Part shown: positions 1 to 64,000 of the stretch, piece by piece
Numbering within the stretch: the first letter of the stretch is position 1
How the letters are laid out: each line of letters starts with the position of its first letter
From: Candidatus Hydrothermales bacterium
GTDB taxonomy: Bacteria > Hydrothermota > Hydrothermia > Hydrothermales > JAJRUZ01
Direction of reading: 5' to 3'
Length of the DNA: 64,000 bases
Assembly (NCBI GenBank): GCA_039630575.1
Contig: JBCNUW010000009.1
Span: 1 to 64,000 of the forward strand
Position numbers and translations under genes: made by a program
The notes under the pieces: model-generated
What the model saw: the letters and a program-made list of their open reading frames with translations, nothing else
The model's database searches: none
What the model was told of the DNA's origin: nothing

Positions 1-1
1 T

Positions 2-1618
2 ACTCTCATAAGATATATAAGAGGGGTTGATTTTTCAAACTTAAGAAGAAGGACTCTTCCAGATGGTAGAGTTTGGAAATTGGGTGATATTATCTATTCA
101 ACCCCTCTTGTAGTTGGACCTCCAACTGAAAGATATGATCTTATTTATGGAGATGTCAGTTATAATGAATTTTATAGAGCTTATAAGAATAGGAGAACCG
201 TTGTTTATGTAGGAGCAAATGATGGGATGTTCCATGCCTTTAATTCAGGGAGACTAACAGAAACAGGAAATGATCTTTCACCATTACAGATAGATCCTGC
301 TGGTTATTCTATTGGAGATGAAATTTTTGCTTATATTCCTTTTAATCTTTTGCCTCATCTTAAGTGGTTACCAAGAAATGACTACTGCCATGTATACTAC
401 GTAGATTTGAAACCTTATCCCACAGATGTTAGGATATTTACTCCTGATCCTATTCATACAAACGGTTGGGGAACAGTAATTGTAGGAGGCTTTAGACTTG
501 GAGGAACTTTATATAATACTCCAACAAAGGTTTATTCCTCTGCTTTCTTTTTAGCAGATGTTACAAGACCTGAAAACATAACAATTTTATGGGAAAAAAG
601 ATTACCTGATGGATCCTATACTACCTCATTTCCAACAACATGTAAAGTTGGTAATAACTGGTTTTTGGTAGTTGGAACAGGTCCTACAAATTTAGCTCAT
701 GTGAACTCAAATCAAGCTCCAAAGATATATGTACTTGACTATAGAACAGGTCTAATTCTCAGAACCTTTACTTTACCAATCAATTCCTCCTTTGTAGGTG
801 ATATAATTTCAGTTGACTATGACCTTGACTATAATGTAGAGGTGCTTTACTTTGGAACAAATGTACTTGAAAATCCTACTTTGCCAAGATATGGTGGAAT
901 ACTTTATAAAATAAAAACAAACGATGATCCCAACCCTAACAATTGGGTGTTAGCACCAGTTTTTGATGCATCAGAACCTATTATTTCATCCCCTTCAGTT
1001 GGAATGGATAATAAAGGAAGATTATGGGTTTATTTTGGAACAGGTAGATTTTATACAAGGGATGACGCCAACTACTTAGAAACACAGTATCTTGTTGGAG
1101 TGAGGGACGAGGATGCTTACTATAATCTTAATAATCTTCTTGACGTAACCAATATAAGGGTATTTAGTCCTGAGAGTGTTTTTACACCTACAGGAGCAAT
1201 AATTTCCTTTAATCAACTTGAAAATATGGTCTCAACGACTTACAAGGGGTGGTATAGAAGACTTATTTTAGGAGAAAGATGTATTACAGCTTCAGCCCTT
1301 ATAGGAGGGGTTGCTTTATTTACTACTTATAAACCAGACTTTAGACCCTGTAGAGCAGGTGGTGAAGGTGTACTTTATGCTCTCTACTATTTAACAGGCA
1401 CAGCCTACTATAGGCCAATTATAGGAGAGTCTGGTACCGGTGAGAATTTACCTTCAATTTCTACAGGACCTGGAGCTCCTTCAGAACCTACAGTATATGT
1501 GGGTGCCGAGGGAGAAAAAGTTTTTGTTCAACTTGGAACAGGTGGTATCTTTGAAACTGAATCTCCTCTTCCTTTTTCACCACAAAGATCAAGAATTATC
1601 TTTTGGAAGGGTAGATGA
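2..1618 (+). CDS. pilY1: PilY1/PilC-like type IV pilus tip adhesin, C-terminal beta-propeller (5'-partial)
   Basis: The frame is open from position 2 (TLIRYIRG...WKLGDIIYSTP). Motifs VYVGANDGMFHAF, DxDxD-like DYDLDYNVEVLYFG and VYFGTGR are typical of the PilY1 C-terminus. Confidence 0.85.
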   Translation, partial: TLIRYIRGVDFSNLRRRTLPDGRVWKLGDIIYSTPLVVGPPTERYDLIYGDVSYNEFYRAYKNRRTVVYVGANDGMFHAFNSGRLTETGNDLSPLQIDPAGYSIGDEIFAYIPFNLLPHLKWLPRNDYCHVYYVDLKPYPTDVRIFTPDPIHTNGWGTVIVGGFRLGGTLYNTPTKVYSSAFFLADVTRPENITILWEKRLPDGSYTTSFPTTCKVGNNWFLVVGTGPTNLAHVNSNQAPKIYVLDYRTGLILRTFTLPINSSFVGDIISVDYDLDYNVEVLYFGTNVLENPTLPRYGGILYKIKTNDDPNPNNWVLAPVFDASEPIISSPSVGMDNKGRLWVYFGTGRFYTRDDANYLETQYLVGVRDEDAYYNLNNLLDVTNIRVFSPESVFTPTGAIISFNQLENMVSTTYKGWYRRLILGERCITASALIGGVALFTTYKPDFRPCRAGGEGVLYALYYLTGTAYYRPIIGESGTGENLPSISTGPGAPSEPTVYVGAEGEKVFVQLGTGGIFETESPLPFSPQRSRIIFWKGR

Positions 1619-1630
1619 TGAAAACAAAAG

Positions 1631-1641
1631 GGTTCAAATCC
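1631..1641 (+). promoter_or_regulatory. T-loop-like 5'UTR motif GGTTCAAATCC (copy 1), in a perfect AAAGGG/CCCTTT hairpin
   Basis: Lies 25 nt upstream of the ATG at 1667; no SD in between. Confidence 0.7.
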
Positions 1642-1666
1642 CTTTACAAAGTTTTAACATACTAAT

Positions 1667-1990
1667 ATGAAAAGATTTTTAATATTTTTTCTTTTAACCT
1701 TCTTTAATGGAACCCTTAAAGCAGATTGGGTTGAAGGAAGTGATACCCTTACGCTATATGAAGTCAAAGAAAACTTTTTTTATTTTGAAGAGTACATGAT
1801 TCCTTTTAAAGGAGACTATACTTTACCTACCCTTATCCAGTCTAAAAAGTTTATAAATAGGTCAAATGAACTTGAAATTAAACTACCCGCAAAAGTTTAT
1901 ATTAAATACCTCTTAAACGTAACAGGAGAAGAAGATATTAAATTCCATGAAATAAAAATTATTTCTTTTGAATATATAAAGAGATTGTAA
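1667..1990 (+). CDS. Small exported hypothetical protein
   Basis: 107 aa ORF with an N-terminal signal-peptide-like segment. Confidence 0.7.
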   Translation: MKRFLIFFLLTFFNGTLKADWVEGSDTLTLYEVKENFFYFEEYMIPFKGDYTLPTLIQSKKFINRSNELEIKLPAKVYIKYLLNVTGEEDIKFHEIKIISFEYIKRL

Positions 1991-2005
1991 ACTGATTTTT
2001 CTATT

Positions 2006-2890
2006 TTGATGATGAAATATTTAATTCTTTCAACTTTTTTATTTTTAGTTTTTTGCAAAAGGGAAGTAAAGAAAGAAAAGGGTGAGCTCCTTTTTATAGA
2101 ATTTGCAGAAATTAATAATAAAAAACCATGTGTAGGTGACGTTTTAGGCGTAAATTATATCTTAAAAGGGGAAACTAAAGAGGCAAATGTAATTGTTGAA
2201 TGGTATGTAAACGATAAAAAGATTTTTGAGGGTTTAGATTTTAAATTAGAAGATGTAAAAAAGAAAGATAAAATTCATGCAGTTTTAATTCCATCCTTTA
2301 AGGGAGTCAAGGGGAAACCCTATTTTACAGAGTCTATTTTTGTGTCTAACAGCTTACCTGTTGTTGAGAGTGCCTCTTTAGATCCAAGTTTTATATACTC
2401 AAATACAGAGAAGGTTAGAGTAGTTCCAAAAGGTTATGATCCCGACGGGGAAAAGATTAATTTTTTTGCAAGATGGAGAATTGGCAATTTTTATCCGAGT
2501 GATTCTTCATTAGAAATTTCTCTTAAAAATTTGAAAGAAGGAGATACAGTAGAGGTATTTGTCTATGCAAGAGATAGTGAATCCCGATCGTATAGGTCTT
2601 ACTCCCTCCAAACTGTGGTTCAGAATTCTCCACCACAGATATATAAAGAGGAATTCTTTATTAAAGAAAATAAAATTTTTGTAAAATTTTTTGCAAAAGA
2701 TCCTGATAATGATAATTTAATTCTTGAGTTAATTAATTCAAATATTAAACCACTTGAGATAAAAGATAATGAACTTACACTTATATTTCCATATGACCAG
2801 AAGATAAATGAACTCAAATTAGATGTAAAGGTTTTAGATACAAAAGGTAATTATATACTGAAAAACCTTCTTTTAAATATTAAAAGATAG
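2006..2890 (+). CDS. Putative lipoprotein with tandem Ig-like domains
   Basis: Hydrophobic N-terminus ending in Cys; recurring NSxP, DPDGE/DPDND and W-x-V-N motifs of Ig-like repeats. Confidence 0.65.
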   Translation: MMMKYLILSTFLFLVFCKREVKKEKGELLFIEFAEINNKKPCVGDVLGVNYILKGETKEANVIVEWYVNDKKIFEGLDFKLEDVKKKDKIHAVLIPSFKGVKGKPYFTESIFVSNSLPVVESASLDPSFIYSNTEKVRVVPKGYDPDGEKINFFARWRIGNFYPSDSSLEISLKNLKEGDTVEVFVYARDSESRSYRSYSLQTVVQNSPPQIYKEEFFIKENKIFVKFFAKDPDNDNLILELINSNIKPLEIKDNELTLIFPYDQKINELKLDVKVLDTKGNYILKNLLLNIKR

Positions 2891-2964
2891 GGGAATTTAA
2901 TTAAGTTATTTTGTTTTTATTTTCCCTTGTTTATCTATTTATGTTTATAAACTTAAATTAAACC

Positions 2965-4122
2965 TTAATGAAGTGCCTCTATTCCAGGTAGACTGCCTTT
3001 TTCTATAAATTCAAGTGAAGCACCACCACCTGTTGAAACGAAAGAAATTTTATTTTCTAATTTTTGTTTTTTAATTACCGTTACCGTTTCTCCGCCTCCA
3101 CAAAGAGAAAAGGCTCCCTTTAAAGTTACTTCTGCTATTTTCTTAGCCACTTCATATGTTCCCTTTGCAAAAGTTCTATTTTCAAAAACACCCATTGGTC
3201 CGTTCCAGAAAATAGTCTTTCCCTTTGAAATTTCCTCTTTAAATATCTGAATAGACCTTTCTCCAATATCATAACCTGCATAACCTTCTGGAACTTCTTC
3301 GCCTTCCGTATATTTTTTACTTTCTGGTGAGTCAGAGTATCTTGTGTCTACTGCAACAACAAGTTTCTCTTCTGGTAACTTTTTAACTTCATCAATAAAC
3401 TTTTCGTCAAGTATAGATTTTCCAATACTTTTTCCTTTTGCTTTCCAAAAAGTGAACATCATACCTCCACCTATTAAAATCTTATCACATTTATCAATAA
3501 GGGTTTTTATAACTCCAATTTTATCTTCTACCTTTGCACCGCCAAGTATAGCTATAAAAGGTTTCTCAGGATTTTCTGTTATTTTCTTTAAGTTATTAAT
3601 TTCTTTTTCAAGTAAAAAACCGGCATACTTTTCTTCGAAGAGTTTTGGCAATGTGTAAACTGAGGTATGTTTTCTGTGAGAAGCAGCAAAGGCTTCATTT
3701 ACATATATATCTGCCAGTTCCCTCCATTTTTTAGCAAGTTCAATATCGTCTTTTTCTTCATTTTCTTCAAATCTTGTATTTTCAATAAGCAAAACTTCTC
3801 CTTCTTTCATTTCGTTTATTATCTTTATAACATTTTCACCATGTAACTCTTCAGTGAATCTTACTTTTTCCTTTAATAGTCTTTTTAATTTCTTTACAAC
3901 TGGCTGTAGAGAAAATTCAGGACTCCTTTTACCTTTAGGTCTTCCGAGATGGCTGGCTAATATTATTTTTCCACCTCTTTCGATTAAAAATTTTATTGTT
4001 GGAATAGTTTCTTTTATCCTGGTATCATCAAGAATTTTTCCTTCCTTGATCGGAACATTAAAATCAACTCTTAAAAAAATTCTTTTACCTTTTATATCAC
4101 CAATTTGATTTAAACTTTTCAT
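2965..4122 (-). CDS. pgk: Phosphoglycerate kinase
   Basis: RVDFNVP, SHLGRPKG, GGAKVEDK, WNGPMGVFE, STGGGASLE; SD AAGGAG upstream. Confidence 0.98.
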   Translation of the reverse strand: MKSLNQIGDIKGKRIFLRVDFNVPIKEGKILDDTRIKETIPTIKFLIERGGKIILASHLGRPKGKRSPEFSLQPVVKKLKRLLKEKVRFTEELHGENVIKIINEMKEGEVLLIENTRFEENEEKDDIELAKKWRELADIYVNEAFAASHRKHTSVYTLPKLFEEKYAGFLLEKEINNLKKITENPEKPFIAILGGAKVEDKIGVIKTLIDKCDKILIGGGMMFTFWKAKGKSIGKSILDEKFIDEVKKLPEEKLVVAVDTRYSDSPESKKYTEGEEVPEGYAGYDIGERSIQIFKEEISKGKTIFWNGPMGVFENRTFAKGTYEVAKKIAEVTLKGAFSLCGGGETVTVIKKQKLENKISFVSTGGGASLEFIEKGSLPGIEALH

Positions 4123-4135
4123 TTATAACTCCTTT

Positions 4136-5146
4136 TTATTCCTTTTCAGCCATAAACTCAAGCAAATCAACTACTCTTACTGAATATCCCCATTCGTTAT
4201 CATACCAACCAGCAACTTTAACAAGATTTTCAACAGTTTCTGTAAGTGTAGCATCAAAGATACAAGAATGGGGATTACCTATAAAATCTGAAGAAACAAG
4301 TGGCTCATCACAATATTCAAGATACTTAGGCATTTCTTGAGATGCCTTTTTGAAAGCCTCATTTACATCTTCTTTTTTCACTTCCCTTTCAACTATAGCT
4401 GTAAAATCGCATAAGGATACAGTTGGTGTTGGAACTCTTATGGCAACAGCTTTCAATTTACCTTTCAGTTCGGGATAAACAAGTTCTATTGCTTCAGCAG
4501 CTCCTGTGGAAGTTGGAATTATGTTTAAGGCAGCTGCTCTTGCCCTTCTTAAATCCTTATGAATTTGATCTAAGATCCTCTGATCATTTGTATAAGAGTG
4601 AATTGTAGTCATTTCTCCTTTTTGAATTTTGAAATTTTCGTGAACGACCTTTACAAGAAAAGAAAAGCAATTTGTAGTACAAGAGGCGTTTGATATAACA
4701 AAATGTTTTTTAGGATCGTACATATTATCATTTATTCCAAGCACAATAGTAACATCTGGTTTTGTACCTTTTCCAGGAGCAGTTATCAAAACTCTTTTCG
4801 CTCCAGCATCTATATGGGCTTGAGCCTTTGTCCTGTCTGTAAAAGCACCAGTTGCTTCAACTACATAATCAATTTCAAGATCTTTCCATGGCAGTTTTAC
4901 CGGATCCTTCTCTGAGAAAGTAAGTATTTTTTTGTTATTAATTACAAATCCATCTTTTTCAGTTTTTATTTCTTCTTCTGCAATTCTAAAAATTGAATCA
5001 TACTTATAGAGATGAGCAAGGGATTGGCTATCTGCAAGGTCATTTATTGCCACGAATTCAAGTTTCTTTCTCTTTAAACCTTCCTTTAAGACTTGTCTTC
5101 CAATCCTTCCAAAACCATTTATAGCAATTTTTACTTTTTTCTTCAT
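4136..5146 (-). CDS. gap: Type I glyceraldehyde-3-phosphate dehydrogenase
   Basis: INGFGRIGR, SNASCTTNC, WYDNEWGYS. Confidence 0.98.
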   Translation of the reverse strand: MKKKVKIAINGFGRIGRQVLKEGLKRKKLEFVAINDLADSQSLAHLYKYDSIFRIAEEEIKTEKDGFVINNKKILTFSEKDPVKLPWKDLEIDYVVEATGAFTDRTKAQAHIDAGAKRVLITAPGKGTKPDVTIVLGINDNMYDPKKHFVISNASCTTNCFSFLVKVVHENFKIQKGEMTTIHSYTNDQRILDQIHKDLRRARAAALNIIPTSTGAAEAIELVYPELKGKLKAVAIRVPTPTVSLCDFTAIVEREVKKEDVNEAFKKASQEMPKYLEYCDEPLVSSDFIGNPHSCIFDATLTETVENLVKVAGWYDNEWGYSVRVVDLLEFMAEKE

Positions 5147-5167
5147 TTTTCACTTTAATTTTAATTG

Positions 5168-5178
5168 GGATTTGAACC
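5168..5178 (-). promoter_or_regulatory. T-loop-like 5'UTR motif GGTTCAAATCC (copy 2)
   Basis: Lies 21 nt upstream of the gap ATG and downstream of a minus-strand TATAAT; no SD. Confidence 0.7.
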
Positions 5179-5253
5179 TTTAAATGAAAGATTATTATAA
5201 CTTAACATTTTTTTGAAAACAAAATAGTAAATTGACATATAATATCTTAAGAA

Positions 5254-5883
5254 ATGAAAAAATTCCTTTTTATTTTTTTAATAATTTTTGGGGCATGTTC
5301 TTTTAAAATTTTTAAAAGAACTAAACCAGAGGAATTTGGTATTGAAAGCTATTTTGCTCAAGGTGTTTATTATTTTTATAAGGGTAAATATGAGAAAGCC
5401 AGGTTCTATTTTAATAAGGTTCTATTTTCAGGAGAGATAAGGGAGTATACTGATGATGTGCAGTTTTACATTGCTAAGTCTTATTTTTTAGAAAAGCAGT
5501 TTGAAACTGCCTCATCGGAATATAACTTTCTTTTAAATCAATTTCCAAATTCTGAGCATTTGGAAGAAGCTGAATTTGATATTTTAAAAATTGAAATTTT
5601 AAAGGTTTCTTCACCTTCACATGAGACTGGTGAACTTGAAAAAGTTATACCTAAAATAGATAATTTTTTAAAAAAATACCCTAATTCGAAATTTAGTGAG
5701 GAATTGCTTGGATTAAAAAATACTGTTTTAAACATTTTAGCTGAGAAGATTTACTCCATAGCAAGACTTTATGAAAATTTAAAAAAATATTATTCAGCTG
5801 AGATTTATTATAAAGAGTTAATAGATAAATATCCAGACACTATATGGGCAGAAAAGGCAAGAAAAAAAATTAATAAAAAATGA
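5254..5883 (+). CDS. bamD: Outer membrane protein assembly factor BamD-like TPR lipoprotein
   Basis: Lipobox FGAC, TPR repeats, xYPxS motifs, C-terminal LAEKIYSIARLY...SAEIYY...YPDT. Confidence 0.85.
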   Translation: MKKFLFIFLIIFGACSFKIFKRTKPEEFGIESYFAQGVYYFYKGKYEKARFYFNKVLFSGEIREYTDDVQFYIAKSYFLEKQFETASSEYNFLLNQFPNSEHLEEAEFDILKIEILKVSSPSHETGELEKVIPKIDNFLKKYPNSKFSEELLGLKNTVLNILAEKIYSIARLYENLKKYYSAEIYYKELIDKYPDTIWAEKARKKINKK

Positions 5884-6455
5884 AAAAAATAGGAATATTC
5901 GGTGGAGCCTTTGATCCACCTCATATAGGCCATTTCTTAATAGCTCAAGATGTTTATGAAAAATTAGAACTAAACGAATTGTATTTTCTTGTCTCATACA
6001 GACCGCCTCATAGGCAAACAAAGGCAGAATTCGAAGATAGATTGAAAATGGTAGAGCTTATGTTGTCTGGATCGCCTTTTTATGTTTCTGACTTTGAATC
6101 TAAGCTTAAATTTGCACCAACCTATACAGTTCTTGTTTTAAATGAATGGAAAAAAAGAAAAAAGGATGAGGAACTGTACTTCATAATGGGCTTAGATCAA
6201 TTTTTAAATTTAGACAAATGGTATGAATACCAAACACTTTTTGAACTTTCAAAAGTTGTGGTTTGTAAAAGACAAAAGTGTGAAATTAAGGAAATTGCTT
6301 GCTATAAGGAAAAGGTAATTTTTCTTGATACAAGAATTGTTGAACTTTCGTCAAAAGAAATAAGGGCTAGAATAAGAGAAGGTAAAAGTGTACATCTTAT
6401 GGTTCATCCTGAAGTTGAAAATTTTATAAATGAAAAAGGACTTTATTTAAAATGA
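5880..6455 (+). CDS. nadD: Nicotinate-nucleotide adenylyltransferase
   Basis: IGIFGGAFDPPHIGH, FIMGLD, SSKEIR. Confidence 0.95.
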   Translation: MKKIGIFGGAFDPPHIGHFLIAQDVYEKLELNELYFLVSYRPPHRQTKAEFEDRLKMVELMLSGSPFYVSDFESKLKFAPTYTVLVLNEWKKRKKDEELYFIMGLDQFLNLDKWYEYQTLFELSKVVVCKRQKCEIKEIACYKEKVIFLDTRIVELSSKEIRARIREGKSVHLMVHPEVENFINEKGLYLK

Positions 6456-7363
6456 GACTCATTTATTCATCAAAATATGAAGTTGATATAGGTCCCCATG
6501 TTTTTCCAACCAAGAAGTATAGATTAATAAAAGAAAAGTTAATAGAAGAAGGTATTGTTAAAGAGTATGATTTTTTTGAGCCAGAACCAGAATCCTTTGA
6601 AGAATTGAAGATTGTTCATACTGAAGAGTATCTTAATGATTTAAAGAATTTGAGATGGACAAAAAGAACAATGTTTTCAGAGCTACCTTTGAATAAAGAA
6701 GTTGTGGATTTTTACCTTATCGGTGCAAGAGGAACTTATCTTGCTTCATTGGATGCTCTCCAGGAAGGGCTCGGAATACATGTTGGTGGTGGTTGGCATC
6801 ATGCTTTCTCTGATAAAGCTGAGGGTTTTTGCTACATAAATGATCTTGCCTATGCTGTAAAAAAATTAAAAAAAGAAAATAAGATTAAAAAAGCCTTAAT
6901 AATTGATCTTGATCTTCACCAAGGTAACGGTACAGCAAAAATTTTTGAAAATGATGAAGATGTTTTTACCTTTTCAATTCATCAAGAAGATTTGTATCCT
7001 GTACCAAAGCAAAAAAGTGATTTAGATATAGGTCTTTGGAGTGGTACTCAAGAAGAGGAATATCTTAAAGTACTTGAAGAAGCTCTTTTTAAAATATTTG
7101 AAAATAGAAGTTTCGATCTGATTTTATATCAAGCAGGAGCTGATCCTTACGAGAAGGATCTCCTTGGAAATTTAAAATTGACAAAAGAAGGTCTAAAAAA
7201 AAGAGACGAACTTGTAAGAAAATATACTCTTGAAAGAGGTTTTAAAATTGCAATAACATTAGGTGGTGGTTATTCTTCAGATCTCAGAGATTTAATTGAA
7301 ATTCACACAAACACTATAAAGGTGTTCCTATTATGGAAAAAAGAAAAACAATTAAAGATGTAA
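6452..7363 (+). CDS. Histone deacetylase family (Zn-dependent) protein
   Basis: GGWHHA, GFC, DLDLHQGNGT, GADP..D, GGGY. Confidence 0.95.
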   Translation: MRLIYSSKYEVDIGPHVFPTKKYRLIKEKLIEEGIVKEYDFFEPEPESFEELKIVHTEEYLNDLKNLRWTKRTMFSELPLNKEVVDFYLIGARGTYLASLDALQEGLGIHVGGGWHHAFSDKAEGFCYINDLAYAVKKLKKENKIKKALIIDLDLHQGNGTAKIFENDEDVFTFSIHQEDLYPVPKQKSDLDIGLWSGTQEEEYLKVLEEALFKIFENRSFDLILYQAGADPYEKDLLGNLKLTKEGLKKRDELVRKYTLERGFKIAITLGGGYSSDLRDLIEIHTNTIKVFLLWKKEKQLKM

Positions 7364-8586
7364 TAAGATTTATTGGTAAGGGTCTTTATAAAGGCAATCA
7401 AGCAGAAGTAATATTAAAACCATATGATAAAAGTGGGATAGTCTTTCTTGTAGATGGAAAGTTTTTTCCTTTAAGTGAAGTTCAGGTTGTGTATAACAAA
7501 AGAGGTACTTCTATAGTTTTTGAAGACAAAACACTTATGTATGTTGAGCATTTAATGTCTGCTCTTTATGGCACAGGTATTGATGATTGTATAATTGAGG
7601 TCAAAAGTGAAGAAGTGCCCTTTTATGACAGCTCTGCAAAATTTTTTGTTGAGAAGATAATGGAAACAGGTGTTGATGAGAAGGAAGATCCTTTAAAGTT
7701 TTATTTCATTAAAAAATCTTACTCAAAAAATTTTGGTGGTCCAAGAATTTCAATTTTGCCTGATGATAACTTAGAAATTGGTTATAGGTTTACACGTACA
7801 CCTTACAAGAAGTATAGTTTTAATTTTATATACGATGCTGAAAGTTACTTAAAAGAAATAGCACCAGCAAAAACCTTTATAACCTATGAAGAGGCAAAAG
7901 AATTAAAAGAAAAAGGATACTTTAAGGGAGCAGATGAGACACTTGCATTAATTTTTAAGGATGGGGAAATAATAAATAAAGATTTAATAACTTTTGAAAA
8001 CGAGCCGGCAAGACATAAAATCTTAGATATAATTGGTGATCTCTATTTAACAGGAAAAAGGTTTAAAGGAAAATTTATTTTTGAGGGAACAGGTCATAAA
8101 GAAACATTAGATTTTATTCCATTCCTTGAAGCTTTTTCAGGTTATGGAAATGAGCTTGATTCAGAAGAAATTAGAAAGATATTGCCTCATGATTATCCTT
8201 TCTTGTTAGTTGATAAGATTTTATCAGTTGAATCTGATAGAATAGTAGGGATCAAAAATGTAAGTTATAATGAAAATTTTTTTAGAGGACATTTTCCGGA
8301 AATAAAAATCATGCCTGGAGTTTTAATTGTTGAAGCGTTAGTTCAGACAGGTGGTATAATGATTTTTGAAAAATTTAAAGAAAAATATGATTTAAAAAAC
8401 AAATTACCAATATTTACCGGAATCGATAACCTTAGGTTCAAAAATAAAGTTCATCCAGGTGATACCCTCTATATGGTTGTAAATCTTTTAAGATTTAAAG
8501 GAAAAGTTTGTAAAATTAAAGGTTTTGCCCTTAAGGAAGAGGGTATTGTTTGTGAAGGAACTTTTACAGCCTTAATTTCAGAATAA
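7333..8586 (+). CDS. lpxC-fabZ: Bifunctional LpxC (UDP-3-O-acyl-GlcNAc deacetylase)-FabZ (3-hydroxyacyl-ACP dehydratase)
   Basis: LpxC motifs VEHLMSAL and HKILDIIGDL; FabZ motifs LPHDYPFLLVD and FRGHFP..IMPGVLIVEA. Confidence 0.93.
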   Translation: MEKRKTIKDVIRFIGKGLYKGNQAEVILKPYDKSGIVFLVDGKFFPLSEVQVVYNKRGTSIVFEDKTLMYVEHLMSALYGTGIDDCIIEVKSEEVPFYDSSAKFFVEKIMETGVDEKEDPLKFYFIKKSYSKNFGGPRISILPDDNLEIGYRFTRTPYKKYSFNFIYDAESYLKEIAPAKTFITYEEAKELKEKGYFKGADETLALIFKDGEIINKDLITFENEPARHKILDIIGDLYLTGKRFKGKFIFEGTGHKETLDFIPFLEAFSGYGNELDSEEIRKILPHDYPFLLVDKILSVESDRIVGIKNVSYNENFFRGHFPEIKIMPGVLIVEALVQTGGIMIFEKFKEKYDLKNKLPIFTGIDNLRFKNKVHPGDTLYMVVNLLRFKGKVCKIKGFALKEEGIVCEGTFTALISE

Positions 8587-9362
8587 TGAGCTTTATTCAT
8601 AAAACAGCTATAATTGACGGAAATGTAAGAATTGGTGAGAGTGTTTATATTGGACCTTATTCGATTATAGAAGGAGATGTCGAAATAGGAGATTTTACAC
8701 ATATTGATTCTCATGTTACAATAAAAGGTAAAGTAAAGATAGGGAAAGCAAATAAAGTTTTAAACGGATGTTGTATAGGATATCCTCCTCAGGATGTTAA
8801 GTTTAAGGGTGAGGATACAGAGGTTATAATAGGAAATGGCAATATAATCAGAGAATATGTGACAATACATAGAGCTACAGGAGAAGGAGAAAAGACTATA
8901 ATAGGGGATTCAAATTTTTTAATGGCATATTCTCATATTGCTCATAATTCGAAGATAGGAAACGAGGTTATAATTGTTAATGGTGCCCAACTTGGTGGAC
9001 ATGTAGAAGTTGAGGATTATGCCTTTATAAGTTCAAATGTTTTAATTCATCAGTTTGTAAGAATAGGCAAATACTCAATAATAGGTGGAGGAACTCATGT
9101 GAAGAAAGACATAGTGCCTTTTGCCCTCTGTTATGGTACCCCAGATGCGGAAATTAAAGGAATAAATACTGTTGGATTAAAGAGAAGAGGAATATCAGGT
9201 GAGAGATTGAATAACATAAAAAGAGCTTTTAAAATTTTGTTTTTCAGTGATTTAAATGTAACTCAGGCATTAGAGAAACTTAAAAGTGAATTTGAAGGTA
9301 ATGAAGATATCTCTCATATTATAAGGTTTATTGAGACTTCAAAAAGGGGAATAACAAAATAA
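8586..9362 (+). CDS. lpxA: Acyl-ACP--UDP-GlcNAc O-acyltransferase
   Basis: Hexapeptide repeats, PQDVKF, IREYVTIHRAT, HIAHN, HQFVRIG, GINTVGLKRRG. Confidence 0.96.
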   Translation: MSFIHKTAIIDGNVRIGESVYIGPYSIIEGDVEIGDFTHIDSHVTIKGKVKIGKANKVLNGCCIGYPPQDVKFKGEDTEVIIGNGNIIREYVTIHRATGEGEKTIIGDSNFLMAYSHIAHNSKIGNEVIIVNGAQLGGHVEVEDYAFISSNVLIHQFVRIGKYSIIGGGTHVKKDIVPFALCYGTPDAEIKGINTVGLKRRGISGERLNNIKRAFKILFFSDLNVTQALEKLKSEFEGNEDISHIIRFIETSKRGITK

Positions 9363-9375
9363 TTTGGAGGGGAAC

Positions 9376-10311
9376 ATGAAGATAGTTATTGCCCTTGGTG
9401 GTAACGCAATTTTACCAAAGGGTAAGTCACCTGACATAGTAACCCAATTTGAGAATACAGAGAAGACTCTTAGAAAACTCGTTCCTGTTTTGAAAAGATC
9501 AAAAAGTGCATTTATAACTCATGGAAATGGTCCGCAGGTTGGTATAGAACTTCTAAGAAGTTTTTATGCCAGAGAAGTAACACCTCCTTATCCTCTTGAT
9601 ATACTTGGGGCAGAAACTCAGGGTTGGATGGGGTATATGATTGTTCATATATTAAAAGAGATTTTTTGGGAGGAAAAGGTTGAAAAAGAGGCTGTAGCAA
9701 TTGTGACCCAAGTTTTAGTTTCTCCCGATGATCCCGAATTTAAAGATCCTTCAAAACCAATAGGTCCTTTTTTTACAAAGGAGGAAGCTGAATCTTTAAT
9801 GACAAAATTTCCATGGCCAATTAAAGAGGATTCAGGAAGAGGTTATAGGATCACTGTGCCATCTCCTGAACCTATAGATATATTAGAAAAAGATGTATTA
9901 AAGGAGTTAAGTAAAGAGGGTGTGGTTACTGTTGCTGTTGGTGGAGGTGGAATTCCTGTTGTTAGGGAAGGAAATAAATTAAAGGCAAGACTTGCTGTTA
10001 TTGATAAGGATAGGGCTTCCTCTCTTTTAGCAAGACTAATAAGTGCCGATCTTTTTATGATTTTGACAGATGTAGATTTTGTTTATTTAAATTTTAAAAA
10101 AGAAAATCAAAAGGAATTGAGAAAAATAAAAGTTTCAAAGCTAAAAGAACACATTTTGGAGGGGCATTTTTCAAGGGGTAGTATGTTGCCCAAAGTAGAG
10201 GCTTCGATTTCTTTTGTTTTGGAGACTGGTAAAAGGGCTGTGATTACATCCCTTGAAAGATGCATTGAAGGATTAGAAGGAAATTGGGGAACACAGATAA
10301 TTCCAGATTAA
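9376..10311 (+). CDS. arcC: Carbamate kinase
   Basis: VIALGGNA, THGNGPQVG, KPIGPF, GGGGIPV, VIDKD, GSMLPK. ATG 9376 follows GGAGGG and is preferred over TTG 9364. Confidence 0.95.
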   Translation: MKIVIALGGNAILPKGKSPDIVTQFENTEKTLRKLVPVLKRSKSAFITHGNGPQVGIELLRSFYAREVTPPYPLDILGAETQGWMGYMIVHILKEIFWEEKVEKEAVAIVTQVLVSPDDPEFKDPSKPIGPFFTKEEAESLMTKFPWPIKEDSGRGYRITVPSPEPIDILEKDVLKELSKEGVVTVAVGGGGIPVVREGNKLKARLAVIDKDRASSLLARLISADLFMILTDVDFVYLNFKKENQKELRKIKVSKLKEHILEGHFSRGSMLPKVEASISFVLETGKRAVITSLERCIEGLEGNWGTQIIPD

Positions 10312-10312
10312 A

Positions 10313-10387
10313 TGGGCGGGCGAGGATTTGAACCTCGGACCTCCTGTATGTGAGACAGGCGTTCTAACCATGCTGAACTACCCGCCC
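10313..10387 (-). tRNA. tRNA-Val(CAC)
   Basis: GGGCGGG/CCCGCCC acceptor stem, anticodon arm CCTGT-CTCACAT-ACAGG, T-loop GGTTCAAATCC; CCA not encoded. Confidence 0.95.
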
Positions 10388-10410
10388 TCAATAAAGTAAT
10401 TTTAAAATAA

Positions 10411-11676
10411 TTATTTCTGTTGTGTCATTGCTTCAAGAAAATCTGTATTAGTTCTATAAAGTTTCATTTTCTGAATTAAAAATTCCATAGATTCTATGTT
10501 ACCCATCTCGGCTATCAATTTTCTAAGTATCCATACTTTATTTAAAACTGATGTTGAAAGTAAAAGTTCCTCTCTTCTTGTCCCTGATCTTTTTAAATCT
10601 ATAGCAGGGAAAATTCTTCTTTCAGCTAATTTTCTATCAAGAATTATTTCCATATTTCCAGTTCCCTTAAATTCTTCGTAAATTACATCATCCATTCTTG
10701 ATCCTGTTTCTATAAGGCATGAAGCTAATATGGTTAAAGAACCTCCATCCTCTATATTTCTTGCAGCACCAAAAAACTTTCTTGGTTCTATCAAAGCAGT
10801 TGCATCAAGACCACCCGATAGGGTTCTTCCTGAGTGTGCTGCAAGCACATTATGTGCTCTTGTTAACCTCGTTAAGGAGTCAAGAAGTATAACTACATCT
10901 TTTTTTAATTCCACAAGCCTCTTAGCTCTTTCAAGCACAATTTTGGCAACCTGTGCGTGTCTCTCAGCTGGTTCATCAAAAGTAGAAGATATAACCTCAG
11001 CATCAACTTTTCTCTTCCAATCTGTCACTTCCTCTGGTCTTTCATCTATCAGAAGAACAATAACAATTGTCTCAGGATGATTTTTTCTTATACTCTGTGC
11101 TATTTTTTGTAACATAACTGTTTTTCCTGCTCTTGGTGGAGAGACTATTAATCCTCTTTGTCCATGACCTATAGGAACAAATAGATCGATGATTCTTCTT
11201 GTTAAATCATCTTCCTCCTCTTCTAATTCTAATTTAATTTTTCTTGTGGGAAAGTAAGGGATAAGATCATCGAAGTTTGATCGAGTTCTCAATTCCACAG
11301 GAGGAAGACCGTTTATAAGTTCGATTTTCACCATTGCAGGGAATTTAACACTACCATCTATTGGAACTTTTATATAACCAGAAACAAGATCACCTGTTTT
11401 TAAACCAAACCTTTTTACCTGTGACTGTGAAATGTAAATATCTTCTACTCCCTGTAAATAACTGTTTTTTGGTGACCTTAAGAATCCATAACCGTCACTA
11501 TGAATTTCAATTACTCCCTCTCTATATTCTGCCCCTTCCCTTTTTGCATATTCCTGAGCTATTGCAACTATTAATTCATCCTTTTTTACTGAATGGGTTA
11601 TCTTTATACCAAGTTCTTTAGCTATAGAAACAAGTTCGTTTGTCTTTTTCTGCTTTAGCTCAGCAATATCTATCAT
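10411..11676 (-). CDS. rho: Transcription termination factor Rho
   Basis: DGYGFLR, GQRGLIVSPPRAGKT, LLIDERPEEVTD, EEFKGTGNME, SGTRREELL. Confidence 0.98.
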   Translation of the reverse strand: MIDIAELKQKKTNELVSIAKELGIKITHSVKKDELIVAIAQEYAKREGAEYREGVIEIHSDGYGFLRSPKNSYLQGVEDIYISQSQVKRFGLKTGDLVSGYIKVPIDGSVKFPAMVKIELINGLPPVELRTRSNFDDLIPYFPTRKIKLELEEEEDDLTRRIIDLFVPIGHGQRGLIVSPPRAGKTVMLQKIAQSIRKNHPETIVIVLLIDERPEEVTDWKRKVDAEVISSTFDEPAERHAQVAKIVLERAKRLVELKKDVVILLDSLTRLTRAHNVLAAHSGRTLSGGLDATALIEPRKFFGAARNIEDGGSLTILASCLIETGSRMDDVIYEEFKGTGNMEIILDRKLAERRIFPAIDLKRSGTRREELLLSTSVLNKVWILRKLIAEMGNIESMEFLIQKMKLYRTNTDFLEAMTQQK

Positions 11677-11696
11677 ATTGGTTAAAAATTGAAATT

Positions 11697-11707
11697 GGAT
11701 TAGAACC
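11697..11707 (-). promoter_or_regulatory. T-loop-like 5'UTR motif GGTTCTAATCC (copy 3)
   Basis: Lies 20 nt upstream of the rho ATG; one change at the variable T-loop position; no SD. Confidence 0.65.
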
Positions 11708-11715
11708 TTTTATTT

Positions 11716-12390
11716 TTATAACATTTTTGTATTGTTTATAAATAGTTCAAATTTCTGACCAAGATTTTTTGCAGCCATTGATGCAACAATCATCCTTTGT
11801 AAAAAAATTTCAAAATATTCCATAACAGGAGATATTTTTGTGTCTATCTCTATATCAAATCTTATTACTTTTTTTTCTGGAAAAACAATTACATTTGATT
11901 TTTTTGCTGAATAATTTACCCTATCATGAATGTCTGTCTTTATGTCAAATTTTTCTTTTCTAACCCTTTCTCTGTGTACATCTGATTTATCGGCAATAAT
12001 TAAAGCTGAAGTTAAAGCACCTGTAGGTATTCCATCTTCCTCATGATGATTTCCAATAGCTTGAGCCACTTCAATTACCTCATCAATGGGCATACCAAGT
12101 TCAGTTAAAAGTTGATGAGCAATTAAGGCTCCAAATTGGGCATGATGTTCTCTATGTATAACATTTCCTATATCATGTAAAAAACCAGCTATTTCAGCAA
12201 GTTCAGCCTTTCTCTCAGGATATTTTAGTTCCCTTAAAATTTTACCTGCTGTTTCTCCTACATATTTTGAGTGCCTCAGCCCATGTTCTGTATAGCCAAG
12301 CTTCTCCATATATCTATCTGCTTCCTCAATATATCTTAATACCCTTTTTTCTTTTAAAAGAACTTTTAATGTTATGACTTTTTTTCCCAT
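11716..12390 (-). CDS. HD-domain phosphohydrolase
   Basis: TEHGLRH, LHDIGN, HH, ADKSD. Confidence 0.9.
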   Translation of the reverse strand: MGKKVITLKVLLKEKRVLRYIEEADRYMEKLGYTEHGLRHSKYVGETAGKILRELKYPERKAELAEIAGFLHDIGNVIHREHHAQFGALIAHQLLTELGMPIDEVIEVAQAIGNHHEEDGIPTGALTSALIIADKSDVHRERVRKEKFDIKTDIHDRVNYSAKKSNVIVFPEKKVIRFDIEIDTKISPVMEYFEIFLQRMIVASMAAKNLGQKFELFINNTKML

Positions 12391-14930
12391 AAGAGTTTTT
12401 CAACCATTAAAAGTCCCTCTTTTATTTTTGTTTTATCTTTGCCACCACCTTCCGCTTTTTCCTTACTACCTCCTCCTCCACCTTTCACGAGATCCCCGAA
12501 TTTCTTTACAAATTCTCTTGCATCAAAATTTGAGTCTTCTCCTGTTCTTGAAAAAAAGAAAATCTTGTCTTTAGAAGAAACTAAAAATATTAAAGAAAGA
12601 TCTTTGTGTTTTTCCACTAATATGTCTGAAATTTTTCTAACAACATCTGGCTCAAGATCTTCAAAGTATTCTATCACATACTTAATCCCATTTTTTTCCC
12701 TAATTTTAATTTTATCAATTTCACTAATTGATATTTTTCTTACCAGTATTTCTCTTTCTCTTTCTCTCTCCTTTATTTCTTCTTTTAGTTTCTCTATTCT
12801 CTTAAGTATATTTTCTTCATCAACCGATAATATCTCTGAAATTTTATTGAGAATTTCTTCTTTTTTTCTTAAGTATAAAAAAGCCTTCAAACCAGTTAAA
12901 GCCTCAATCCTCCTCACTCCGGATCTTATTGATTCCTCCTTTACTATCTTAAAAATTCCAATATCTCCAGTTTTATCACAATGTGTACCACCGCACAACT
13001 CTTTAGAGTAATTTTCAATTTCAACTACTCTTACCAAATCACCATACTTTTCTTCAAAGAGAGCTATTGCCTCTTTTACAGCTACATCAAATTCCTTTAT
13101 TTCCCACCTTACCTCTCTGTTTTCTAAAATTACTAAATTAGTTTTTTCCTCAATTTCTTTTAATATCAATGGATCTATTGCCTTAGGGTAAGTAAAATCA
13201 AATCTTAACCTGTCATTTTCTACAAGAGAACCTTCTTGCTTTACAAATTCACCTAAAATTTTTCTGAGTGTTGAGTGAAGTATATGAGTAGCAGTGTGAG
13301 CTCTCTGGGTTGCTCTTCTGTTTAACCTATCTACTTTTGCTAATACAGTACTACTTTTTATTTCACCTTTTAGTTTTCCTATATGAACTATTTGGTCTTT
13401 AAACCATTGAGTGTCAAAGATTTCAATTTCAAAATTTTCACCAATAATTTTACCCTTATCTCCCACTTGTCCACCGGCTTCTCCATAGAATGGAGTTTTT
13501 TCAAGGACAACATAAATATCATTTTTAAAAAAGCCATATTTGATTATTTCTGTTTCTGTTTCAAGTTCACTATAACCAATGAATTCTGTTTTTTTATCTT
13601 CCCTTAAATTTGTCCAATCAATTCTTATATCTTTAAATTTTTCTTTTTCTTTAGCTTTTTCTCTTGCCTTGCTTATTTCTTCTTTAAACCCTTTTATATC
13701 CAAATTCAAATTTGCTTCCTTGGCAACTTCTTCTACAAAATCTACAGGTATTCCGTAAGTATCATAAAGCTTAAAGAGACTTTCTCCCCTTATTACCTTA
13801 TCAATCTTTAAGGCTTTTTCAATTTCTCTATCAAGGTAAACAATATTTTTAAAGATTGTGTTTAGGAACCTCTCTTCTTCTGATTTTATTATTATACTAA
13901 TTTCTTCTCTCTTTTCTTTAACTTCTTTATATCTTTTGCCATATACTTCTGCAAAGTAAGGGACAAGTTCATACATAAAGGGTTCTTTTATACCATTTTT
14001 GTAAGAGAATCTAAGAGCTCTTCTCAAAATTCTTCTGAGAACATAACCTCTCCCTTCATTTGATGGGTATGCTCCATCAGCAATTGCAAAAGTAAGGGCT
14101 CTTGCATGGTCAAGGACTATTCTAAAAAGTAGTTTAGATTCTTCGTATTTTCTGTTTAAGATCTTTTCAAGATATCTGTTTGCCTTTTCAAATAACTCTG
14201 TCTTATAGGGAGATTCTTTTTCTGTAAGTATCATTAAGACTCTTTCTAACCCCATGCCTGTGTCAACTCCCCTATTTTTAAGTGGTTTGAGTTCTCCGTT
14301 TTCTTGCATATCATATTGAGGAAAAACAATATTCCATATTTCAAGGTATCTGTCACAATCGCAACCAGGTTTGCATTCTATATTTTTACATCCGTAATTC
14401 TCTCCAAGATCATAATATATTTCAGTAGATGGACCGCAAGCACCAGTTTTACCAGCAGGACCCCAGAAATTTGTTTCCTTTCCCATCTTTAAAATCCTTT
14501 CTTCTCTGATTCCTAAAGACTTCCATATGTTAAAGCTTTCTTCGTCTTCAAAATAGACACTAAAATATAGCTTTTCTTCAGATAAATTTAATACATTAAT
14601 AACAAATTCATAAGCCCATTCAATGGCTTCTTTTTTAAAATAATCACCAAAAGAAAAATTCCCAAGCATTTCAAAGAAGGTGTGATGTCTTATTGTGAAG
14701 CCAACTTTATCTAAGTCTGAAGCTCTCAAGCATTTTTGACAAGAGGCTGCTCTTTTAAAGGGTAAAGGAACAATTCCTGAATAAAAGGGTTTAAATTGAA
14801 CCATACCAGCTGTAGTAAAAAGTAATGTTGGATCTTTTTCCGGTATTAATGAGGATGATGGTACGATTTTATGTTCTTTTTCTTCAAAGAAGCTAAGGAA
14901 TTTGACTCTTAAACTCTCAGCAGTCCACAT
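12372..14930 (-). CDS. alaS: Alanine--tRNA ligase
   Basis: DPTLLFTTAGMVQFK, HHTFFEMLGNFSFGDYFK, HTATH, ELCGGTH, GGGGGS. Confidence 0.98.
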   Translation of the reverse strand: MWTAESLRVKFLSFFEEKEHKIVPSSSLIPEKDPTLLFTTAGMVQFKPFYSGIVPLPFKRAASCQKCLRASDLDKVGFTIRHHTFFEMLGNFSFGDYFKKEAIEWAYEFVINVLNLSEEKLYFSVYFEDEESFNIWKSLGIREERILKMGKETNFWGPAGKTGACGPSTEIYYDLGENYGCKNIECKPGCDCDRYLEIWNIVFPQYDMQENGELKPLKNRGVDTGMGLERVLMILTEKESPYKTELFEKANRYLEKILNRKYEESKLLFRIVLDHARALTFAIADGAYPSNEGRGYVLRRILRRALRFSYKNGIKEPFMYELVPYFAEVYGKRYKEVKEKREEISIIIKSEEERFLNTIFKNIVYLDREIEKALKIDKVIRGESLFKLYDTYGIPVDFVEEVAKEANLNLDIKGFKEEISKAREKAKEKEKFKDIRIDWTNLREDKKTEFIGYSELETETEIIKYGFFKNDIYVVLEKTPFYGEAGGQVGDKGKIIGENFEIEIFDTQWFKDQIVHIGKLKGEIKSSTVLAKVDRLNRRATQRAHTATHILHSTLRKILGEFVKQEGSLVENDRLRFDFTYPKAIDPLILKEIEEKTNLVILENREVRWEIKEFDVAVKEAIALFEEKYGDLVRVVEIENYSKELCGGTHCDKTGDIGIFKIVKEESIRSGVRRIEALTGLKAFLYLRKKEEILNKISEILSVDEENILKRIEKLKEEIKEREREREILVRKISISEIDKIKIREKNGIKYVIEYFEDLEPDVVRKISDILVEKHKDLSLIFLVSSKDKIFFFSRTGEDSNFDAREFVKKFGDLVKGGGGGSKEKAEGGGKDKTKIKEGLLMVEKLLWEKKS

Positions 14931-15003
14931 ATCTAAGGAATTTGGTAATAATTTTTTAAATAAGGGAAAGAACTAAACACCTTTAAGATTTATTCTTTAA
15001 AAA

Positions 15004-15075
15004 AGCGGGAGACGGGATTTGAACCCGCGACCCCTACCTTGGCAAGGTAGCGCTCTACCGCTGAGCTACTCCCGC
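15004..15075 (-). tRNA. tRNA-Gly(GCC)
   Basis: GCGGGAG/CTCCCGC acceptor stem, anticodon loop TTGCCAA, T-loop GGTTCAAATCC, discriminator U; no CCA. Confidence 0.96.
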
Positions 15076-15114
15076 AGATTTTAAATTATAAATTTATTTT
15101 CTAAAATTTTCAAA

Positions 15115-16647
15115 TTAAAAAATTATATCCCTAATTTCTTCAGGATGAATTATGTTAAAGTGATAGTAAAGTTCGTACAATTCATTTGGTTTTAAATTTA
15201 CTTCAAAATAATATTTTCCTTCTGGCTTATCCTCTCTAAAAGGCTTTTTTGAAAATTCAATACCGTTAATTACTATATCAGGGTTATTAGAAACAGGAAC
15301 CTCTGCTATTAGTGTTCCCTTTATTTCTATTTTTCTTTCATTTTTAACAGTAATCTTATAGGAAAATTTTCTTTTTATTTTCTTTTCAAAAATTCCGCTT
15401 TTTTCTATCTCAGATTTGATTAAAATATATTCTGTTTTTACATAGGGATCTTCACCAAAGTAAAACCTTAAAGTATCACCAGGATAAATGGTATTTATTC
15501 TTTTTTTCCCTATGTATTCTTCTTCCAAAAATATATTACCTTCGCCTTCAATTAGAATTTCCTTTGTATCCAACACACCCTTTGCTAAAAGAAAACCGAA
15601 TCTATAATTTCGAGGTATGATTGTATAATGGAAATAAGCCGGAATTTCATAATTTTTCACAAAAAGAATAACCCCCTTTTCATCTGAAGGGATAGTTGCT
15701 CTGTATGGAAAATTGTAATGAAAGGAAGTGTAAAGCTCTTCTTCCTTAACAGGTTCTTCTGCTATAGCTTCAGCTATAGCTTGTTGTACTATGAAAGCCT
15801 CTTTTTGTAAATAAGTTTCAGCTGCTTTAATTTGAGGGATTCTAGTTCTAATAACCCACCTTAAAGGAGTTGGTTCCATAATTGTTTTTGGAAAGTGTGT
15901 TGATAGAGCGATATTTACATTTTCAAAGTCTTTACCAGTAAATTGAAAAAGCTTTGAATGAAGGTCAATTTCAACTTTTTTTTTCTCAGGAAGTCCGTTT
16001 ATTTTGTATAAAAGGTTATAACCACTTTTTGATATTATAAAATAACTTAGTATCAAATTTGCTTGTGTTTCAATTTTGGAATTTATGTTAAGTGTTAGGA
16101 TAAGTTCTTCAATTCCTATTGGGTGAAAGTTTAAAAGTTTATTTTGAATTTTTGTTTTTGTAAATTCAAGTTCTTTTATTTTTTCTTCAAGTTTTCTTAT
16201 TTCAATTTCTAACAAAGTTACTTTGTTTATTACTATACTGAGTGCTGTGTTTATGTTTTTTTCAATAATTTCTTTTTCAAGAAATTCCTTAGATTCCTTT
16301 TCAGAGTAAGATGATTTGAAACTTTCGATAAATTCTATGCCCTTTTTTAGATTTTCTTTTTTTATTTTTAGTTTTTCAATTGTATCTTGTAAAAAGTCGA
16401 GTGAGTCCTGGAGAGGTTTCAAAAAATCTCTGTATTTTAAATAGGTTTTTCTTTTTAGTGTTGTGCTTACAATTTCAGCCTCTTTTAGTTCCACTTTTAT
16501 GGAAGTTGTATCAACAATTGGCAAAAGTTTTAAAGTGAAAGTATTTAGACCCTTTTTAAGATTTATTTCTAATTTTTCGGTAACGAGTGCACCTTGCGGG
16601 TAAAAAATAACTGATTCTATTTTTAAAAATAAAAATAAAGTAATCAT
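15115..16647 (-). CDS. DUF4139/DUF4140 (MuiA-like) protein
   Basis: IESVIFYPQGALV, a coiled coil, Q.TG.DF..V...LST, TIPSD, FGEDP.V. Confidence 0.8.
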   Translation of the reverse strand: MITLFLFLKIESVIFYPQGALVTEKLEINLKKGLNTFTLKLLPIVDTTSIKVELKEAEIVSTTLKRKTYLKYRDFLKPLQDSLDFLQDTIEKLKIKKENLKKGIEFIESFKSSYSEKESKEFLEKEIIEKNINTALSIVINKVTLLEIEIRKLEEKIKELEFTKTKIQNKLLNFHPIGIEELILTLNINSKIETQANLILSYFIISKSGYNLLYKINGLPEKKKVEIDLHSKLFQFTGKDFENVNIALSTHFPKTIMEPTPLRWVIRTRIPQIKAAETYLQKEAFIVQQAIAEAIAEEPVKEEELYTSFHYNFPYRATIPSDEKGVILFVKNYEIPAYFHYTIIPRNYRFGFLLAKGVLDTKEILIEGEGNIFLEEEYIGKKRINTIYPGDTLRFYFGEDPYVKTEYILIKSEIEKSGIFEKKIKRKFSYKITVKNERKIEIKGTLIAEVPVSNNPDIVINGIEFSKKPFREDKPEGKYYFEVNLKPNELYELYYHFNIIHPEEIRDIIF

Positions 16648-16697
16648 TTTAAATTTTAGGGAATTTTTTTGATTATTTCAATTAAAATAATTTAATT

Positions 16698-17165
16698 ATG
16701 AGAAAATTTATATTTACTATTTTAACAAGGCTTTTAAAGTTATTTGCTCCATATTTAAAAACTCCTTTTTTAACTGTGGATGGTATACTGGAAGTTTATG
16801 ATGAATATGATAATTTTGTTGGTATAGCACTGATTGAGAGAAAGAATCCACCTTTGGGTTATGCACTTCCAGGAGGTTTTGTTAATTATGGAGAACCTCC
16901 TGAAGAGGCAATATTAAGGGAAGTAGAAGAAGAAACAGGTGCAAAGGCACATATAGTAAAACTTTTAGGTGTATACGGAGATCCTAAAAGGGATCCAAGG
17001 TTCCATACAGTGACATGTGTGTATCTACTAAAAACAAAAGATAAGTTAAAAGCCTCATCTGATGCAAAAAAAGTTTTTGTTTTTAAGTTAAGCGATATTC
17101 CATATGAAAAAATTGTTTTTGATCATTCAAAGATAATAAGGGATTATTTAAAGTTAAAGTACTGA
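16698..17165 (+). CDS. NUDIX hydrolase (ADP-ribose pyrophosphatase-like)
   Basis: Nudix box PGGFVNYGE..EEAILREVEEETG; RDPR; FDH. Confidence 0.93.
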   Translation: MRKFIFTILTRLLKLFAPYLKTPFLTVDGILEVYDEYDNFVGIALIERKNPPLGYALPGGFVNYGEPPEEAILREVEEETGAKAHIVKLLGVYGDPKRDPRFHTVTCVYLLKTKDKLKASSDAKKVFVFKLSDIPYEKIVFDHSKIIRDYLKLKY

Positions 17166-17169
17166 AAAC

Positions 17170-17838
17170 TTAATATTTTAGAGCGTTTTTATGAATAAAG
17201 ACACCTTTTGAGGAAAATTTTATAGTTTGAGTTTTTTTAAATTCTTTTAATATTCTTGATACGCTTTCTCTTGAGCAGCCGACCATAGAGGCTATATCTT
17301 TTATTTTAAAATCTTTTTTAATAAATATATACTCTCCAATTTTTTCTCCCTCTTTTAAAGCTTTTTCTATAAAGAATCTTGCAACTTTGCCTGACAGATC
17401 TAAAAAAAATAAAGAGCTCATTTTTTCATTTGTTTTTCTTATTCTATGACCCATTTCCCTAATTATTGAAATGAGTATTTCAGGGTGTTTAATTAACTTA
17501 TATAAAAGATCTTCCTTCGAAAATATTGTTACTTTTGTGTTTTCCAGTGCTGTAACTCTTGCAGTTCTGTACTCTTCACCGAAGAAACCCAGTTCTCCAA
17601 AAAAATCACCTTCCTTTAAATTTGTGATAACAATTTCTTTTCCTTTATCAGAAAACAGTGAAACTTTTACTTCTCCAGAATTTATTATATAAAGAGAATC
17701 TCCTCTTTCTCCTTCATGAATTATTATATCCCCTTTTTTAAACTCTTTTTTTATTCCAAGTTTTTCGATTACTTTTTTTTCTTTTTTACTTAATTGGCTG
17801 AAAAGTTCTAACTTATTTGACGTAGTTGACTTTTTCAT
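17170..17838 (-). CDS. Crp/Fnr family transcriptional regulator
   Basis: cNMP-binding FFGELG..RTARV; HTH IASMVGCSRESVSR. Confidence 0.93.
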   Translation of the reverse strand: MKKSTTSNKLELFSQLSKKEKKVIEKLGIKKEFKKGDIIIHEGERGDSLYIINSGEVKVSLFSDKGKEIVITNLKEGDFFGELGFFGEEYRTARVTALENTKVTIFSKEDLLYKLIKHPEILISIIREMGHRIRKTNEKMSSLFFLDLSGKVARFFIEKALKEGEKIGEYIFIKKDFKIKDIASMVGCSRESVSRILKEFKKTQTIKFSSKGVFIHKNALKY

Positions 17839-17876
17839 GTTAATTAATTATAATTTATAAAAAAACATAAATAAAA

Positions 17877-17887
17877 GGTTCAAATCC
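17877..17887 (+). promoter_or_regulatory. T-loop-like 5'UTR motif GGTTCAAATCC (copy 4)
   Basis: Lies 18 nt upstream of the rpmE ATG and downstream of TATAAT at 17849-17854; no SD. Confidence 0.7.
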
Positions 17888-17905
17888 ATTTAAAGAAAAG
17901 AAAAA

Positions 17906-18175
17906 ATGAAACCTAAAATACATCCAGAATATGTGAAGGCAATAATCGAGTGTGCCTGTGGTAATAAGGTAGAGACACGATCTACAAAAAAGTTTATAAA
18001 AGTTGAAATATGTTCAAATTGTCATCCCTTTTTCACAGGAAAAGAAAAACTTGTTGATACGGAAGGTAGAGTTGAGAAGTTCAGAAGAAAGTATGGTGAA
18101 AAAGCTAAGAGTGAAGTTAAAAAGGTGAGAGCAAGGAGTAAGAGGAAAAAATTGGAAGAAGAAGTTAAAAAATGA
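17906..18175 (+). CDS. rpmE: 50S ribosomal protein L31 (Zn-binding type)
   Basis: [29 protein letters not shown]. Confidence 0.97.
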
Positions 18176-18528
18176 GTTTACCTGAACCTATCGGTCCTTA
18201 TTCTATTTATAGAGAAGCTGGAGATTTTATTTTTATTTCAGGACAAATAGGTATTGATTATGAAAAGGGAGTAATTCCTGAAAGTATAGAGGAACAAACA
18301 GAGTTAGTTTTAAAAAATATAAAGAATATATTAGAAAGTTTAAATTTAACATTCGATAATGTAATAAAAAGTACGATATTTTTAAAAGATATAAATGATT
18401 TTCAAAAGGTTAATGAAATTTATTCAAAGTATTTTAATAAACCTTATCCAGCCCGATCTACTGTGGAAGTAAGTGCACTACCTAAAAATGCGAAGGTTGA
18501 GATAGAAATTGTTGCTTTCAAGGGATGA
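18172..18528 (+). CDS. RidA/YjgF family enamine deaminase
   Basis: [28 protein letters not shown]. Confidence 0.93.
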
Positions 18529-18953
18529 AAAAGACAAAAAAAATAAGGGTTTTAATAGCAAAGCCAGGTTTAGATGGTCATGATAGGGGAGCAAAGGTTG
18601 TAGCAAGAGCACTTAAGGATGCTGGAATGGAGGTTATTTATACTGGATTACATAAAACAGCAGAAGAGATAGTTGAAGCTGCTATTCAGGAAGATGTGGA
18701 TGCTATTGGTCTTTCCATACTTTCTGGTGCTCATATGACCTATTTTCCAAAAGTTTTAAAATTAATGAAAGAAAGGGGGCTTCATGATGTTCTTCTTTTT
18801 GGAGGAGGAATAATTCCTGAAGAAGATAAAAAGAAGCTTAAAGAAATGGGTGTTGGAGAATTGTTTGGTCCAGGTACACCCTTAAAAGAAATAATAGAAT
18901 ATGTTGAAAAATGGGTGGAGGAAAGAGATAAGAAGAAGGAAAAAACAGTTTAA
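18525..18953 (+). CDS. Acyl-CoA (methylmalonyl-CoA) mutase cobalamin-binding subunit
   Basis: [31 protein letters not shown]. Confidence 0.93.
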
Positions 18954-19557
18954 TTTTTTAAGATTTAGTTATTTTTTAAAATTTCTTTTATTAGCTTTTC
19001 TATTTTGTTCTTATGAGGTTGAAGTTAAAGAGGTAGTAGATGGAGATACCTTTATCACCTATTCAGGTGAAAGGGTAAGGCTTATAGGTATTGATACTCC
19101 TGAGGAGGGTAGGTTTTATTATAATGATTCAAAAAATGCTCTTAAAGATCTTATATTGGGCAAGAAAGTGAGATTAGAGTTTGATATTGTAAAAAAAGAT
19201 GTCTATGATAGAATTTTAGCTTACGTCTTTTATGATACCCTTTTTGTTAATGATTACATGTTAAAAAATGGTTATTCATATATTTATACTTTTCCGCCGA
19301 ATCTAAAGTATTTTTCAAAGTTTAAAAAGTCTCTTGATTTAGCGATAAAAAATAAAAGGGGTATGTGGAAAAATTTTTATGAGGAGAAAGAGATTTTTAT
19401 TGGTGATCCTGAAAAAATGGAATTTCATAGTAAAGATTGTAAGGAAGTATATAAAATTGGAGATTTTAACAGAATAATATTTAAATCTTCCAAGGAGGCT
19501 CTTCTTGAGGGCTTCCATCCTCATAAATCATGTAATCCCGTTAAATTTTTTGAATGA
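18901..19557 (+). CDS. Thermonuclease (SNase) family protein with C-terminal Ada-like metal-binding domain
   Basis: [26 protein letters not shown]-terminal FHSKDC...[10 protein letters not shown]. Start codon uncertain. Confidence 0.88.
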
Positions 19558-21785
19558 TTCTCTTTTTTATTTTATTTCAATTAAAGGATATTGACCTTTT
19601 TACAGAAACTTCAAGGAGAGAAAGTTGGGGTATTTATAAGTTAAAAAGGGTTGAAGAGTTGTTAAAGAATAATTTTGTCCATGCAAAGCAAGATTTGCTT
19701 GATATTTTAGATTCAAATCTTTCTGATTCGATAAAGGGAATTGCTTGTGAAAAGTTAATGTTTTTACCTCCAGACAGTTTTCAAAATTCCCTTTTAGCTT
19801 TAAATTATCTTCTTGATCTTACTTTTTATGAGCGAAGGAGAGAGGCGCTTTCTGTTTTATTCAATTACTTTAAAAATAAGGGAGATTACAGATCGTGTGA
19901 GAAGATTCTAAGAAGAATTAGTTCAGATTATCCCCTTTATAGGGAAGAATCACAGATTGAAATTTTTGAAATTTCTCTAAGAAATAAAAATTTTGATAAC
20001 ATTTATCCTTTGATTAGTGTTATCAAACGTACAAGACCTGATCTTTATCTTCTATATCTCTCTGAGATAGGAGATACTGTATCTTTCCTATTTAATTATG
20101 ATACTTTAGAAAATTTAAAAAATTTTTTTTATTACGATTCTCTTTCCAAGATTTTTAGCAACTATCATGGGTTTTTTAAAAGTTTCAGAGAGGACCCTGA
20201 TTCTGAAAATTTTAAAATTTGGAAAAATTTTTACTTTTTTAAGAAAGATAAATTTAAGGCAGATTCTTTAAGAGAATTTATTTATGAAAATTTTGGTTTT
20301 ATTTTACCCAGATTTCCTGATTCCTCATACATTAAAGAGATCCTTTTTAATCTTCTTAAAGATAAGAAAGTTCAATGGGATGAGGTGTACAAAAGGGGTC
20401 TTTATGATATTATTTATCACTTTGCTGGATCACGAAATAGATATTATTTGCCCTCTCTTTATTTTTTAAATTTTTTGAATCAGGAGATAAACATACCTGA
20501 AGATTTAACAGGTGATTCACTTTTTGTTTCTCTTTTGCTTTTTAAAAAATACAAAAAAGGTATAAACTTTGTTCCTTCTGGTTATGAGTATCTTAAGGGT
20601 AGATTTTATTTTGAAAGGGGGTATATTGATAGTGCAATTTATTTTCTTAGATTATCAAGGTATTACAATGACATAGCCCTTTTGATAAATTTACTTTCTC
20701 TAAAGGGTGAAACTTTAGCAGTTGATTCTTTGTTAAAAAAATATGATTTTTTTAATTTAATAAAATATCGTAATGGAAGGGAAGGTATTATTCATTATCT
20801 TAATCTTAAAGAAAATGATGAAATTTTATTTTCTTTTTACAACTATTTGAAAAATTTTGATGGAGATCTTTTAAGAAAGAATTATAAATTTTTTACTCGT
20901 TATCTAGAAAAGAGTGGAAGGTACAGTGAGTTATTCAGGTTTGCTATTTTTCTAGATGATGATACGTTGAAAATTAAGTCGTTAATTTATTTAAATAAAC
21001 TTGAGTTTGCAGAGTTTTATTTTAAAAGAAATATGACAAAAAGTAAGTTTATTGTTGAGAGTTTTTTTAATTATTATGCTAATTTGGCCAACATAGAGGG
21101 AATTAATAATCTGAAAATACTTTTAGGGGAAAATGATGAATTAAAAGATAAAAAGAAATGGATTGATTCAGTTTTTAGTAATTATGAAAGAGCAATAAAA
21201 TTTATTAAAGAGCAAAAGTATCACAGGGCTGATTCAATTCTTAATATTTTGAAAGATGATGTTTATTTAAAAAGAAAAGTTCTCTTTGATATTGCAAATA
21301 TAAATTTTGTTACAGGGAAGCTTCATGAAGCTAAGAAGTTATTTCGATATCTTTTTGAAACTTATAAAGATGAATTTGCATTATTTAATTTAACACTTGT
21401 TTTGAGAAGATTAGAAGATGATTCCACAATATATTTTTATAAGGTTTATCTTGATTATTCAAGAGGAAAACCGGATTATTACTATGCTGTTAAAAGGTTA
21501 GCTTATATTTATCTTGATAAGGGCAAATATGAAAAATCAAGGGAACTTATGGAATTAATTTACGGTTTGTCGCCAGATACTTTTGAGGAAAAGGAATTAA
21601 AGTTTTTTTATATGCAGGTATTAAAAACAAATCTTGATTTTGAAAGAAGTATGAGAGAAGGTTTTATGGTATACCTTAATTATCCGAAGGACGATCTTTT
21701 TACAAAGGCAGCTTTCGAAGAGTCTATAGAGATTTCCAAAATTTTAAAGTTTAATTATAAAAATTTAATAAATTTAAAAAGATAG
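19554..21785 (+). CDS. Large exported hypothetical protein with TPR-like helices
   Basis: 743 aa; short hydrophobic N-terminus; TPR-like segments (YLKGRFYFERG, LAYIYLDKGKYEKS). Confidence 0.65.
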   Translation: MILFFILFQLKDIDLFTETSRRESWGIYKLKRVEELLKNNFVHAKQDLLDILDSNLSDSIKGIACEKLMFLPPDSFQNSLLALNYLLDLTFYERRREALSVLFNYFKNKGDYRSCEKILRRISSDYPLYREESQIEIFEISLRNKNFDNIYPLISVIKRTRPDLYLLYLSEIGDTVSFLFNYDTLENLKNFFYYDSLSKIFSNYHGFFKSFREDPDSENFKIWKNFYFFKKDKFKADSLREFIYENFGFILPRFPDSSYIKEILFNLLKDKKVQWDEVYKRGLYDIIYHFAGSRNRYYLPSLYFLNFLNQEINIPEDLTGDSLFVSLLLFKKYKKGINFVPSGYEYLKGRFYFERGYIDSAIYFLRLSRYYNDIALLINLLSLKGETLAVDSLLKKYDFFNLIKYRNGREGIIHYLNLKENDEILFSFYNYLKNFDGDLLRKNYKFFTRYLEKSGRYSELFRFAIFLDDDTLKIKSLIYLNKLEFAEFYFKRNMTKSKFIVESFFNYYANLANIEGINNLKILLGENDELKDKKKWIDSVFSNYERAIKFIKEQKYHRADSILNILKDDVYLKRKVLFDIANINFVTGKLHEAKKLFRYLFETYKDEFALFNLTLVLRRLEDDSTIYFYKVYLDYSRGKPDYYYAVKRLAYIYLDKGKYEKSRELMELIYGLSPDTFEEKELKFFYMQVLKTNLDFERSMREGFMVYLNYPKDDLFTKAAFEESIEISKILKFNYKNLINLKR

Positions 21786-22028
21786 TTAGACTATTTTTCT
21801 TGTTTTGTGATAAAGAGATATTTTTGCTCTTTTAGCATATTTTATTGCACCTTTAGTGAAGCCGCTTGTTGATACTATTGTTTTAATTCCTCTTTTTTTC
21901 ATTTTTTTTATTTCAGTTAATGGAAGCGGTCTAGACCAGTTTCTAACAGCTCTTTGAGTTTTTCTTTTTTGAGCTTTTTTTGTGACTATTTTTTTCTTTT
22001 TTCTTACTGTTTTTTTTACTCTTGCCAT
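21786..22028 (-). CDS. Small, very basic protein with an Mrr-like restriction endonuclease C-terminal fragment
   Basis: 80 aa with about 30 K/R and one acidic residue; IVSTSGFTKGAIKYAKRAKISL resembles the Mrr_cat C-terminus. Has its own promoter and T-loop motif. Confidence 0.7.
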   Translation of the reverse strand: MARVKKTVRKKKKIVTKKAQKRKTQRAVRNWSRPLPLTEIKKMKKRGIKTIVSTSGFTKGAIKYAKRAKISLYHKTRKIV

Positions 22029-22047
22029 TTTTGTTACATTTTTTACA

Positions 22048-22058
22048 GGATTTGAACC
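22048..22058 (-). promoter_or_regulatory. T-loop-like 5'UTR motif GGTTCAAATCC (copy 5)
   Basis: Lies 19 nt upstream of the ATG at 22028 and downstream of a minus-strand TTGAAT-N17-TATAAT promoter; no SD. Confidence 0.7.
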
Positions 22059-22129
22059 TTTTATGTAGTGAAAAATTTTAATTAATTATAACATTTTATT
22101 TTAACATATTCAATATATCTTCACTTTAA

Positions 22130-23494
22130 TTAAAAGCTTTTGCCTTCGCCAAAAGAGATGTATTTTCCTTCTTCTGAAAAGCCGAAATCTAACCTCAGCA
22201 CGGGAAGGTTGAAGCTTTTTGTTAATTCTATTCTTATTCCAAATCCGTATGAAAAGGCAAATGTTTTTCTATCAAACATATATGAATTATCAATGAAAAA
22301 TACAATTCCCGGTTTAAAAAGTTCAAATAACTCGTTAAAGTATAATCTTATTTCGGAGATGTTTAGTATGTAATTTGATGTTCTGTAATAAAAGGCTTTA
22401 TAACCTCTAAGTCCATAAAGGCCTCCTAAATAACGGTGAAAAGTGTTATTACGTAGTTTCCACATTTTTTCATAACTTAGAAGAAATGCTAATACTATGA
22501 AGTTTTTAATTATAAAGTAATTTGAACTTTTTAAATTTAAACTCATTTCTATGAAATTTTTGTAAGTTAAGTGATTTATTGAATTATAATTTTTCTTAAA
22601 ATTATTGTACATTATTTTCCCCTCTAAACCTTTAATTCTACTTTTGATGTTTTTATATATGTTAATTTTTAAAAATAATCCTTTTTTCATATATTCTGTT
22701 TCTCCAAAATTTTTAATAAATTTTGTTTCTTTTGTTTTTGTTTTATCTATTTCAAAACCGATTTGTAAGAAATGATAATTGTTATTGTTTAATTTTGTAA
22801 ATCCATAGCCTATAGATGGAAAAAAAGGGGGTATTTTTTCAAAACTTTTTGAAATTTCTACTCCGAGATTTTTACCCTTTGATTCAAAAGAATCGACAAT
22901 AAACCCTTTTTCATATAAAAAATCTTTTTTATAGTAATCAGTATAGTTTAGAAAAATCCTTTCATTTGTGTAGGGAGAAATATACGGAAGGATAGATAAA
23001 GATTTTGTTTTTGAGTTTTTGGAGTTGAGAAAGAAAGTTGATATATCATGATTTTTAAAAAATTCAGGATAAAAGCTTTGAAGGTAAAAATAGGGATATT
23101 CGTATCCCCAGATGTAATTTACTCTTATATCAAAAAGAAGACCAAGAAGGTTATGTTCCCACAATCCAATACCTTTCTGAGTTAAACCACCGCCACCTTC
23201 AAAACTGAAGAAGAGAGCAAGGGTAAAAAGTGGTCTTAGTTTAATTATTAGTGTATCATTTTTTTTGAAATTTTCAATTTCGGAGAAAATGCCTGTGTTT
23301 TTAAGTCTCCTCAAAGATTCACTTAAAACAATCGAATCTCTATCTTTTATTAAAAGGTTTTTTACTCGGAAATTTTTTGGTTTAAAAGTTAACTTTTGGG
23401 CTATGTTGTAAAGAAAAAATTTTGATTCAAAAAGAGGTTTATAAACAATTTTAACTTCAGTTTTTATAATAAACAAAAACAAAAAAAATTTCAT
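22130..23494 (-). CDS. Omp85/BamA-TamA family outer membrane protein
   Basis: POTRA-like ESLRRLKNTGIFS, EHNLLG, LGGLYGLRGY (VRGY-like), YGFGIR, LRLDFG, terminal Phe. Confidence 0.8.
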   Translation of the reverse strand: MKFFLFLFIIKTEVKIVYKPLFESKFFLYNIAQKLTFKPKNFRVKNLLIKDRDSIVLSESLRRLKNTGIFSEIENFKKNDTLIIKLRPLFTLALFFSFEGGGGLTQKGIGLWEHNLLGLLFDIRVNYIWGYEYPYFYLQSFYPEFFKNHDISTFFLNSKNSKTKSLSILPYISPYTNERIFLNYTDYYKKDFLYEKGFIVDSFESKGKNLGVEISKSFEKIPPFFPSIGYGFTKLNNNNYHFLQIGFEIDKTKTKETKFIKNFGETEYMKKGLFLKINIYKNIKSRIKGLEGKIMYNNFKKNYNSINHLTYKNFIEMSLNLKSSNYFIIKNFIVLAFLLSYEKMWKLRNNTFHRYLGGLYGLRGYKAFYYRTSNYILNISEIRLYFNELFELFKPGIVFFIDNSYMFDRKTFAFSYGFGIRIELTKSFNLPVLRLDFGFSEEGKYISFGEGKSF

Positions 23495-24828
23495 TTTAAT
23501 AATATATAAAACTCAAACTCTCTAAGTTCAGATTTTGATACTCCTACTTTTTTTATCTCTTTAAAAATTTTATAAAAATTTTCATTAACTTTTCCAACAT
23601 AAAAAAGGGTATCTGGTAATTTTTTATTTTTTTGCCATATAGTAAATTGATTTTCTCTTGAGTTTATGTTAAGAGAGTAAACGTAGGGTTTATCTTTGAG
23701 ATAAAAAGAGAGGATAGAAGCAATTTGATAGGTATTAGCTGAGAATTTATTTATTCCATACCTTTCAGCAAACCATTCTACATCGTTAGCAAGTTTTTCC
23801 CAGCTCCTTAGTCTATTTGTTGGGTCTTTTTTAAATTTAATAATTGGCGTTATTGTATGTAAGTGAATGATTGTCATCATGATAAATGTTATAGATGATA
23901 AAATGTAAAAAATTTTATTTTCTTTTAAATGTTTTATGGCAAGTATTAAAAGGAAAATGTAAGAAACAAGTGGCCAATTTGCTTCAGCTTTTGTTTTTAA
24001 AGATGAAATCATAAAAAAGGTAAAAGGAAATAAAAAGGAGAAAGTTAGAAGGTTTATTTTTTCCTTGATTATACCTTTAAATGCATAAAAGTAGATAAGA
24101 ATTGACAGTGGAAATGAAAGGACAAGAAGTGAATCTACTAAATACAAAATGATGTTTAAAAATTTTAATTCTTTTTTTCCGTATCCATGGAGTAGTTGGA
24201 ATTTAAAACTTATAAAGTCGTTTTGAATGTTCCATATAATGCAAGGAGAAAATATTAAAAGGGAAATTAAAAGGAAAATGACGAATTTTTTTGAAAATAA
24301 TTTTTTTCTCTCAAAGAAAAATAGTATTATGGAAGGTAAAAATAGAATTGATATGTATTTAGAAAGAAGAGAAAGTCCATAGGTAATTGACGAAAAGTAA
24401 AGCCATCTTTCATTTTTATAAGATTTTAAGAGAAAGAAAAAAGTAAGGAGAATAAAAAAAGCCATAGGAGTGTCAGGAGTAATTATTATAGCTCCAACTG
24501 CAAAGATTAGTGTTAAAGAGAAAATGTAAAGGGCTATTAAAATTTTTGAACTATCGATTTCTTTAAATATAAAAATTATTATTATCAAGAATAAAAGACT
24601 CAAGACAAGTGCAGGAATTCTTACACCCAATTCATTTTCTCCTAATATAGATGTTCCAATTTTAATCACGTAGGCGACGAAAGGTGGATGATCAAAGTAT
24701 GAAAGACTTATTTTTTTTGCCCAAGTGTAGTAATAGGCTTCATCTTCGGTTAATTCTGTTTTTAAAATTATTAATAATTTTAATGTTATGATGATCAAAA
24801 TCTGTATAATTATGAATAAATTTTTCAT
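23491..24828 (-). CDS. ArnT/PMT-like GT-C membrane glycosyltransferase
   Basis: EDEAYY, SYFDHPP, TPDTP, LSKY; many TM helices. Confidence 0.88.
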   Translation of the reverse strand: MKNLFIIIQILIIITLKLLIILKTELTEDEAYYYTWAKKISLSYFDHPPFVAYVIKIGTSILGENELGVRIPALVLSLLFLIIIIFIFKEIDSSKILIALYIFSLTLIFAVGAIIITPDTPMAFFILLTFFFLLKSYKNERWLYFSSITYGLSLLSKYISILFLPSIILFFFERKKLFSKKFVIFLLISLLIFSPCIIWNIQNDFISFKFQLLHGYGKKELKFLNIILYLVDSLLVLSFPLSILIYFYAFKGIIKEKINLLTFSFLFPFTFFMISSLKTKAEANWPLVSYIFLLILAIKHLKENKIFYILSSITFIMMTIIHLHTITPIIKFKKDPTNRLRSWEKLANDVEWFAERYGINKFSANTYQIASILSFYLKDKPYVYSLNINSRENQFTIWQKNKKLPDTLFYVGKVNENFYKIFKEIKKVGVSKSELREFEFYILLK

Positions 24829-24837
24829 AGATAAATT

Positions 24838-25725
24838 TTAAGATTTAAAGCAAAAAACCTTTTTTAAATTTTCAAGTATCCATTCTGTGAATATTATTTT
24901 TTCTTTCATTAATGATTTTAGAATAATGTTTTTCTTTTTTTCCATTATGAAGTACAGAATCTGTCCAAAGTCTTCTTCCTTAGTGAAGAACTCGAAGATT
25001 TTTGAATTTTTATTATGAAATATTTTTTTAATTTTAAAAATTTTATCTTTATCTTTTTTTTGGTAGTTTTCTAAGAAGTTCTCATTTTCCAAAATGATAT
25101 GATCAATTTTGTTGATGATTTTTACTTTCTTTTCAAGGCTTACTTTTTTATCTGTTAATTTCTTAAAAGAAGAATAGTAGAAAGACTTACCTAATTTTTT
25201 CCATTTTCTTGCGTATTTTGTTTCTAAAGCTTTTTCCAGAAAGTTTTGTTCAAACTCCTCTTCAGTGAAAATTTTATCTTCTAAAAATTTTTCTTTGAGT
25301 TCATTGTAAAAGAATTCCTCATCAGTCAGGATATAGAATTTGCCGTTTTCTTTTAAAGAATGCCAGATAATTTTTGGAAATTCTTCCCTATAAATTCTTT
25401 TTTCTTTATGTTTTTCCTTTTTCCATGTGAATGGGAATAAAAGAAAAATTTTTTCGAAGATTTCCGTTGGTAGGACGTATTTAAGTATAAATTTTGCATC
25501 ACCTTGAAAAAGGTATAGATTTGGAGGAAATGAGAGTTTTTTGAGAGCAAGATCAATAAGCTTCTTTGAAAGTTCTATTCCGATAAGTGGTGATTGGGAG
25601 TCTAAGGCGTAAAGGAAAATTAAGAAATCTCCTTTACCAAAGCCTATTTCGAGGAATCTTGGTTTTTTAAGTCCAAAGAAGTTTGGTTTTAAGGGAAGTT
25701 TTTCTTGTTGCCAGTAGATATGCAT
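24838..25725 (-). CDS. trmB: tRNA (guanine-N7)-methyltransferase
   Basis: LEIGFGKGDF, GIE, FPFTWKKEKH, TD, TKYARKW. Confidence 0.85.
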   Translation of the reverse strand: MHIYWQQEKLPLKPNFFGLKKPRFLEIGFGKGDFLIFLYALDSQSPLIGIELSKKLIDLALKKLSFPPNLYLFQGDAKFILKYVLPTEIFEKIFLLFPFTWKKEKHKEKRIYREEFPKIIWHSLKENGKFYILTDEEFFYNELKEKFLEDKIFTEEEFEQNFLEKALETKYARKWKKLGKSFYYSSFKKLTDKKVSLEKKVKIINKIDHIILENENFLENYQKKDKDKIFKIKKIFHNKNSKIFEFFTKEEDFGQILYFIMEKKKNIILKSLMKEKIIFTEWILENLKKVFCFKS

Positions 25726-25746
25726 ACTTTTTAAAATTTTAGTATA

Positions 25747-26488
25747 ATGGAAAATAATATAAAAATTCCTTTAAAAAGAGAAAAAGTAATAAAAGGTTTA
25801 AGGTTTTTATTTTTTCTTTTAAAAAAAGACTTTCATTGAGCTGTGGTTTTTTGTATTTAATTTTTTCTGCTCTTACGATGTGCTTTTTATCTTTTTCAGT
25901 TAAAAAGGGGGTTTCTATTTTTTTCTTTGTTGAGATACTTATTTCAGGTTATTTTCTTGCCTCTTTTACTCCATTTGGTTCTGGGTGTATCCCTTATCAT
26001 CTTTTTTTGCTTAGTAAAAGAAGTTTTTCTGTTGGAGAAGGAACTTTTATTTTATATTTTTTGGTTTTCTTAAGTATTTATTTTTTTTATTTTTTCATAT
26101 TTGGTTTAAAGGTATTGCTATTTCCTCTTATAGGGAGCTTATTAATTTTAGAAAGAGTTTTTCAAATTATTTAAAGAAGCCCTATTATGTTTTTTTGTAA
26201 ATTATTTTTTCTTTTAACAGTTTTATTTTTCTTGTTATGATTATTCCTTTTATTTATACAGCTTTTGGGATTGAATTAATTTTTATAAGGTTTTTTTCTT
26301 TCAGTTTTTATATATGTTCTTATTTTCGCCTTCACCGGGTGCAATTGGTGTGGCAGAGGCGGTTTCACTTAATTCTACTTTATGATGTTACTAAGATAGA
26401 TTTTCTGCCATTTATTATTATGTTGTGGATTTTTTTTATATTTTTGCATTTTTTTTGGTGCTTTTTTTATATTATGGAGAATAACCAA
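25747..26488 (+). pseudogene. Frameshifted lysylphosphatidylglycerol-synthase TM/flippase-like (UPF0104) gene
   Basis: Fragments in different frames: SGYFLASFTPFGSG..P and FSPSPGAIGVAEA, both typical of this family. Multiple stops and frameshifts in T-rich tracts. Confidence 0.6.
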
Positions 26489-27106
26489 ATGGAGATTTTA
26501 ATCTTTTCAGTAATTGGGTATGTAGTTGGGTCGATACCATTTTCTTATTTAGTTGGTAAGGTTAAGGGTTTGGATATAAGAAGGGTTGGAACAGGTAATG
26601 TTGGCGGAGCAAATGTTTTAAGAATGGTTGGAAAGGTTTACGGTTTTATTGCCTTTTTACTTGATTTTTTAAAAGGATTTTTATCTTCATTGGTTCCTTT
26701 TGTTATGGGTTTTGGAGAGCTTTATTCTTTTCTTTGTGGTTTTTTTGCAGTAATTGGGCATAGTTATCCTATTTTTTTAAAGTTTCAGGGAGGTAGAGGT
26801 ATTGCTACATCCTTAGGATTTTTAACATTTCTCTTTCCAAGAGAAACTTTAATTATACTTATGATATTTTCACCTTTCCTTTTCCTAAAAGAAGTTGCTT
26901 TATATATTCTCTTTTTTATTTTTTCTATATCTTTTTATACTTTTTTTAAATTTAAAGAGCTAAGTTTTTTACCTATTCTTTTTTTGTTTTTTGTTATTTT
27001 CAGAAGAGTTCAGTTTGTTTATACTGATGTTAAAAGAGGTAGACCCTTTTTGAAGAGTTTTTTAAACAGGTTATTGTTTGATGCTCCTGAAAAAATAAAA
27101 TTTTAA
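26489..27106 (+). CDS. plsY: Glycerol-3-phosphate acyltransferase PlsY
   Basis: GYVVGSIPF, DIRRVGTGNVGGAN, DFLKG, GHSYPIFLKFQGGRGIAT. The true start is probably ATG 26489, not 26237. Confidence 0.9.
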   Translation: MEILIFSVIGYVVGSIPFSYLVGKVKGLDIRRVGTGNVGGANVLRMVGKVYGFIAFLLDFLKGFLSSLVPFVMGFGELYSFLCGFFAVIGHSYPIFLKFQGGRGIATSLGFLTFLFPRETLIILMIFSPFLFLKEVALYILFFIFSISFYTFFKFKELSFLPILFLFFVIFRRVQFVYTDVKRGRPFLKSFLNRLLFDAPEKIKF

Positions 27107-27120
27107 AAGCTTTTAAAAAA

Positions 27121-27149
27121 TTGAAAGCTTAAAAGTTTCATATTATAAT
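27121..27149 (+). promoter_or_regulatory. Sigma70-like promoter of the fur-family gene
   Basis: TTGAAA-N17-TATAAT, followed by SD AGGAGG. Confidence 0.6.
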
Positions 27150-27178
27150 AAAAATGTAAGAATTTTAGGAGGAAAAGT

Positions 27179-27601
27179 ATGAAGAAAACATTGCATGAAA
27201 AACTCGAAGTATTAAAAAAGAAGGGGCATTTTTTGACCTCTTCAAGGTTAATGATTTTGGATTATTTAAGTGAGAGCACTTCTCATCCAACTGCTGAAGA
27301 AATTTATAATGCACTTAGGAATAAACTACCTTCATTATCGAGAGCTACAGTTTATAATACATTAAAGCTTTTTATTGATTTGGGAGTTGCAAGGGAGGTG
27401 AAAGTTGAGAGAGATAAGTCGAGATTTGAGGTTAAGACAGATCCTCATATTCATTTTTGTTGTGTAAAGTGTAATTCTGTTTATGATATTGAGAAGGAAA
27501 TTATTCAGTTTCCAAAGCATATAGAAGGTAATAAAGTTATGTTTGGTGATTTATTCTTGTATGGTATTTGTGCCTCTTGTCAAAAGAAGGAATTCTCTTA
27601 A
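27179..27601 (+). CDS. Fur/PerR family transcriptional regulator
   Basis: HPTAEEIY, SRATVYNTL, HIHFCCVKC, CxxC. Confidence 0.93.
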   Translation: MKKTLHEKLEVLKKKGHFLTSSRLMILDYLSESTSHPTAEEIYNALRNKLPSLSRATVYNTLKLFIDLGVAREVKVERDKSRFEVKTDPHIHFCCVKCNSVYDIEKEIIQFPKHIEGNKVMFGDLFLYGICASCQKKEFS

Positions 27602-27661
27602 AATTTAACATTTTGAATTAATCTTAAGGAAATTTTTACTTAATTTTTTATAAAATAATGA

Positions 27662-28402
27662 ATGGATTATTTAAGATTTTTACTTGTTAATGATGATGGA
27701 ATTGAGGCAGAGGGTATAAAGAGGGCGGAGAGAGTTCTTTCAAAATTTGGAGATATTTTTGTTGTAGCTCCTAAAGAGGATAGGTCTGGAACTAGTCATT
27801 CTATTTCTCTAAGAAAAGACATTAAAGTTAACAAGATAAAAGAGAATTTTTATTCTGTTGAGGGTACACCAGTTGATTGTGTTTTGATTGCAATGGAAGC
27901 TTTGTTAGATAGAAACCCAGATATTATTATTTCGGGTATCAATTATGGTTTTAATCTTGGTGAGGATACTTTATATTCAGGAACAGTAGCTGCAGCAAGA
28001 GAGGGTTACCTTTATGGTATCCCGTCAATAGCTTTTTCAGTCGGACCAATGGGAGAAAGGAAAGTTTTTGAGGGTGGGGAATACTATCTTGACTACATTA
28101 TAAGGAGGATAATTGAGAGTAAACTTTATAAAGAAAATTTTCTATTAAATATTAATTTATTTGATTTAAAAGTTGAGGAGATAAAGGGTATTAAGGTAAC
28201 AAGGTTGGGAAAAAGGCATTATTTAAATCCAATTGAAAAAATTGATGAAAATATTTACAGGATTGGTGGTAAATTGAAATTAGTTCATGAAGAGGATTCT
28301 GATTCTGGAGCAGTTTTGGAAGGATATGTAAGTATAACTCCTCTTGCTATAGAAGGGTCAGATTTTAATTTAGCTATAAAGTTAAAAAAATTAATTGAGT
28401 AA
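27662..28402 (+). CDS. surE: 5'/3'-nucleotidase SurE
   Basis: LVNDDG, VVAP, SGTS, GTPVDCV, SGINYGFNLG, YSGTVAAA. Confidence 0.96.
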   Translation: MDYLRFLLVNDDGIEAEGIKRAERVLSKFGDIFVVAPKEDRSGTSHSISLRKDIKVNKIKENFYSVEGTPVDCVLIAMEALLDRNPDIIISGINYGFNLGEDTLYSGTVAAAREGYLYGIPSIAFSVGPMGERKVFEGGEYYLDYIIRRIIESKLYKENFLLNINLFDLKVEEIKGIKVTRLGKRHYLNPIEKIDENIYRIGGKLKLVHEEDSDSGAVLEGYVSITPLAIEGSDFNLAIKLKKLIE

Positions 28403-29093
28403 AAAATTAGAGGAACTTCTTGAAAGGTTTAGCAAAGAGAAAGATCCTTTTTTTGATTTAAGATTGGAGATGGTAGAAAAGCAGATAAAAGAAAGGGGTA
28501 TAACTGAAGAAAGAATTTTGAAAGCCTTTTTGGCAATTCCAAGGCATATTTTTGTTCCTGAAAAAATGAGAGTTTTTTCCTATGAGGATACACCTTTACC
28601 ACTTTTCGAGGGTCAAACAATAAGTCAACCCTATATTGTGGCTCTGATGGTTGAGTTGCTTGAGCCTAACGAAGATAAGCATATACTCGAAATAGGAACA
28701 GGCTCAGGTTATGAGTCAGCTATTTTGTCTTTACTTAATAAATATGTTTATACAGTTGAGAGAATTAAGGATCTTTCAGATTATGCTAAGGAGAAATTAA
28801 AAGAGCTTTCTATCAGTAATGTTTATTTTCATGTTGGTGATGGTTCAGAGGGATTTTCAGATTTTGCTCCATATGATGGAATTATCTGTTCGGCTGCTGC
28901 TCCAGATATACCAGAGCCTTATATAGAGCAGTTAAATCCAGGTGGGATTATCGTAATACCTATAGGAGATAGATTTTATCAAGATCTTGTTAAGGTAATA
29001 AAGACAAAAACTGGGTTAAAAAAGGAGTATTATGGTCCTTGTGTTTTTGTTCCATTAATTGGTAAATATGGCTTTGAAGAGAATGTTGATTAA
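28395..29093 (+). CDS. pcm: Protein-L-isoaspartate O-methyltransferase
   Basis: PRHIF, GQTISQP, LEIGTGSGY, APYD, FVPLIG; follows surE. Confidence 0.96.
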   Translation: MSKKLEELLERFSKEKDPFFDLRLEMVEKQIKERGITEERILKAFLAIPRHIFVPEKMRVFSYEDTPLPLFEGQTISQPYIVALMVELLEPNEDKHILEIGTGSGYESAILSLLNKYVYTVERIKDLSDYAKEKLKELSISNVYFHVGDGSEGFSDFAPYDGIICSAAAPDIPEPYIEQLNPGGIIVIPIGDRFYQDLVKVIKTKTGLKKEYYGPCVFVPLIGKYGFEENVD

Positions 29094-29112
29094 GCTTTAT
29101 TTTTCAGATTAA

Positions 29113-29184
29113 TGGAGCCGGGGAGATTCGAACTCCCGACCCCCTGGTTGCAAACCAGGTGCTCTCCCACTGAGCTACGGCCCC
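29113..29184 (-). tRNA. tRNA-Ala(TGC)
   Basis: GGGGCCG/CGGCTCC acceptor stem with G3:U70, anticodon loop TTTGCAA; no CCA. Confidence 0.96.
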
Positions 29185-29220
29185 TTGCCTATTCATTATA
29201 ACTTTGGCTAAATTTTTTTT

Positions 29221-30135
29221 TCAACACTTTAATTGTGATAAGATTATTTCTTTTACGTCGTAAATTGAAATTTTTTCTAAATCTTTGTCTTTTACTTTTA
29301 AAATTTTAGAGTTACCTAAAGGTCCCCATCTTGTAGGTGTGTAGGGTTTTTCTTCAGAGAAGATTGAAACAGTTTTAACATTTAAAGCAGAAGCGATGTG
29401 GATAACACCAGTTGATGGAGCAAAGACAAGATCACTTATTGAAATTAGCGCCATCAGTTCCCTTAGTTTTAATTTACCTCTTAGGTCAACGATATTTTTT
29501 TGTTCTATAAACTTAAAATTTTTCTTTGTTCCTGTGATGAAGATTGATCCATTTATGTTAAGTATTTTTAGAAGTTCGTTATATTTTTCGTAGCCCCAGT
29601 TTGGTGCGGAACCTTTTGATTCTGGATGAATTATAATAAAAGGTTTTTCATAATTTTTAAAATTTTCCCTTACTTCTTTTACTTCTTCCTCCTTAAGAAA
29701 AAGTTTAGGTTCTGTATAATCAATATCATATCCTGCTTTTTTAAGTAATAAAACATTATAATAGGATTCATGAAATTCACATTTTTTTCTGTGCATAGCT
29801 ACTTTTTTGTTAAATAAAAATGAGTACCATCTATAGGAAGTTCCTATTCTTTCAGGAATTTTAAGTAAAAAGGAAAGAAGGGCTTCTTTAGGTCTTGGGT
29901 AAATATGAACTGATATATCAATTTTTTCTTTTTTGATTAAGTTAAAGGTTTCTTTAAAATTTTTAAATTCTATAATTTTGTTTATGTCTGGGTGATTATA
30001 AATTATTTCTTTATAAAGAGGATTACAGACGAAGAAGATCTTTGAATTTTTATATTTTCTTTTTATTCCTTGTGGTACAGAAAGTGAAAGTATAAGATCA
30101 CCGATTTTATCAGTTCGAAAAAGGAGAAAATTCAC
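29221..30135 (-). CDS. Glycosyltransferase family 9 (heptosyltransferase-like)
   Basis: RTDKIGD, IHP, W, DLRGKLKLREL, STG..HIASA, RWGP; GTG start. Confidence 0.9.
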   Translation of the reverse strand: MNFLLFRTDKIGDLILSLSVPQGIKRKYKNSKIFFVCNPLYKEIIYNHPDINKIIEFKNFKETFNLIKKEKIDISVHIYPRPKEALLSFLLKIPERIGTSYRWYSFLFNKKVAMHRKKCEFHESYYNVLLLKKAGYDIDYTEPKLFLKEEEVKEVRENFKNYEKPFIIIHPESKGSAPNWGYEKYNELLKILNINGSIFITGTKKNFKFIEQKNIVDLRGKLKLRELMALISISDLVFAPSTGVIHIASALNVKTVSIFSEEKPYTPTRWGPLGNSKILKVKDKDLEKISIYDVKEIILSQLKC

Positions 30136-30145
30136 TTAATAGAAG

Positions 30146-30218
30146 TGCCGGGGCCCAGAATCGAACTGGGGACACCGGGATTTTCAGTCCCGTGCTCTAC
30201 CGACTGAGCTACCCCGGC
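30146..30218 (-). tRNA. tRNA-Phe(GAA)
   Basis: GCCGGGG/CCCCGGC acceptor stem, anticodon loop CTGAAAA; CCA incomplete. Confidence 0.96.
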
Positions 30219-30441
30219 TTATTTTTAATTATAATTAAAAAAATTAAAAAATTTCAACAATAATAGTAAAAATTTTTTTAAAAATTAAATTCTGTGCTTT
30301 TCAGAATTATCTTACGGAGCTAAATTTTAGATTCAATTTTTTGCTCCTTTGTGCAGATAATTAAGTTTAATATTATTCATTTTTATTTTGTCCATATAAC
30401 TTTTAGACCTTATCCTCAAATTAAAAGATTCTCTTTTATAA

Positions 30442-31672
30442 GGACTGGGGAGCTAAAGAATTTTATAATTTATATCTTAAAGCAACACCGATAACCATTG
30501 GGTTCATATTGTATTTAATTCCTGTTGGCTCTCCTTCTGCTTTCCCCTCCCTTTCTGAGCCAAAGGCTTTCAAAATTGCTAAATCTATTCCGAAATTTGC
30601 TATCTCATATCCAAAACCACCATAGAGAACAAACTTATCAACATCTATATTTGCAAACCATAAAGTGGAATCAGGGGATGCTGCTTTATCATAAGCAAAT
30701 CCGGTCCTTAAAGAAAGACCAACTGGAAGTGTATATTCAAAGCCAAGTTTAATTTTGAAAGTATTTTCAAAATGTAATGGCATAGAATCTCTACCCTCTC
30801 CTTCCTCAGTTTTTCTTGTAACTATTATGTAATCCAAACTTGACCAGGTTGTATATTCAAAATCAAACCCTGCTGTAAAGTTAGGAATCGGTTTTAATCC
30901 TATTCCAAGATTAATTGAAATAGGAAAATCAATTTCTCCTTTAATATCGTATTTGTCAGTATAAACAGTGTCACCAAATTGCCATTGTGTTTCCACTGTG
31001 CCTGACGGTTTTAATTTAAATGGTCCTCTACCACTGAGTCCCAAGGTAAGAATATCTAAGGGTTTATAAATGATTCCGCCTCCTCCTGTAAATGACCACC
31101 CACTACCTTTTTCTTTGCCAATAACAAACAGAAAATCCATTTCACTTTCAAACCTTCCGTAGAAAATTTCTGCCCGTGCTCCAATTCCTAATTTTTCATT
31201 TATCATATAAGAAAATGTTGGAGCAAAGGCCATAATTCCCGAACTTTGACGATAATCAAATATAATGTCTTCCTTTTTCCAATCAACCTTACTTCCTTCA
31301 TAGACAGTGTAATGACCAACTCCGAAGGCAAATTTATTTAGTTTATAAGAGATGAAAGCCTGAGGCACAAAGGCATTTAAACTTGATTTTGCCTTAGTTT
31401 TTCCCGGAACAAATAGCGTATCAGGAAACTTCATAGTATGCATTGGCATCTCATAGGTACCAGCTAACTGTATTTCAAGCATATTTTTCTGGAAGCAAAG
31501 TCCACCAGGATTCCACTATATTGCTGATGCATCTTCAGATAAAGCGGTATAGGCATTACCCATTCCAAGTCCTCTCATTCCCTGCACAGAATGATCCCAT
31601 CCTCCAGCAAAGAGGAGCGGAACCATTCCCACTATCATTATTATTTTTTATATTTTAATAGCTCCCCAGCCC
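30442..31672. repeat. 14-bp inverted repeat (13/14) bracketing the FadL-like gene
   Basis: GGACTGGGGAGCTA at 30442-30455 and TAGCTCCCCAGCCC at 31659-31672. Confidence 0.75.
30463..31638 (-). pseudogene. FadL/OmpP1-family outer membrane transporter with an in-frame TAG
   Basis: The same frame upstream reads MIVGMVPLLFAGGW...GMRGLGMGNAYTALSEDASAI*WNPGGL. The TAG at 31516-31518 sits where the DASAxYxNPAG motif has Tyr. Beta-barrel C-terminus. Confidence 0.8.
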
Positions 31673-31739
31673 ATCTTTTTTAATTTATAATAAAAAAGAG
31701 AGATTTTCAACTCAAATAGAAAATTTTAAATTAAATTTT

Positions 31740-32620
31740 TAAAAAAGGACAAAAATTACTTTATAAAGTTTATAATTTTGAAAACGAAAAAAGTGATAAT
31801 AAAATCTTAGATTTTTGTGTAGATTCCAAATCTTTAATATTCATAAGATAGATGTGGAAAGAAAATTTTGGTAGGATTAATTCAAAATCACTAACCTTTT
31901 TATTTCCCTAGTCATAAGCAAATTTTCATTTTTCAGTTTATTTATATAAATAGGCAGAATCAATCTTATTATCGTAAAGACATAAAAAATATAAGTAAGT
32001 GTGTATTTTAAATCTCTTTTAAAAATCTTTATAATTAGCGAAAAGAATATTTGAAAGTTTTTGTTTTATAACTTTTGCCTTTTAAAGTAAATTTTGGTAA
32101 ACTTACATATTAAACAATCCTTTCTGAGTCCTCAAAACTATTTTCTCTTTAACCTATTTGATAAGACTTTCAATTTAAAATTTTTATTCTTTAAAATTTC
32201 CTTAATTGAAGTTGAACCTTTCAGAACATAAGCGATTTTGAGTATGAAGTGTGTAAAAAGGAAGGTTTAGTCTTTTCTTTTTGATGATTATCTTTTGTTT
32301 TATTTTTTATATCTTAAGCTTTTTTTTTCAAGTGTAAGGGCGAAATTATTTGGTTTTTTAGTAAAATCATGATTTTCTCTATAATATTTACCCAAATGAA
32401 TAAAATTTTAAAATTTCGAAAAAGAGCTATTTATTTAAAATCAAATAATTCAAGAGATGAAAGGGCATGTAATAAAGGAAATTCTATTTTGGGTATTAAT
32501 TTTTTTATTCGTGTGGATAAGTCTAAAAGGTCACCCCACCTAAATTTTGAGCAATCAGAAATAACCTATAAGTTTCATAACTTTTTTGGATCAATTTTTA
32601 AATTTATGTTAAGCATAAAA
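31740..32620 (-). pseudogene. Heavily decayed gene remnant(s), unidentified
   Basis: No long ORF in about 1.3 kb. The minus strand gives coding-like peptides (RWGDLLDLSTRIKKLIPKIEFPLL) broken by stops. Confidence 0.35.
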
Positions 32621-33013
32621 AGCTAAAGAATGTTATAAAAAAGTACATTTAGGTTAATTCTAAAATTTATTTCAAAAATTCAAAGATCAAAGGACTTAAA
32701 ATTAATACAAGACAAAAAATTTATATTGAAAAACAGCTAGCATGAGTTTAAATGTTAGTGAAATGTTTTTAATAGAGAGCGATTAGTACTTTAAAAGATA
32801 AGTTGAAAGAAAGGCAACTCATTTATAGGCTAAAAATCATTTTGACGAGAAGGACATTTGGAGATAGGAGAATCAAATGTAAAAGATTGTATAGAATTTA
32901 TGAAATTTCATTACAGAATATTATGAGATTGAATATAAATTTCTTTTTAAATTTGAAGTATATAAAGAAAATTTTAAGTTTCTTTCTAAAATTTTTTAAA
33001 TTTTTATATATGC

Positions 33014-34267
33014 TTACAGGTTAAACATTTCTATTATTTTTTTAGAGTAGTTATATTGTTTTTCAAGAGAACCGAAGAGTTTGCCTTCTTTTGTAAATTT
33101 ACCTATTTTCTTTAAAAAACTGTTTTGTATGGATATTTTGCTTTTTTTCCAAAAAGGTGTGCCAGGTAGAGGCATAAAATAATGAAAGTGAACTATACAA
33201 CCATCATTCATTAATTTTATTGCAAGATCAAGTGTTTTATTCAAGTCTTCTATACTTTCTCCAGGAAAACCTATAATAAAATCGATAATTGGAATAAATC
33301 CATATTTTTTAACTACGTTAGTTGCATTTAAAACACAAGATATATCGTGCCCCCTATTTATGTACTCGAGAACTCTCTCACTACCACTTTGGCATCCTAT
33401 TACAATATTTTTGTTATCACAAAATTTTTTTACAATTTTCATCACATCTTCATTTACATAATCAGGTCTTACTTCTGAAGGAAAGGAACCAAAAAATATT
33501 CTACCTTCTTTTTTAATTATTTTTCTTATTCCACTTAGTAAATTATAAATTTCATCTATATTTATTTCTCCTTTTTTATAAGATCCATAGGAAAAAGCAT
33601 TTGGTGTTACGAATCTTATATCTTTCAACCCATTTTTATAAAGTTCTTCAACCCATTCAAGGACTGCTTCTTTTTTCCTATGCCTTAAATTTTTACCCAT
33701 GAAATAAGAAACCTGGCAATATTTACATCCAAATAGGCATCCTCTTGTAATCTCAATTGGTCCATATTTTAAAAGCTTTTTAGAAAAAACTGGAAACTCA
33801 TTTAAATCAATAAAATCTCCGTATTTGTTGATAATGACTTTATTATTTTCTTTGTATATGATTCCTTCGGTGTTTACAAAGTCTTTTTTTTCTATAAATT
33901 TTCTTAAAAAAATAGGAAAAGATCTTTCACCTTCTTTATAGAATAAAAAATCAAAAAATTCAAGTATAGAAAAAGGCATTCCAAACACATGGGGGCCACC
34001 TGCTATTTTTAAAACTTTATAACGTTTTATTTTCTCTAATTTTTCTTTCCAATCAATAAACTGTGTTGTCATTAGGGAAAATAAAACAAAAGAGGTTTTA
34101 TAAAATTTAGTTTTTTTCTCTAAAACTTGGAAGAGTTCGTCAAAATTTTTTGGAAAATAAAAATCAAAAAAATCTATCAAATCATATTTTTCAATGGCAC
34201 CAAGAAGTGTTCTGAAAGAGTTTCTGTTATTTTTATGATAAAAAATAGTTATGGAATATTCTCTCAA
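33014..34267 (-). CDS. B12-binding domain/radical SAM protein (TIGR04013-like)
   Basis: AGGPH, EGE, PIEITRGCLFGCKYC (CxxxCxxC), GSFPSEVRP, QSGS, FMPLPGTP. Confidence 0.9.
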   Translation of the reverse strand: MREYSITIFYHKNNRNSFRTLLGAIEKYDLIDFFDFYFPKNFDELFQVLEKKTKFYKTSFVLFSLMTTQFIDWKEKLEKIKRYKVLKIAGGPHVFGMPFSILEFFDFLFYKEGERSFPIFLRKFIEKKDFVNTEGIIYKENNKVIINKYGDFIDLNEFPVFSKKLLKYGPIEITRGCLFGCKYCQVSYFMGKNLRHRKKEAVLEWVEELYKNGLKDIRFVTPNAFSYGSYKKGEINIDEIYNLLSGIRKIIKKEGRIFFGSFPSEVRPDYVNEDVMKIVKKFCDNKNIVIGCQSGSERVLEYINRGHDISCVLNATNVVKKYGFIPIIDFIIGFPGESIEDLNKTLDLAIKLMNDGCIVHFHYFMPLPGTPFWKKSKISIQNSFLKKIGKFTKEGKLFGSLEKQYNYSKKIIEMFNL

Positions 34268-34527
34268 GCTAAAATAAATTATAATATAGCTTTGGGCTTT
34301 TATGAAAATACATGTGTATGCACATAAAAATTTAAAGAAATCTTTTTAAGATTAAAGGATAAGAATTTAAAAGCAAGAAAGAACCCACAAAAGCAGTTAA
34401 AGAAAATACTTAAAGGTATAAAATACTATAATCGTTTCAACAGAAAGATTTAAAAGGAAAGTAAAGAATAAGACCCTATCAAAATTATAACCTTAAATAA
34501 GAAAACTATTTCAAAATTTATAAAAAC

Positions 34528-34557
34528 TTGACATTTTTTTTTTCTTTCTTATAAAAT
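34528..34557 (+). promoter_or_regulatory. Sigma70-like promoter of tldD
   Basis: TTGACA-N18-TAAAAT, 17 nt before the ATG. Confidence 0.6.
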
Positions 34558-34574
34558 ATTTTTAAGAAAGTAAT

Positions 34575-35936
34575 ATGAAAGAGATACTTGAGAAAAGTCT
34601 TTCTTATATAGATGGTGAGTTGGGATGGATAATCTATGAAATAGCTAAAATTACAAATATCATTGCTTTTGGAGAGGATATCGAAGTTTCCTATTCTGAA
34701 AGACAAGGGGGAAATGTAAGGGTATATAAAAGTGGCAATTTTGGTTTTGCAAGTTTTACAAAACCTGAAGATGTGGCACTTGCCGCCAAAAAATCCTCTT
34801 CTCTTTCAAAATTTGAAAAGAAATCAGAGATATTTTTAAAAAAACCCCTGTTTATTAGTGATAAATTTTATCCCAAACTGGGAAATGACCCGAGAAAGGT
34901 TTCTATTTCAGAAAAAGTTGAGTTGATTAAAAATTATAATAAGCTCTTTCTTAATGCAAAAGATAAGATAAGAAATGCGGTTATAAAATATAATGAAGTT
35001 GATTTAAAAAAATTTCTTTTAAGAACTGATGGAAGTTATATAGAAGAAAATAGAGTATACTCAGGAATTGCCTTTTCTGCTTTTGCTATTGATGGTTCAA
35101 GGGTTCAACCTTTTCATGATAGTTTTGGTGATCAAAGAGGATTTGATACAGTTTTAAATAGAGAAGGAGATATTGAAAGGGCAATTTCAAATGCCTTTTT
35201 ACTTTTAAAAAGTGACAAAGTTGAAGGTGGAATTTATACTGCAATTCTTGACCCTGATATTGCAGGAGTATTTATCCATGAAGCCTTTGGTCATTTATCA
35301 GAAGCAGATCATATTTATAGAAATGAAAGATTGAAAGAGATAATGAAGCCAGGGAATAGAGTTGGAAGCGAAATTTTAAATGCTATTGATGATGGCTCTA
35401 TTGTTTGTGAAAGAGGATTTTATAAATATGATGATGAAGGCACACCTTCTTCAAAAACCTATCTTATTAAAAATGGTATTTTAAATTCAAGACTTCATTC
35501 TATATATACTGCATCTTTAATGAATGAAGAATTCACGGGAAATGCAAGGGCAATAAATTATAGATTTCCACCAATTGTAAGAATGAGTTGTACTTATATA
35601 GAGCCGGGTGAAAAAAATTTTGAAGAACTTATAGAAGATATAAAATATGGTATTTATGTGAAAGGTTCTATTGGTGGACAGACAGAACTTGAAATGTTTA
35701 CATTTAGTGCCCAATGTGGATATATAATAAAAGATGGAAAGATAAAAGAACCTGTAAGAGATGTTATTTTAACAGGAAATGTATTTGAAACTTTAAAAAA
35801 TATTGATGCTGTTGGTAATGACCTTGTATTTCGGGGAGGGCTTGGTGGATGTGGCAAAAATGGGCAGTATCCGTTGCCTGTTTCAACTGGTTCACCTCAT
35901 ATAAGAATTAAAAATATTTTAATAGGGGGAAAATGA
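34575..35936 (+). CDS. tldD: TldD metalloprotease
   Basis: HEAFGHLSEAD (HExxxH), YDDEG, GNARA, VRM, CGKNGQ, GSPHIRI. Confidence 0.93.
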   Translation: MKEILEKSLSYIDGELGWIIYEIAKITNIIAFGEDIEVSYSERQGGNVRVYKSGNFGFASFTKPEDVALAAKKSSSLSKFEKKSEIFLKKPLFISDKFYPKLGNDPRKVSISEKVELIKNYNKLFLNAKDKIRNAVIKYNEVDLKKFLLRTDGSYIEENRVYSGIAFSAFAIDGSRVQPFHDSFGDQRGFDTVLNREGDIERAISNAFLLLKSDKVEGGIYTAILDPDIAGVFIHEAFGHLSEADHIYRNERLKEIMKPGNRVGSEILNAIDDGSIVCERGFYKYDDEGTPSSKTYLIKNGILNSRLHSIYTASLMNEEFTGNARAINYRFPPIVRMSCTYIEPGEKNFEELIEDIKYGIYVKGSIGGQTELEMFTFSAQCGYIIKDGKIKEPVRDVILTGNVFETLKNIDAVGNDLVFRGGLGGCGKNGQYPLPVSTGSPHIRIKNILIGGK

Positions 35937-37185
35937 TGGAAAATTTAATTAAAGAAATTGAAAAAAAGGGAATTAAAAAATATGAAATATTTTACGAAAA
36001 AAGAATAAAAGATGAGATAAATTTCAAACAAAATGAACCAGAAGAATTCAATGAAAAGAAAGAAGAAGGTTTTGGACTTAGAATTATAAAAGATGGGAAA
36101 AGAGGGTTTGTGTCCTTTAATCTTTTTGAAAATCCAGAGGAAATTGTAAATAGGGCAATTGAAACTATGAATTATGGCAAAGAAATAGATATTGATTTTC
36201 CAAACAAGGTCCCATCTTCTCAGTTAAAGATTTTTCATGATGTAAACTGGGAAGAAAGGGTGAGGTTGGAAATAGGAAAAGAGATTGTAAACGAAATTTC
36301 ATCAAAATATAAAGATTTTAAATTCAAATGGTTTTAAAGGTAGCTATAAAAAGAGTATATTTTCTTATTATTTTTATGTTTTTGGGTTAATGGAAACAGG
36401 TGTTGTATTTATTGGTAATGGCGAGGCAAATTTTAAGCCCCACTTTAACTTTGATAAGAGTTTAGAATATGTAATTTCTCTTCTTGAAAGATGTAAAATA
36501 AAAGAAGAGATAAAGAGTGGAAAATATCCCGTTGTCTTTTCTCCTTTTTCTTTAGAGTTTTTTACTCATGGATTAATTACAGGGATTGATGGTAAAAATT
36601 TTGAAAAGGGTATTTCACCTTTAAAAGATAAAAAAGGAGAAAAAATTTTATCTTCTTACATTACAATTACCTTTGACCCTGAAAGAGAAGACCTTATAGG
36701 TTCTGCTCCTTTTGATGATGAAGGTATTAAGATTGAGAAATTTAATTTTATTGAAAAGGGAGTATTGAATGATTTTCTTGTTTTTTATTGAAACTTCAAA
36801 AAAAACAGGAATAAAGCCAAGGGGCAATGCCTTTAGAAGTTCCTTTGAAAGTTTACCAACCTGTTCATTCTGTAATTTTATAATTGAAAGAGGCGAAAAA
36901 ACTTTTGAAGATATTATAAAGGATATTGAATGTGGTTTAATCGTTTATGAAACAATCGGAGCAGGACAGTCAAATATCCTTGCAGGTGAATATTCTTTTA
37001 ATGTGGGGCTTGGATTTTTAATAAAAAATGGAGAAATTAAAGGAAGGATTAAAGATGTAATGGTTTCAGGCAATTTTTATGAGGATTTTAAAAAGGTAAT
37101 AGCAATTTCAAAAGAGACAAAAAAGTTTTTAAATAGAGAATTACCTTATATATGTGTTTTAGATGTTAAAATAGATGCAAAATAA
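35933..37185 (+). pseudogene. pmbA: PmbA/TldE split into three frames
   Basis: N-terminal GFGLRIIKDGKRG; shifted frame LNSNGFKG; FDDEG; GNA, G.YS, G.LIKNGEI. Breaks near 36320 and 36785. Confidence 0.8.
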
Positions 37186-37208
37186 ATTATTTTAAAAGGA
37201 GGTGTTTT

Positions 37209-37826
37209 ATGAAAAGATTTTTTGTAATATTTATTTTTTTAACATCTTGTATTACTATGAATGTCTTTGAAGGACCTGATACAACAAAAAAGGGTGAAGC
37301 AAGTTTCGGAATCGGGGTTTCACAGATGGCTTTTTTGGATGAAGAAAATAAAACCGAATTTTTACCTATTCCATTTCCATATTTTAAAGGAAGATATGGA
37401 ATTGCAAATAATATTGACATTGGTTTTAGATATGTAGGAATAATGGGGTTTGGTATTGATCCAAAATTTAAATTCCTTGATAAAGAATTGAAAGCGAGTT
37501 TGTCTTTTCCTTTCATTCTTGCTACATGGCCTGGACTTCCTGTATGGTATACTTTTGAACCAACTTTAATATTAGGAACAGATGTGATTTATTTTGGTAG
37601 CAAATTTTCTTATTTTTCTATTGGATTTGAATGGGATGATGACAGCGTGGGAATTTACGGAGTGTTTCCATCTTTATTTTTAGGTTTTACTCTTGGTAAA
37701 AAGCTCCGCTTATGTCCTGAAGTGAGTTTTTGTTTACCAGCAAAAATAAGAATTGGAAAAGAGGAAAAAGAGCTCCTTTGGAGACCTGCATTTTCTTACG
37801 GAATAGGTATTCTATATATGCCATAA
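37209..37826 (+). CDS. Hypothetical lipoprotein/small outer membrane beta-barrel
   Basis: Lipobox LTSC, alternating aromatic/Gly strands, SD AAGGAGG. Confidence 0.65.
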   Translation: MKRFFVIFIFLTSCITMNVFEGPDTTKKGEASFGIGVSQMAFLDEENKTEFLPIPFPYFKGRYGIANNIDIGFRYVGIMGFGIDPKFKFLDKELKASLSFPFILATWPGLPVWYTFEPTLILGTDVIYFGSKFSYFSIGFEWDDDSVGIYGVFPSLFLGFTLGKKLRLCPEVSFCLPAKIRIGKEEKELLWRPAFSYGIGILYMP

Positions 37827-38088
37827 TAATTTATAGCTGTAAGGCAAAAATATTTAATAAAAAAGAGGAAAAGAATAATCAATTATTTTAATTAATTAAG
37901 ATATTTTAAAATTTTATTGTAAAAATAGGAATATATGTTGGTTGTGACAAGATAAAAATAAAATAATTTATATTCAACGATTTTCATTTTAAGCTGTCTA
38001 ACGTGATCAAGGACTTATTTCAAAACACATAAAAGATGTTATAAATTTTAAATTCAATAGAAAATTTGTTTTTTTATTTTCCTTTTCC

Positions 38089-40173
38089 CTAATTACCTTT
38101 TGAGATTACTACTTTTAAACCAGTTGAAATTTCTCTACTGCTCTTTAAGAAGTAAACACCAGAAGGAATTTTATCTATGTTAAGACAAACCTTGCCACCA
38201 TAAGATCCAAGTACTTTATAGGTCTTAACCTGTTCACCAAGGACATTATAAAGTTCAATGACAAGTTCTTCTCTGCTATATCCTAAATTTAGTTTGAGTT
38301 CAATCTTATCTTTAACAGGATTCTTCAATAACTTTACCTTTGCTACACCGAAATAAGCATTTTCTTCTATATCTACTAAAATGAATTGATAAATCTGAAA
38401 ACCAGTTAGGTCGTCAGCAACATAAGCATAGTCACCGGAAACATGAACATCATAAGCAGTTCCAGGTGTATCATAATAGCCTACCAGATTAGGACTTGAT
38501 GGGTTAGAAACATCTATTATTTTTAAACCAGCAATTCCATCAGCAACATAGGCGTAATTGCCAGAAACATAAATACCAAAAGTCTGGCCATATGCAGCAT
38601 CATAATAGCCTACTTCATAAGGATTTGACGGATCAGAGATATTTACTATCCTTAAACCAGCATTTCTACTAGCAACGTAAGCGTAATTATTATAAACATA
38701 AACACTATATGCCTGGTCAGGTGTATAATAATAGCCTACTTCATAAGGATTTGACGGATCGGAAACATTTATTATCCTTAAACCACCGTCAAAATCAGCA
38801 ACATAAGCATAGTTGTCAGAAACATGAACACCGTAGGCTCGACCAGGTGTATCATAATAGCCTACTTGATAGGGGTTTGAAGGGTTAGAGACATTTATTA
38901 TCCTTAAACCTGCATCAAAATCAGCAATATATGCATAATTGCCAGAGATATAAACACCACGAGAAAAACCAGGTGTATCGTAGAAGCCCACCTCATAAGC
39001 ATTTGACGGATTGGAAACATTTATTATCCTTAAACCACCGTCAAAATCAGCAACATATGCATAATTTCCGGAAACATAAACATCAAAAGCATTACGAGGT
39101 GTATTATAATAGCCTACTTCATAGGGATTTGATGGATTAGAAACATTTACTATTCTTAAGCCTGCAGAGTTATTAGCAACATACACATGATCACCAGAAA
39201 CATACACACTGTAGGCTCGGTAAGGTGTATCATAATGACCTACTTGATAGGGGTTTGAAGGGTTAGAGATATTTATTATCCTTAAACCAGCTTTCCCATC
39301 TGCAACATACACGTGATTACCAGAAACATAAACAACGAAGGCCCAGCCAGGCGTATCATAAAAGCTTACTTCATAAGGACTTGACGGATCAGAGACATTT
39401 ATTATCCTTAAACCAGTGCTCCCATCAGCAACATAAGCATAATTTCCAGTAACATAAACACTGTAGGCTAGACCAGGTGTATCATAAAAGCCTACTTGAT
39501 AAGGGCTTGACGGATTAGAAACATCTACTATCCTTAAACCAGCATTCTCATCAGCAACATAAGCATAATTACCAGTAACATAAACACCGTAGGCTCGACC
39601 AGGTGTATCATAAAAGCCTACTTGATAAGGATTTGATGGATTAGACACATTTATTATCCTTAAACCAGCATCCCTATCAGCAACATACGCGTAATTATCA
39701 GAAACGTAAACATCATATGTATAGCTAGGTGTAAAATAATAACCTTTCTTTATAGGATTTGTAGCTTGTGAAATATCCCATATCTCAATACCTCCTGCAC
39801 CTGTTGCAATATAAAGCCTTTGAGTCGATTGGTGATAAAAAAGTTTATTAACACATCCTCGGGTATGAATTTCTCCGATTTTAACTGGATTTGAAGGACT
39901 TGAGACATTTAAAATGTAAACACCACCTCCAGATCCACAGAAAGCAAGAGCTCTCGTAGAGTCATATGCCACTGCATATGAAGGTCCAAATGGCCAGTTA
40001 CCAATAAATCGTGTATTCAATGAGTCAAAACCCGCAAAAATTTGTGAATTCTTAAATCTATCAAATTGTCCAACTCTGAACCTTTGAACCGCATCTTCCA
40101 TTCCATTGATCCCTTCCGCTGAGATTTTACGTATAACTAACACAAAGAAAAATATTTTAGTTATTTTTTTCAT
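38089..40173 (-). CDS. LVIVD-repeat beta-propeller protein with T9SS-type C-terminal sorting domain
   Basis: Repeated YAYVAD...GLRIINVSNPSNP units; C-terminal NPVK...LYNVLGEQV...PSGVYFLK...KVVI. Confidence 0.9.
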   Translation of the reverse strand: MKKITKIFFFVLVIRKISAEGINGMEDAVQRFRVGQFDRFKNSQIFAGFDSLNTRFIGNWPFGPSYAVAYDSTRALAFCGSGGGVYILNVSSPSNPVKIGEIHTRGCVNKLFYHQSTQRLYIATGAGGIEIWDISQATNPIKKGYYFTPSYTYDVYVSDNYAYVADRDAGLRIINVSNPSNPYQVGFYDTPGRAYGVYVTGNYAYVADENAGLRIVDVSNPSSPYQVGFYDTPGLAYSVYVTGNYAYVADGSTGLRIINVSDPSSPYEVSFYDTPGWAFVVYVSGNHVYVADGKAGLRIINISNPSNPYQVGHYDTPYRAYSVYVSGDHVYVANNSAGLRIVNVSNPSNPYEVGYYNTPRNAFDVYVSGNYAYVADFDGGLRIINVSNPSNAYEVGFYDTPGFSRGVYISGNYAYIADFDAGLRIINVSNPSNPYQVGYYDTPGRAYGVHVSDNYAYVADFDGGLRIINVSDPSNPYEVGYYYTPDQAYSVYVYNNYAYVASRNAGLRIVNISDPSNPYEVGYYDAAYGQTFGIYVSGNYAYVADGIAGLKIIDVSNPSSPNLVGYYDTPGTAYDVHVSGDYAYVADDLTGFQIYQFILVDIEENAYFGVAKVKLLKNPVKDKIELKLNLGYSREELVIELYNVLGEQVKTYKVLGSYGGKVCLNIDKIPSGVYFLKSSREISTGLKVVISKGN
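38385..39745 (-). repeat. About 11 tandem ~126-bp intragenic repeats
   Basis: 42-aa units; DNA strings such as ACATTTATTATCCTTAAACC and GGTGTATCATAA recur. Confidence 0.9.
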
Positions 40174-40355
40174 ACACTCCCCCCTCTATATTATTAAGCC
40201 TACTTTAAGATTTTTTCAAGTTATAATAAAGACTTATATTATTCTTTACATAATTAAAGTCCTATTCTACTTTACTTCAAATTAATAGATAGTTCATTCA
40301 GTTTTCTATACATGTTAGTGATAAGAATGTAATTTAAAGTGAAAAATAATTCTAT

Positions 40356-40775
40356 TTATAAGGTATGATTTTGAAGCTGAACTAAAAATTTTTTAAGTTG
40401 GAAGTAAGAGTTAAAAAGTAGAGGATAAACTTTAGAGTAAATTCTTGCTAACAGTTTAGAAATTATTAAATAGTAAAGATGTTTATTCTCTTTTAATTTT
40501 TTGGCAAGTTTTTGTTTTTCCTTTTTTGTTTCTGCGAGAGTTAAAAGTACTATAAGTCTTAAATCATCATGCATCCCCTCAAAATCATTTTTAATTTCAT
40601 TATGTATCTTTTTTAAACCCTATTTTAATCTCCTCATGAGTTCTTTCAAATCCTCTGCGCATTTCTTCAACAATTTTTAAAGTATTTTCTATTTCTCCAA
40701 GCGAGATATGTAAAAGCCCATGCTAAAAAGGATACTCCAAAACCTAATATTGAAAGCGATATCTCCAGATTTGAA
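40356..40775 (-). pseudogene. Decayed small membrane-anchored coiled-coil protein
   Basis: LEISLSILGFGVSFLAWAFTYLAWRNRK, then a frameshift to TLKIVEEMRRGFERTHEE...MHDDLRL. Confidence 0.45.
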
Positions 40776-40880
40776 TTATAAAGTAGATTGCATTTTCGGT
40801 GCTTTCTAAATCATAAAAAGACATTTTAAGTTTCACTTCATTTACTATATTTTTGTGAACTAATTTAAAAATAATCAAAA

Positions 40881-41097
40881 TTATTTTTGGGCCTCTATAA
40901 ATTTTTCTACATAAAAAGAAAATCTTTTTAAATCGTCAATTTTGTTTAAATTTTCATATACCCCAAACTCCCTTAAAACAATATCCTGCATTTCCCAATT
41001 TTTTAAGAATTCTTCCTCACTTACATTTTTTCGTTCTCAATCTCCTTATACTTTCTTCTAATCTTTCTAACCTTTTTCTTATTACATTTTCACTCAC
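40881..41097 (-). pseudogene. HepT/DUF86 (HEPN) toxin remnant
   Basis: VSENVIRKRLERLEE...SEEEFLKNWEMQDIVLREF joined directly to the C-terminal VYENLNKIDDLKRF. Contains a frameshift and a large internal deletion. Confidence 0.65.
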
Positions 41098-41565
41098 CAA
41101 ATTTACCTTCCTTTATTCTTTTACTCATTGCTTTGAAAAATCTTTCTCTATAGCAAGAAAATTCTATATATTCTTTTAAATTTTTAGCAAAAGAAATTCT
41201 CTTTTCTTCATTTTTTGAGAGGAATAATCTACCTGTCTTAAACACAGAGTGTATAAGTGAAAGAGGGGCTTCATTCAGAATTATAAGGTCAATTTCATCA
41301 GTTTTTAATATTCTTGAAATTTCTGAAAAAAGAATTATTTTTTTTCAAAAAAATTTTTATTTTCTTTTAAATAAATTGCGATATCTATATCACTTAAAGG
41401 CGAAATCTTTCCTTTACCATAACTTTCAAAGAAGTATACAAAAACTATATCATCTTCTTTTTCAAAAAACTTTTTTAAATCATCTAAAAGTGGATGAATA
41501 TCATGTTCAATCTTTTTTCTTTTTATCAGAGGAAAATTATAATTAGTATTTTTGTTAAAAATCAA
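41090..41565 (-). pseudogene. MntA minimal nucleotidyltransferase antitoxin, frameshifted
   Basis: VYFFESYGKG..SPLSDIDIAIY (FGS changed to FES), continuing after a frameshift as EIDLIILNEAPLSL..VFKTG. Confidence 0.75.
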
Positions 41566-43423
41566 TCCCTATATTTATCTCTGCAGGAATTCGTATCTTT
41601 TGTTTCCATATTTTTTTATTTCTTGCGAATTTTTCATAATATTTATCTTTTCCTTTTACATCAATAAATATACCAATACATTTTATATACTTTCTTAAAG
41701 AAGGGATTATGCCTAAATCTATATTTGCCTTACCAAGTGTTATTCCCCCTTTTGTTTTATATTCGTCATTGCCTTCATAATCAATGAATATTCCCATTCC
41801 ATTTGCGTTTCCTGAGCCAAGGCTTAAATTCGGCGCTTCGTATAATTCATTTCCTTTATAGTCTATAAAATATCCAAGAGAAAAATCATGTCCTGCTCCA
41901 ATTCCCATATTCATTTCTGTTTTATATTTATCATCTCCATTTAAATCCATAAGCATTCCAATAGCAAAATGGGCACAGGCTCCCTGCGTATACCAAACAC
42001 CTTTATATTCGTCATTTCCATCAAAATCAACTAAAAATCCTGAACCCATCCAGTATCCACAACCTTGACCAAAAACGCTACATAAATATTTATCATTACC
42101 ACTTCCTTCAATTAAAAAACCGATTCCTCCTGCAAGTGAATGTCCATCAGTAAAATCTGCTCTCGTGCCAAAGCCTGTTCCTTGCGCAAGTGAAACATTG
42201 TGTCTTTCACTTTGAGGAGACGGATATTTTACTGTGTCATTTCTTGCAATATAAAAGTCATTTCCCTCTCTATCTATCAAAAGACCACATCCTTTAACAA
42301 ATCCAAAGCCCTGAATCCCTTGAAACCCTTCATAAAAATCGTCACCTTTTAAATCGGACAAAATTCCTACTCCAAATAAACCTGCCCCTTCTCCATAGGA
42401 GTCACAAAAGTATTTATCATTTCCCTCAAAATCCAAAACTATTCCATATCCAAATAAACCTGCACCAATAGTTATTTTTTCACCAACATATTCATCATTA
42501 CCCTTTAAATCAATTAAAATAGAAGTTCCAGATAGACCTACACCGTTTCTTCCTTTATATTTATCATCACCACTTATATCAATCAGTATGCTTAAAGGAA
42601 AATTTTTATAAGTTAAAGAGGAATTGAGATATTCATCATTTCCCTCAGGTTCAATTATTAAAAGATAAAAAGGTGAATCATAAATGTTATTCTCTTTCCT
42701 GCCTACAATTATTTTTCCATAACTTGAATTTAATTCAAAATGATTATCAAAGGAAGAGTTTTTTAAAAATTGAGTTCCTTTTTGAACAAAAAAACTTAAA
42801 TCATTTGAAAGTCTTGAAATTATTTTAAAATCAACACTTTCAACCATTTTTTCAATCTGGGGATTTGAAAGTCCATCTTCATTTTTCTCTTCAAGCCCTT
42901 TTAATACTTTCTCAAAATCCTCTTCTTTTATATTCTTTGTAAATTCTTTTATTTCATCCAAATAAAGTTTGACCCCTTTTAAAATAAATATTAACCCTTT
43001 TAGTAGATTCTCATCTTTTATTTCTATTTTTTCTTTAATTTCTAAAAAATCAAAAAGATTATTAAGATATTTTTTTGGATTTATTTCTTTTAAAGAATCA
43101 ATTAATCTCTTATGGGGTTTTTCAATCAAACCCCTTCTTACTCCTTCATCCATCCTTGCAAATCCATAGTATGTTAAAGCCCATAAGGAGTCAGAATTTT
43201 GCAATACTCCTTCTGAGATTGTTTTTATGTAAGTAGGTGCCTTTATTGGTGAAAATATAAGATTATCAAAAATTTTTAACCTAAACTTACCATAACCATA
43301 AATTTCAAAACCTTCTTTGTCAAGAGAGATTTCATTGAGGGGTAAATTTAATTTCTTTGATGTAACTGAAAAGAATTTTTCTTCATCAAAAATTGGATTT
43401 AAAATAATTAGGATAAGTATCAT
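41555..43423 (-). CDS. Exported protein with many hhDxxG(N/D)DxY repeats
   Basis: About ten DxxGNDxY units separated by Gly-rich G.G.G.G segments. Confidence 0.75.
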   Translation of the reverse strand: MILILIILNPIFDEEKFFSVTSKKLNLPLNEISLDKEGFEIYGYGKFRLKIFDNLIFSPIKAPTYIKTISEGVLQNSDSLWALTYYGFARMDEGVRRGLIEKPHKRLIDSLKEINPKKYLNNLFDFLEIKEKIEIKDENLLKGLIFILKGVKLYLDEIKEFTKNIKEEDFEKVLKGLEEKNEDGLSNPQIEKMVESVDFKIISRLSNDLSFFVQKGTQFLKNSSFDNHFELNSSYGKIIVGRKENNIYDSPFYLLIIEPEGNDEYLNSSLTYKNFPLSILIDISGDDKYKGRNGVGLSGTSILIDLKGNDEYVGEKITIGAGLFGYGIVLDFEGNDKYFCDSYGEGAGLFGVGILSDLKGDDFYEGFQGIQGFGFVKGCGLLIDREGNDFYIARNDTVKYPSPQSERHNVSLAQGTGFGTRADFTDGHSLAGGIGFLIEGSGNDKYLCSVFGQGCGYWMGSGFLVDFDGNDEYKGVWYTQGACAHFAIGMLMDLNGDDKYKTEMNMGIGAGHDFSLGYFIDYKGNELYEAPNLSLGSGNANGMGIFIDYEGNDEYKTKGGITLGKANIDLGIIPSLRKYIKCIGIFIDVKGKDKYYEKFARNKKIWKQKIRIPAEINIGIDF

Positions 43424-43523
43424 ATCTAGGGTCTTTATTTTAAGTAATTTAAATGAGACTGATCAAGCTCTTTCTTAAATTTTCCATTTAAGTTATGAAG
43501 TTTAGATATAGAGAATATTTTTA

Positions 43524-45023
43524 TCAAGGAACATAACTAAACACGCTGATTTTGTTAAAAAAAAGAGCGTGGCAGAAAAGCATTATAGCAAAAATTATAG
43601 AAAAAATTAAAATTTGGGTGCTATTCATAATTCTTTCAAGTACCCAAAAAAGGGGGAATATTATGTAAAAAAAACGTGGTAAAGAAGTAAGATATACATT
43701 AGGATGTCCCTGTGATAGAGTTGAAATTAATATTCCTATAAAGGGGATTAAGCTTGTGATAAAAATTATATCTTTTGTGCTGAATTTTTTTGAATAGAGT
43801 CTAAGAGAAAAATAAAAAAGCCAAAATATAACAAGATACGTTTGAAGAGGTATAATAGTAATCTCTTTTATTAGAAAAAGAAAGATTAAATTTTTAAAGA
43901 AATTCATAACTCCATTTTCATTTCCCCAGGCGTATTTCCAGAGTAGGTAATGGGCTAATGGTTCTTTAAATTTTAACCAAAGGTAAATTGAGTATATTAG
44001 AATACCGCTGCAAGTTAAAATGAAATAAAAAATTATTTTCAAAATGTTAATATTTTTCCTTTCGTATATTATATAAATGAGTAAAAAGGATAAACTAAAA
44101 AAGATTAGGTGAAACCTTGCTGCTGTTCCTATTCCTATAAGTAGAAAAGATAAATTGTAATTTTTTCTAATCAAAAAGTAAAAAGAAATAGAGGAAATCA
44201 AAACTGCTGTTGATTCCGAATAAGGAACTGTAAAGAATAAGGCACCAGGATAAAGTGAGTATAGAATTAAAATTCGGAAAGCACTTTTTTCTCCGTAAAG
44301 GTTATAAGTAATGAAGAAGATAACATAAAAGGCAACCAATCCTAAAAAGTTGCTCACAAATATCATAGATAATTCAGTATTTTTTAAGAAGTAACTGGTA
44401 ATTTTGCATAAAAGTGGATACAATGGGGCAAATTGAGGGTTTTGTTTTCTATAATAATTTTTGTCATAACTGTAACCACTTAAAATAATACTTTTATACC
44501 AGTAAGCATCCCATGAAGATGAAAGATTATAAAAAAAACTTTTTAGATCTGGTATTAATTTTTTACTTCTCATTTTAAATTCCTTATCAAACTCAACAAA
44601 TTTTTTTAAATCTTCTGCTTTTACATATATTTCCTCTTCATTATTAAACTTTAGCAGTGCTCCTCTAATTAAGATTGAAGCAGTATCATTTTCTTTTTTT
44701 TTAATTTTTATGATCATCTCGTTACTTTCTACTATAAATCCATAAAACAGCCATTTTTCTATATGCCCTGTTGAGATAAAAAATGAGTCTATAAATTTAT
44801 TTTCAATATTGTATAAATGAAAAGTTTTTGGTATGGAAGTTTTTATATGAAGTTGTATCTTTTTAATTTTATCATTTATTTTTAACTTTAATTTCTCATC
44901 TTTCACGTTAAAAAAATAGTATTCTACTTTTGAAAAGCTGAAGATCAATCCAATTATTTGTATATACTTTGAAAGTAAAATAATCAAAAGGATTAAAAAT
45001 AAATTTTTTAAGTTTTTTCTCAT
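43524..45023 (-). CDS. GT-C mannosyltransferase-like (PIG-V/PMT) membrane protein
   Basis: WDAYWY..I...GY, FAPLYP, PYSES; multiple TM helices. Confidence 0.8.
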   Translation of the reverse strand: MRKNLKNLFLILLIILLSKYIQIIGLIFSFSKVEYYFFNVKDEKLKLKINDKIKKIQLHIKTSIPKTFHLYNIENKFIDSFFISTGHIEKWLFYGFIVESNEMIIKIKKKENDTASILIRGALLKFNNEEEIYVKAEDLKKFVEFDKEFKMRSKKLIPDLKSFFYNLSSSWDAYWYKSIILSGYSYDKNYYRKQNPQFAPLYPLLCKITSYFLKNTELSMIFVSNFLGLVAFYVIFFITYNLYGEKSAFRILILYSLYPGALFFTVPYSESTAVLISSISFYFLIRKNYNLSFLLIGIGTAARFHLIFFSLSFLLIYIIYERKNINILKIIFYFILTCSGILIYSIYLWLKFKEPLAHYLLWKYAWGNENGVMNFFKNLIFLFLIKEITIIPLQTYLVIFWLFYFSLRLYSKKFSTKDIIFITSLIPFIGILISTLSQGHPNVYLTSLPRFFYIIFPLFWVLERIMNSTQILIFSIIFAIMLFCHALFFNKISVFSYVP

Positions 45024-45061
45024 AAAAGGTTATTCTAAAATTTTGAATATTTATTTTTCAA

Positions 45062-45090
45062 TTGATTTCAACATATTTTTTTGATATAAT
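45062..45090 (+). promoter_or_regulatory. Sigma70-like promoter of rpmB
   Basis: TTGATT-N17-TATAAT with an extended TG; SD AGGAGG downstream. Confidence 0.65.
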
Positions 45091-45115
45091 TAAATCTATA
45101 AAAGGAGGTTTTAAT

Positions 45116-45298
45116 ATGCCAATGATGTGTGAAATATGTGGTAAAAAGGCAGTTATAGGAAGGCAGATTTCCCACTCTCACAGAGTGACAGCAAGAAAAT
45201 TTAAAGTTAATTTACATACAAGAAGAGCAAAAATAGGTGGAGAGATAAAGAAGGTAAAGGTATGTACAAAATGTCTTAGAAAACTTGAGGTAGTTTAA
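45116..45298 (+). CDS. rpmB: 50S ribosomal protein L28
   Basis: CEICGK, G..ISHSH, F.VNL, VCTKCLR; ATG 45116 follows AGGAGG. Confidence 0.96.
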   Translation: MPMMCEICGKKAVIGRQISHSHRVTARKFKVNLHTRRAKIGGEIKKVKVCTKCLRKLEVV

Positions 45299-45301
45299 TT
45301 T

Positions 45302-45955
45302 TTGAAGCAAATAATATATTTAATTAAAAAAGATGTTTTACTTGAATTTAGGACAAAAGAAATAATTATACCTTATTTACTATTTTCATTTTTGCTTCTT
45401 TTTCTTTTAAGTTTTGGAGTAGAAAGGATTTTTGATTTAAAACTCTTTTCTTTTTTTTATTTTTTGTCCTTTATGTTCGCAGGTATGCTCGGTTTTGAGA
45501 GGGTGACTGCTTTGGAATTTGAAACAGGAGGAATTTATTCACTTCTTACTTTCCCGATTCCTAGAAATTATATTTTTATTTCAAAGACTTTGTCTATGTT
45601 TTTGTTTCAATTTTTCTCTGGGGTAATTTTGATGATAATTTTTTCGGTTTTTCTTAATGTTAATTTCCCTCCTATTTTTTACTTTTTAATTATTATAATT
45701 TTATTTTCCTTTGGATTTTCGATTCTCGGTGTGATACTTTCTTTTCTGACTTTTTCTTCAAGGGCAAGGGAGTTTTTACTTCCAATTGTTTTAATTCCCC
45801 TTTTTATTCCGCCTTTTGTCTCAGCAACTTTTGCTTTAAATACATTACTTGAAGATAAATTTTTGAATTTAAACTATATTTACTTTTTAGTCTTCTTTGA
45901 TGTTTTTTACTTTTTTATTTCTGATCTTCTTTTTGAATATGTAATTCTCGAATGA
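45302..45955 (+). CDS. ccmB: Heme exporter protein CcmB
   Basis: KKDVLLEFRTKE, FAGMLG, E.E.G....L, RAREFLLPIVLIPL.IP. Confidence 0.85.
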   Translation: MKQIIYLIKKDVLLEFRTKEIIIPYLLFSFLLLFLLSFGVERIFDLKLFSFFYFLSFMFAGMLGFERVTALEFETGGIYSLLTFPIPRNYIFISKTLSMFLFQFFSGVILMIIFSVFLNVNFPPIFYFLIIIILFSFGFSILGVILSFLTFSSRAREFLLPIVLIPLFIPPFVSATFALNTLLEDKFLNLNYIYFLVFFDVFYFFISDLLFEYVILE

Positions 45956-46683
45956 TAGTAAAAAGTGGAATTAAAAGTATGACTGGTGCAAGTACTGTGT
46001 CTTTAAAAGAGTCTGGAATTCACTGCAAAGCAGAAATTATTTCTCTTAATTCTAAAGGTTCTGAGTTTAAAGTTTTTATCTCTCCAGAAATACCAGGACT
46101 GGAAGCTAAGGTTAGGGAATTTTTAAGTAAATATCTTAGGGATGGAAAATTCATAGTTAAAGTAAATTTTGTTGATACTGGTATTAAATTAAAAATTAAT
46201 AAAAAAATTTTCAATTCATTAAAAACTACTAAAGGAAGTAATTTTTTATTTGCCATTGATCCTTTTAAAATTCCAGGTTTAATAAACTTTGTTTATCCTG
46301 AAAAGAAAATATGGAAGATTTTAAAGAAGATTTTGAAAAAATCTGTTTTTGAGCTTGAAAAAAAGAGGTTAAAGGAGGGTGAAGAGATAAAGAGAGCAAT
46401 CTTGAAGGAGATTGATAAGATAAAGTTAAATTTAAAGGGTATAGATCCATCTAAAATCAATGAAGAGGTTATAAGAATTAAATCCCATTTAAAAAATATA
46501 AGAGAGATTACCAAAGCTAAAAAAGGTCCCTGGGGAAAAAGAGTTGATTTTTACGGTCAGGAGATTTTGAAAGAGGCAAATACGATAACTCAAAAAACAG
46601 AAGATTTAAATGTAGTAAATTCGGCAATAAAGATTAAAGAATGTGCTGATAATATAAGAGAATTGTCAAGAAATCTTGTTTAA
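45952..46683 (+). CDS. YicC/YloC family endoribonuclease (short form)
   Basis: IKSMTG, EIISLNSK, R..EG, INEEVIR..SH, GKRVDF..QE..KEANTI. Confidence 0.8.
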   Translation: MIVKSGIKSMTGASTVSLKESGIHCKAEIISLNSKGSEFKVFISPEIPGLEAKVREFLSKYLRDGKFIVKVNFVDTGIKLKINKKIFNSLKTTKGSNFLFAIDPFKIPGLINFVYPEKKIWKILKKILKKSVFELEKKRLKEGEEIKRAILKEIDKIKLNLKGIDPSKINEEVIRIKSHLKNIREITKAKKGPWGKRVDFYGQEILKEANTITQKTEDLNVVNSAIKIKECADNIRELSRNLV

Positions 46684-48100
46684 AAATACTTCCTTTTATT
46701 CATATCTTGTAAATCTTATTGGTACAAAGGAGACAAAGGATTTTTTTGAATCTGTTAGGGAGGAATTCCCCAAGGTTTTAAGAGTTAATCAGATAAAAAC
46801 AGATAAAAATTTTATTAAGGAAAGATTAAAGGGTAAAGGGTTTCTGCTAAAAGAAAATCCAGTCTATGAGAATTCTTTTGAGGTTCTTTATGAGCCTTTT
46901 GAATTGGGTAAGACACTTGAGCATTATGCTGGGCTTTTTTATATTCAGGAAAAAAGTTCTCTCTTACCAGCTAAAATTTTAAATCCCTTAGAAAATCAGT
47001 TAGTTCTTGATATTGCTTCAGCACCAGGATCAAAGGCAACTCAAATGGGCGAGATGATGAAAAACAAAGGAGTTATTGTTGCTAATGATATTCATTTACC
47101 CAGGATAAAGGCACTTACACATAACATTGATAGAATTGGTCTTATAAATACAGCAGTTACCATGATTGATGGAGTAAAATTTGGTGATTATTATTTCGAG
47201 ATTTTTGATAAAGTGTTAGTAGATGCTCCCTGTTCTAGTATGGGAACAGTTCATAAATCTAAGGAAGTGCTATCATGGTGGAATGAAAGAGAAGTTAACT
47301 ATTTTAAAAATATACAGAAAAAACTTTTAATTTCTGCGGTAAAATCCTTGAAAGTAGGGGGAGAGCTTGTTTATTCTACTTGCACTTTAACTGTCGAAGA
47401 AAATGAAGAACTAATAGATGAAATTTTGAAGAAGTTTCCCCTTGAAGTTTTAAGAATAGATGATTTGGGAATCGGTGAGGGTAGAGGATTTGTTTATTAT
47501 AAGGGAAAGAAGTTTTCAAAGGAAATAGAAAAGGCTGTAAGAATTTGGCCCCATAGATCCTTCATGGAAGGTTTTTTTATTGTTAAATTAAAAAAAGTTG
47601 ATAGATTGAAAGGAGAAAAGAAAAGTTTCCTTAAAAGGGAGTATAGAAAGATATTGAAGAAAAAAGATTATGAAATTAGTAAATTTTTAAAATTTTTAGA
47701 AAGTTATTTCGGAATAGATACTTCTTATTTTGATGATAAGATTTTTAAATTTTCAAATGACATATGGCTTTTGTCAGAGGATTTTGAAAGATTTGAAGTT
47801 CCTCATTCTTTTAGAGAAGGTATGAGAATAGCAAGGTTGCATAAAGATGAATATAAACTCACAACAAATTCTGCACAAATTCTTTTTCCTCTCATTAGGA
47901 AAAACGTTTACGAGATAAAGAATTCTTCAGATGCCTTAAAAGTTTTAAAAGGTTCTGAAATTTATTTAAATAAAAATGAAGAAGACGGATACAAAATTTT
48001 AGTTTATGACAGCATTTGTCTCGGAGTTGGTGTAAAAAGAGGTAGTAAATTAAAAAGTCAGATACCAAAAAGTAGGAGATTTGAGGAAGTGGTACTTTGA
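46676..48100 (+). CDS. RsmB/RsmF (NOL1/NOP2) rRNA m5C methyltransferase
   Basis: YIQE.SS, DIASAPGSK, VDAPCS, VYSTCT, ENE, EGFF; RsmF-like C-terminus. Confidence 0.92.
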   Translation: MFKNTSFYSYLVNLIGTKETKDFFESVREEFPKVLRVNQIKTDKNFIKERLKGKGFLLKENPVYENSFEVLYEPFELGKTLEHYAGLFYIQEKSSLLPAKILNPLENQLVLDIASAPGSKATQMGEMMKNKGVIVANDIHLPRIKALTHNIDRIGLINTAVTMIDGVKFGDYYFEIFDKVLVDAPCSSMGTVHKSKEVLSWWNEREVNYFKNIQKKLLISAVKSLKVGGELVYSTCTLTVEENEELIDEILKKFPLEVLRIDDLGIGEGRGFVYYKGKKFSKEIEKAVRIWPHRSFMEGFFIVKLKKVDRLKGEKKSFLKREYRKILKKKDYEISKFLKFLESYFGIDTSYFDDKIFKFSNDIWLLSEDFERFEVPHSFREGMRIARLHKDEYKLTTNSAQILFPLIRKNVYEIKNSSDALKVLKGSEIYLNKNEEDGYKILVYDSICLGVGVKRGSKLKSQIPKSRRFEEVVL

Positions 48101-48106
48101 AAGATT

Positions 48107-48667
48107 TTATCTTTGTTGAACAAAGAGAATATCTATTAAAGCAAATGTTAAAAGGCTTATTTTAAAAATTTCCTTATTTTCTAAAAGATTTATGAAGCAG
48201 ATAGAACCTTTAGTAAAGAAGATACTTCTTATTTTCCACTGGTAAAAACCTATTATTCTGTTCTGATTATCAAATAAACTTACTCTACGTTCACCAAGTT
48301 TAAAAAGTTTATTTATACGGATTTTCCCTACTAATTCGTTATATTTATTCTTAATTTCCCATTCTCTCCCTAAAAAATCTTTATAGTTAAATTTGATTAA
48401 AAGATCCATATCGGTATTTAAAAGGCTATAATTCGGTTTAAAAAAGGAAACCTTTCTTTCAAGATAAATTTCCATGTCTTTCTGCAAATCTTTTATTATT
48501 AATGTATATTTCATCAAAGCTCTAAATTTTGTTAGCCTTAAAATGTTTTCCCATAACCACTCTGATTTTTTTTCATACACTTTATAGATCAGATTTTGAT
48601 TCTCATCTAATATTTCAAATTTCGCTGGTGAGAGTTCATGTGAAAGAACTTTAATAAAAAGTTTCAT
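48107..48667 (-). CDS. Hypothetical protein, LURP-one/scramblase-like
   Basis: FEILDEN, multiple beta-strands and a terminal hydrophobic helix (LLTFALID). Confidence 0.55.
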   Translation of the reverse strand: MKLFIKVLSHELSPAKFEILDENQNLIYKVYEKKSEWLWENILRLTKFRALMKYTLIIKDLQKDMEIYLERKVSFFKPNYSLLNTDMDLLIKFNYKDFLGREWEIKNKYNELVGKIRINKLFKLGERRVSLFDNQNRIIGFYQWKIRSIFFTKGSICFINLLENKEIFKISLLTFALIDILFVQQR

Positions 48668-49077
48668 ATTATTTTTAGTTTTTTCAAACCTTTCTCTTCT
48701 CTTCTTTCAACAGCAATGTTACCTTTTATTAGAAACATTTCCAAAGTGTTTGATATTTTTGCAGAGATTAAATGTCCTCCTTTAACTTCACCATTTCTTT
48801 TTCCTATAGTAACATGGAAATGAAAGTTAGGAGAAGTATTAGGAGTTATAATACCTGAAATCCCTAGTACTTCAGAAGGTTCATTTTCATTATGTATCTC
48901 ATACTCTATTCCGTTCCAAAATCCCATTTTAATTTCTTTCATCATTCCTAAGGCTGAAATAACTGTTAGAACATTTTCACTTTTAAAAATTTGGGAAAGT
49001 TCATTTACTTTTTGAATGAGGTCTTCACCGTCTTCAAAGATTATCACGATGATTTTTCCATCATCTTTAAATTCCAT
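48664..49077 (-). CDS. PPC/DUF296 domain protein
   Basis: GEDL, SALG, HFHVT, GGHL, TLE. Confidence 0.88.
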   Translation of the reverse strand: MEFKDDGKIIVIIFEDGEDLIQKVNELSQIFKSENVLTVISALGMMKEIKMGFWNGIEYEIHNENEPSEVLGISGIITPNTSPNFHFHVTIGKRNGEVKGGHLISAKISNTLEMFLIKGNIAVERREEKGLKKLKII

Positions 49078-49183
49078 TTTTTCTCCTTTTTTAAAATTTA
49101 TAAAGAAATATTAATTGAAGTAAACTAAAATTTGCAATTTTTTAAAAGAAAAATTAATCTTATAATAAATTTTTAAAGGAGGT

Positions 49184-50278
49184 TTGAAAATTAAAAAAGC
49201 AATTTTCCTTAAAAGATTAAACAGATTCACCGTTCAATGTTATTCTGGAAATAGAAAATTGAATGCTTACCTTCCTAATCCTGGAAGGTTATGGGAACTT
49301 TTGATTCCAGGTAGAATTCTTTACTTGAAAAAGAATAGGGGTAATTTTAATTTTAAAGTTTTTGCTACTTTAAGAGAAAATGAACTTATATGTCTTGATA
49401 CTCATCATACAAATAATGTTGTAAAAGAAATTTTAAAAGAGGGGTTTATTAAAGATTTGAAAAGTTATAAATTAAAAGAGGAAGAAATCAGAATTGGTAA
49501 TAAAAGGATAGATTTTCTTCTTGAAAAGGGTGGAGATCTTTTTCCTCTTGAAGTAAAGTCATGCACACTTTATAATGATGGTATAGCAATGTTTCCCGAT
49601 GCGGTGACAGAAAGGGGTAGAAACCATGTTGAGTTAATTGCTAAATATAAAGGAATTATAATTTTTGTTGTTTACTTTTCCAAGGCTGAATATTTTTTAC
49701 CAGACTTTCATACAGATCCTTTGTTTTCAAGGACTTTATCAGAATATAGAAACAGTATTTTGATAAAGCCAATATCTATAAAACTAGATGAAGGCGGAAG
49801 TTTTAAGTTTATAAAAGAGCTTAAGATTCCATGGCATGTATATGATAGAGAGGGAAAAGATAAAGGAAGTTATATAATTTACGGAGAATTAAAAGAAGAT
49901 ATAACAATTAGGATTGGCGAGCTTGGAAGAAAATTTTTTGAAAAGGGATATTACCTTTATGTTGGTTCTGCGATGAATTCTTTAAGCAAAAGAGTCAAAA
50001 GACATTTGAAAAAAAATAAAAATGTAAAATGGCATATAGATTACCTTATCTCTTATTTTGAAAACATAAAACCCATAGAAATAAGGTCATCAGAGAAGAT
50101 TGAATGTGCAATTTCAAAAGAACTTGGAAGTATATATGAAAATGTTGAAAAGTTTGGATCCTCTGATTGTAAATGCAAAAGTCATCTTTATTTCTCTTTT
50201 AAAAATCCCTTCGAAGATGAAAGATTCATAGAAATTCTTTTAAAATATCGCATCAGTAGATTAAAGAATTTTATTTAA
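49184..50278 (+). CDS. sfsA: SfsA nuclease fused to a DUF123 (GIY-YIG/Uri) domain
   Basis: RLNRF, LPNPGRL, RIDF, EVKSCTL, FPDAVTERG; then GYYLYVGSA, RH, WHIDYL, FGSSDCKCKSHL. Confidence 0.88.
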   Translation: MKIKKAIFLKRLNRFTVQCYSGNRKLNAYLPNPGRLWELLIPGRILYLKKNRGNFNFKVFATLRENELICLDTHHTNNVVKEILKEGFIKDLKSYKLKEEEIRIGNKRIDFLLEKGGDLFPLEVKSCTLYNDGIAMFPDAVTERGRNHVELIAKYKGIIIFVVYFSKAEYFLPDFHTDPLFSRTLSEYRNSILIKPISIKLDEGGSFKFIKELKIPWHVYDREGKDKGSYIIYGELKEDITIRIGELGRKFFEKGYYLYVGSAMNSLSKRVKRHLKKNKNVKWHIDYLISYFENIKPIEIRSSEKIECAISKELGSIYENVEKFGSSDCKCKSHLYFSFKNPFEDERFIEILLKYRISRLKNFI

Positions 50279-50368
50279 ATATAGTTTTAGGATTTTTTGT
50301 TCTTTTAAAGATTGTACTTTAAAAAGTAATAATTTTGAGAAGTTTTATAAGCTAAAAGCACATGATTC

Positions 50369-52543
50369 TTATTTTGGTAAAATTTTAAGAACTTTATTAA
50401 AATCTTCTTTTTCAATCTTTATATATTCTCCTTTTTCCCATAACTTCAGTTGGTCAGATGAATTTTTATCAATAAAGTTGCCACTTTGGCCTGGTGGTAA
50501 TACTATGTAAATGTTGTCATTTTTCAAATCAACAATCATTCTCATTGAAGGTCCCTCAATTATGTCAAGAGGTTTCAGTGGAGAGTAACCCATTTTGTTT
50601 GGTGTTTCCAAACTTCCTGAGACACTTAAGGGACCTTTTGTGAAAAATTTTTTAAGAATGAAAATATTTGAAAAGGGATGTTTAAACGTAGCTTTTGCAT
50701 GTTTCCCGTATTTTTCAAATTTTACATCTTTTGCAAATTTTCTAAAAGCTGACACTATAATCTCATCGTTTATATTTCCGTTTTTTAAATTTATTTCAAA
50801 GGAAGAAAAAGGAACAGAGGCTAAATCTATAAATTCTCTATAGAGAGTATCACCTAAGAGTGGTTTGAAGTATTCCTCCATGATTTTTAAAATTAGCTTG
50901 GTGTATAAATATGGTTCGACTTTATTTTTGTCAAAGGAGTGATCCCATTTCTCTAAAATATCTAAAATCTTTTTTTCTTTTTTATTTAAATTTATTTTTT
51001 TACAAGCATTAAAAACTTTTTCAAGAACAAATTTTGAAAATTCACTTTTAATGTCGTTTTGAATATTTTTTAAAGAAAAAAGATTTATTTCTTTCATTCT
51101 TTTTAAATTTTTTTCGTATCTCTTTGCCCTCGCAGAAAAGGAGAAGTAAACAGAAAGATAATAAGGAAAATCTCTGAAAGGTGGGTTGTTTGTAGAGAAA
51201 AGGTAAGGAGGGTTTAAAATATATGGAATTTCATCAGGTAATAAAAAATCTTTTGGAATACTGTCTCTTTCTAAAATTGATATTTCCTTTTTTCTTTCAA
51301 TCCACGCACAGGGAGTATATAAAATGTTTCCTGAATTATCAGCAATAATAAAATTTAAAGAGGGAGTTTTGAATTCCCTAAGTGACCTTTTTGCGTCAAA
51401 GACATTTTTTGATAAGTACAAATTATAAATTGAGAAATATTCATGTGATATAAGAAATCCACGCCAGAAATAACAAAATACATACTCCTTATCTTCCTTA
51501 ATCACCGGTAAGTTGTCTTTCAATAAAATTTTTATTTTTTTAGTCTTATTTTTGACTTTTATTTCTTCAAAAATTGTATCAATTTTTTCTTTTTTAAATT
51601 TTATGAAGTCACCTTCATCAAGAGATAAAGATGTTACACCAACTGCAATTTTTGAATTTTTCCCCAAAATAACTAATGGAATACCAGGAATTGAAAAACC
51701 CATTAAAATTAACGTGTCGATTTGTAGAATGTTGAAATACCAAATAGGAGGAAAGGTAAATTCAAGATGGGGATCATTAAGTAGGAATGTGGGATTTTTT
51801 ATAGCACAGGCGTTTGATGTCATGGTGAAATTGTAAAAATTCTTTAAAATTGATGAAATATTTTTAATTTCTTTTATTTCCTTTTCAAAATTTGCGTCAC
51901 TTACAAAGGGGGCATCCTCTGGATAATGAGGTAATACCTTCTTTAAAATATCCCCACCTTTTTTATTTTTTATTGTTGTGAAAATTAGGTCACCTATAAA
52001 GGAAAAGTTTAAATTCCAGCCAATTAGTTTTCCAATTTCTACTGAATTAATCGGAGTCCATATCTCAGGAAAATACCTTAAAATTAAAAATTCTATAGGT
52101 AATACCCCCTTACATTTTTCTATGAAAGCATTCACACCTTCTGTGTAACTTTTAAGAATTTCCTCTTCAATGGGATACAGAGATTTAAACAACAATTCGC
52201 TGTTTCTTTTTATTCCGATTAATCTAAAAAAAGAATCAATTTTAAATAACTTTTCACCGAATATTTCTGATAATTTTCCTTCACAGATTCTTCGCCATAT
52301 ATCCATCTGAAATAGCCTATCTTGGGCATGTAAAAAACCCTGAACAAAGAAAAGATCATGAGTATTTTTTGCTTGAATCCATGGAATACCGTATTCGTTA
52401 AATCTTACAATAACAGTATCTTTTAATCCTTCCAGGGTAATAGAGCCCTTCCTCCTTGGAAGGGTTAAATGAAAGTAAAAAGATAGGAAGAAAATTAAAA
52501 GTAAAAAGATAACAAAGATAAAAGTACATATTCTCTTACACAT
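50369..52543 (-). CDS. Penicillin acylase (Ntn-hydrolase, S45) family protein
   Basis: YGIPWI, QGFLHAQDRLFQMD, SN nucleophile site, NDPHL, PGIP, PGQSG. Confidence 0.9.
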   Translation of the reverse strand: MCKRICTFIFVIFLLLIFFLSFYFHLTLPRRKGSITLEGLKDTVIVRFNEYGIPWIQAKNTHDLFFVQGFLHAQDRLFQMDIWRRICEGKLSEIFGEKLFKIDSFFRLIGIKRNSELLFKSLYPIEEEILKSYTEGVNAFIEKCKGVLPIEFLILRYFPEIWTPINSVEIGKLIGWNLNFSFIGDLIFTTIKNKKGGDILKKVLPHYPEDAPFVSDANFEKEIKEIKNISSILKNFYNFTMTSNACAIKNPTFLLNDPHLEFTFPPIWYFNILQIDTLILMGFSIPGIPLVILGKNSKIAVGVTSLSLDEGDFIKFKKEKIDTIFEEIKVKNKTKKIKILLKDNLPVIKEDKEYVFCYFWRGFLISHEYFSIYNLYLSKNVFDAKRSLREFKTPSLNFIIADNSGNILYTPCAWIERKKEISILERDSIPKDFLLPDEIPYILNPPYLFSTNNPPFRDFPYYLSVYFSFSARAKRYEKNLKRMKEINLFSLKNIQNDIKSEFSKFVLEKVFNACKKINLNKKEKKILDILEKWDHSFDKNKVEPYLYTKLILKIMEEYFKPLLGDTLYREFIDLASVPFSSFEINLKNGNINDEIIVSAFRKFAKDVKFEKYGKHAKATFKHPFSNIFILKKFFTKGPLSVSGSLETPNKMGYSPLKPLDIIEGPSMRMIVDLKNDNIYIVLPPGQSGNFIDKNSSDQLKLWEKGEYIKIEKEDFNKVLKILPK

Positions 52544-53085
52544 AATAATGATTTTAATTATAATTCTTTATGATTCTGAAATTGCAATTAGAAATTGATA
52601 TATTTTTGAGGCCAAAAGATATTAAGTTTTTAAAAATTCGTCATATACCTTAAAAAATTTAACTATATCCTTTATAATTCTCATAGAAAAATTGAATTTA
52701 AGATTCATACGTGCACCTGAGTACTTGCTTTTTAAGACAAAGCAGATGGAGGAGAAAATAGAAGATGAATATTTTAATAAAGTACCTATTATAAGCCTTA
52801 CTGAGAAAGAGTCCTATTAAAAAAACCTACTTATTTTATTCCCATATGGAATAAGTATGAAGGAAAAAGATGTGGAGTAAGCTCTTTAAAACATTGATTG
52901 AAATAATTGAAATTATAAAAATATTCATCCTTTAAAATTTGAGTGAAAAAACACAAAATGAATTTGAAAACTTAAGAATGCCCCTTGATTTTCCTGCTAT
53001 AAATCACATCTTAAAAGAAACGATTTTTAAAATATGTACCATTTGAAAATTTTTTTTAAAACAACTTATGAATTATAATAAAATA

Positions 53086-56000
53086 ATGAAGTTTAAAATA
53101 TGTGCAAGATGTGGGTTTAAAAATGTATATGAAGCGAAATATTGTGCTGGTTGCGGAACAAAGTTAGAAGAGGTAGAATTAGAGGGGGAAATAAAAAGAT
53201 GCTGTGTTTCTTTTCTTGAAATTTCAAATTACGAAGAGTTAAAAGATGAATTTATACTTGAAGAGGAATTTAAGGATTTCTTATTAATCCTCTCCCAAGA
53301 AATAAATTCCTCTGTTGAAAAATATGAAGGTAAAGTTGGTAAATTTATGTGGCCAGAGATTATGATATGGTTTGGTGCTCCAAAGATAGTTGAAAATCCC
53401 TATGAAAGGGTTATCCTATCAATATTTGATATCAAAAATAAGATAAAAGAGATATCTAATATAAAGAATGTAAATATATCTATAAAGGCAGGGGTACACT
53501 ATGGAGAGGCAGTTCTATGCCTTTTAGGAAACAAAGACTATAAAGAATATACCTTAATAGGGGACACCGTAAATACAGCTCAAAGAGTTAAGGAGGTAGC
53601 AGGAGAAGATGAAATAGTCATAACAGAAGCCCTTTCAAAAAAGCTTTCAAAAATTTTTGAATTAAAAGAAAAAGGGAAATTTTTACTTAAAGGCAAAAAA
53701 GAAGAAATAAATTTATATAAAGTTATTGAACCAAAAAAAGAAAGAGGAAAAATAAGAGGAATTGAAGGACTTTATTCAGAAATGGTAGGAAGAGAAAAAG
53801 AAATGGAAGAAGCTCTTTTTCATTTTGAAAAATTTTTAATAGATAAAAAGCTTAAGGGAATTATCATAATGGGAGAGCCGGGAATTGGTAAATCCCGCTT
53901 TCTTTTTGAATTCATTAAAAATATTGAAAAATATAATGTTAAAGTTTATGAAACAAAGTTTTTACCTTTTGGGCAAACTGTCTATTTTCCTTTTGAAAGT
54001 TTATTAAAGAAAATTATAGAAATAAAAGAAGACGATAATAGAGAAAATATAAAGAATAGAATTGATGAATTCGTTAATACTATTTTTCCAAAAGAAAGAC
54101 TAAAAGAAATAAAAATTCTTGAAGTTTTGTATGATTTTTTTGGAATTGAAAGTTTAAAGGAAAAATTTGAATCAAGTATTTTTCAAAACATTTTATTTTA
54201 TACATTCAAGACAATTTTTGAAAAACTATCAAAAGAAGGATTACTTTTCTGTATCGAAGATTTTCATTGGGCTGACCCAAGCTCATTATCTTTATTACAT
54301 TATCTAATAGAGTTTTTAAGAGAAAGAGAAATATTCATAGTTATTGTATCAAGACCTCTTTATGAAAAGGGAGAAATATTTAAATTTTTAGAGCATTTAA
54401 AAGAAGAGAAAGATTTTAAAGAAATAAGTTTAAAAGAACTTAAAGAAGAGGAAACAAATCTCTTAATAGAAAACCTTTTAAATATTGCAGTAATTAAACC
54501 TTATTTGAAAGAAATTATATATAAAAAGTCAGAAGGGAACCCCCTTTATATTGAAGAGATACTTAAAATTTTAATTGAAAAGGGATTTTTTGAAAAAGTT
54601 AAGGGGAAGTGGGTTCAAATAAAAGATATAAGTGAAATAGAAATTCCAGATACACTTGAAGAAATAATCCTCTCACGAGTTGATAACTTACCTTTAATGG
54701 AAAAGGTAGTATTACAAAGAGCGAGCGTAATTGGTAGAAATTTTTGGGATATAATTTTGCAGGAGCTTGTTGAAAGACCTGTCTTTTACTATCTTCAAAA
54801 TCTTGAAAAACTTGATTTTATAAGACATAAGGGAGAAGCAGGAATATTTATTGGAATTGAATATATATTTAAACACTATCTGATAAGAGAGGCAATTTAT
54901 AGAAGCATAATAGAGGAGATAAAAAAGAAAGTACATTTAAAAGTTGCAGAAACACTTGAAAGAATTATATTACCTGAGCATATAAGAAATTATTATAAGT
55001 CACTTGCTTATCACTTTGAAAGGGGTGAAAATTTTGAAAAGTCAGCTTTTTATTATTTAGAAAACGGAAAAATTTTAAAAGATAAAAGTCTTTATTATGA
55101 GGCTCTTGAAGATTTTGAAAAAGTTAAAGAGATTTCTGATAAGTACAATGTTTTAAAAGAAAAAAAATTTGAAATAAATTTAAATCTTGCAGAAATTCTT
55201 TCAAGATTAGGTAAAAAAGACAAAGCTATGGATGTTTATAATGAAGTTTTTAATTTCGTGAAAAATGAGGAAGAAGAATATAACTTATATTATTCTCTGT
55301 CGGATCATTATCAAAGTATTAGTGATTATAAAAGCTCAGCCTATTTTTTAGAAAAAGCTTCTTCTGTTGCAAAAGATAATATAAAAAAAATAAAAGTTTT
55401 ACTCTTCAGTTCATGGTTAAATTATTTAACAGGAGCTCTTGATCTTGCGATTAATGACCTAAATAATGCCTTTGAAATTTTAAATAAGGAACAAATTGAT
55501 TCAGATAGAAAGAATTCATTTCTAATAAGTATTTACGATCGTTTTGCTATATATAAGATGGATGAAGGTAAACTTGATGAGGCGATTGAGGATTTTGAAA
55601 GGGCAATTGAGCTTTCAGAGAAAATCCAAAAAATTGAAAGAATAGGGACTCTTTATAACAATTTAGGAGATACTTTAAGGTGTGCTGGAAAGATAGAAAA
55701 GGCGGAAGAAATATTATTAAAGGCAAAGGAATGGGCAGAGAAAACAGGAGACATGCTTTTACTTGCAATTGTCCATAACAACCTTGGAGAACTTTATAAT
55801 GATATAGGTATGAATGATTTAGCAGAAGAAAAATTTAAATTTTATTTAGAATTAAATAAAAAAATTAGAAATAGACTCGGTGATGGTTATGGCAATTTAG
55901 GTCTTGGAAGAATATATATGGATAAAAATGATTTAAAAAATGCAGAAGAAAGATTTTTAGAAGCTTTAAAGATTTTTGAAGAAGTAAAAAGTAAAAGAAT

Positions 56001-56430
56001 GTTAAATTTTGGAAAATGTGATTTTGTTTTATTGAAAATTGCTCAGAGGAAATTTGAAGAAGCTGAAAGTTTAATATACGAAATTTTAAGTTATGCAGTT
56101 TCCACTTCTTTAGATGAATTAATTTATAGAAGTTATGTCTTAAAAATACTACTTTTATGGAAGAAATACAGTGAAGATACTCAAAAACTTTACGAAATTT
56201 TTGATATTGAGAGAGAAGCAAGAAAGTTTGAGAAAAATGTTTTTAACTTTATTTATACATTGAAATTAAGAGAAACTCTTTTTATGGTATCGCAGAAATT
56301 AGAGAGGGAGACTAAAAAATATTATGAGGAATTTAAAAATTTTTTAGATGAAATCATTTTGAATATGAATGAGGAAAAGAGAAATGCTTTTGTAAAAAAA
56401 TACGGTTTTTCTGAGTTTTTGAATGAATGA
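53086..56430 (+). CDS. Zn-ribbon + class III cyclase (C2-like half) + STAND AAA ATPase + TPR protein
   Basis: CxxC...CxxC, YTLIGDTVNTAQR, Walker A GEPGIGKS, Walker B IEDFHWAD, GNPLYIEE, TPRs. Start is ATG 53086 (6 nt after TATAAT) or 53068. Confidence 0.9.
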   Translation: MKFKICARCGFKNVYEAKYCAGCGTKLEEVELEGEIKRCCVSFLEISNYEELKDEFILEEEFKDFLLILSQEINSSVEKYEGKVGKFMWPEIMIWFGAPKIVENPYERVILSIFDIKNKIKEISNIKNVNISIKAGVHYGEAVLCLLGNKDYKEYTLIGDTVNTAQRVKEVAGEDEIVITEALSKKLSKIFELKEKGKFLLKGKKEEINLYKVIEPKKERGKIRGIEGLYSEMVGREKEMEEALFHFEKFLIDKKLKGIIIMGEPGIGKSRFLFEFIKNIEKYNVKVYETKFLPFGQTVYFPFESLLKKIIEIKEDDNRENIKNRIDEFVNTIFPKERLKEIKILEVLYDFFGIESLKEKFESSIFQNILFYTFKTIFEKLSKEGLLFCIEDFHWADPSSLSLLHYLIEFLREREIFIVIVSRPLYEKGEIFKFLEHLKEEKDFKEISLKELKEEETNLLIENLLNIAVIKPYLKEIIYKKSEGNPLYIEEILKILIEKGFFEKVKGKWVQIKDISEIEIPDTLEEIILSRVDNLPLMEKVVLQRASVIGRNFWDIILQELVERPVFYYLQNLEKLDFIRHKGEAGIFIGIEYIFKHYLIREAIYRSIIEEIKKKVHLKVAETLERIILPEHIRNYYKSLAYHFERGENFEKSAFYYLENGKILKDKSLYYEALEDFEKVKEISDKYNVLKEKKFEINLNLAEILSRLGKKDKAMDVYNEVFNFVKNEEEEYNLYYSLSDHYQSISDYKSSAYFLEKASSVAKDNIKKIKVLLFSSWLNYLTGALDLAINDLNNAFEILNKEQIDSDRKNSFLISIYDRFAIYKMDEGKLDEAIEDFERAIELSEKIQKIERIGTLYNNLGDTLRCAGKIEKAEEILLKAKEWAEKTGDMLLLAIVHNNLGELYNDIGMNDLAEEKFKFYLELNKKIRNRLGDGYGNLGLGRIYMDKNDLKNAEERFLEALKIFEEVKSKRMLNFGKCDFVLLKIAQRKFEEAESLIYEILSYAVSTSLDELIYRSYVLKILLLWKKYSEDTQKLYEIFDIEREARKFEKNVFNFIYTLKLRETLFMVSQKLERETKKYYEEFKNFLDEIILNMNEEKRNAFVKKYGFSEFLNE

Positions 56431-58102
56431 GAATATTTTGAAAAAAAGTTTAGTTTTATTTTTTAGTGACCTTGTTGGTTATACAAGTTTATCAGAGAAG
56501 AGAAAGCCTGAAGAAGTTTTTTTAATTTTAAAAGAAATTTATAAGATTTGTGAAGAAATAATAAAAAAAAATGGTGGAAAAGTTGTTTCATATATAGGAG
56601 ATGCAATTTTTGCAGTGTTTGGATATCCAGAGGTTTCCCCAAGAGATTTTGAAAAAATGATTATATCCTGTGTACAAATAAACGAAATTTTGAAAAAAAA
56701 CTTTAATATCTTGATAAAATTTTCCGTCCATTTTGATGAGGTAGAAACTGATATAGATGAGACAGGAAATTTAATAGTTTCAGGTAAGGGAGTAGATTTT
56801 GTAAAAGATATAAATAAATTTTCTTCATCTGAAAAAATTTTGGTTTCTGAAAATGTTTATAAAATTTTAAAAGAAAAATATCCTTTTGGAGTTTTAAAGA
56901 AAATAAATTTATATAATAGAGATTTCTATGTTTATGAGATTAATTTGAAAGAAATTGAAGAAAAAGATACTTACATTTCAAGTTTAATAGAAATTGAAGA
57001 AAAAAAGAAAAGATATTTTGAGAGTTACAAAACTTCTCACAGTTTTGAAGAAATTTTTGAAGCTGGAATAGGTCTTATTTATTTTTTCATAAGAGAGGGT
57101 AATTTTTACAGTGCTTACAGTATGATACAGGAATTGATGAAAGTGGTAAAGGATAATAGTTTAGAAAAGGTAAAGTTGTTAAATTCTTTAGCATGGCTAT
57201 ATTATATTACAGGGAGAATAAACGAAGGTAAAAATAAAATAGAGGAAGCTCTGAAATTATTTGAAATTATTGATGAAAATGAAGAAAGCAAAAAGGTTTT
57301 TTTAATGACAAAAAATTTTTCAGGGCTTTTTTTCTATAGACTAGGCGATTATTTTTCTGCAAAGTTAAATTATACGGAATGTATAAAAAAAGCAAAGATT
57401 ATAGGAGGAGAAAGGTTTTTTACTCCTTATTTAACAAATCTCGGAAATACATATTTTCAGATGGGTGAATTTTTGAAATCAGAAGCCTGTCATAGATATT
57501 CGTATAAATTAAAAGAGAAGAACAAAATGTATATCAATTTACCTGCAACATTAATTTCCTATGCAAACTTGTTGATTGAAATGGGAAATTTTAAAGAAGC
57601 AGAAAAATTGTTAGAAAAAGCTGAAAAAATAATTAACGATTATTCTTTAAGAATTCAACAAATTTTTTATTATTATACTCTTGGTAATTTTTTCTTTTTG
57701 AAAGAAAATGGTGGTATAGAATATTATCAAAGAGCTCTTTCTACCTGTTCAGAAATTAATTATAGCTTTCCTGTCCCTATGGTACTGGCAGGCATAGGAA
57801 TATATAATTCCTATCATTTAAAGAATAAGGAAAGAACTTTCAAAATAATTGAGAAAGCACTTAATCTTTCATCTGAGCAGAATAATTTTGAGTATTTCAT
57901 TCTTTCAAAGTTGGCTCTTTTATACGCTCTTGTAAGATTTAATGAAAAATTTGATGAAGAACTAATTAATATAAACCAGATGATTTGTAAAAAACATCAC
58001 TTAAGATTCATACCAGAGTTAAAAGAAATTTCAAAAATGGATGACAATTATAGAGATTTTAAAATTTTAAAGTACAAAAAAAATTTAATCATAAAGCTTT
58101 AA
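56423..58102 (+). CDS. Class III cyclase (C1-like half) + TPR protein
   Basis: FFSDLVGYTSLSE, YIGDAIFAVFG, followed by TPR repeats; overlaps the upstream stop (ATGAATGA). Confidence 0.85.
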   Translation: MNENILKKSLVLFFSDLVGYTSLSEKRKPEEVFLILKEIYKICEEIIKKNGGKVVSYIGDAIFAVFGYPEVSPRDFEKMIISCVQINEILKKNFNILIKFSVHFDEVETDIDETGNLIVSGKGVDFVKDINKFSSSEKILVSENVYKILKEKYPFGVLKKINLYNRDFYVYEINLKEIEEKDTYISSLIEIEEKKKRYFESYKTSHSFEEIFEAGIGLIYFFIREGNFYSAYSMIQELMKVVKDNSLEKVKLLNSLAWLYYITGRINEGKNKIEEALKLFEIIDENEESKKVFLMTKNFSGLFFYRLGDYFSAKLNYTECIKKAKIIGGERFFTPYLTNLGNTYFQMGEFLKSEACHRYSYKLKEKNKMYINLPATLISYANLLIEMGNFKEAEKLLEKAEKIINDYSLRIQQIFYYYTLGNFFFLKENGGIEYYQRALSTCSEINYSFPVPMVLAGIGIYNSYHLKNKERTFKIIEKALNLSSEQNNFEYFILSKLALLYALVRFNEKFDEELININQMICKKHHLRFIPELKEISKMDDNYRDFKILKYKKNLIIKL

Positions 58103-58558
58103 CTTTTTTATCTTTTCAAGATGTTCTCTTGAATGCTCAATTTGAGCTTCTATACATTCAAAGATTGTAGTTTTCCCTTCCCAGGGTGGTTCAAATTCTT
58201 TCTTTAGCATCTTTTCATCAAGAGTTTTTAAAAACAAAATTAATTCATTAGAAACTTTTTCAAGTTCTTCTTTCAATTCCAAAGCACTAAAATTTTTTCT
58301 TTTATTTATTTCCCTTTCATTCCATTCATCAATATCTTTTTGAGTTTTCAAAAAATAGTTCCATTTAAACTTTCCTTCTTGTGTTTTTTTCATAATCTCA
58401 AGTATTTCCCTTTTCCATGAAATTATATGAGCAATTGCATCCTTTATACTCCAGTTCTTAATCTTTTTCTCTAAAATAGAGGGAGCCATATTAAGTATTT
58501 CTATTATTTCCTTATTTATCTCTTCCAGTTCTTTCAAAAATTTTTCAATTTCTTTCAT
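58085..58558 (-). CDS. DinB/DfsB-like four-helix bundle protein
   Basis: WSIKDAIAHIISW, N, EHSREH. Confidence 0.85.
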   Translation of the reverse strand: MKEIEKFLKELEEINKEIIEILNMAPSILEKKIKNWSIKDAIAHIISWKREILEIMKKTQEGKFKWNYFLKTQKDIDEWNEREINKRKNFSALELKEELEKVSNELILFLKTLDEKMLKKEFEPPWEGKTTIFECIEAQIEHSREHLEKIKKLKLYD

Positions 58559-58732
58559 TTAGATAAAATTTTAGCAAATTTAATGCGTATTCTTTGAAAG
58601 TTAGATGAAAATTTGATAGTTGAGTATAAGTTTCTTCAAAAGATATGAAAAAAGTAAAATTAATATTTACACTCATTTCTTTTATTATAGTCTTTAATTG
58701 TTTTAGAGTTCAAATTTTTTTATTTCAGATAA

Positions 58733-59647
58733 TTAATGTGCAAGAATAACTTTAATACCTGCAAAAATTGAAAAATTGAGCTTTTGTGATTTTAAATAGG
58801 AAAGTACTCCAGTTTCAAAAATTATGTTATTTTTAAATGTGTATTTATAGTCAAATAAAATTAAGGGCAAATTGTTTGTGAAATCATAAATTATTAAAAT
58901 ATAAGGAACTTCAAAAATTTTTTCAGGAAATTTCATTTCCAAAGAGAAAATGTTTTTTGAAAAAAGGTATGCACCTGGGAAAAGTAAAATTTCACCATCA
59001 TCATTATGATAAAAATTTAAATCAAAAATTAAATTTTTTATCCTTTTTTGAAACAAAACGTTTAATTTAAAATTATCTCTTTCTTTTAAAAAACTCGTCT
59101 TTATAGTATAAGAAGAAAAATACCCTATAAAAAAACCTATACCGTTTTTATCTTTCAAATGTAAATAAAATCCATTTGTAAATTTCCCAAAATTATTTTC
59201 TAATTGAATCATAGAATTTATTTTTTTAAAACTTTTTTCCTCATATAAAAAAATTATTGGTGATAAAAAATGATTGTATCTAAAAAATAACCCGTCATCA
59301 CCTTCATAAATTGTTGAAATTGTCTCAAAATTTAGTCCTTTATAAAAGGGGTTAAAAATTCCTAAAAAACCAGGTATAAATACTATCCTACCTATTTTTG
59401 TTTCAACTCTTTCTCTGTAAAATTTTAAATAAATCTGATAAAGTTTCCAATCTATTTCTTCATATTTTTCACCTTTAAGATAGTAAAAACCTCCATTAAA
59501 GTAAACCCTAAACCAATTTATTTTCTCTGATAAAATAAGATTTGGTTGGAGTAAAGCATTATAATCTTTGTGGTTAAAATCATATATGGAAAAAAAGTCT
59601 AAATTTATTTTTTGTGATAAAGAAAAAAAGATTAAAAAAATTTTCAC
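58733..59647 (-). CDS. Hypothetical outer membrane beta-barrel protein
   Basis: Aromatic-rich beta-strands, KIGR, NPF, G.DG; last gene of the ABC/LolA-like operon. Confidence 0.6.
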   Translation of the reverse strand: MKIFLIFFSLSQKINLDFFSIYDFNHKDYNALLQPNLILSEKINWFRVYFNGGFYYLKGEKYEEIDWKLYQIYLKFYRERVETKIGRIVFIPGFLGIFNPFYKGLNFETISTIYEGDDGLFFRYNHFLSPIIFLYEEKSFKKINSMIQLENNFGKFTNGFYLHLKDKNGIGFFIGYFSSYTIKTSFLKERDNFKLNVLFQKRIKNLIFDLNFYHNDDGEILLFPGAYLFSKNIFSLEMKFPEKIFEVPYILIIYDFTNNLPLILFDYKYTFKNNIIFETGVLSYLKSQKLNFSIFAGIKVILAH

Positions 59648-60342
59648 TTTCTTAAATATTCAAGCTTAAAGATATCATCCTTTACTTTTATACCAATTTC
59701 AATCTCTTTAAAGACTACCTTTGTATAGGAATTTTTAAGTCTTAAATCTCTCATTATATAAATTAATGGATAAAATTTTTCACCAATTTTTTTATAATCA
59801 AGAATTTGAACCTCTTTTATCTTCCTTCTATTTTTTGTAAAAAGTTCCTCCTTTTTTATAAGAATATTTTTTTTATCAATAAACAAATTTATAGAGAAAT
59901 AGGGAGCTTTCTTTGTTGTATCAACAATCTCCATTAAATAAAGAGTATCACTGTTTATGACCGTATCTTTGATATTTAAAGGTTTATAATATCTTAAAGG
60001 GTCTTCTTGCATTAAGTCTTCATAAGATAAGTCTGTTCCCATAAAGGATTGTTTTAACATATCACCAGAAATCCTTACTATATCATCTATATCAGGAATA
60101 TATATAAATAGATCATTTTTTATTTTTAAATATTTCACATCTTTATCTTCAGGATTTTTAAAAACTATATAAAAATCAGAGCCTTTACTGTATCCTTCAA
60201 ATTCTTTGAATAAAGTTCTTTTACCTTTAACTATTTCAATCTTTGCATAAAATCTTGAACTTTCAATTTTTCGATCCTCTCTTAATTTTTTTAAAATTTC
60301 GTCTGCATTTATAGTGAAAATTATTAAAATTAAAGCTTTCAT
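59644..60342 (-). CDS. Outer membrane lipoprotein-sorting (LolA-like) protein
   Basis: F.NP.D....L, YIP....VRIS, SFMGTDLSYED, T, F...L. Confidence 0.85.
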   Translation of the reverse strand: MKALILIIFTINADEILKKLREDRKIESSRFYAKIEIVKGKRTLFKEFEGYSKGSDFYIVFKNPEDKDVKYLKIKNDLFIYIPDIDDIVRISGDMLKQSFMGTDLSYEDLMQEDPLRYYKPLNIKDTVINSDTLYLMEIVDTTKKAPYFSINLFIDKKNILIKKEELFTKNRRKIKEVQILDYKKIGEKFYPLIYIMRDLRLKNSYTKVVFKEIEIGIKVKDDIFKLEYLRK

Positions 60343-60352
60343 TTTTTACTCC

Positions 60353-61570
60353 TTAAATTTCTCTTAAAGTTTCCTGAGGAGTTAAACGCTTTGCGTAAAA
60401 GGCTGGAATCATACTTACAATACTACATATAACTGTTATTAAAAATATCGCAAATATAACAACATAAAAATTAGCAGTTGGTCTTATTACATAAGGGACA
60501 GCAATACTCATTCCCCTTACAGCACTTTCCATATTAATTCCTTTAAAATTTAAAAAAATGTTTACAAACCAGCCAAAGAAAGCACCTATTATACCCCCAA
60601 ATGTTCCAAGAATTGTCCCTTCAATTCCAAAAAGAAGAAAGATCTCTAAATCCCTCATGCCCAATGCCTTTAATGTTCCTATTTCTCTTAATCTTTCAAA
60701 AACAGCAACTGTCATTGTATTTATTACCGTAAAGGTTGCAAGTATAATTATTAAAATATAAATGAAATAGTAAATATTATTAGCCAGTTTAAAATAATAA
60801 GAAAAACTACCAAGTTCCTGAACATAATCTCTTGCAGTTATTCCATTTAATTTAAAATTTTTTTTAAAATCTTTAATTTTATTTTCATCTTTAAGAAAAA
60901 CAAGTATTTCATGAACACCTTCAGGCATTTTAAGAAGTCTTCTCATATTTGAAATCGAAATTATTACAACTTTTTTATCAAATTCAGAGAATCCAACATT
61001 TACTATGCCATTTACTTTCATTTTTATTCCATTTAAACCACCAAGTACTGTTTTTGAAATTATGACCACCGTGTCACCTATATTTAAATCTAGACTTTTT
61101 GACAATTCCTTACCTAACAAAACTCCCTCTTTCAAATCATATGTACCACTAACTATCTTCCTATCAATTTCAAGTATCCTTCTTTCTTTTTCAGAGTCAA
61201 TTCCAAATATCAAAACTGGTTTATTTATATCTTTTTTAAAAATAATTCCCATTGATTTTAACCTTTCTGTATAGAAAGAAACATATTTAAATTCTTTTAG
61301 TTTTTCCTTTATTAAATATGGATTTTCCAAATACTCCTCTTGTGGCACAAAAAATTTTCTTGAAAAATACTCTTCCTTTGCTATAATTATATGTCCACTC
61401 ATCCAGTTTATTATATTCTCCTTCATACCTTTTAAAAAACCAGTAACATATCCATGTAGAACAACAACCACAAACCCTGCAACAAGAAGTGATAGAGAAG
61501 TTAAAAAACTCCTTCTCTTATTTCTGAATAAGTTTCTAAAAGCCATTTTTATTATATCCATCTCAAACAT
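60353..61570 (-). CDS. ABC transporter permease (FtsX/LolE-like)
   Basis: AFRNLFRNKRRS, NTM..AVFERLREIGTLKALG, PA...P.E.LR. Confidence 0.92.
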   Translation of the reverse strand: MFEMDIIKMAFRNLFRNKRRSFLTSLSLLVAGFVVVVLHGYVTGFLKGMKENIINWMSGHIIIAKEEYFSRKFFVPQEEYLENPYLIKEKLKEFKYVSFYTERLKSMGIIFKKDINKPVLIFGIDSEKERRILEIDRKIVSGTYDLKEGVLLGKELSKSLDLNIGDTVVIISKTVLGGLNGIKMKVNGIVNVGFSEFDKKVVIISISNMRRLLKMPEGVHEILVFLKDENKIKDFKKNFKLNGITARDYVQELGSFSYYFKLANNIYYFIYILIIILATFTVINTMTVAVFERLREIGTLKALGMRDLEIFLLFGIEGTILGTFGGIIGAFFGWFVNIFLNFKGINMESAVRGMSIAVPYVIRPTANFYVVIFAIFLITVICSIVSMIPAFYAKRLTPQETLREI

Positions 61571-62748
61571 TCTGCTGGTGTTAATTTACTTGCTCTTTGT
61601 GCAGGAATATAACTTGCTATAAATGTAGAAAAAGGACCTATTATGAAAGAAATCATTATACTTGAGGTATTCCATGCACTCTTTACAACACCACTGACTC
61701 TATAAGCAAGATTTATATCTTTTGGGAGAAGAGGTGTCCAATCTATACCGTATTTAACAAAATAAAAGTTAATTAGAACACCAAAGATAACTCCCAAGAG
61801 AGTCCCCAATAATCCGATCATTACACCTTCTATAACAAGTAATTTTCTAATTTCTGAATCCTTCATGCCAAGAGATTTTAAAGTTCCTATTTCTTTTATT
61901 CTTTCAAAAATAGAAATATTAAGTGTATTTGTTGTTCCGATTATACCGAGTAAAATTATAAAAAGTATAAATATTGCTTGAAATAACTTTTTTGTGTTAC
62001 TTATCTCTAAATAATCTTTTCCTTCCTCCTGCCATGTAGTGATTCTTAAATCTTTAAGATATTCAGAGATTATATTTTTATATTCAAAAGTTTTTTCATA
62101 ATCATCCACAATAATTGAAATTTCGGTTATTTCTCCCTCAAATTCTCCAAGAATATTTAAACTATCAATATCCATTATTACATAAAGGTTGTTCAAAAAG
62201 TAACTAGGAGTTGACAAAATACCTTTTATTTCCACCTCCTTTGAAACAAATGTTCCTTCTTTTGTTCTGAAATTTAAAAATACATAATCACCTTCTTTAA
62301 CTCCGAATTTTTCTGCTATAACTTCTCCTAAAAGGATACCATTCTGAAAATTTAATTTCAAATACTTATTTATTTTATAAACAATAGTATCTTCACTCCA
62401 CTTTACACCTATAATAACAACAGGATAATTATCTATTCCATTATCAAGAAATCCGTAAATTTTTAATCTCTTTGTAAAAGATTTTATAAACATAAAATTC
62501 TTAATTTTTTCAATAATTAAATTTGGATTTTTTATTCTCCCCTCAAATGTTTCTTCATTAAAATTTTTATCTTTTATCTTAATATGAGCTGTTTCAAGTT
62601 CTATAAAATTTTTTGTTGATTCAATTTCAAATCCATCAAGAAGTCCTGAAATAACGATATAATATAAAATTGCCACTGAAAGAATTGAAAAGGTTAAAAA
62701 GGTTCTTCTTTTATGTCTTAAAAGATTCTTAATAGCAAATTTTACCAC
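61552..62748 (-). CDS. ABC transporter permease (FtsX/LolE-like)
   Basis: AIKNLLRHKRRT, SIFERIKEIGTLKSLG, PAQRASKLTP. Confidence 0.92.
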   Translation of the reverse strand: MVKFAIKNLLRHKRRTFLTFSILSVAILYYIVISGLLDGFEIESTKNFIELETAHIKIKDKNFNEETFEGRIKNPNLIIEKIKNFMFIKSFTKRLKIYGFLDNGIDNYPVVIIGVKWSEDTIVYKINKYLKLNFQNGILLGEVIAEKFGVKEGDYVFLNFRTKEGTFVSKEVEIKGILSTPSYFLNNLYVIMDIDSLNILGEFEGEITEISIIVDDYEKTFEYKNIISEYLKDLRITTWQEEGKDYLEISNTKKLFQAIFILFIILLGIIGTTNTLNISIFERIKEIGTLKSLGMKDSEIRKLLVIEGVMIGLLGTLLGVIFGVLINFYFVKYGIDWTPLLPKDINLAYRVSGVVKSAWNTSSIMISFIIGPFSTFIASYIPAQRASKLTPAECLRWI

Positions 62749-62749
62749 T

Positions 62750-63427
62750 TCATTCCTCTATGAGTCCGTCTCTTAGCTTAATTATTCTATCTGCATATTG
62801 CATTATTAGAGGGTCATGAGTTGAAAATATAAAAGTTACATTTTTCTCTTTGTTTAACTTTCTCATAAGTTCAACTATGTTTGAACCTGTTTTTGAATCA
62901 AGGTTTGCAGTTGGTTCGTCAGCAAGAACAAATTCAGGGTCCTTAACAAGTGCTCTTGCAATTGATACTCTTTGTTGTTCACCGCCAGATAGTTCCAAAG
63001 GTTTTAAATCCCTTTTATCTTTCAATCCAACTGCTTCAAGAATTTCCATTATTTTTCTTTCCTTTTCTATTTTTTTAAGACTTTTATATTTAAGATTAAG
63101 TGCAATCTCCACATTCTCATAAACAGTAAAAACAGGTATTAAATTAAATGTTTGGAAAATAAAACCAAAATGATTTCTTCTTAAAAAGGCAAGTTCATCA
63201 GAATTACTACCTGAAAGGGATTTATTTTTAAAAATTATCTCCCCCTTTGTTGGGACATCTATACATCCTATAAGGTTAAGAAGTGTTGTCTTGCCAGAAC
63301 CTGAAGGACCAACAACTGATATAAACTCACCCTCCTCAATCCTTAAATCAATACCTCTTAAAGCCTTTATCCTTTGTTTCCCTGCTACATATTCCTTTTC
63401 AACCTTTTTTAATTCAATAATTTTCAC
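62750..63427 (-). CDS. ABC transporter ATP-binding protein (LolD-like)
   Basis: GPSGSGKT, FQTFNL, LSGGEQQRV, ADEPTANLD, STHD. Confidence 0.95.
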   Translation of the reverse strand: MKIIELKKVEKEYVAGKQRIKALRGIDLRIEEGEFISVVGPSGSGKTTLLNLIGCIDVPTKGEIIFKNKSLSGSNSDELAFLRRNHFGFIFQTFNLIPVFTVYENVEIALNLKYKSLKKIEKERKIMEILEAVGLKDKRDLKPLELSGGEQQRVSIARALVKDPEFVLADEPTANLDSKTGSNIVELMRKLNKEKNVTFIFSTHDPLIMQYADRIIKLRDGLIEE

Positions 63428-63475
63428 GTTCTAAAGATTATATTATAATTGAATTTTGCAATACAAAAAATTATT

Positions 63476-64000
63476 ATGAAAAAATACTATAAATAAATTG
63501 AAAATAAAAATTTTCGTTATTCTAACCTTATCTTTGAAAGCCTTATTAAACTTTCAACATATCAAATCTGAAAGACTCAAAGAGATACTATAATTTTTCA
63601 AGATGGATATGAAGCAGGACAGGATTCTAATGGAAATTTCATAAACTGGGATGGAACGCTAGTCTATGGTGGCTTTAGAACTGCAAGTGCTATTGACTAT
63701 ATCTTAATTCATTTTGAAGGTAATCATAGTGCTCGTTTTTAGCTTACCTATGGGACAACAAGGTGGATGGGCATATACTTCAAAAATAATTCCATGGCCC
63801 TCTAATAAAAAATGATGGTGTAGTTGTTACTTGCGAAACGGTCCAAAAGAGTATTCAAATGTAATTATAGGTGGTCTTTATCTCATGGAAGCATACATTG
63901 TTCATCAGAGTGGATATCGAGAAAGAGCAAACATTGAGACTCATCCCTATCCAGAGCTACCTGATAGTCTATTTATGATAAGAATGGCTTATAGGGGACG
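63476..64000 (+). pseudogene. Decayed secreted-protein gene (runs off the window)
   Basis: Coding-like fragments DGYEAGQDSNGNFINWDG...FEGNHSARF* and GGLYLMEAYIV..., with multiple stops and frameshifts. Confidence 0.5.

Follow-up and report, generated by a model that had tools for sequence, protein, structure and literature searches.

Within a single family of uncultured bacteria from hot springs, a short sequence with the T-loop of tRNA and its closing pairs lies in the sense orientation at a set distance before start codons, at sites where orthologous genes of other families carry strong Shine-Dalgarno (SD) sequences. We put the probability at about one half that a minimal T-arm RNA module has here taken over the role of strong SDs and promotes or positions SD-independent initiation. 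The sequences show its anatomy and distribution, its anchoring to start codons, the replacement of SDs and a parallel with real tRNAs; from them we infer that it acts as RNA, affects initiation and has a binding partner. The window, as the whole analysed stretch of DNA is called here, comprises 64,000 nt of Candidatus Hydrothermales bacterium (contig JBCNUW010000009.1, positions 1 to 64,000). Its genus and a sister genus form the family, hereafter f1, within the phylum, and f2 is the sister family; the six f1 genomes compared are kin and represent a single origin.

T-loop copies in the window

The window holds seven exact matches to GGTTCNAATCC (Table 1), where 100 dinucleotide shuffles gave an expectation of 0.11 and a largest count of one. 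The rarity claimed in the first-pass annotation is thus borne out, as is the identity of the 11-mer to the T-loops of tRNA-Val and tRNA-Gly, which account for two of the seven. The other five are non-tRNA, and their reported placement as intergenic, sense copies at 18 to 25 nt before start codons was reproduced, each start being an ATG. The two hairpins described earlier also hold, with copy 1 presenting a 7-nt loop on a perfect 6-bp stem and copy 4 folding imperfectly. Pfam confirmed the identities of gap, rho and rpmE (L31) and returned no family match for ORF1667 or the 80-aa basic protein.

Table 1. Coordinates of T-loop mimics, genuine T-loops and promoter-like sites in the window
Feature	Position	Strand	Distance to start codon
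T-loop mimic copy 1, AAAGGG-TTCAAAT-CCCTTT hairpin (core 11-mer 1631-1641)	1627..1645	+	25 nt from core end to ORF1667 ATG (1667-1669)
T-loop mimic copy 2	5168..5178	-	21 nt to gap ATG (5146-5144, minus strand)
T-loop mimic copy 3 (GGTTCTAATCC)	11697..11707	-	20 nt to rho ATG (11676-11674)
T-loop mimic copy 4	17877..17887	+	18 nt to rpmE ATG (17906-17908)
T-loop mimic copy 5	22048..22058	-	19 nt to ATG (22028-22026) of 80-aa basic protein
tRNA-Val(cac) genuine T-loop, same 11-mer (reference only, not a mimic)	10324..10334	-	
tRNA-Gly(gcc) genuine T-loop, same 11-mer (reference only, not a mimic)	15015..15025	-	
Promoter-like site TTGACT-17-TATAAT (11/12 consensus match), upstream of copy 4/rpmE	17826..17854	+	
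Promoter-like site TTGAAT-17-(TG)TATAAT (10/12), upstream of copy 5/80-aa gene	22085..22113	-	

Two of the five mimics have an operon-type placement, with a co-directional ORF ending shortly before them. Ahead of copy 1, ORF 2..1618 ends 8 nt before the hairpin and 12 nt before the core 11-mer; copy 3 is operon-internal, ORF 11716..12390 ending 8 nt before it, and the 'TATAAA' there is the end of this upstream coding frame (...ATGTTATAA). Copy 2 lies in a divergent intergenic region of 107 nt, 15 nt downstream of a TATAAT. A TATAAT just upstream had been proposed for gap, rpmE and the basic protein alike. The promoter scan agrees for the latter two, whose sites are the two best matches of their region, where promoter-like sites are overall no more numerous than expected by chance; for gap it gave only TTTTCA-17-AATAAT (9/12), the TATAAT nevertheless being present in the sequence. 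If the two sites in Table 1 are used, copy 4 would start about 16 nt and copy 5 about 20 nt into the transcript. The TATAAT upstream of rpmE is kept in the orthologous regions of f1 and f2.

Anchoring and T-loop code across the genome

With gene starts set by a simple first-ATG rule and SDs scored as 4-mer matches, the 1.89 Mb genome contains 165 non-tRNA copies of GGTTCNANNCC, 116 of which are followed after 5-59 nt by an ATG opening an ORF of 60 aa or more. The spacing peaks at 18-23 nt (73 of the 116), and all start-anchored copies are in the sense orientation. Five permuted control patterns gave 97 matches in sum, only 14 of them upstream of an ATG. Roughly 115-140 genes per f1 genome are marked in this manner. 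Named among 50 sampled genes (60 scanned, 10 tRNA-linked ones left out) are EF-Tu, S12, L7/L12, RRF, IF-3, DnaK, RpoD and central-metabolism enzymes, kinds of genes that would usually be highly expressed.

The single-mismatch variants enriched before ATGs differ only at positions 6, 8 and 9 of the 11-mer, which correspond to T-loop positions 57, 59 and 60, and the invariant nucleotides of the T-loop are exactly kept. What is conserved is the GUUCNANNC code, the consensus quoted for TruB/Pus4. The commonest mimic variant, GGTTCAAATCC, is also the most frequent among the genome's own tRNA T-loops (19 of 42); at position 57 the mimics tolerate a pyrimidine, a type of base absent there from all 42 tRNA T-loops (A or G only). 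One further flanking pair covaries (76/113 paired versus 53.9 +/- 4.0 after shuffling; none of 2000 shuffles reached 76), and G:T and A:C are equally frequent at it, seven each, so that it carries no RNA-specific wobble signal. The covariation test on 113 copies supports a stem of 3 bp only, and the 5-bp T-arm stem is not conserved. The hairpin appears in the 37 °C minimum-energy fold of only 46 of the 113 copies; by itself it would be unstable in a thermophile, which implies a partner.

Compared with the tRNA T-arm (Rfam RF00005), the mimics share the loop consensus GG-TTC-N-A-NN-CC and the closing pairs G53-C61 and G52-C62, but they have a stem of about 3 bp, lack the acceptor, D- and anticodon arms and sit in mRNA leaders. 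An acceptor-like stem was not found: when the 13 nt that follow the T-arm were paired with the 44 nt upstream, the best helix averaged 6.38 bp, versus 6.28 bp with shuffled partners. No other tRNA-like feature was found conserved around the copies, and neither ARAGORN nor Rfam detected the mimics.

For the 94 mimic genes of 100 aa or more, the end of an upstream ORF running in the same direction overlaps the motif in 16 cases and lies 0-30 nt ahead of it in 25; another 25 copies are in divergent intergenic regions. That 41 of 94 are operon-internal argues for a role at the RNA level and, with the two best promoter matches ahead of copies 4 and 5, supports the predicted location of the mimic in transcribed leaders or between genes of the same operon.

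An unexpected parallel comes from real tRNAs. Of the 44 tRNA genes in the window's genome, 19 are followed by a co-directional ATG ORF that starts 7-27 nt past the tRNA 3' end, which puts the T-loop 20-40 nt from the ATG, within 20-28 nt for all but two. These ORFs have an SD in 1/19 cases, versus 73/209 for genes that begin 5-30 nt downstream of a CDS (p = 0.009; scored gene set). The baseline for random positions is 259/4000. The arrangement recurs in relatives (14/32, 5/35, 7/32 and 2/10 tRNA genes), also in families without the mimic, and most of the tRNA genes concerned do not encode CCA.

Relation to Shine-Dalgarno sequences and to relatives

The first-pass annotation had contrasted SD-less motif genes with motif-free genes bearing an SD. 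The example of pgk stands (AAGGAG present, motif absent); however, of the 55 genes in the window that reach 100 aa, only 13 have any SD-like 4-mer, so the absence of an SD is common and not special to motif genes. The expected anti-correlation emerges genome-wide at spacings of 23 nt or less, where an SD-like 4-mer accompanies 8/68 copies, close to the 10% of random windows, versus 400/1423 non-motif genes (Fisher p = 0.002). At spacings of 24-40 nt, 16 of 26 copies keep one, and about a quarter of all copies also have an SD, further downstream than the motif. The notion that the motif acts in place of an SD has to be qualified to this extent. Most genes of the genome have neither signal, and the majority of its SD-less genes lack the motif, so the motif is not needed for SD-independent initiation. 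Moreover, the anti-SD tail of 16S rRNA (CCUCC) is intact in f1 and SD-like 4-mers still peak at -10/-11, which makes the mimic an added signal rather than a sign that the SD mechanism was lost.

AGGTTCAAATCC occurs 10-43 times per genome in all six f1 genomes, and no more than eight copies were counted in any of 266 genomes from elsewhere in the phylum. At rho, rpmE and gap, the motif is present and an SD absent in 6/6 f1 genomes, and the motif changes only at free loop positions; in f2 and nearly all other relatives recovered, the same genes carry an SD of the GGAGG type, 5-9 nt from the ATG. The comparison with f2 covers 400 kb of one genome, plus these three genes in 30 genomes. In the 400 kb sample, an SD precedes 16/19 orthologues of mimic genes versus 33/110 orthologues of genes that have neither signal in the window's genome (p = 1e-5), and the motif is absent from all 19. 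The sample does hold 17 copies of GGTTCNANNCC, 10 in tRNAs and seven that are not leader-like. Outside f1, tRNAs at the rho, rpmE and gap sites were found only before rpmE in two genomes of another family (f9), where the ATG lies 2-3 nt after tRNA-Glu.

Like an SD, the mimic is on the sense strand at a set distance before the start, occurs also inside operons and is interchangeable with its counterpart between orthologues. Unlike an SD, it has no complementarity to the CCUCC tail, lies 18-23 nt instead of 5-9 nt from the ATG and can co-occur with a nearer SD. SD-independent initiation on A-rich leaders is known from Bacteroidota, and f1 resembles them in its low SD usage despite an intact anti-SD and in its A/U-rich leaders before the ATG. 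To our knowledge, the leaders of Bacteroidota have not been reported to carry a discrete conserved motif of the T-loop kind.

Mechanism and competing explanations

We propose that the element acts in cis, as an RNA module, in mRNA leaders and intergenic gaps of operons. It consists of a canonical 7-nt T-loop (U54 U55 C56 N57 A58 N59 N60) closed by G53-C61, G52-C62 and the one covarying pair, and its 3' end precedes the start codon by about 18-23 nt. In f1 it has replaced the strong SDs borne by orthologues in other families, and it would promote or position SD-independent initiation on the A/U-rich stretch downstream. Its reader may be a factor that shares determinants with TruB, TrmA/TrmFO or TrmI, or the ribosome itself. 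The genome encodes TruB, a GCD14/TrmI-family and a U5-methyltransferase-family protein. The search for a partner yielded none. TruB, S1 and S21 are each encoded once, at similar sizes in f1 and other families, and f1-specific 16S changes are confined to ordinary variable helices. The original interpretation survives in part, favoured by the sense, start-anchored copies, the T-loop code and the SD swap, with the qualification on SDs given above.

It is possible, though we consider it rather unlikely, that the copies are processing signals, with a T-arm-recognising nuclease (RNase Z-like or other) cutting a set distance after the T-loop, as after real tRNAs, and freeing mRNAs with A/U-rich leaders of about 7-12 nt that are translated without an SD. 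The real tRNAs at the same distance before SD-less starts, in the window's genome and its relatives, agree with this, as does tRNA-Glu before rpmE in f9; because most such tRNA genes lack CCA, cleavage at the tRNA 3' end is required, and the mRNA then makes up the trailer. A precedent is found in the t-elements of Arabidopsis mitochondria, which, according to PMC1920247, were detected by the motif GGTTCRANYCC, match the ends of mRNAs and have been proposed as signals for RNase Z/P. There too, a T-loop consensus in mRNA precursors lies near gene starts and real tRNAs and mimics are used alike, but t-elements are tRNA-like structures with a non-canonical cloverleaf, whereas our mimics have no acceptor-like helix. 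All six f1 genomes encode an additional RNase Z-like protein (245-248 aa) for which no counterpart was found in f2. However, this protein matches only positions 2-148 of the RNase Z profile (130 bits, below the cut-off of 293), seems by our reading to lack the stretch holding the flexible arm that binds the T-arm, and is also present in 29 mimic-free genomes, for example in 5/5 of family f8. RNase Z and RNase P need a stacked acceptor/T helix, and in the mimics covariation stops at one pair. In addition, about seven of the 16 overlapping copies have the motif end at least 10 nt before the upstream stop (a tally that still included tRNA-linked genes), and a cut there would cost the upstream gene its stop codon.

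Less probable still, the copies could be mainly substrates or decoys of the T-loop enzymes (pseudouridine-55, m5U54, m1A58), serving mRNA stability at high temperature or regulation with no direct ribosome recruitment. The conserved GUUCNANNC code and the presence of the three enzymes named above suit this reading, and the sites used by TruB/Pus4/TRUB1 in mRNA follow the same sequence-plus-hairpin code. T-loop-like m1A sites of TRMT6/61A are a related case. The known GUUCNANNC sites, however, are eukaryotic, scattered along transcripts and mostly sub-stoichiometric, while the mimics are bacterial, number about 130 per genome, keep a fixed spacing to the start codon and stand in for SDs. According to PMC13492117, E. 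coli TruB acts slowly in vitro on a stem-loop of only 3 bp with the consensus (0.3 times the tRNA rate), and bacterial TruB targets only tRNAs; TRUB1 is reported to act on mRNA through the code (PMC5340967). The enzymes are not special to f1, and modification by itself leaves the 18-23 nt ruler, the SD swap and the spacing of real tRNAs unexplained.

An element read in DNA, whether an operator, a promoter or discriminator element or the roadblock of a lineage-specific DNA-binding protein governing a large regulon of growth genes, is improbable. The lack of preference for G:U over A:C at the flanking pair would allow weak palindromic DNA recognition, the 25 of 94 copies in divergent regions are where promoters must be, and the gene set resembles a growth regulon. 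Against it, anchored copies are all sense, the positions that vary coincide exactly with the free ones of a T-loop, 41 of 94 copies overlap or closely follow (by 30 nt or less) a co-directional ORF, rpmE orthologues place the motif at varying distances from the conserved TATAAT (about 17 to 24 nt by our count of the sequences), and real tRNAs take the same place. Functionless remnants of tRNA genes or mobile elements, suggested by the identity to the commonest T-loop, are strongly disfavoured given the absence of further conserved tRNA-like features, the anchoring beyond controls, the orthologous sites kept in six genomes with changes only at free loop positions, and the SDs that hold these sites outside f1 except before rpmE in the two f9 genomes.

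The proposed initiation module probably arose as a stripped-down form of an older, class-level arrangement in which real tRNA genes lie 7-27 nt before SD-less starts, and in f1 it looks like a hitherto undescribed signal of gene expression.

T-loop motifs ahead of start codons

The 11-mer GGTTCNAATCC, identical to a tRNA T-loop, occurs seven times in the 64-kb window against 0.11 matches expected. Two of the seven are the T-loops of tRNA-Val and tRNA-Gly, and the other five are all intergenic and lie in the sense orientation of the next gene. These five start-anchored copies had been described in the first-pass annotation, and their exact count, positions and spacing were all borne out (see the table below). 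The identities of gap, rho and rpmE (L31), the named genes among the five, are backed by Pfam; for ORF1667 and the 80-aa basic protein no Pfam family scored above its cut-off. Relaxing the motif yielded zero extra copies within the window.

In the assembly from which the window comes (G000; 1.89 Mb, 95 contigs, 30% G+C), the exact pattern GGTTCNAATCC is present in 77 copies, 25 of them in tRNAs called by ARAGORN. Two of the remaining 52 resemble the ends of uncalled tRNAs or tmRNA, and 47 are followed 13-49 nt downstream by an ATG opening at least 40 aa. The search pattern GGTTCNANNCC gave 207 copies, 42 in tRNAs (assigned from the 45 tRNA/tmRNA genes parsed in G000) and 165 elsewhere, while five controls made by permuting its letters matched 13-23 times each (97 in total). 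The genome-wide scan outside tRNAs, with distances to the start, that the first-pass annotation had called for upholds the anchoring: for 116 of the 165 copies, an ATG that opens 60 aa or more follows at a distance of 5-59 nt, as against 14 of the 97 control matches (0-5 per pattern), and the spacing is 18-23 nt in 73 of the 116. Among the 49 non-anchored copies, several precede short ORFs (e.g., the L34 gene) or GTG/TTG starts, and others fall within coding sequence. Gene starts and Shine-Dalgarno (SD) sequences were called by simple rules throughout.

Genes with a non-tRNA copy upstream (mimic genes) were named with NCBIfam for the first 60, in contig order, of 111 genes, 10 of the 60 being linked to a real tRNA instead. 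Besides gap, rho and L31 from the window, they include genes for EF-Tu, S12, L7/L12, RRF, IF-3, DnaK, RpoD, pyruvate-phosphate dikinase, FBP aldolase/phosphatase, malate and isocitrate dehydrogenases, ribonucleotide reductase, a pilin, secreted proteases and thiolases, which we take to be typical abundant proteins. The IF-3 gene (infC) combines the mimic with an ATG start. The 80-aa basic protein of the window (P0001) is very rich in lysine and arginine, with only weak FdhD-NarQ and Mrr_cat tails, and its gene has a T-loop leader together with a strong promoter-like site.

The surroundings of the copies were surveyed for 94 mimic genes which, with 17 tRNA-linked genes, make up the 111 (ORFs of at least 100 aa with simple-rule starts). 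At 16 of the 94 the copy reaches into the end of an upstream ORF running in the same direction, and it follows the stop codon of such an ORF by 0-30 nt at 25, by 31-80 nt at 18 and by more than 80 nt at nine; 25 copies stand in divergent intergenic regions and one has no upstream gene. Copies 4 and 5 lie downstream of their region's two best sigma-70-like matches, TTGACT-17-TATAAT and TTGAAT-17-TATAAT. A sigma-70 promoter element or an operator would keep a set position relative to the -10/-35 hexamers and would hardly be expected between closely spaced operon genes; 41 of the 94 copies overlap a co-directional ORF or follow its end by at most 30 nt, and the distance from the conserved TATAAT to the motif varies among rpmE orthologues. 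In the window itself, copies 1 and 3 lie 12 and 8 nt past the ends of their upstream ORFs, and a 'TATAAA' earlier noted before the rho copy (copy 3) proved to be the tail of the ORF upstream of it. This context argues for action as RNA. At copies 4 and 5 the motif would stand about 16-20 nt into the transcript if the two promoters are used, a placement we can only infer because promoter-like sites are overall at chance level in this AT-rich region.

Features discussed in the text (C numbers are contigs of G000; spacing is from the motif 3' end to the ATG)
Feature	Coordinates	Strand	Remark
Motif copy 1		sense	25 nt before ORF1667
Motif copy 2		sense	21 nt before gap
Motif copy 3		sense	20 nt before rho
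Motif copy 4		sense	18 nt before rpmE (L31)
Motif copy 5		sense	19 nt before the 80-aa basic protein gene
P0001 gene	window 21786-22028	-	80-aa basic protein
S1 gene (rpsA)	G000:C67:57718-59406	-	mimic 39 nt before ATG
tRNA followed by ORF	C2:40480-40573		example in G000
tRNA followed by ORF	C18:22973-23056		example in G000
RNase Z-like protein gene	G000:C78:10557-11291 (L286:2058-2795)	+	245 aa; metallo-beta-lactamase fold

Anatomy of the element

In tRNA T-arm numbering, the motif letters G52, G53, U54, U55, C56, A58, C61 and C62 are invariant and positions 57, 59 and 60 are free; the single-mismatch variants enriched before ATGs differ only at 11-mer positions 6, 8 and 9, which are the same three. 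The motif contains the 7-nt loop U54-U55-C56-N57-A58-N59-N60 with its closing pair G53-C61, and its pattern of conservation is that of the tRNA T-loop. Moreover, the bases immediately outside GG and CC covary with each other, being paired in 76 of 113 copies versus 53.9 +/- 4.0 in shuffles (z = 5.5), a value attained by 0 of 2000 shuffles. Further out, pairs 2-6 of the 113 copies remain at shuffle level, so that a 3-bp stem is supported, with a single covarying pair beyond GG/CC, and not the 5-bp T stem of a tRNA. Wobble pairing leaves the choice between RNA and DNA unsettled since the covarying pair is G:T as often as A:C (7 each). The minimum-energy fold at 37 C includes the hairpin in 46 of the 113 copies. 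A search for acceptor-like pairing of the 13 nt following the hairpin with the 44 nt preceding it gave a mean best helix of 6.38 bp, compared to 6.28 bp in shuffles. Because one pair covaries and no acceptor-like helix is found, the element is a minimal T-arm of about 13 nt and not a tRNA-like domain. The Rfam search proposed in the first-pass annotation returned four tRNA matches in the 64-kb window and no other family at its gathering score; with ARAGORN included, these four real tRNAs are the only cloverleaves (acceptor, D and anticodon arms) obtained.

Such a hairpin is close to the substrate code of the pseudouridine synthases TruB/Pus4/TRUB1. In PMC13492117, GUUCNANNC is quoted as the consensus for TruB/Pus4, in a hairpin with a stem of 2-3 bp or more, and a 3-bp GUUCNANNC hairpin is modified in vitro by E. 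coli TruB at 0.3 times the tRNA rate. The motif carries GUUCNANNC in a hairpin loop, with the 3-bp stem supported.

Exchange with Shine-Dalgarno sequences

The window's family (f1; six genomes, two genera) keeps the conventional partner of the SD: 16S rRNA, taken from three f1 relatives as none is contained in the G000 assembly, has the canonical end GGATCACCTCCTTTCT. In G000 the SD-like 4-mers start and peak at -10/-11, and therefore SD pairing is still in use. The motif itself has no GGAGG-like core and no complementarity to the CCUCC tail, and its 3' end lies 18-23 nt before the ATG rather than the 5-10 nt of an SD. By the same rule, SD usage is 28% of called starts in G000 versus 43% in 400 kb of one genome of a second family (f2), with a background of 10% in random windows; in G000 it is low despite the canonical anti-SD of f1. 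An SD-like 4-mer precedes 13 of the 55 window genes, and most G000 genes have neither SD nor motif.

The anti-correlation of motif and SD put forward in the first-pass annotation holds for one spacing and is reversed for another. SD-like 4-mers are found at 8 of 68 mimic genes with a spacing of 23 nt or less (Fisher p = 0.002 compared with the 400 of 1423 non-motif genes of G000) and at 16 of 26 with a spacing of 24-40 nt (p = 0.0006 in the same comparison). From these frequencies there are two classes of mimic, one with the T-loop alone at about 20 nt and one with the T-loop followed by an SD. The S1 gene has an AGGAGG SD between its mimic and its ATG.

The 12-mer form of the motif is present in 10-43 copies per genome in all six f1 genomes and in at most four in each of 25 other genomes of the class; none of the phylum's 266 other genomes has more than eight. 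Upstream regions of rho, rpmE and gap orthologues were recovered from 31 genomes. In the six f1 genomes, which are kin and count as one origin, all three genes have the motif, with changes only at 57, 59 and 60, and no SD, whereas f2 and nearly all other recovered relatives have a GGAGG-type SD 5-9 nt before the ATG. Exceptions to this are limited to a few poorly placed starts, three rpmE loci of family f9 (two directly behind a tRNA, one without SD) and two rpmE loci of f5. In f2 and f9, rho directly follows the upstream gene, whose stop codon overlaps the SD (TTTAGGAGG); f1 has instead an insert of 35-45 nt carrying the T-loop. One assembly (G003, 8% contamination) contains a second rpmE with an f2-type SD leader (L063, G003:C151), probably from a contaminating f2-like contig.

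The same exchange appears beyond these three genes when G000 is compared with the 400-kb f2 sample, in which GGTTCNANNCC gives 17 copies, 10 in tRNAs and seven not leader-like. The f2 orthologue has an SD for 16 of 19 mimic genes (12 of 14 at short spacing) and for 38 of 52 G000 genes that have an SD themselves, versus 33 of 110 genes with neither signal (p = 1e-5, mimic against neither); none of the 19 f2 orthologues of mimic genes has the motif. For these leaders, comparison with the outgroups shows the SD to be ancestral and the T-loop to be derived.

tRNA-linked starts, candidate readers and meaning

Real tRNAs may have been the source of the arrangement. In G000, 19 of 44 tRNA genes have, 7-27 nt past their 3' end, the ATG of an ORF that runs in the same direction and spans at least 60 aa, compared to 259 of 4000 random positions. 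The T-loop-to-ATG distance at these tRNAs is 20-40 nt, all but two falling within 20-28 nt, and overlaps the spacing of the mimic. The majority of these tRNA genes lack an encoded CCA, and the window's four tRNAs are not of this kind. An SD is present in only one of 19 G000 genes (at least 100 aa) lying 5-30 nt after a tRNA versus 73 of 209 equally near a CDS (p = 0.009), and in two of 28 tRNA-followed genes of relatives. Among four relatives (G005, G006, G008 and G012), the tRNA-then-ORF order was found at 14 of 32 examinable tRNAs in an f2 genome, two of 10 in another f2 sample and five of 35 in an f4 genome, all three without the mimic, and, within f1, at seven of 32 in its second genus. 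f1 and f2 have several tRNA-ORF pairs in common that agree in anticodon and have ORFs of comparable length. In two f9 genomes (L045, L048; G023, G028) the rpmE ATG lies 2-3 nt past the 3' end of tRNA-Glu, and this mRNA would be virtually leaderless after tRNA 3' processing. We read the mimic as a portable, stripped-down form of an older arrangement in which a tRNA stands before an SD-less start.

With its tight ruler to the ATG, its operon-internal copies and its exchange with SDs, the element is most economically explained by a role in start-site use, to which we assign a probability of about 0.5. Its reader would have to take both a complete tRNA and an isolated T-loop on a stem of 3 bp and to rely on the identity bases of the T-loop; candidates would be T-arm readers such as TruB, TrmA/TrmFO and TrmI, or a ribosomal site. 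RNase Z and RNase P need a stacked acceptor/T helix and for this reason fit less well, which tells against the main rival, improbable in our judgment, of a t-element-like processing signal that leaves short leaders. The t-elements of plant mitochondria have the motif GGTTCRANYCC and coincide with mRNA ends, according to PMC1920247; the motif has a T-loop of this type, although looser at positions 57 and 60, and lacks the acceptor-type helix of the tRNA-like fold by which a t-element would direct RNase Z/P.

Start-site use could be taken further, as a tentative and rather doubtful proposal, to a second bacterial code of ribosome recruitment without base pairing. Some 20 nt ahead of the AUG, a free T-loop would bind the ribosome directly, with the platform, the mRNA-exit region or, in place of an E-site tRNA elbow, the L1 stalk as examples of docking sites; alternatively, it would bind a T-arm reader sitting on the ribosome. 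Both routes would bring the start codon into the P site. Such a code would go back to co-transcripts of tRNA and mRNA, with the tRNA body as the original upstream anchor, and in f1 would have displaced strong SDs at more than 100 genes of the usually highly expressed kind.

No trans-factor was found by copy number and size, in 16S differences or in an RNase Z-like protein. G000 encodes TruB, a TrmI-family protein and a U5-methyltransferase-family protein; all 31 relatives have TruB, S1 and S21 in one copy each and of comparable length, and none of the three stands out. The motif finds its best 16S rRNA complement at the universal 5' end, GGGTTTGATCC (10/11 including one G:U, duplex -13.8 kcal/mol), likely a chance match and presumably buried in helix 1 and the central pseudoknot. 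The 64 fixed columns that distinguish f1, counted against five f2 sequences only (two f8 loci left out), cluster in three variable stretches, which we take to be the h8/h9, h26 and h39/h40 regions in E. coli numbering, and none of them resembled a T-loop receptor. In f1 the presumed helix 26 exceeds that of f2 by 2 nt (L001-L003), a difference not linked to the motif.

The RNase Z-like protein (245-248 aa) occurs in six of six f1 and five of five f8 genomes, was not found in f2-f7 or f9-f15, and totals 35 of 272 genomes of the phylum; with 29 of these lacking the mimic, it is a lead only. Its first 150 residues match RNase Z at 130 bits against a cut-off of 293, and by our reading of the sequence it appears to lack the T-arm-binding flexible-arm region. 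The two ORFs downstream of its gene (282 and 236 aa) match no NCBIfam family. On viral contigs, the motif was inside a phage tRNA at 39 of 80 loci among the matches listed; L377 (GC 0.50, six T-loops in called tRNAs), the only locus listed with two leader-like copies, looks like a case of uncalled tRNAs.

The usual accounts of bacterial start-site selection invoke SD pairing, AUGs without a leader, or A/U-rich leaders that lack structure and are read with protein S1. Full-text literature searches led to the TruB/Pus4 code and to t-elements; they turned up no description of a T-loop motif ahead of start codons in bacteria and no paper combining Shine-Dalgarno with WOR-3, and none of the papers listed dealt with tRNA-linked SD-less starts. 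The motif, which trades places with the SD from one orthologue to another, offers what may be a discrete, structured, tRNA-derived signal. As such it would found a new class of expression signals and serve as a natural experiment in which a lineage rewires its ribosome-binding code while the anti-SD is kept. SD-trained gene callers and ribosome-binding-site models will mis-score starts in these genomes, and the motif is a candidate expression part for thermophiles, short and portable. Moreover, it would link tRNA biology, from T-arm readers to tRNA 3' processing and tRNA-mRNA co-transcripts, with the translation of bacterial mRNA.

Follow-up and report, generated by a model that had tools for sequence, protein, structure and literature searches.

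A candidate heterodimeric class III cyclase on a STAND-type NTPase, encoded by two overlapping genes of Candidatus Hydrothermales

In class III cyclases, one subunit provides a pair of Asp residues (D,D) while the other provides a Lys, an Asp or Thr, an Asn and an Arg (K, D/T, N, R). The homodimeric adenylyl cyclase CyaB of P. aeruginosa carries the full catalytic set in each chain. The mammalian membrane adenylyl cyclases (C1/C2) and soluble guanylate cyclase (sGC, alpha/beta) are built from complementary half-sites, with one active and one degenerate site. For sGC, PMC3591389 describes the halves as two separate gene products. In soluble adenylyl cyclase (sAC, ADCY10), one cyclase domain holds the Asp pair and the other K, N and R, and PMC12802110 places a STAND-type NTPase region after the cyclase part. 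The clade A Pycsar cyclases (PaPycC, PDB 6YII) are bacterial and contain two consecutive cyclase domains in one chain, according to PMC11224242. A further group comprises the zinc-ribbon-cyclase-AAA_16-TPR proteins annotated as class 3 adenylate cyclase/predicted ATPase/TPR, in which each chain holds all six catalytic residues, so that homodimers with two sites are possible. The two genes described here, A and B, encode complementary half-sites as in C1/C2, sGC and sAC; they are separate genes as in sGC, and A carries a STAND-type NTPase after its cyclase domain as in sAC.

The window, which is the whole stretch of DNA that was analysed, comprises 64,000 nt from an uncultured hot-spring member of the WOR-3 lineage (Candidatus Hydrothermales). 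The features of the A/B locus are as follows.

52544..53067, + strand: intergenic region upstream of A, 524 nt, divergent from a penicillin-amidase gene
53068..56430, + strand: gene A, an ORF of 1120 aa with a zinc ribbon, a C2-like half-site cyclase domain, an AAA_16/STAND NTPase and TPR repeats
53089..53160, + strand: zinc ribbon of A, residues ~8-31, with C12, C15, C26 and C29 (CxxC...CxxC in the translation)
53191..53718, + strand: cyclase domain (CHD) of A, residues 42-217, Pfam Guanylate_cyc 56.0 bits
53782..54336, + strand: AAA_16 (STAND-type) NTPase of A, residues 239-423, Pfam AAA_16 52.4 bits (cut-off 32.6)
54985..56100, + strand: TPR region of A, residues ~640-1011, TPR_12 86.6 bits; TPR_MalT at 831-1011, 45.8 bits
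56423..56430, + strand: 8-nt overlap of A and B, ATGAATGA, with the start codon of B inside the end of A
56423..58102, + strand: gene B, an ORF of 559 aa with a C1-like half-site cyclase domain and TPR repeats
56450..56911, + strand: cyclase domain (CHD) of B, residues 10-163, Pfam Guanylate_cyc 48.5 bits
57158..57643, + strand: TPR region of B, residues ~246-407, TPR_12 49.2 bits, TPR_2 40.9 bits

Both cyclase domains exceed the gathering score of Pfam Guanylate_cyc (PF00211, 21.9 bits) and were also matched in a six-frame search of the genome. Orthologues of A are 70-78% identical over the full length (1116-1120 aa), and A, like B, is under purifying selection. Its zinc ribbon aligns with those of the canonical paralogues, and PF13240/PF12773 were found in related proteins. 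The Walker A motif of A, GEPGIGKS at residues 269-276, is present in all five of the full A orthologue sequences checked, and an alignment of 32 rows shows no variation at G272, G274 and K275. A therefore shows the features by which a STAND NTPase is recognised, namely an AAA_16 domain scoring above its cut-off, an intact Walker A motif and repeats after the domain. We also considered A as a TOMM system kinase/cyclase fusion protein (TIGR03903) and rejected this assignment because the match reaches only 189.8 bits against an equivalog cut-off of 705.75; it is limited to the cyclase-NTPase part, and the kinase domain is absent. The Pfam scan found no NTPase domain in B. The TPR of B weakly resembles that of A (A 752-880 versus B 226-354, 27% identity, BLASTP E 7e-5). 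B orthologues form eight protein clusters with 53-67% identity, and the pairwise dN/dS of 0.13-0.20 indicates purifying selection. The proteins of 980-2795 aa included no long, fused version of B, a negative result of little weight. The initial annotation of this locus mentioned neither the zinc ribbon, AAA_16/STAND NTPase and TPR of A nor the TPR of B, and the end it gave, 56935, covers only the cyclase domain of B, as the gene extends to 58102.

To place the catalytic positions, phmmer alignments to CyaB (PDB 3r5g) were used, together with an alignment to three canonical domains from this genome. In A, both Asp residues of the metal site are gone: the positions are occupied by E51 (SFLEISN) and P96 (KFMWPEI, with K92 and W95), the first being a conservative Asp-to-Glu change in which the charge is not deleted. 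A retains K92, T162, N169 and R173 (DTVNTAQR) and the KGK motif at 208-210, and the K and T at its base-specifying positions are as in CyaB. B retains D16 (FFSDLVG) and D60 (YIGDAIF), 44 residues apart, together with an intact FxDxxGYT loop, and it has S56 at the Lys, I118 at the Thr, D125 at the Asn and D129 at the Arg position (GVDFVKD), with the KGK motif lost. The six-residue patterns are thus E,P,K,T,N,R in A and D,D,S,I,D,D in B; neither chain has a full catalytic set, and the two have in their sequences the complementary half-sites of a heterodimeric C1/C2-type cyclase. The residue numbers that the initial annotation had assigned to both proteins all proved correct in a script check. 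Its description of A as lacking both metal Asp residues and keeping the other four, and of B as the mirror image with the 44-residue spacing kept and Lys and the N/R pair lost, agrees with the 3r5g alignment, and the gene overlap it reported can be read directly from the sequence.

The division of the catalytic set is conserved within each family. The A pattern E,P,K,T,N,R occurs at four loci (the window, L031, L032 and L045) and in protein clusters P0015-P0017. The B pattern D,D,S/T,x,D,D/E occurs in 9 of 9 rows (B and the eight protein clusters) and at six loci, and D16, D60 and D125 are invariant in the nine rows. The replacement residues are themselves conserved, both in A (E51, W95, P96) and in B (S/T56, D125, D/E129). 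We then counted 22 columns that are each at least 90% conserved across 22 canonical domains, 12 in the N-half and 10 in the C-half. The A family keeps 9 of the 10 C-half columns and 6 of the 12 N-half columns, while for the B family the counts are 9 of 12 (N-half) and 1 of 10 (C-half). When the five columns that define 'canonical' are left out, A keeps 7/8 (C-half) and 5/9 (N-half), and B keeps 7/9 (N-half) and 1/8 (C-half). The reciprocal degeneration of A and B exceeds chance.

This genome also encodes three canonical domains in which the complete set D,D,K,T,N,R is present. Two of them, on contigs C22 and C16, have the zinc-ribbon-cyclase-STAND-TPR architecture that is common to A, and such canonical proteins are the nearest relatives of A (33-37%) and of B (36-38%, cyclase domain), from which A differs by the loss of the metal half and B by the loss of the opposite half. 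Identical aligned positions with the C22 domain number 54/171 for A and 56/167 for B, against 37/166 between A and B. Contig C1 carries a second split set, independent of A/B, in which a 211-aa zinc-ribbon cyclase protein has D,D only, a 980-aa zinc-ribbon/cyclase/STAND/TPR protein has K,T,N,R only, and a gene for a 744-aa HEAT-like protein lies between them. Like A and B, the C1 proteins are products of separate genes with complementary half-sites, both cyclase proteins of the set bearing zinc ribbons; the set differs in that the Asp-bearing subunit comes first, the HEAT-like protein intervenes and the small subunit is without TPR. The two sets belong to different paralogous families, A being 27% identical to the 980-aa protein.

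In related genomes, complementary domains are also found in a single chain. Ten ORFs in eight genomes fuse two cyclase domains, the first of which keeps D,D and has mostly lost the other four key residues (some ORFs keep one). In the second domain, both Asp residues are absent, or one is absent in one ORF, among the seven ORFs aligned there; T or A plus N and R are present in 10/10, and K in three. The one ORF scanned in full has an AAA_16 domain after the fused cyclase domains. The fused protein L033, with two cyclase domains and AAA_16, has human ADCY10 as its best PDB match (E 7e-30, in two collinear stretches), and bacterial homologues of sAC are thus present in the relatives. In a tree of cyclase domains with a weak backbone, A and B lie apart from both kinds of domain in the fused proteins, C2-like and C1-like, and the stem branch of A measures 1.38 changes per column. 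The term 'C1/C2-type' in the initial annotation therefore holds as an analogy only, since neither the tree nor the best hits show a special relationship of A and B to the fused C1/C2 domains. It had also named orthologues that degenerate independently as counter-evidence and suggested a survey of genomes for complementary pairs; every orthologue seen keeps the complementary pattern, and further such pairs are the fused chains and the separate-gene set on contig C1.

In contrast to sAC, A/B is divided between two proteins with the order reversed, the C2-like domain and STAND coming first and the C1-like domain second, and the C1-like subunit ends in a TPR tail of its own; we therefore rejected A/B as the sAC type proper, which has C1 before C2 in one polypeptide and then STAND. 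The best PDB match of A is CyaB (3r5g, 5.9e-13), with ADCY10 at only ~4e-5, and CyaB is the best solved-structure match for B as well; the base-specifying Lys/Thr of CyaB are common to A. The mammalian membrane adenylyl cyclases and sGC are eukaryotic, carry membrane anchors or H-NOX/PAS/coiled-coil parts, and are without a STAND module, zinc ribbon or operon, and their similarity to A/B is at the domain level only (E 1e-4 to 1e-7). The clade A Pycsar cyclases differ in being fused, in making cyclic pyrimidine products, in having an effector gene alongside and in lacking STAND/TPR.

The AATGAATGA junction of the window recurs at L031, L030 and L008, and L032 has a 4-nt GTGA overlap; in total, at 5 of the 6 loci with a B orthologue, the gene immediately before B is an A orthologue that overlaps it by 4 or 8 nt. 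The region 52544..53067 is the presumed promoter region of the A-B operon. It contains no ORF of at least 60 aa and no Rfam match, and a promoter scan upstream of A gave 42 sites versus 33.7 +/- 5.8 in shuffles, which is uninformative as the DNA is AT-rich. The genes around A/B encode SfsA-DUF123, penicillin amidase, DinB_2, one unassigned protein and a LolA-like protein. No effector or receptor gene adjoins A/B among these neighbours, which counts against a cyclase pair; the genome does contain cyclic-nucleotide receptors, with five cNMP_binding matches, one of them within the window, and this speaks for such a pair.

Among 272 genomes of the phylum, three contain a B orthologue, a rare and patchy distribution that also counts against a cyclase pair. 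Within the genus, B was found in one of the other four genomes. In G002, a genome of the genus in which no B was found, A sits at a contig end and is cut off, so B may merely be unassembled there. At L029, a locus from a metagenome, all that is left of A are three fragments (38, 79 and 51 nt), while B is intact (553 aa). The lineage-specific changes of the L029 B are 44 synonymous to 27 non-synonymous; this ratio is not worse than that of its sisters with an A, L030 (34:23) and L031 (34:29), and this B is still under purifying selection. B is thus able to persist without an adjacent A, though that organism may have another A elsewhere. The initial annotation had called the heterodimer obligate; the complementarity of the pair stands in every orthologue seen, but obligate and exclusive pairing is not supported, given the L029 B and the other possible partners in the genome, namely the three canonical domains and the second half-site pair. 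The pairing of A with B need not be exclusive, and B, perhaps also A, may pair with other cyclase domains.

The sequences establish the domains, the residue pattern and how well it is conserved, the linkage of the genes and the existence of fused and split analogues; from these we infer the pairing, activity, substrate and regulation of A/B as follows. With moderate confidence, we propose that A and B together form a heterodimeric class III nucleotide cyclase with a single active site and a STAND switch, and that it is most likely an adenylyl cyclase. Because each protein keeps one half of the catalytic residues, the two probably must pair for one active site. The B domain would give the metal-binding D16 and D60 and the triphosphate loop, and the A domain would give K92 and T162 for base specificity, N169 and R173 for the transition state, and the lysine of the KGK motif. 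With the Asp half from B and the other half from A, head-to-tail pairing would build one complete active site and one dead pseudo-site, the latter from E51/W95/P96 of A with S56/D125/D129 of B. The AAA_16 NTPase and TPR sensor of A might time the meeting of the cyclase domains by oligomerising in response to ligand and NTP, as other STAND proteins do, while B may attach to A by its TPR repeats. The stop/start overlap could couple the synthesis of A and B, and the product might be sensed by the five cNMP-binding proteins of the genome.

A different role is unlikely but deserves weight, namely that A and B are modulatory half-site subunits that heterodimerise with other cyclase domains: those of the C22/C16 paralogues, of the second half-site pair or of the cyclase on C4. 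The mixed dimers would have one active site instead of two, tuning or gating the partner enzymes. The intact, selected B at L029, where A is deleted, is in keeping with this role, as are the three canonical domains and the second half-site pair available in the genome and the fact that the similarity of A and of B to C22 is roughly that between the two proteins themselves; the architecture that A has in common with C22 and C16 also makes mixed STAND oligomers conceivable. However, adjacency and the stop/start overlap are kept at 5 of 6 loci, the complementarity of A and B is exact, and relatives fuse a D,D-only domain to a T-or-A, N and R domain in one chain. Somewhat less probable still, both cyclase domains might be dead pseudo-enzymes with a non-catalytic role in a STAND hub (nucleotide sensing, oligomerisation or scaffolding), the complementarity being a leftover of descent. 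Half of the catalytic set is missing from each chain, the C-half of B keeps one canonical column in ten, and the relatives contain many degenerate cyclase-STAND proteins without an obvious partner, such as L037-L039. Yet the kept residues are exactly the catalytic ones of opposite halves, and they survived long stem branches at ~30% identity to canonical domains. In B, moreover, the triphosphate loop FxDxxGYT is complete and YIGDA is kept, and the complementarity recurs independently in fused and split forms.

We regard it as highly improbable that A/B is an anti-phage defence module, in which an Avs-like STAND sensor would switch on a Pycsar-like cyclase to raise a cyclic nucleotide alarm. 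The PADLOC matches of the cyclase domains are only to PycC cyclases (A 1.2e-9, B 3.2e-11), PMC13581612 describes TPR-sensor STAND NTPases as common among defence systems, and the occurrence among relatives is patchy. But any class III domain would be expected to give PycC matches as weak and partial as these, the K and T at the base positions resemble those of the adenylyl cyclase CyaB, and the main text of the same STAND survey does not contain the word 'cyclase'. No effector with a cyclic-nucleotide-binding domain adjoins A/B, and the neighbours are of housekeeping type; A/B as a Pycsar system, that is, PycC with an adjoining effector, was rejected on the weak matches and the missing effector. 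PADLOC gave one further match in A, a weak one to TPR.

Returning to the single-site heterodimer, a broader evolutionary picture can be drawn, which we offer tentatively and consider doubtful. Three cyclase-STAND designs may exist side by side in this lineage: six-residue homodimers, split half-site pairs (at least two of them independent in this genome) and fused C1-C2-STAND proteins that would be true sAC homologues. A/B would then be a free-standing bacterial instance of the step from homodimer to pseudo-heterodimer that is otherwise placed in early eukaryotes, with the dead site serving as an allosteric ligand pocket. If this is true, the dead-site pocket of A/B would be comparable to the bicarbonate or forskolin sites of the animal enzymes.

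The two proposed cyclase subunits are encoded by overlapping genes in the window, whose G+C content is 23-36%. We use canonical for a class III cyclase domain that has all six key residues (two metal Asp, base-specifying Lys and Thr, transition-state Asn and Arg; D,D,K,T,N,R) in one chain.

Genes A and B and their domains
53068..56430 (+): gene A, ORF of 1120 aa
First 35 residues of A: zinc ribbon (CxxC...CxxC), aligning with the zinc ribbons of canonical paralogues
Residues 42-217 of A: Guanylate_cyc, Pfam 56.0 bits (cut-off 21.9)
Residues 239-423 of A: AAA_16, Pfam 52.4 bits (cut-off 32.6)
Residues 831-1011 of A: TPR_MalT, with strong Pfam TPR matches
56423..58102 (+): gene B, ORF of 559 aa
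Residues 10-163 of B: Guanylate_cyc, Pfam 48.5 bits

Pfam also placed TPR repeats in B, which resemble the TPR part of A weakly (27% identity, E 7e-5), and the same search found no NTPase domain there. The initial annotation closed the feature at 56935, a position inside B, which extends to 58102; its account of A was right about the cyclase residues and missed the STAND-type switch nature of the protein. A TOMM kinase/cyclase identity of A was ruled out because the NCBIfam score (189.8 bits) is far under the cut-off of 705.75. At the junction, the ATG of B lies inside the final codons of A, giving an 8-nt overlap (...TTGAATGAATGAG...), and a terminator scan found no terminator-like site between the two genes. 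Promoter-like sites in the scan showed no excess (42 vs 33.7 +/- 5.8 in shuffles), and Rfam over the whole window matched four tRNA genes only, all on the minus strand and none near A or B (10313-10387, 15004-15075, 29113-29184 and 30146-30218). At 49184-50278 (+), the window also encodes a 364-aa protein in which SfsA, with its OB and nuclease domains, is fused to DUF123. The sequencing runs listed are 3 DNA sets and no RNA set; they belong to a single study that carries the label hot springs metagenome.

In class III cyclases, each active site receives the triphosphate loop and both metal Asp from one subunit, and the other contributes the base-specifying pair, the Asn/Arg pair and a phosphate-binding Lys. 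The top solved-structure match for both A (5.9e-13) and B (5.6e-9) was CyaB of P. aeruginosa (PDB 3r5g). SFLEISNYE of A lies opposite FFSDIRGFT of CyaB, placing E51 at the first metal Asp, and KFMWP lies opposite KFVGD, so that K92 retains the Lys and P96 stands in place of the second metal Asp; further on, YTIIGREVNLASR of CyaB aligns with YTLIGDTVNTAQR of A, where T162, N169 and R173 are kept. In B, D16 is held in FFSDLVGYT and D60 in SYIGD, in which the Lys is S56, and IVSGKGVDFVKD lies opposite TIIGREVNLASR, replacing the Thr with I118, the Asn with D125 and the Arg with D129. The reciprocal residue loss described in the initial annotation was thus borne out by the alignments to CyaB (E,P,K,T,N,R in A and D,D,S,I,D,D in B), and a script check returned every one of its residue numbers as correct. 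Three domains encoded elsewhere in the same genome, on contigs C22, C16 and C4, are canonical, with D,D,K,T,N,R at these positions.

The degeneration extends past the six key residues, with reciprocal halves. Among 22 reference columns that are >=90% conserved in 22 canonical domains, the A family keeps 9/10 columns of the C-terminal half, the KGK motif among them, and 6/12 of the N-terminal half, and the B family keeps 9/12 in the N-terminal half, including the entire FxDxxG(F/Y)T loop, and 1/10 in the C-terminal half. Without the five columns that define canonical, these become 7/8 (C-terminal) and 5/9 (N-terminal) for A, and 7/9 (N-terminal) and 1/8 (C-terminal) for B. The 68 domain hits in the fetched loci were classed with a cyclase-domain profile, and A and B were themselves included in the alignment behind it.

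A collection of 5.8 billion proteins returned 13 hits for B, among them 8 further protein clusters with 53-67% identity, the next hit being at 25%. The orthologues of A fall into three clusters, whose identity to A is 73-85% within residues 1-260 and 70-78% from end to end; canonical proteins follow at <=37%. The 9-row alignment of B shows no variation at D16, D60, Y57-I58-G59 or D125, and it has S or T at position 56 and D or E at position 129. All A orthologues keep E51, W95-P96, K92, T162, N169 and R173 as well as the Walker A motif. The complementary half-site pattern is repeated in every A and B orthologue aligned. Pairwise dN/dS of B is 0.13-0.20, indicating that B is under purifying selection. 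Of the 272 species genomes searched in the phylum, 3 were found to carry a B orthologue, namely G000, G003 of the same genus, and G008 of another family in the same order.

The six distinct loci holding a B orthologue
Window: A full, 1120 aa, upstream of B; junction 8-nt overlap AATGAATGA
L031: A full, 1116 aa, upstream of B; junction 8-nt overlap AATGAATGA
L032 (genome G003): A full, 1112 aa, upstream of B; junction 4-nt overlap GTGA
L030: A truncated at contig end, 805 aa visible; junction 8-nt overlap AATGAATGA
L008 (genome G008): A truncated at contig end, 655 aa visible; junction 8-nt overlap AATGAATGA
L029: A as three fragments only; junction sequence still present

The gene overlap named in the initial annotation can be read directly in the window, and the A orthologue terminates on the start of B in five of these six loci. 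A single gene broken by a frameshift was ruled out because the junction is conserved in 5 loci, and the resulting fusion order, cyclase-STAND-TPR-cyclase-TPR, would be unnatural. The related genome G002 holds an A that is 98% identical to that of the window and is cut by the contig end after 222 residues; B was not found there and may lie beyond the break, so this genome speaks neither for nor against linkage. Just downstream of B in G003, on the opposite strand, L032, a region of contig C251, carries a third cyclase fragment (124..543 (+) of L032, 140-aa ORF) that keeps D,D,K and misses the C-terminal half, and no counterpart was found downstream of B in the window.

The exception is L029, a 47-kb metagenome contig in which a deletion scar at 5429..6000 leaves A fragments of 38, 79 and 51 nt; these are 86-92% identical to A of L031 and make up a remnant ORF of 67 aa. 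L029 also lacks the 730-aa gene found ahead of A in L031, and B is intact downstream of the remnant (553 aa). Lineage-specific codon changes in B, synonymous to non-synonymous, are 44:27 in L029 vs 34:23 in L030 and 34:29 in L031, showing no sign of relaxed selection on B after the adjacent A was lost. The initial annotation called the heterodimer obligate, a status that is not demonstrable given the intact B in this locus.

An A:A dimer would have no metal site and a B:B dimer would have no base or transition-state residues, and an A:B dimer would form a single complete site next to a dead one. Because K92 and T162 match the Lys and Thr of the adenylyl cyclase CyaB, the substrate is likely to be ATP. 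Assembly may be driven by ligand and NTP through the intact NTPase and the TPR sensor of A, as in other STAND proteins, and the A/B overlap suggests coupled translation. Judging from sequence, we lean slightly toward this reading as a whole, a single-site A:B cyclase that uses ATP. A complex prediction of A 36-228 with B 1-180, each with its alignment, scored 0.01 against a mark of 0.32 and counts neither way on binding. The genome encodes five cNMP-binding proteins, including one within the window (17503-17748 (-), a cNMP_binding domain of 88.3 bits in a 225-aa open frame); it is a possible reader of the cyclase product.

Promiscuous pairing of A and B with other cyclase domains would account for an intact B beside a deleted A, as in L029, and we consider it unlikely. 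We regard it as somewhat less probable still that both proteins are non-catalytic pseudo-enzymes, and a role as a defence module appears very improbable: PADLOC gave weak generic PycC hits and one weak TPR hit (to A), and an effector gene was not found adjacent to A/B. Defence was dropped as the main explanation on account of these weak generic matches.

Other divisions of the cyclase site occur in the same clade. PF00211 was matched in 24 of 61 related genomes (104 match rows), and 20 regions were fetched as a non-random sample, picked for paired-in-one-ORF, partial or low-scoring matches. Ten ORFs from eight genomes (L033, L034, L035, L040, L041, L042, L043, L044, L046 and L052) have two cyclase domains in one chain, the fused cyclase-cyclase-STAND proteins being 900-1327 aa long. 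Their first domain keeps D,D in 10/10 and has lost most of the other four residues, with one extra residue kept in some (for example, K in L041 and L042, N in L034 and L040). Their second domain has lost both Asp where these positions aligned (L046 lacks one) and keeps T or A plus N and R in 10/10; its K is kept in L033 and L046, is S or R in L034, L040 and L043, and is unaligned in the other five. L033 reads DDGFRQ + YEKTNR and L046 reads DDRFYR + HDKTNR. In L033 (G005:C68, 1587..4316, minus strand), Pfam finds Guanylate_cyc twice and then AAA_16, and the PDB entry matched best is ADCY10, the human soluble adenylyl cyclase (7e-30, two collinear stretches), so that bacterial sAC-type C1-C2-STAND homologues exist in the same class. 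In contrast to this homologue of ADCY10, A and B best match CyaB.

The genome of the window encodes a further set in region L053.

Features of L053 (contig C1:104000-112000)
5816..6451 (-): 211-aa zinc-ribbon cyclase domain; retains D,D, the remaining four key residues being Q,I,S,Y
3610..5844 (-): 744-aa HEAT-like protein
664..3606 (-): 980-aa zinc-ribbon/degenerate cyclase/STAND/TPR protein; retains K,T,N,R, within ...TALGDCVNTAQR...

The 980-aa protein has lost the metal part at its N-terminus, and the three genes are tightly packed, overlapping or 3 nt apart. By its residue pattern, this is a second split half-site set in the genome. The same genome also has a broken two-domain cyclase-STAND gene (L054, contig C5:39000-45000, ~1340-3900 (+)), in which different frames hold pieces of a D,D-type domain, of a domain whose end reads VNISARL and of an AAA_16 part, and the tblastn alignment with A contains 20 stops; this gene probably represents a decayed copy (pseudogene) of the fused type that is intact in G001 and G003 (L042 and L041). 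Elsewhere, L037-L039 are lone A-like cyclase-STAND proteins. In L036 (G006:C4), an A-like cyclase-STAND protein (2..1936 (+), cut by the contig start) that keeps T,N,R converges with a 185-aa stand-alone cyclase domain (2548..3102 (-)) that keeps D,D only (DDNSDY), and this may be another split pair, though not a co-transcribed one. P0024, a protein cluster of a cyclase-STAND-TPR family from other metagenomes (1102 aa, 9 members, on a 93 kb contig), aligns with Glu at metal position 1, Lys at position 2 and K,T,N,R kept, indicating that A-like half-site proteins are not confined to the A family.

A maximum-likelihood tree built from 54 cyclase domains places A (4 rows; stem 1.38, support 100/100) and B (6 rows) in separate long-stemmed clades, both within an unresolved cluster with canonical domains, and neither groups with the C2-like or C1-like domains of the fused proteins; the tree has a weak backbone, with 16 of 51 branches open and long-branch warnings. 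Among long proteins, B is closest to canonical ones of zinc-ribbon-cyclase-AAA_16-TPR architecture (36-38% identity over the cyclase domain), and a fused A-B form was not found among proteins of 980-2795 aa, which is weak evidence. Origin of A/B by fission of a fused sAC-type gene is unsupported, given the reversed gene order, the separate clades and the best hits of A and B, which are canonical single-domain proteins. In the simplest reading, duplication of a canonical cyclase-STAND gene was followed by the loss of complementary halves from the two copies, so that A/B would have arisen in parallel to the fused lineage and not from it.

In eukaryotes, complementary half-sites are textbook knowledge, with membrane adenylyl cyclases, sAC and soluble guanylyl cyclase as the examples. 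The searchable full-text literature, in which subscription reviews are largely not included and the actinobacterial cyclase survey PMC2447327 is available in part, yielded no account of a complementary class III cyclase divided between two bacterial genes. According to the accessible part of a recent review, bacterial class III adenylyl cyclases homodimerise and pseudo-heterodimers originate in early eukaryotes (PMC9552081).

The A/B pair is real, conserved and mechanistically interpretable, and it is a candidate for an active cyclase. If A and B were inactive together, they would be merely two pseudo-enzymes, which is ordinary. The pair offers a small, thermostable and genetically separable model for the assembly of a single-site cyclase dimer and for whether a dead pseudo-site is a regulatory pocket. 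It is also a model for STAND control of a cyclase, a question that extends to full-length human sAC, which no tested nucleotide told apart from the truncated form in the accessible part of PMC12802110. If the proposed activity is true, a conserved bacterial two-gene half-site pair would contradict the homodimer-only view in the accessible part of PMC9552081, more so because the clade also has fused sAC-type homologues, and the subunit division of labour in cyclases would have evolved inside bacteria, more than once.
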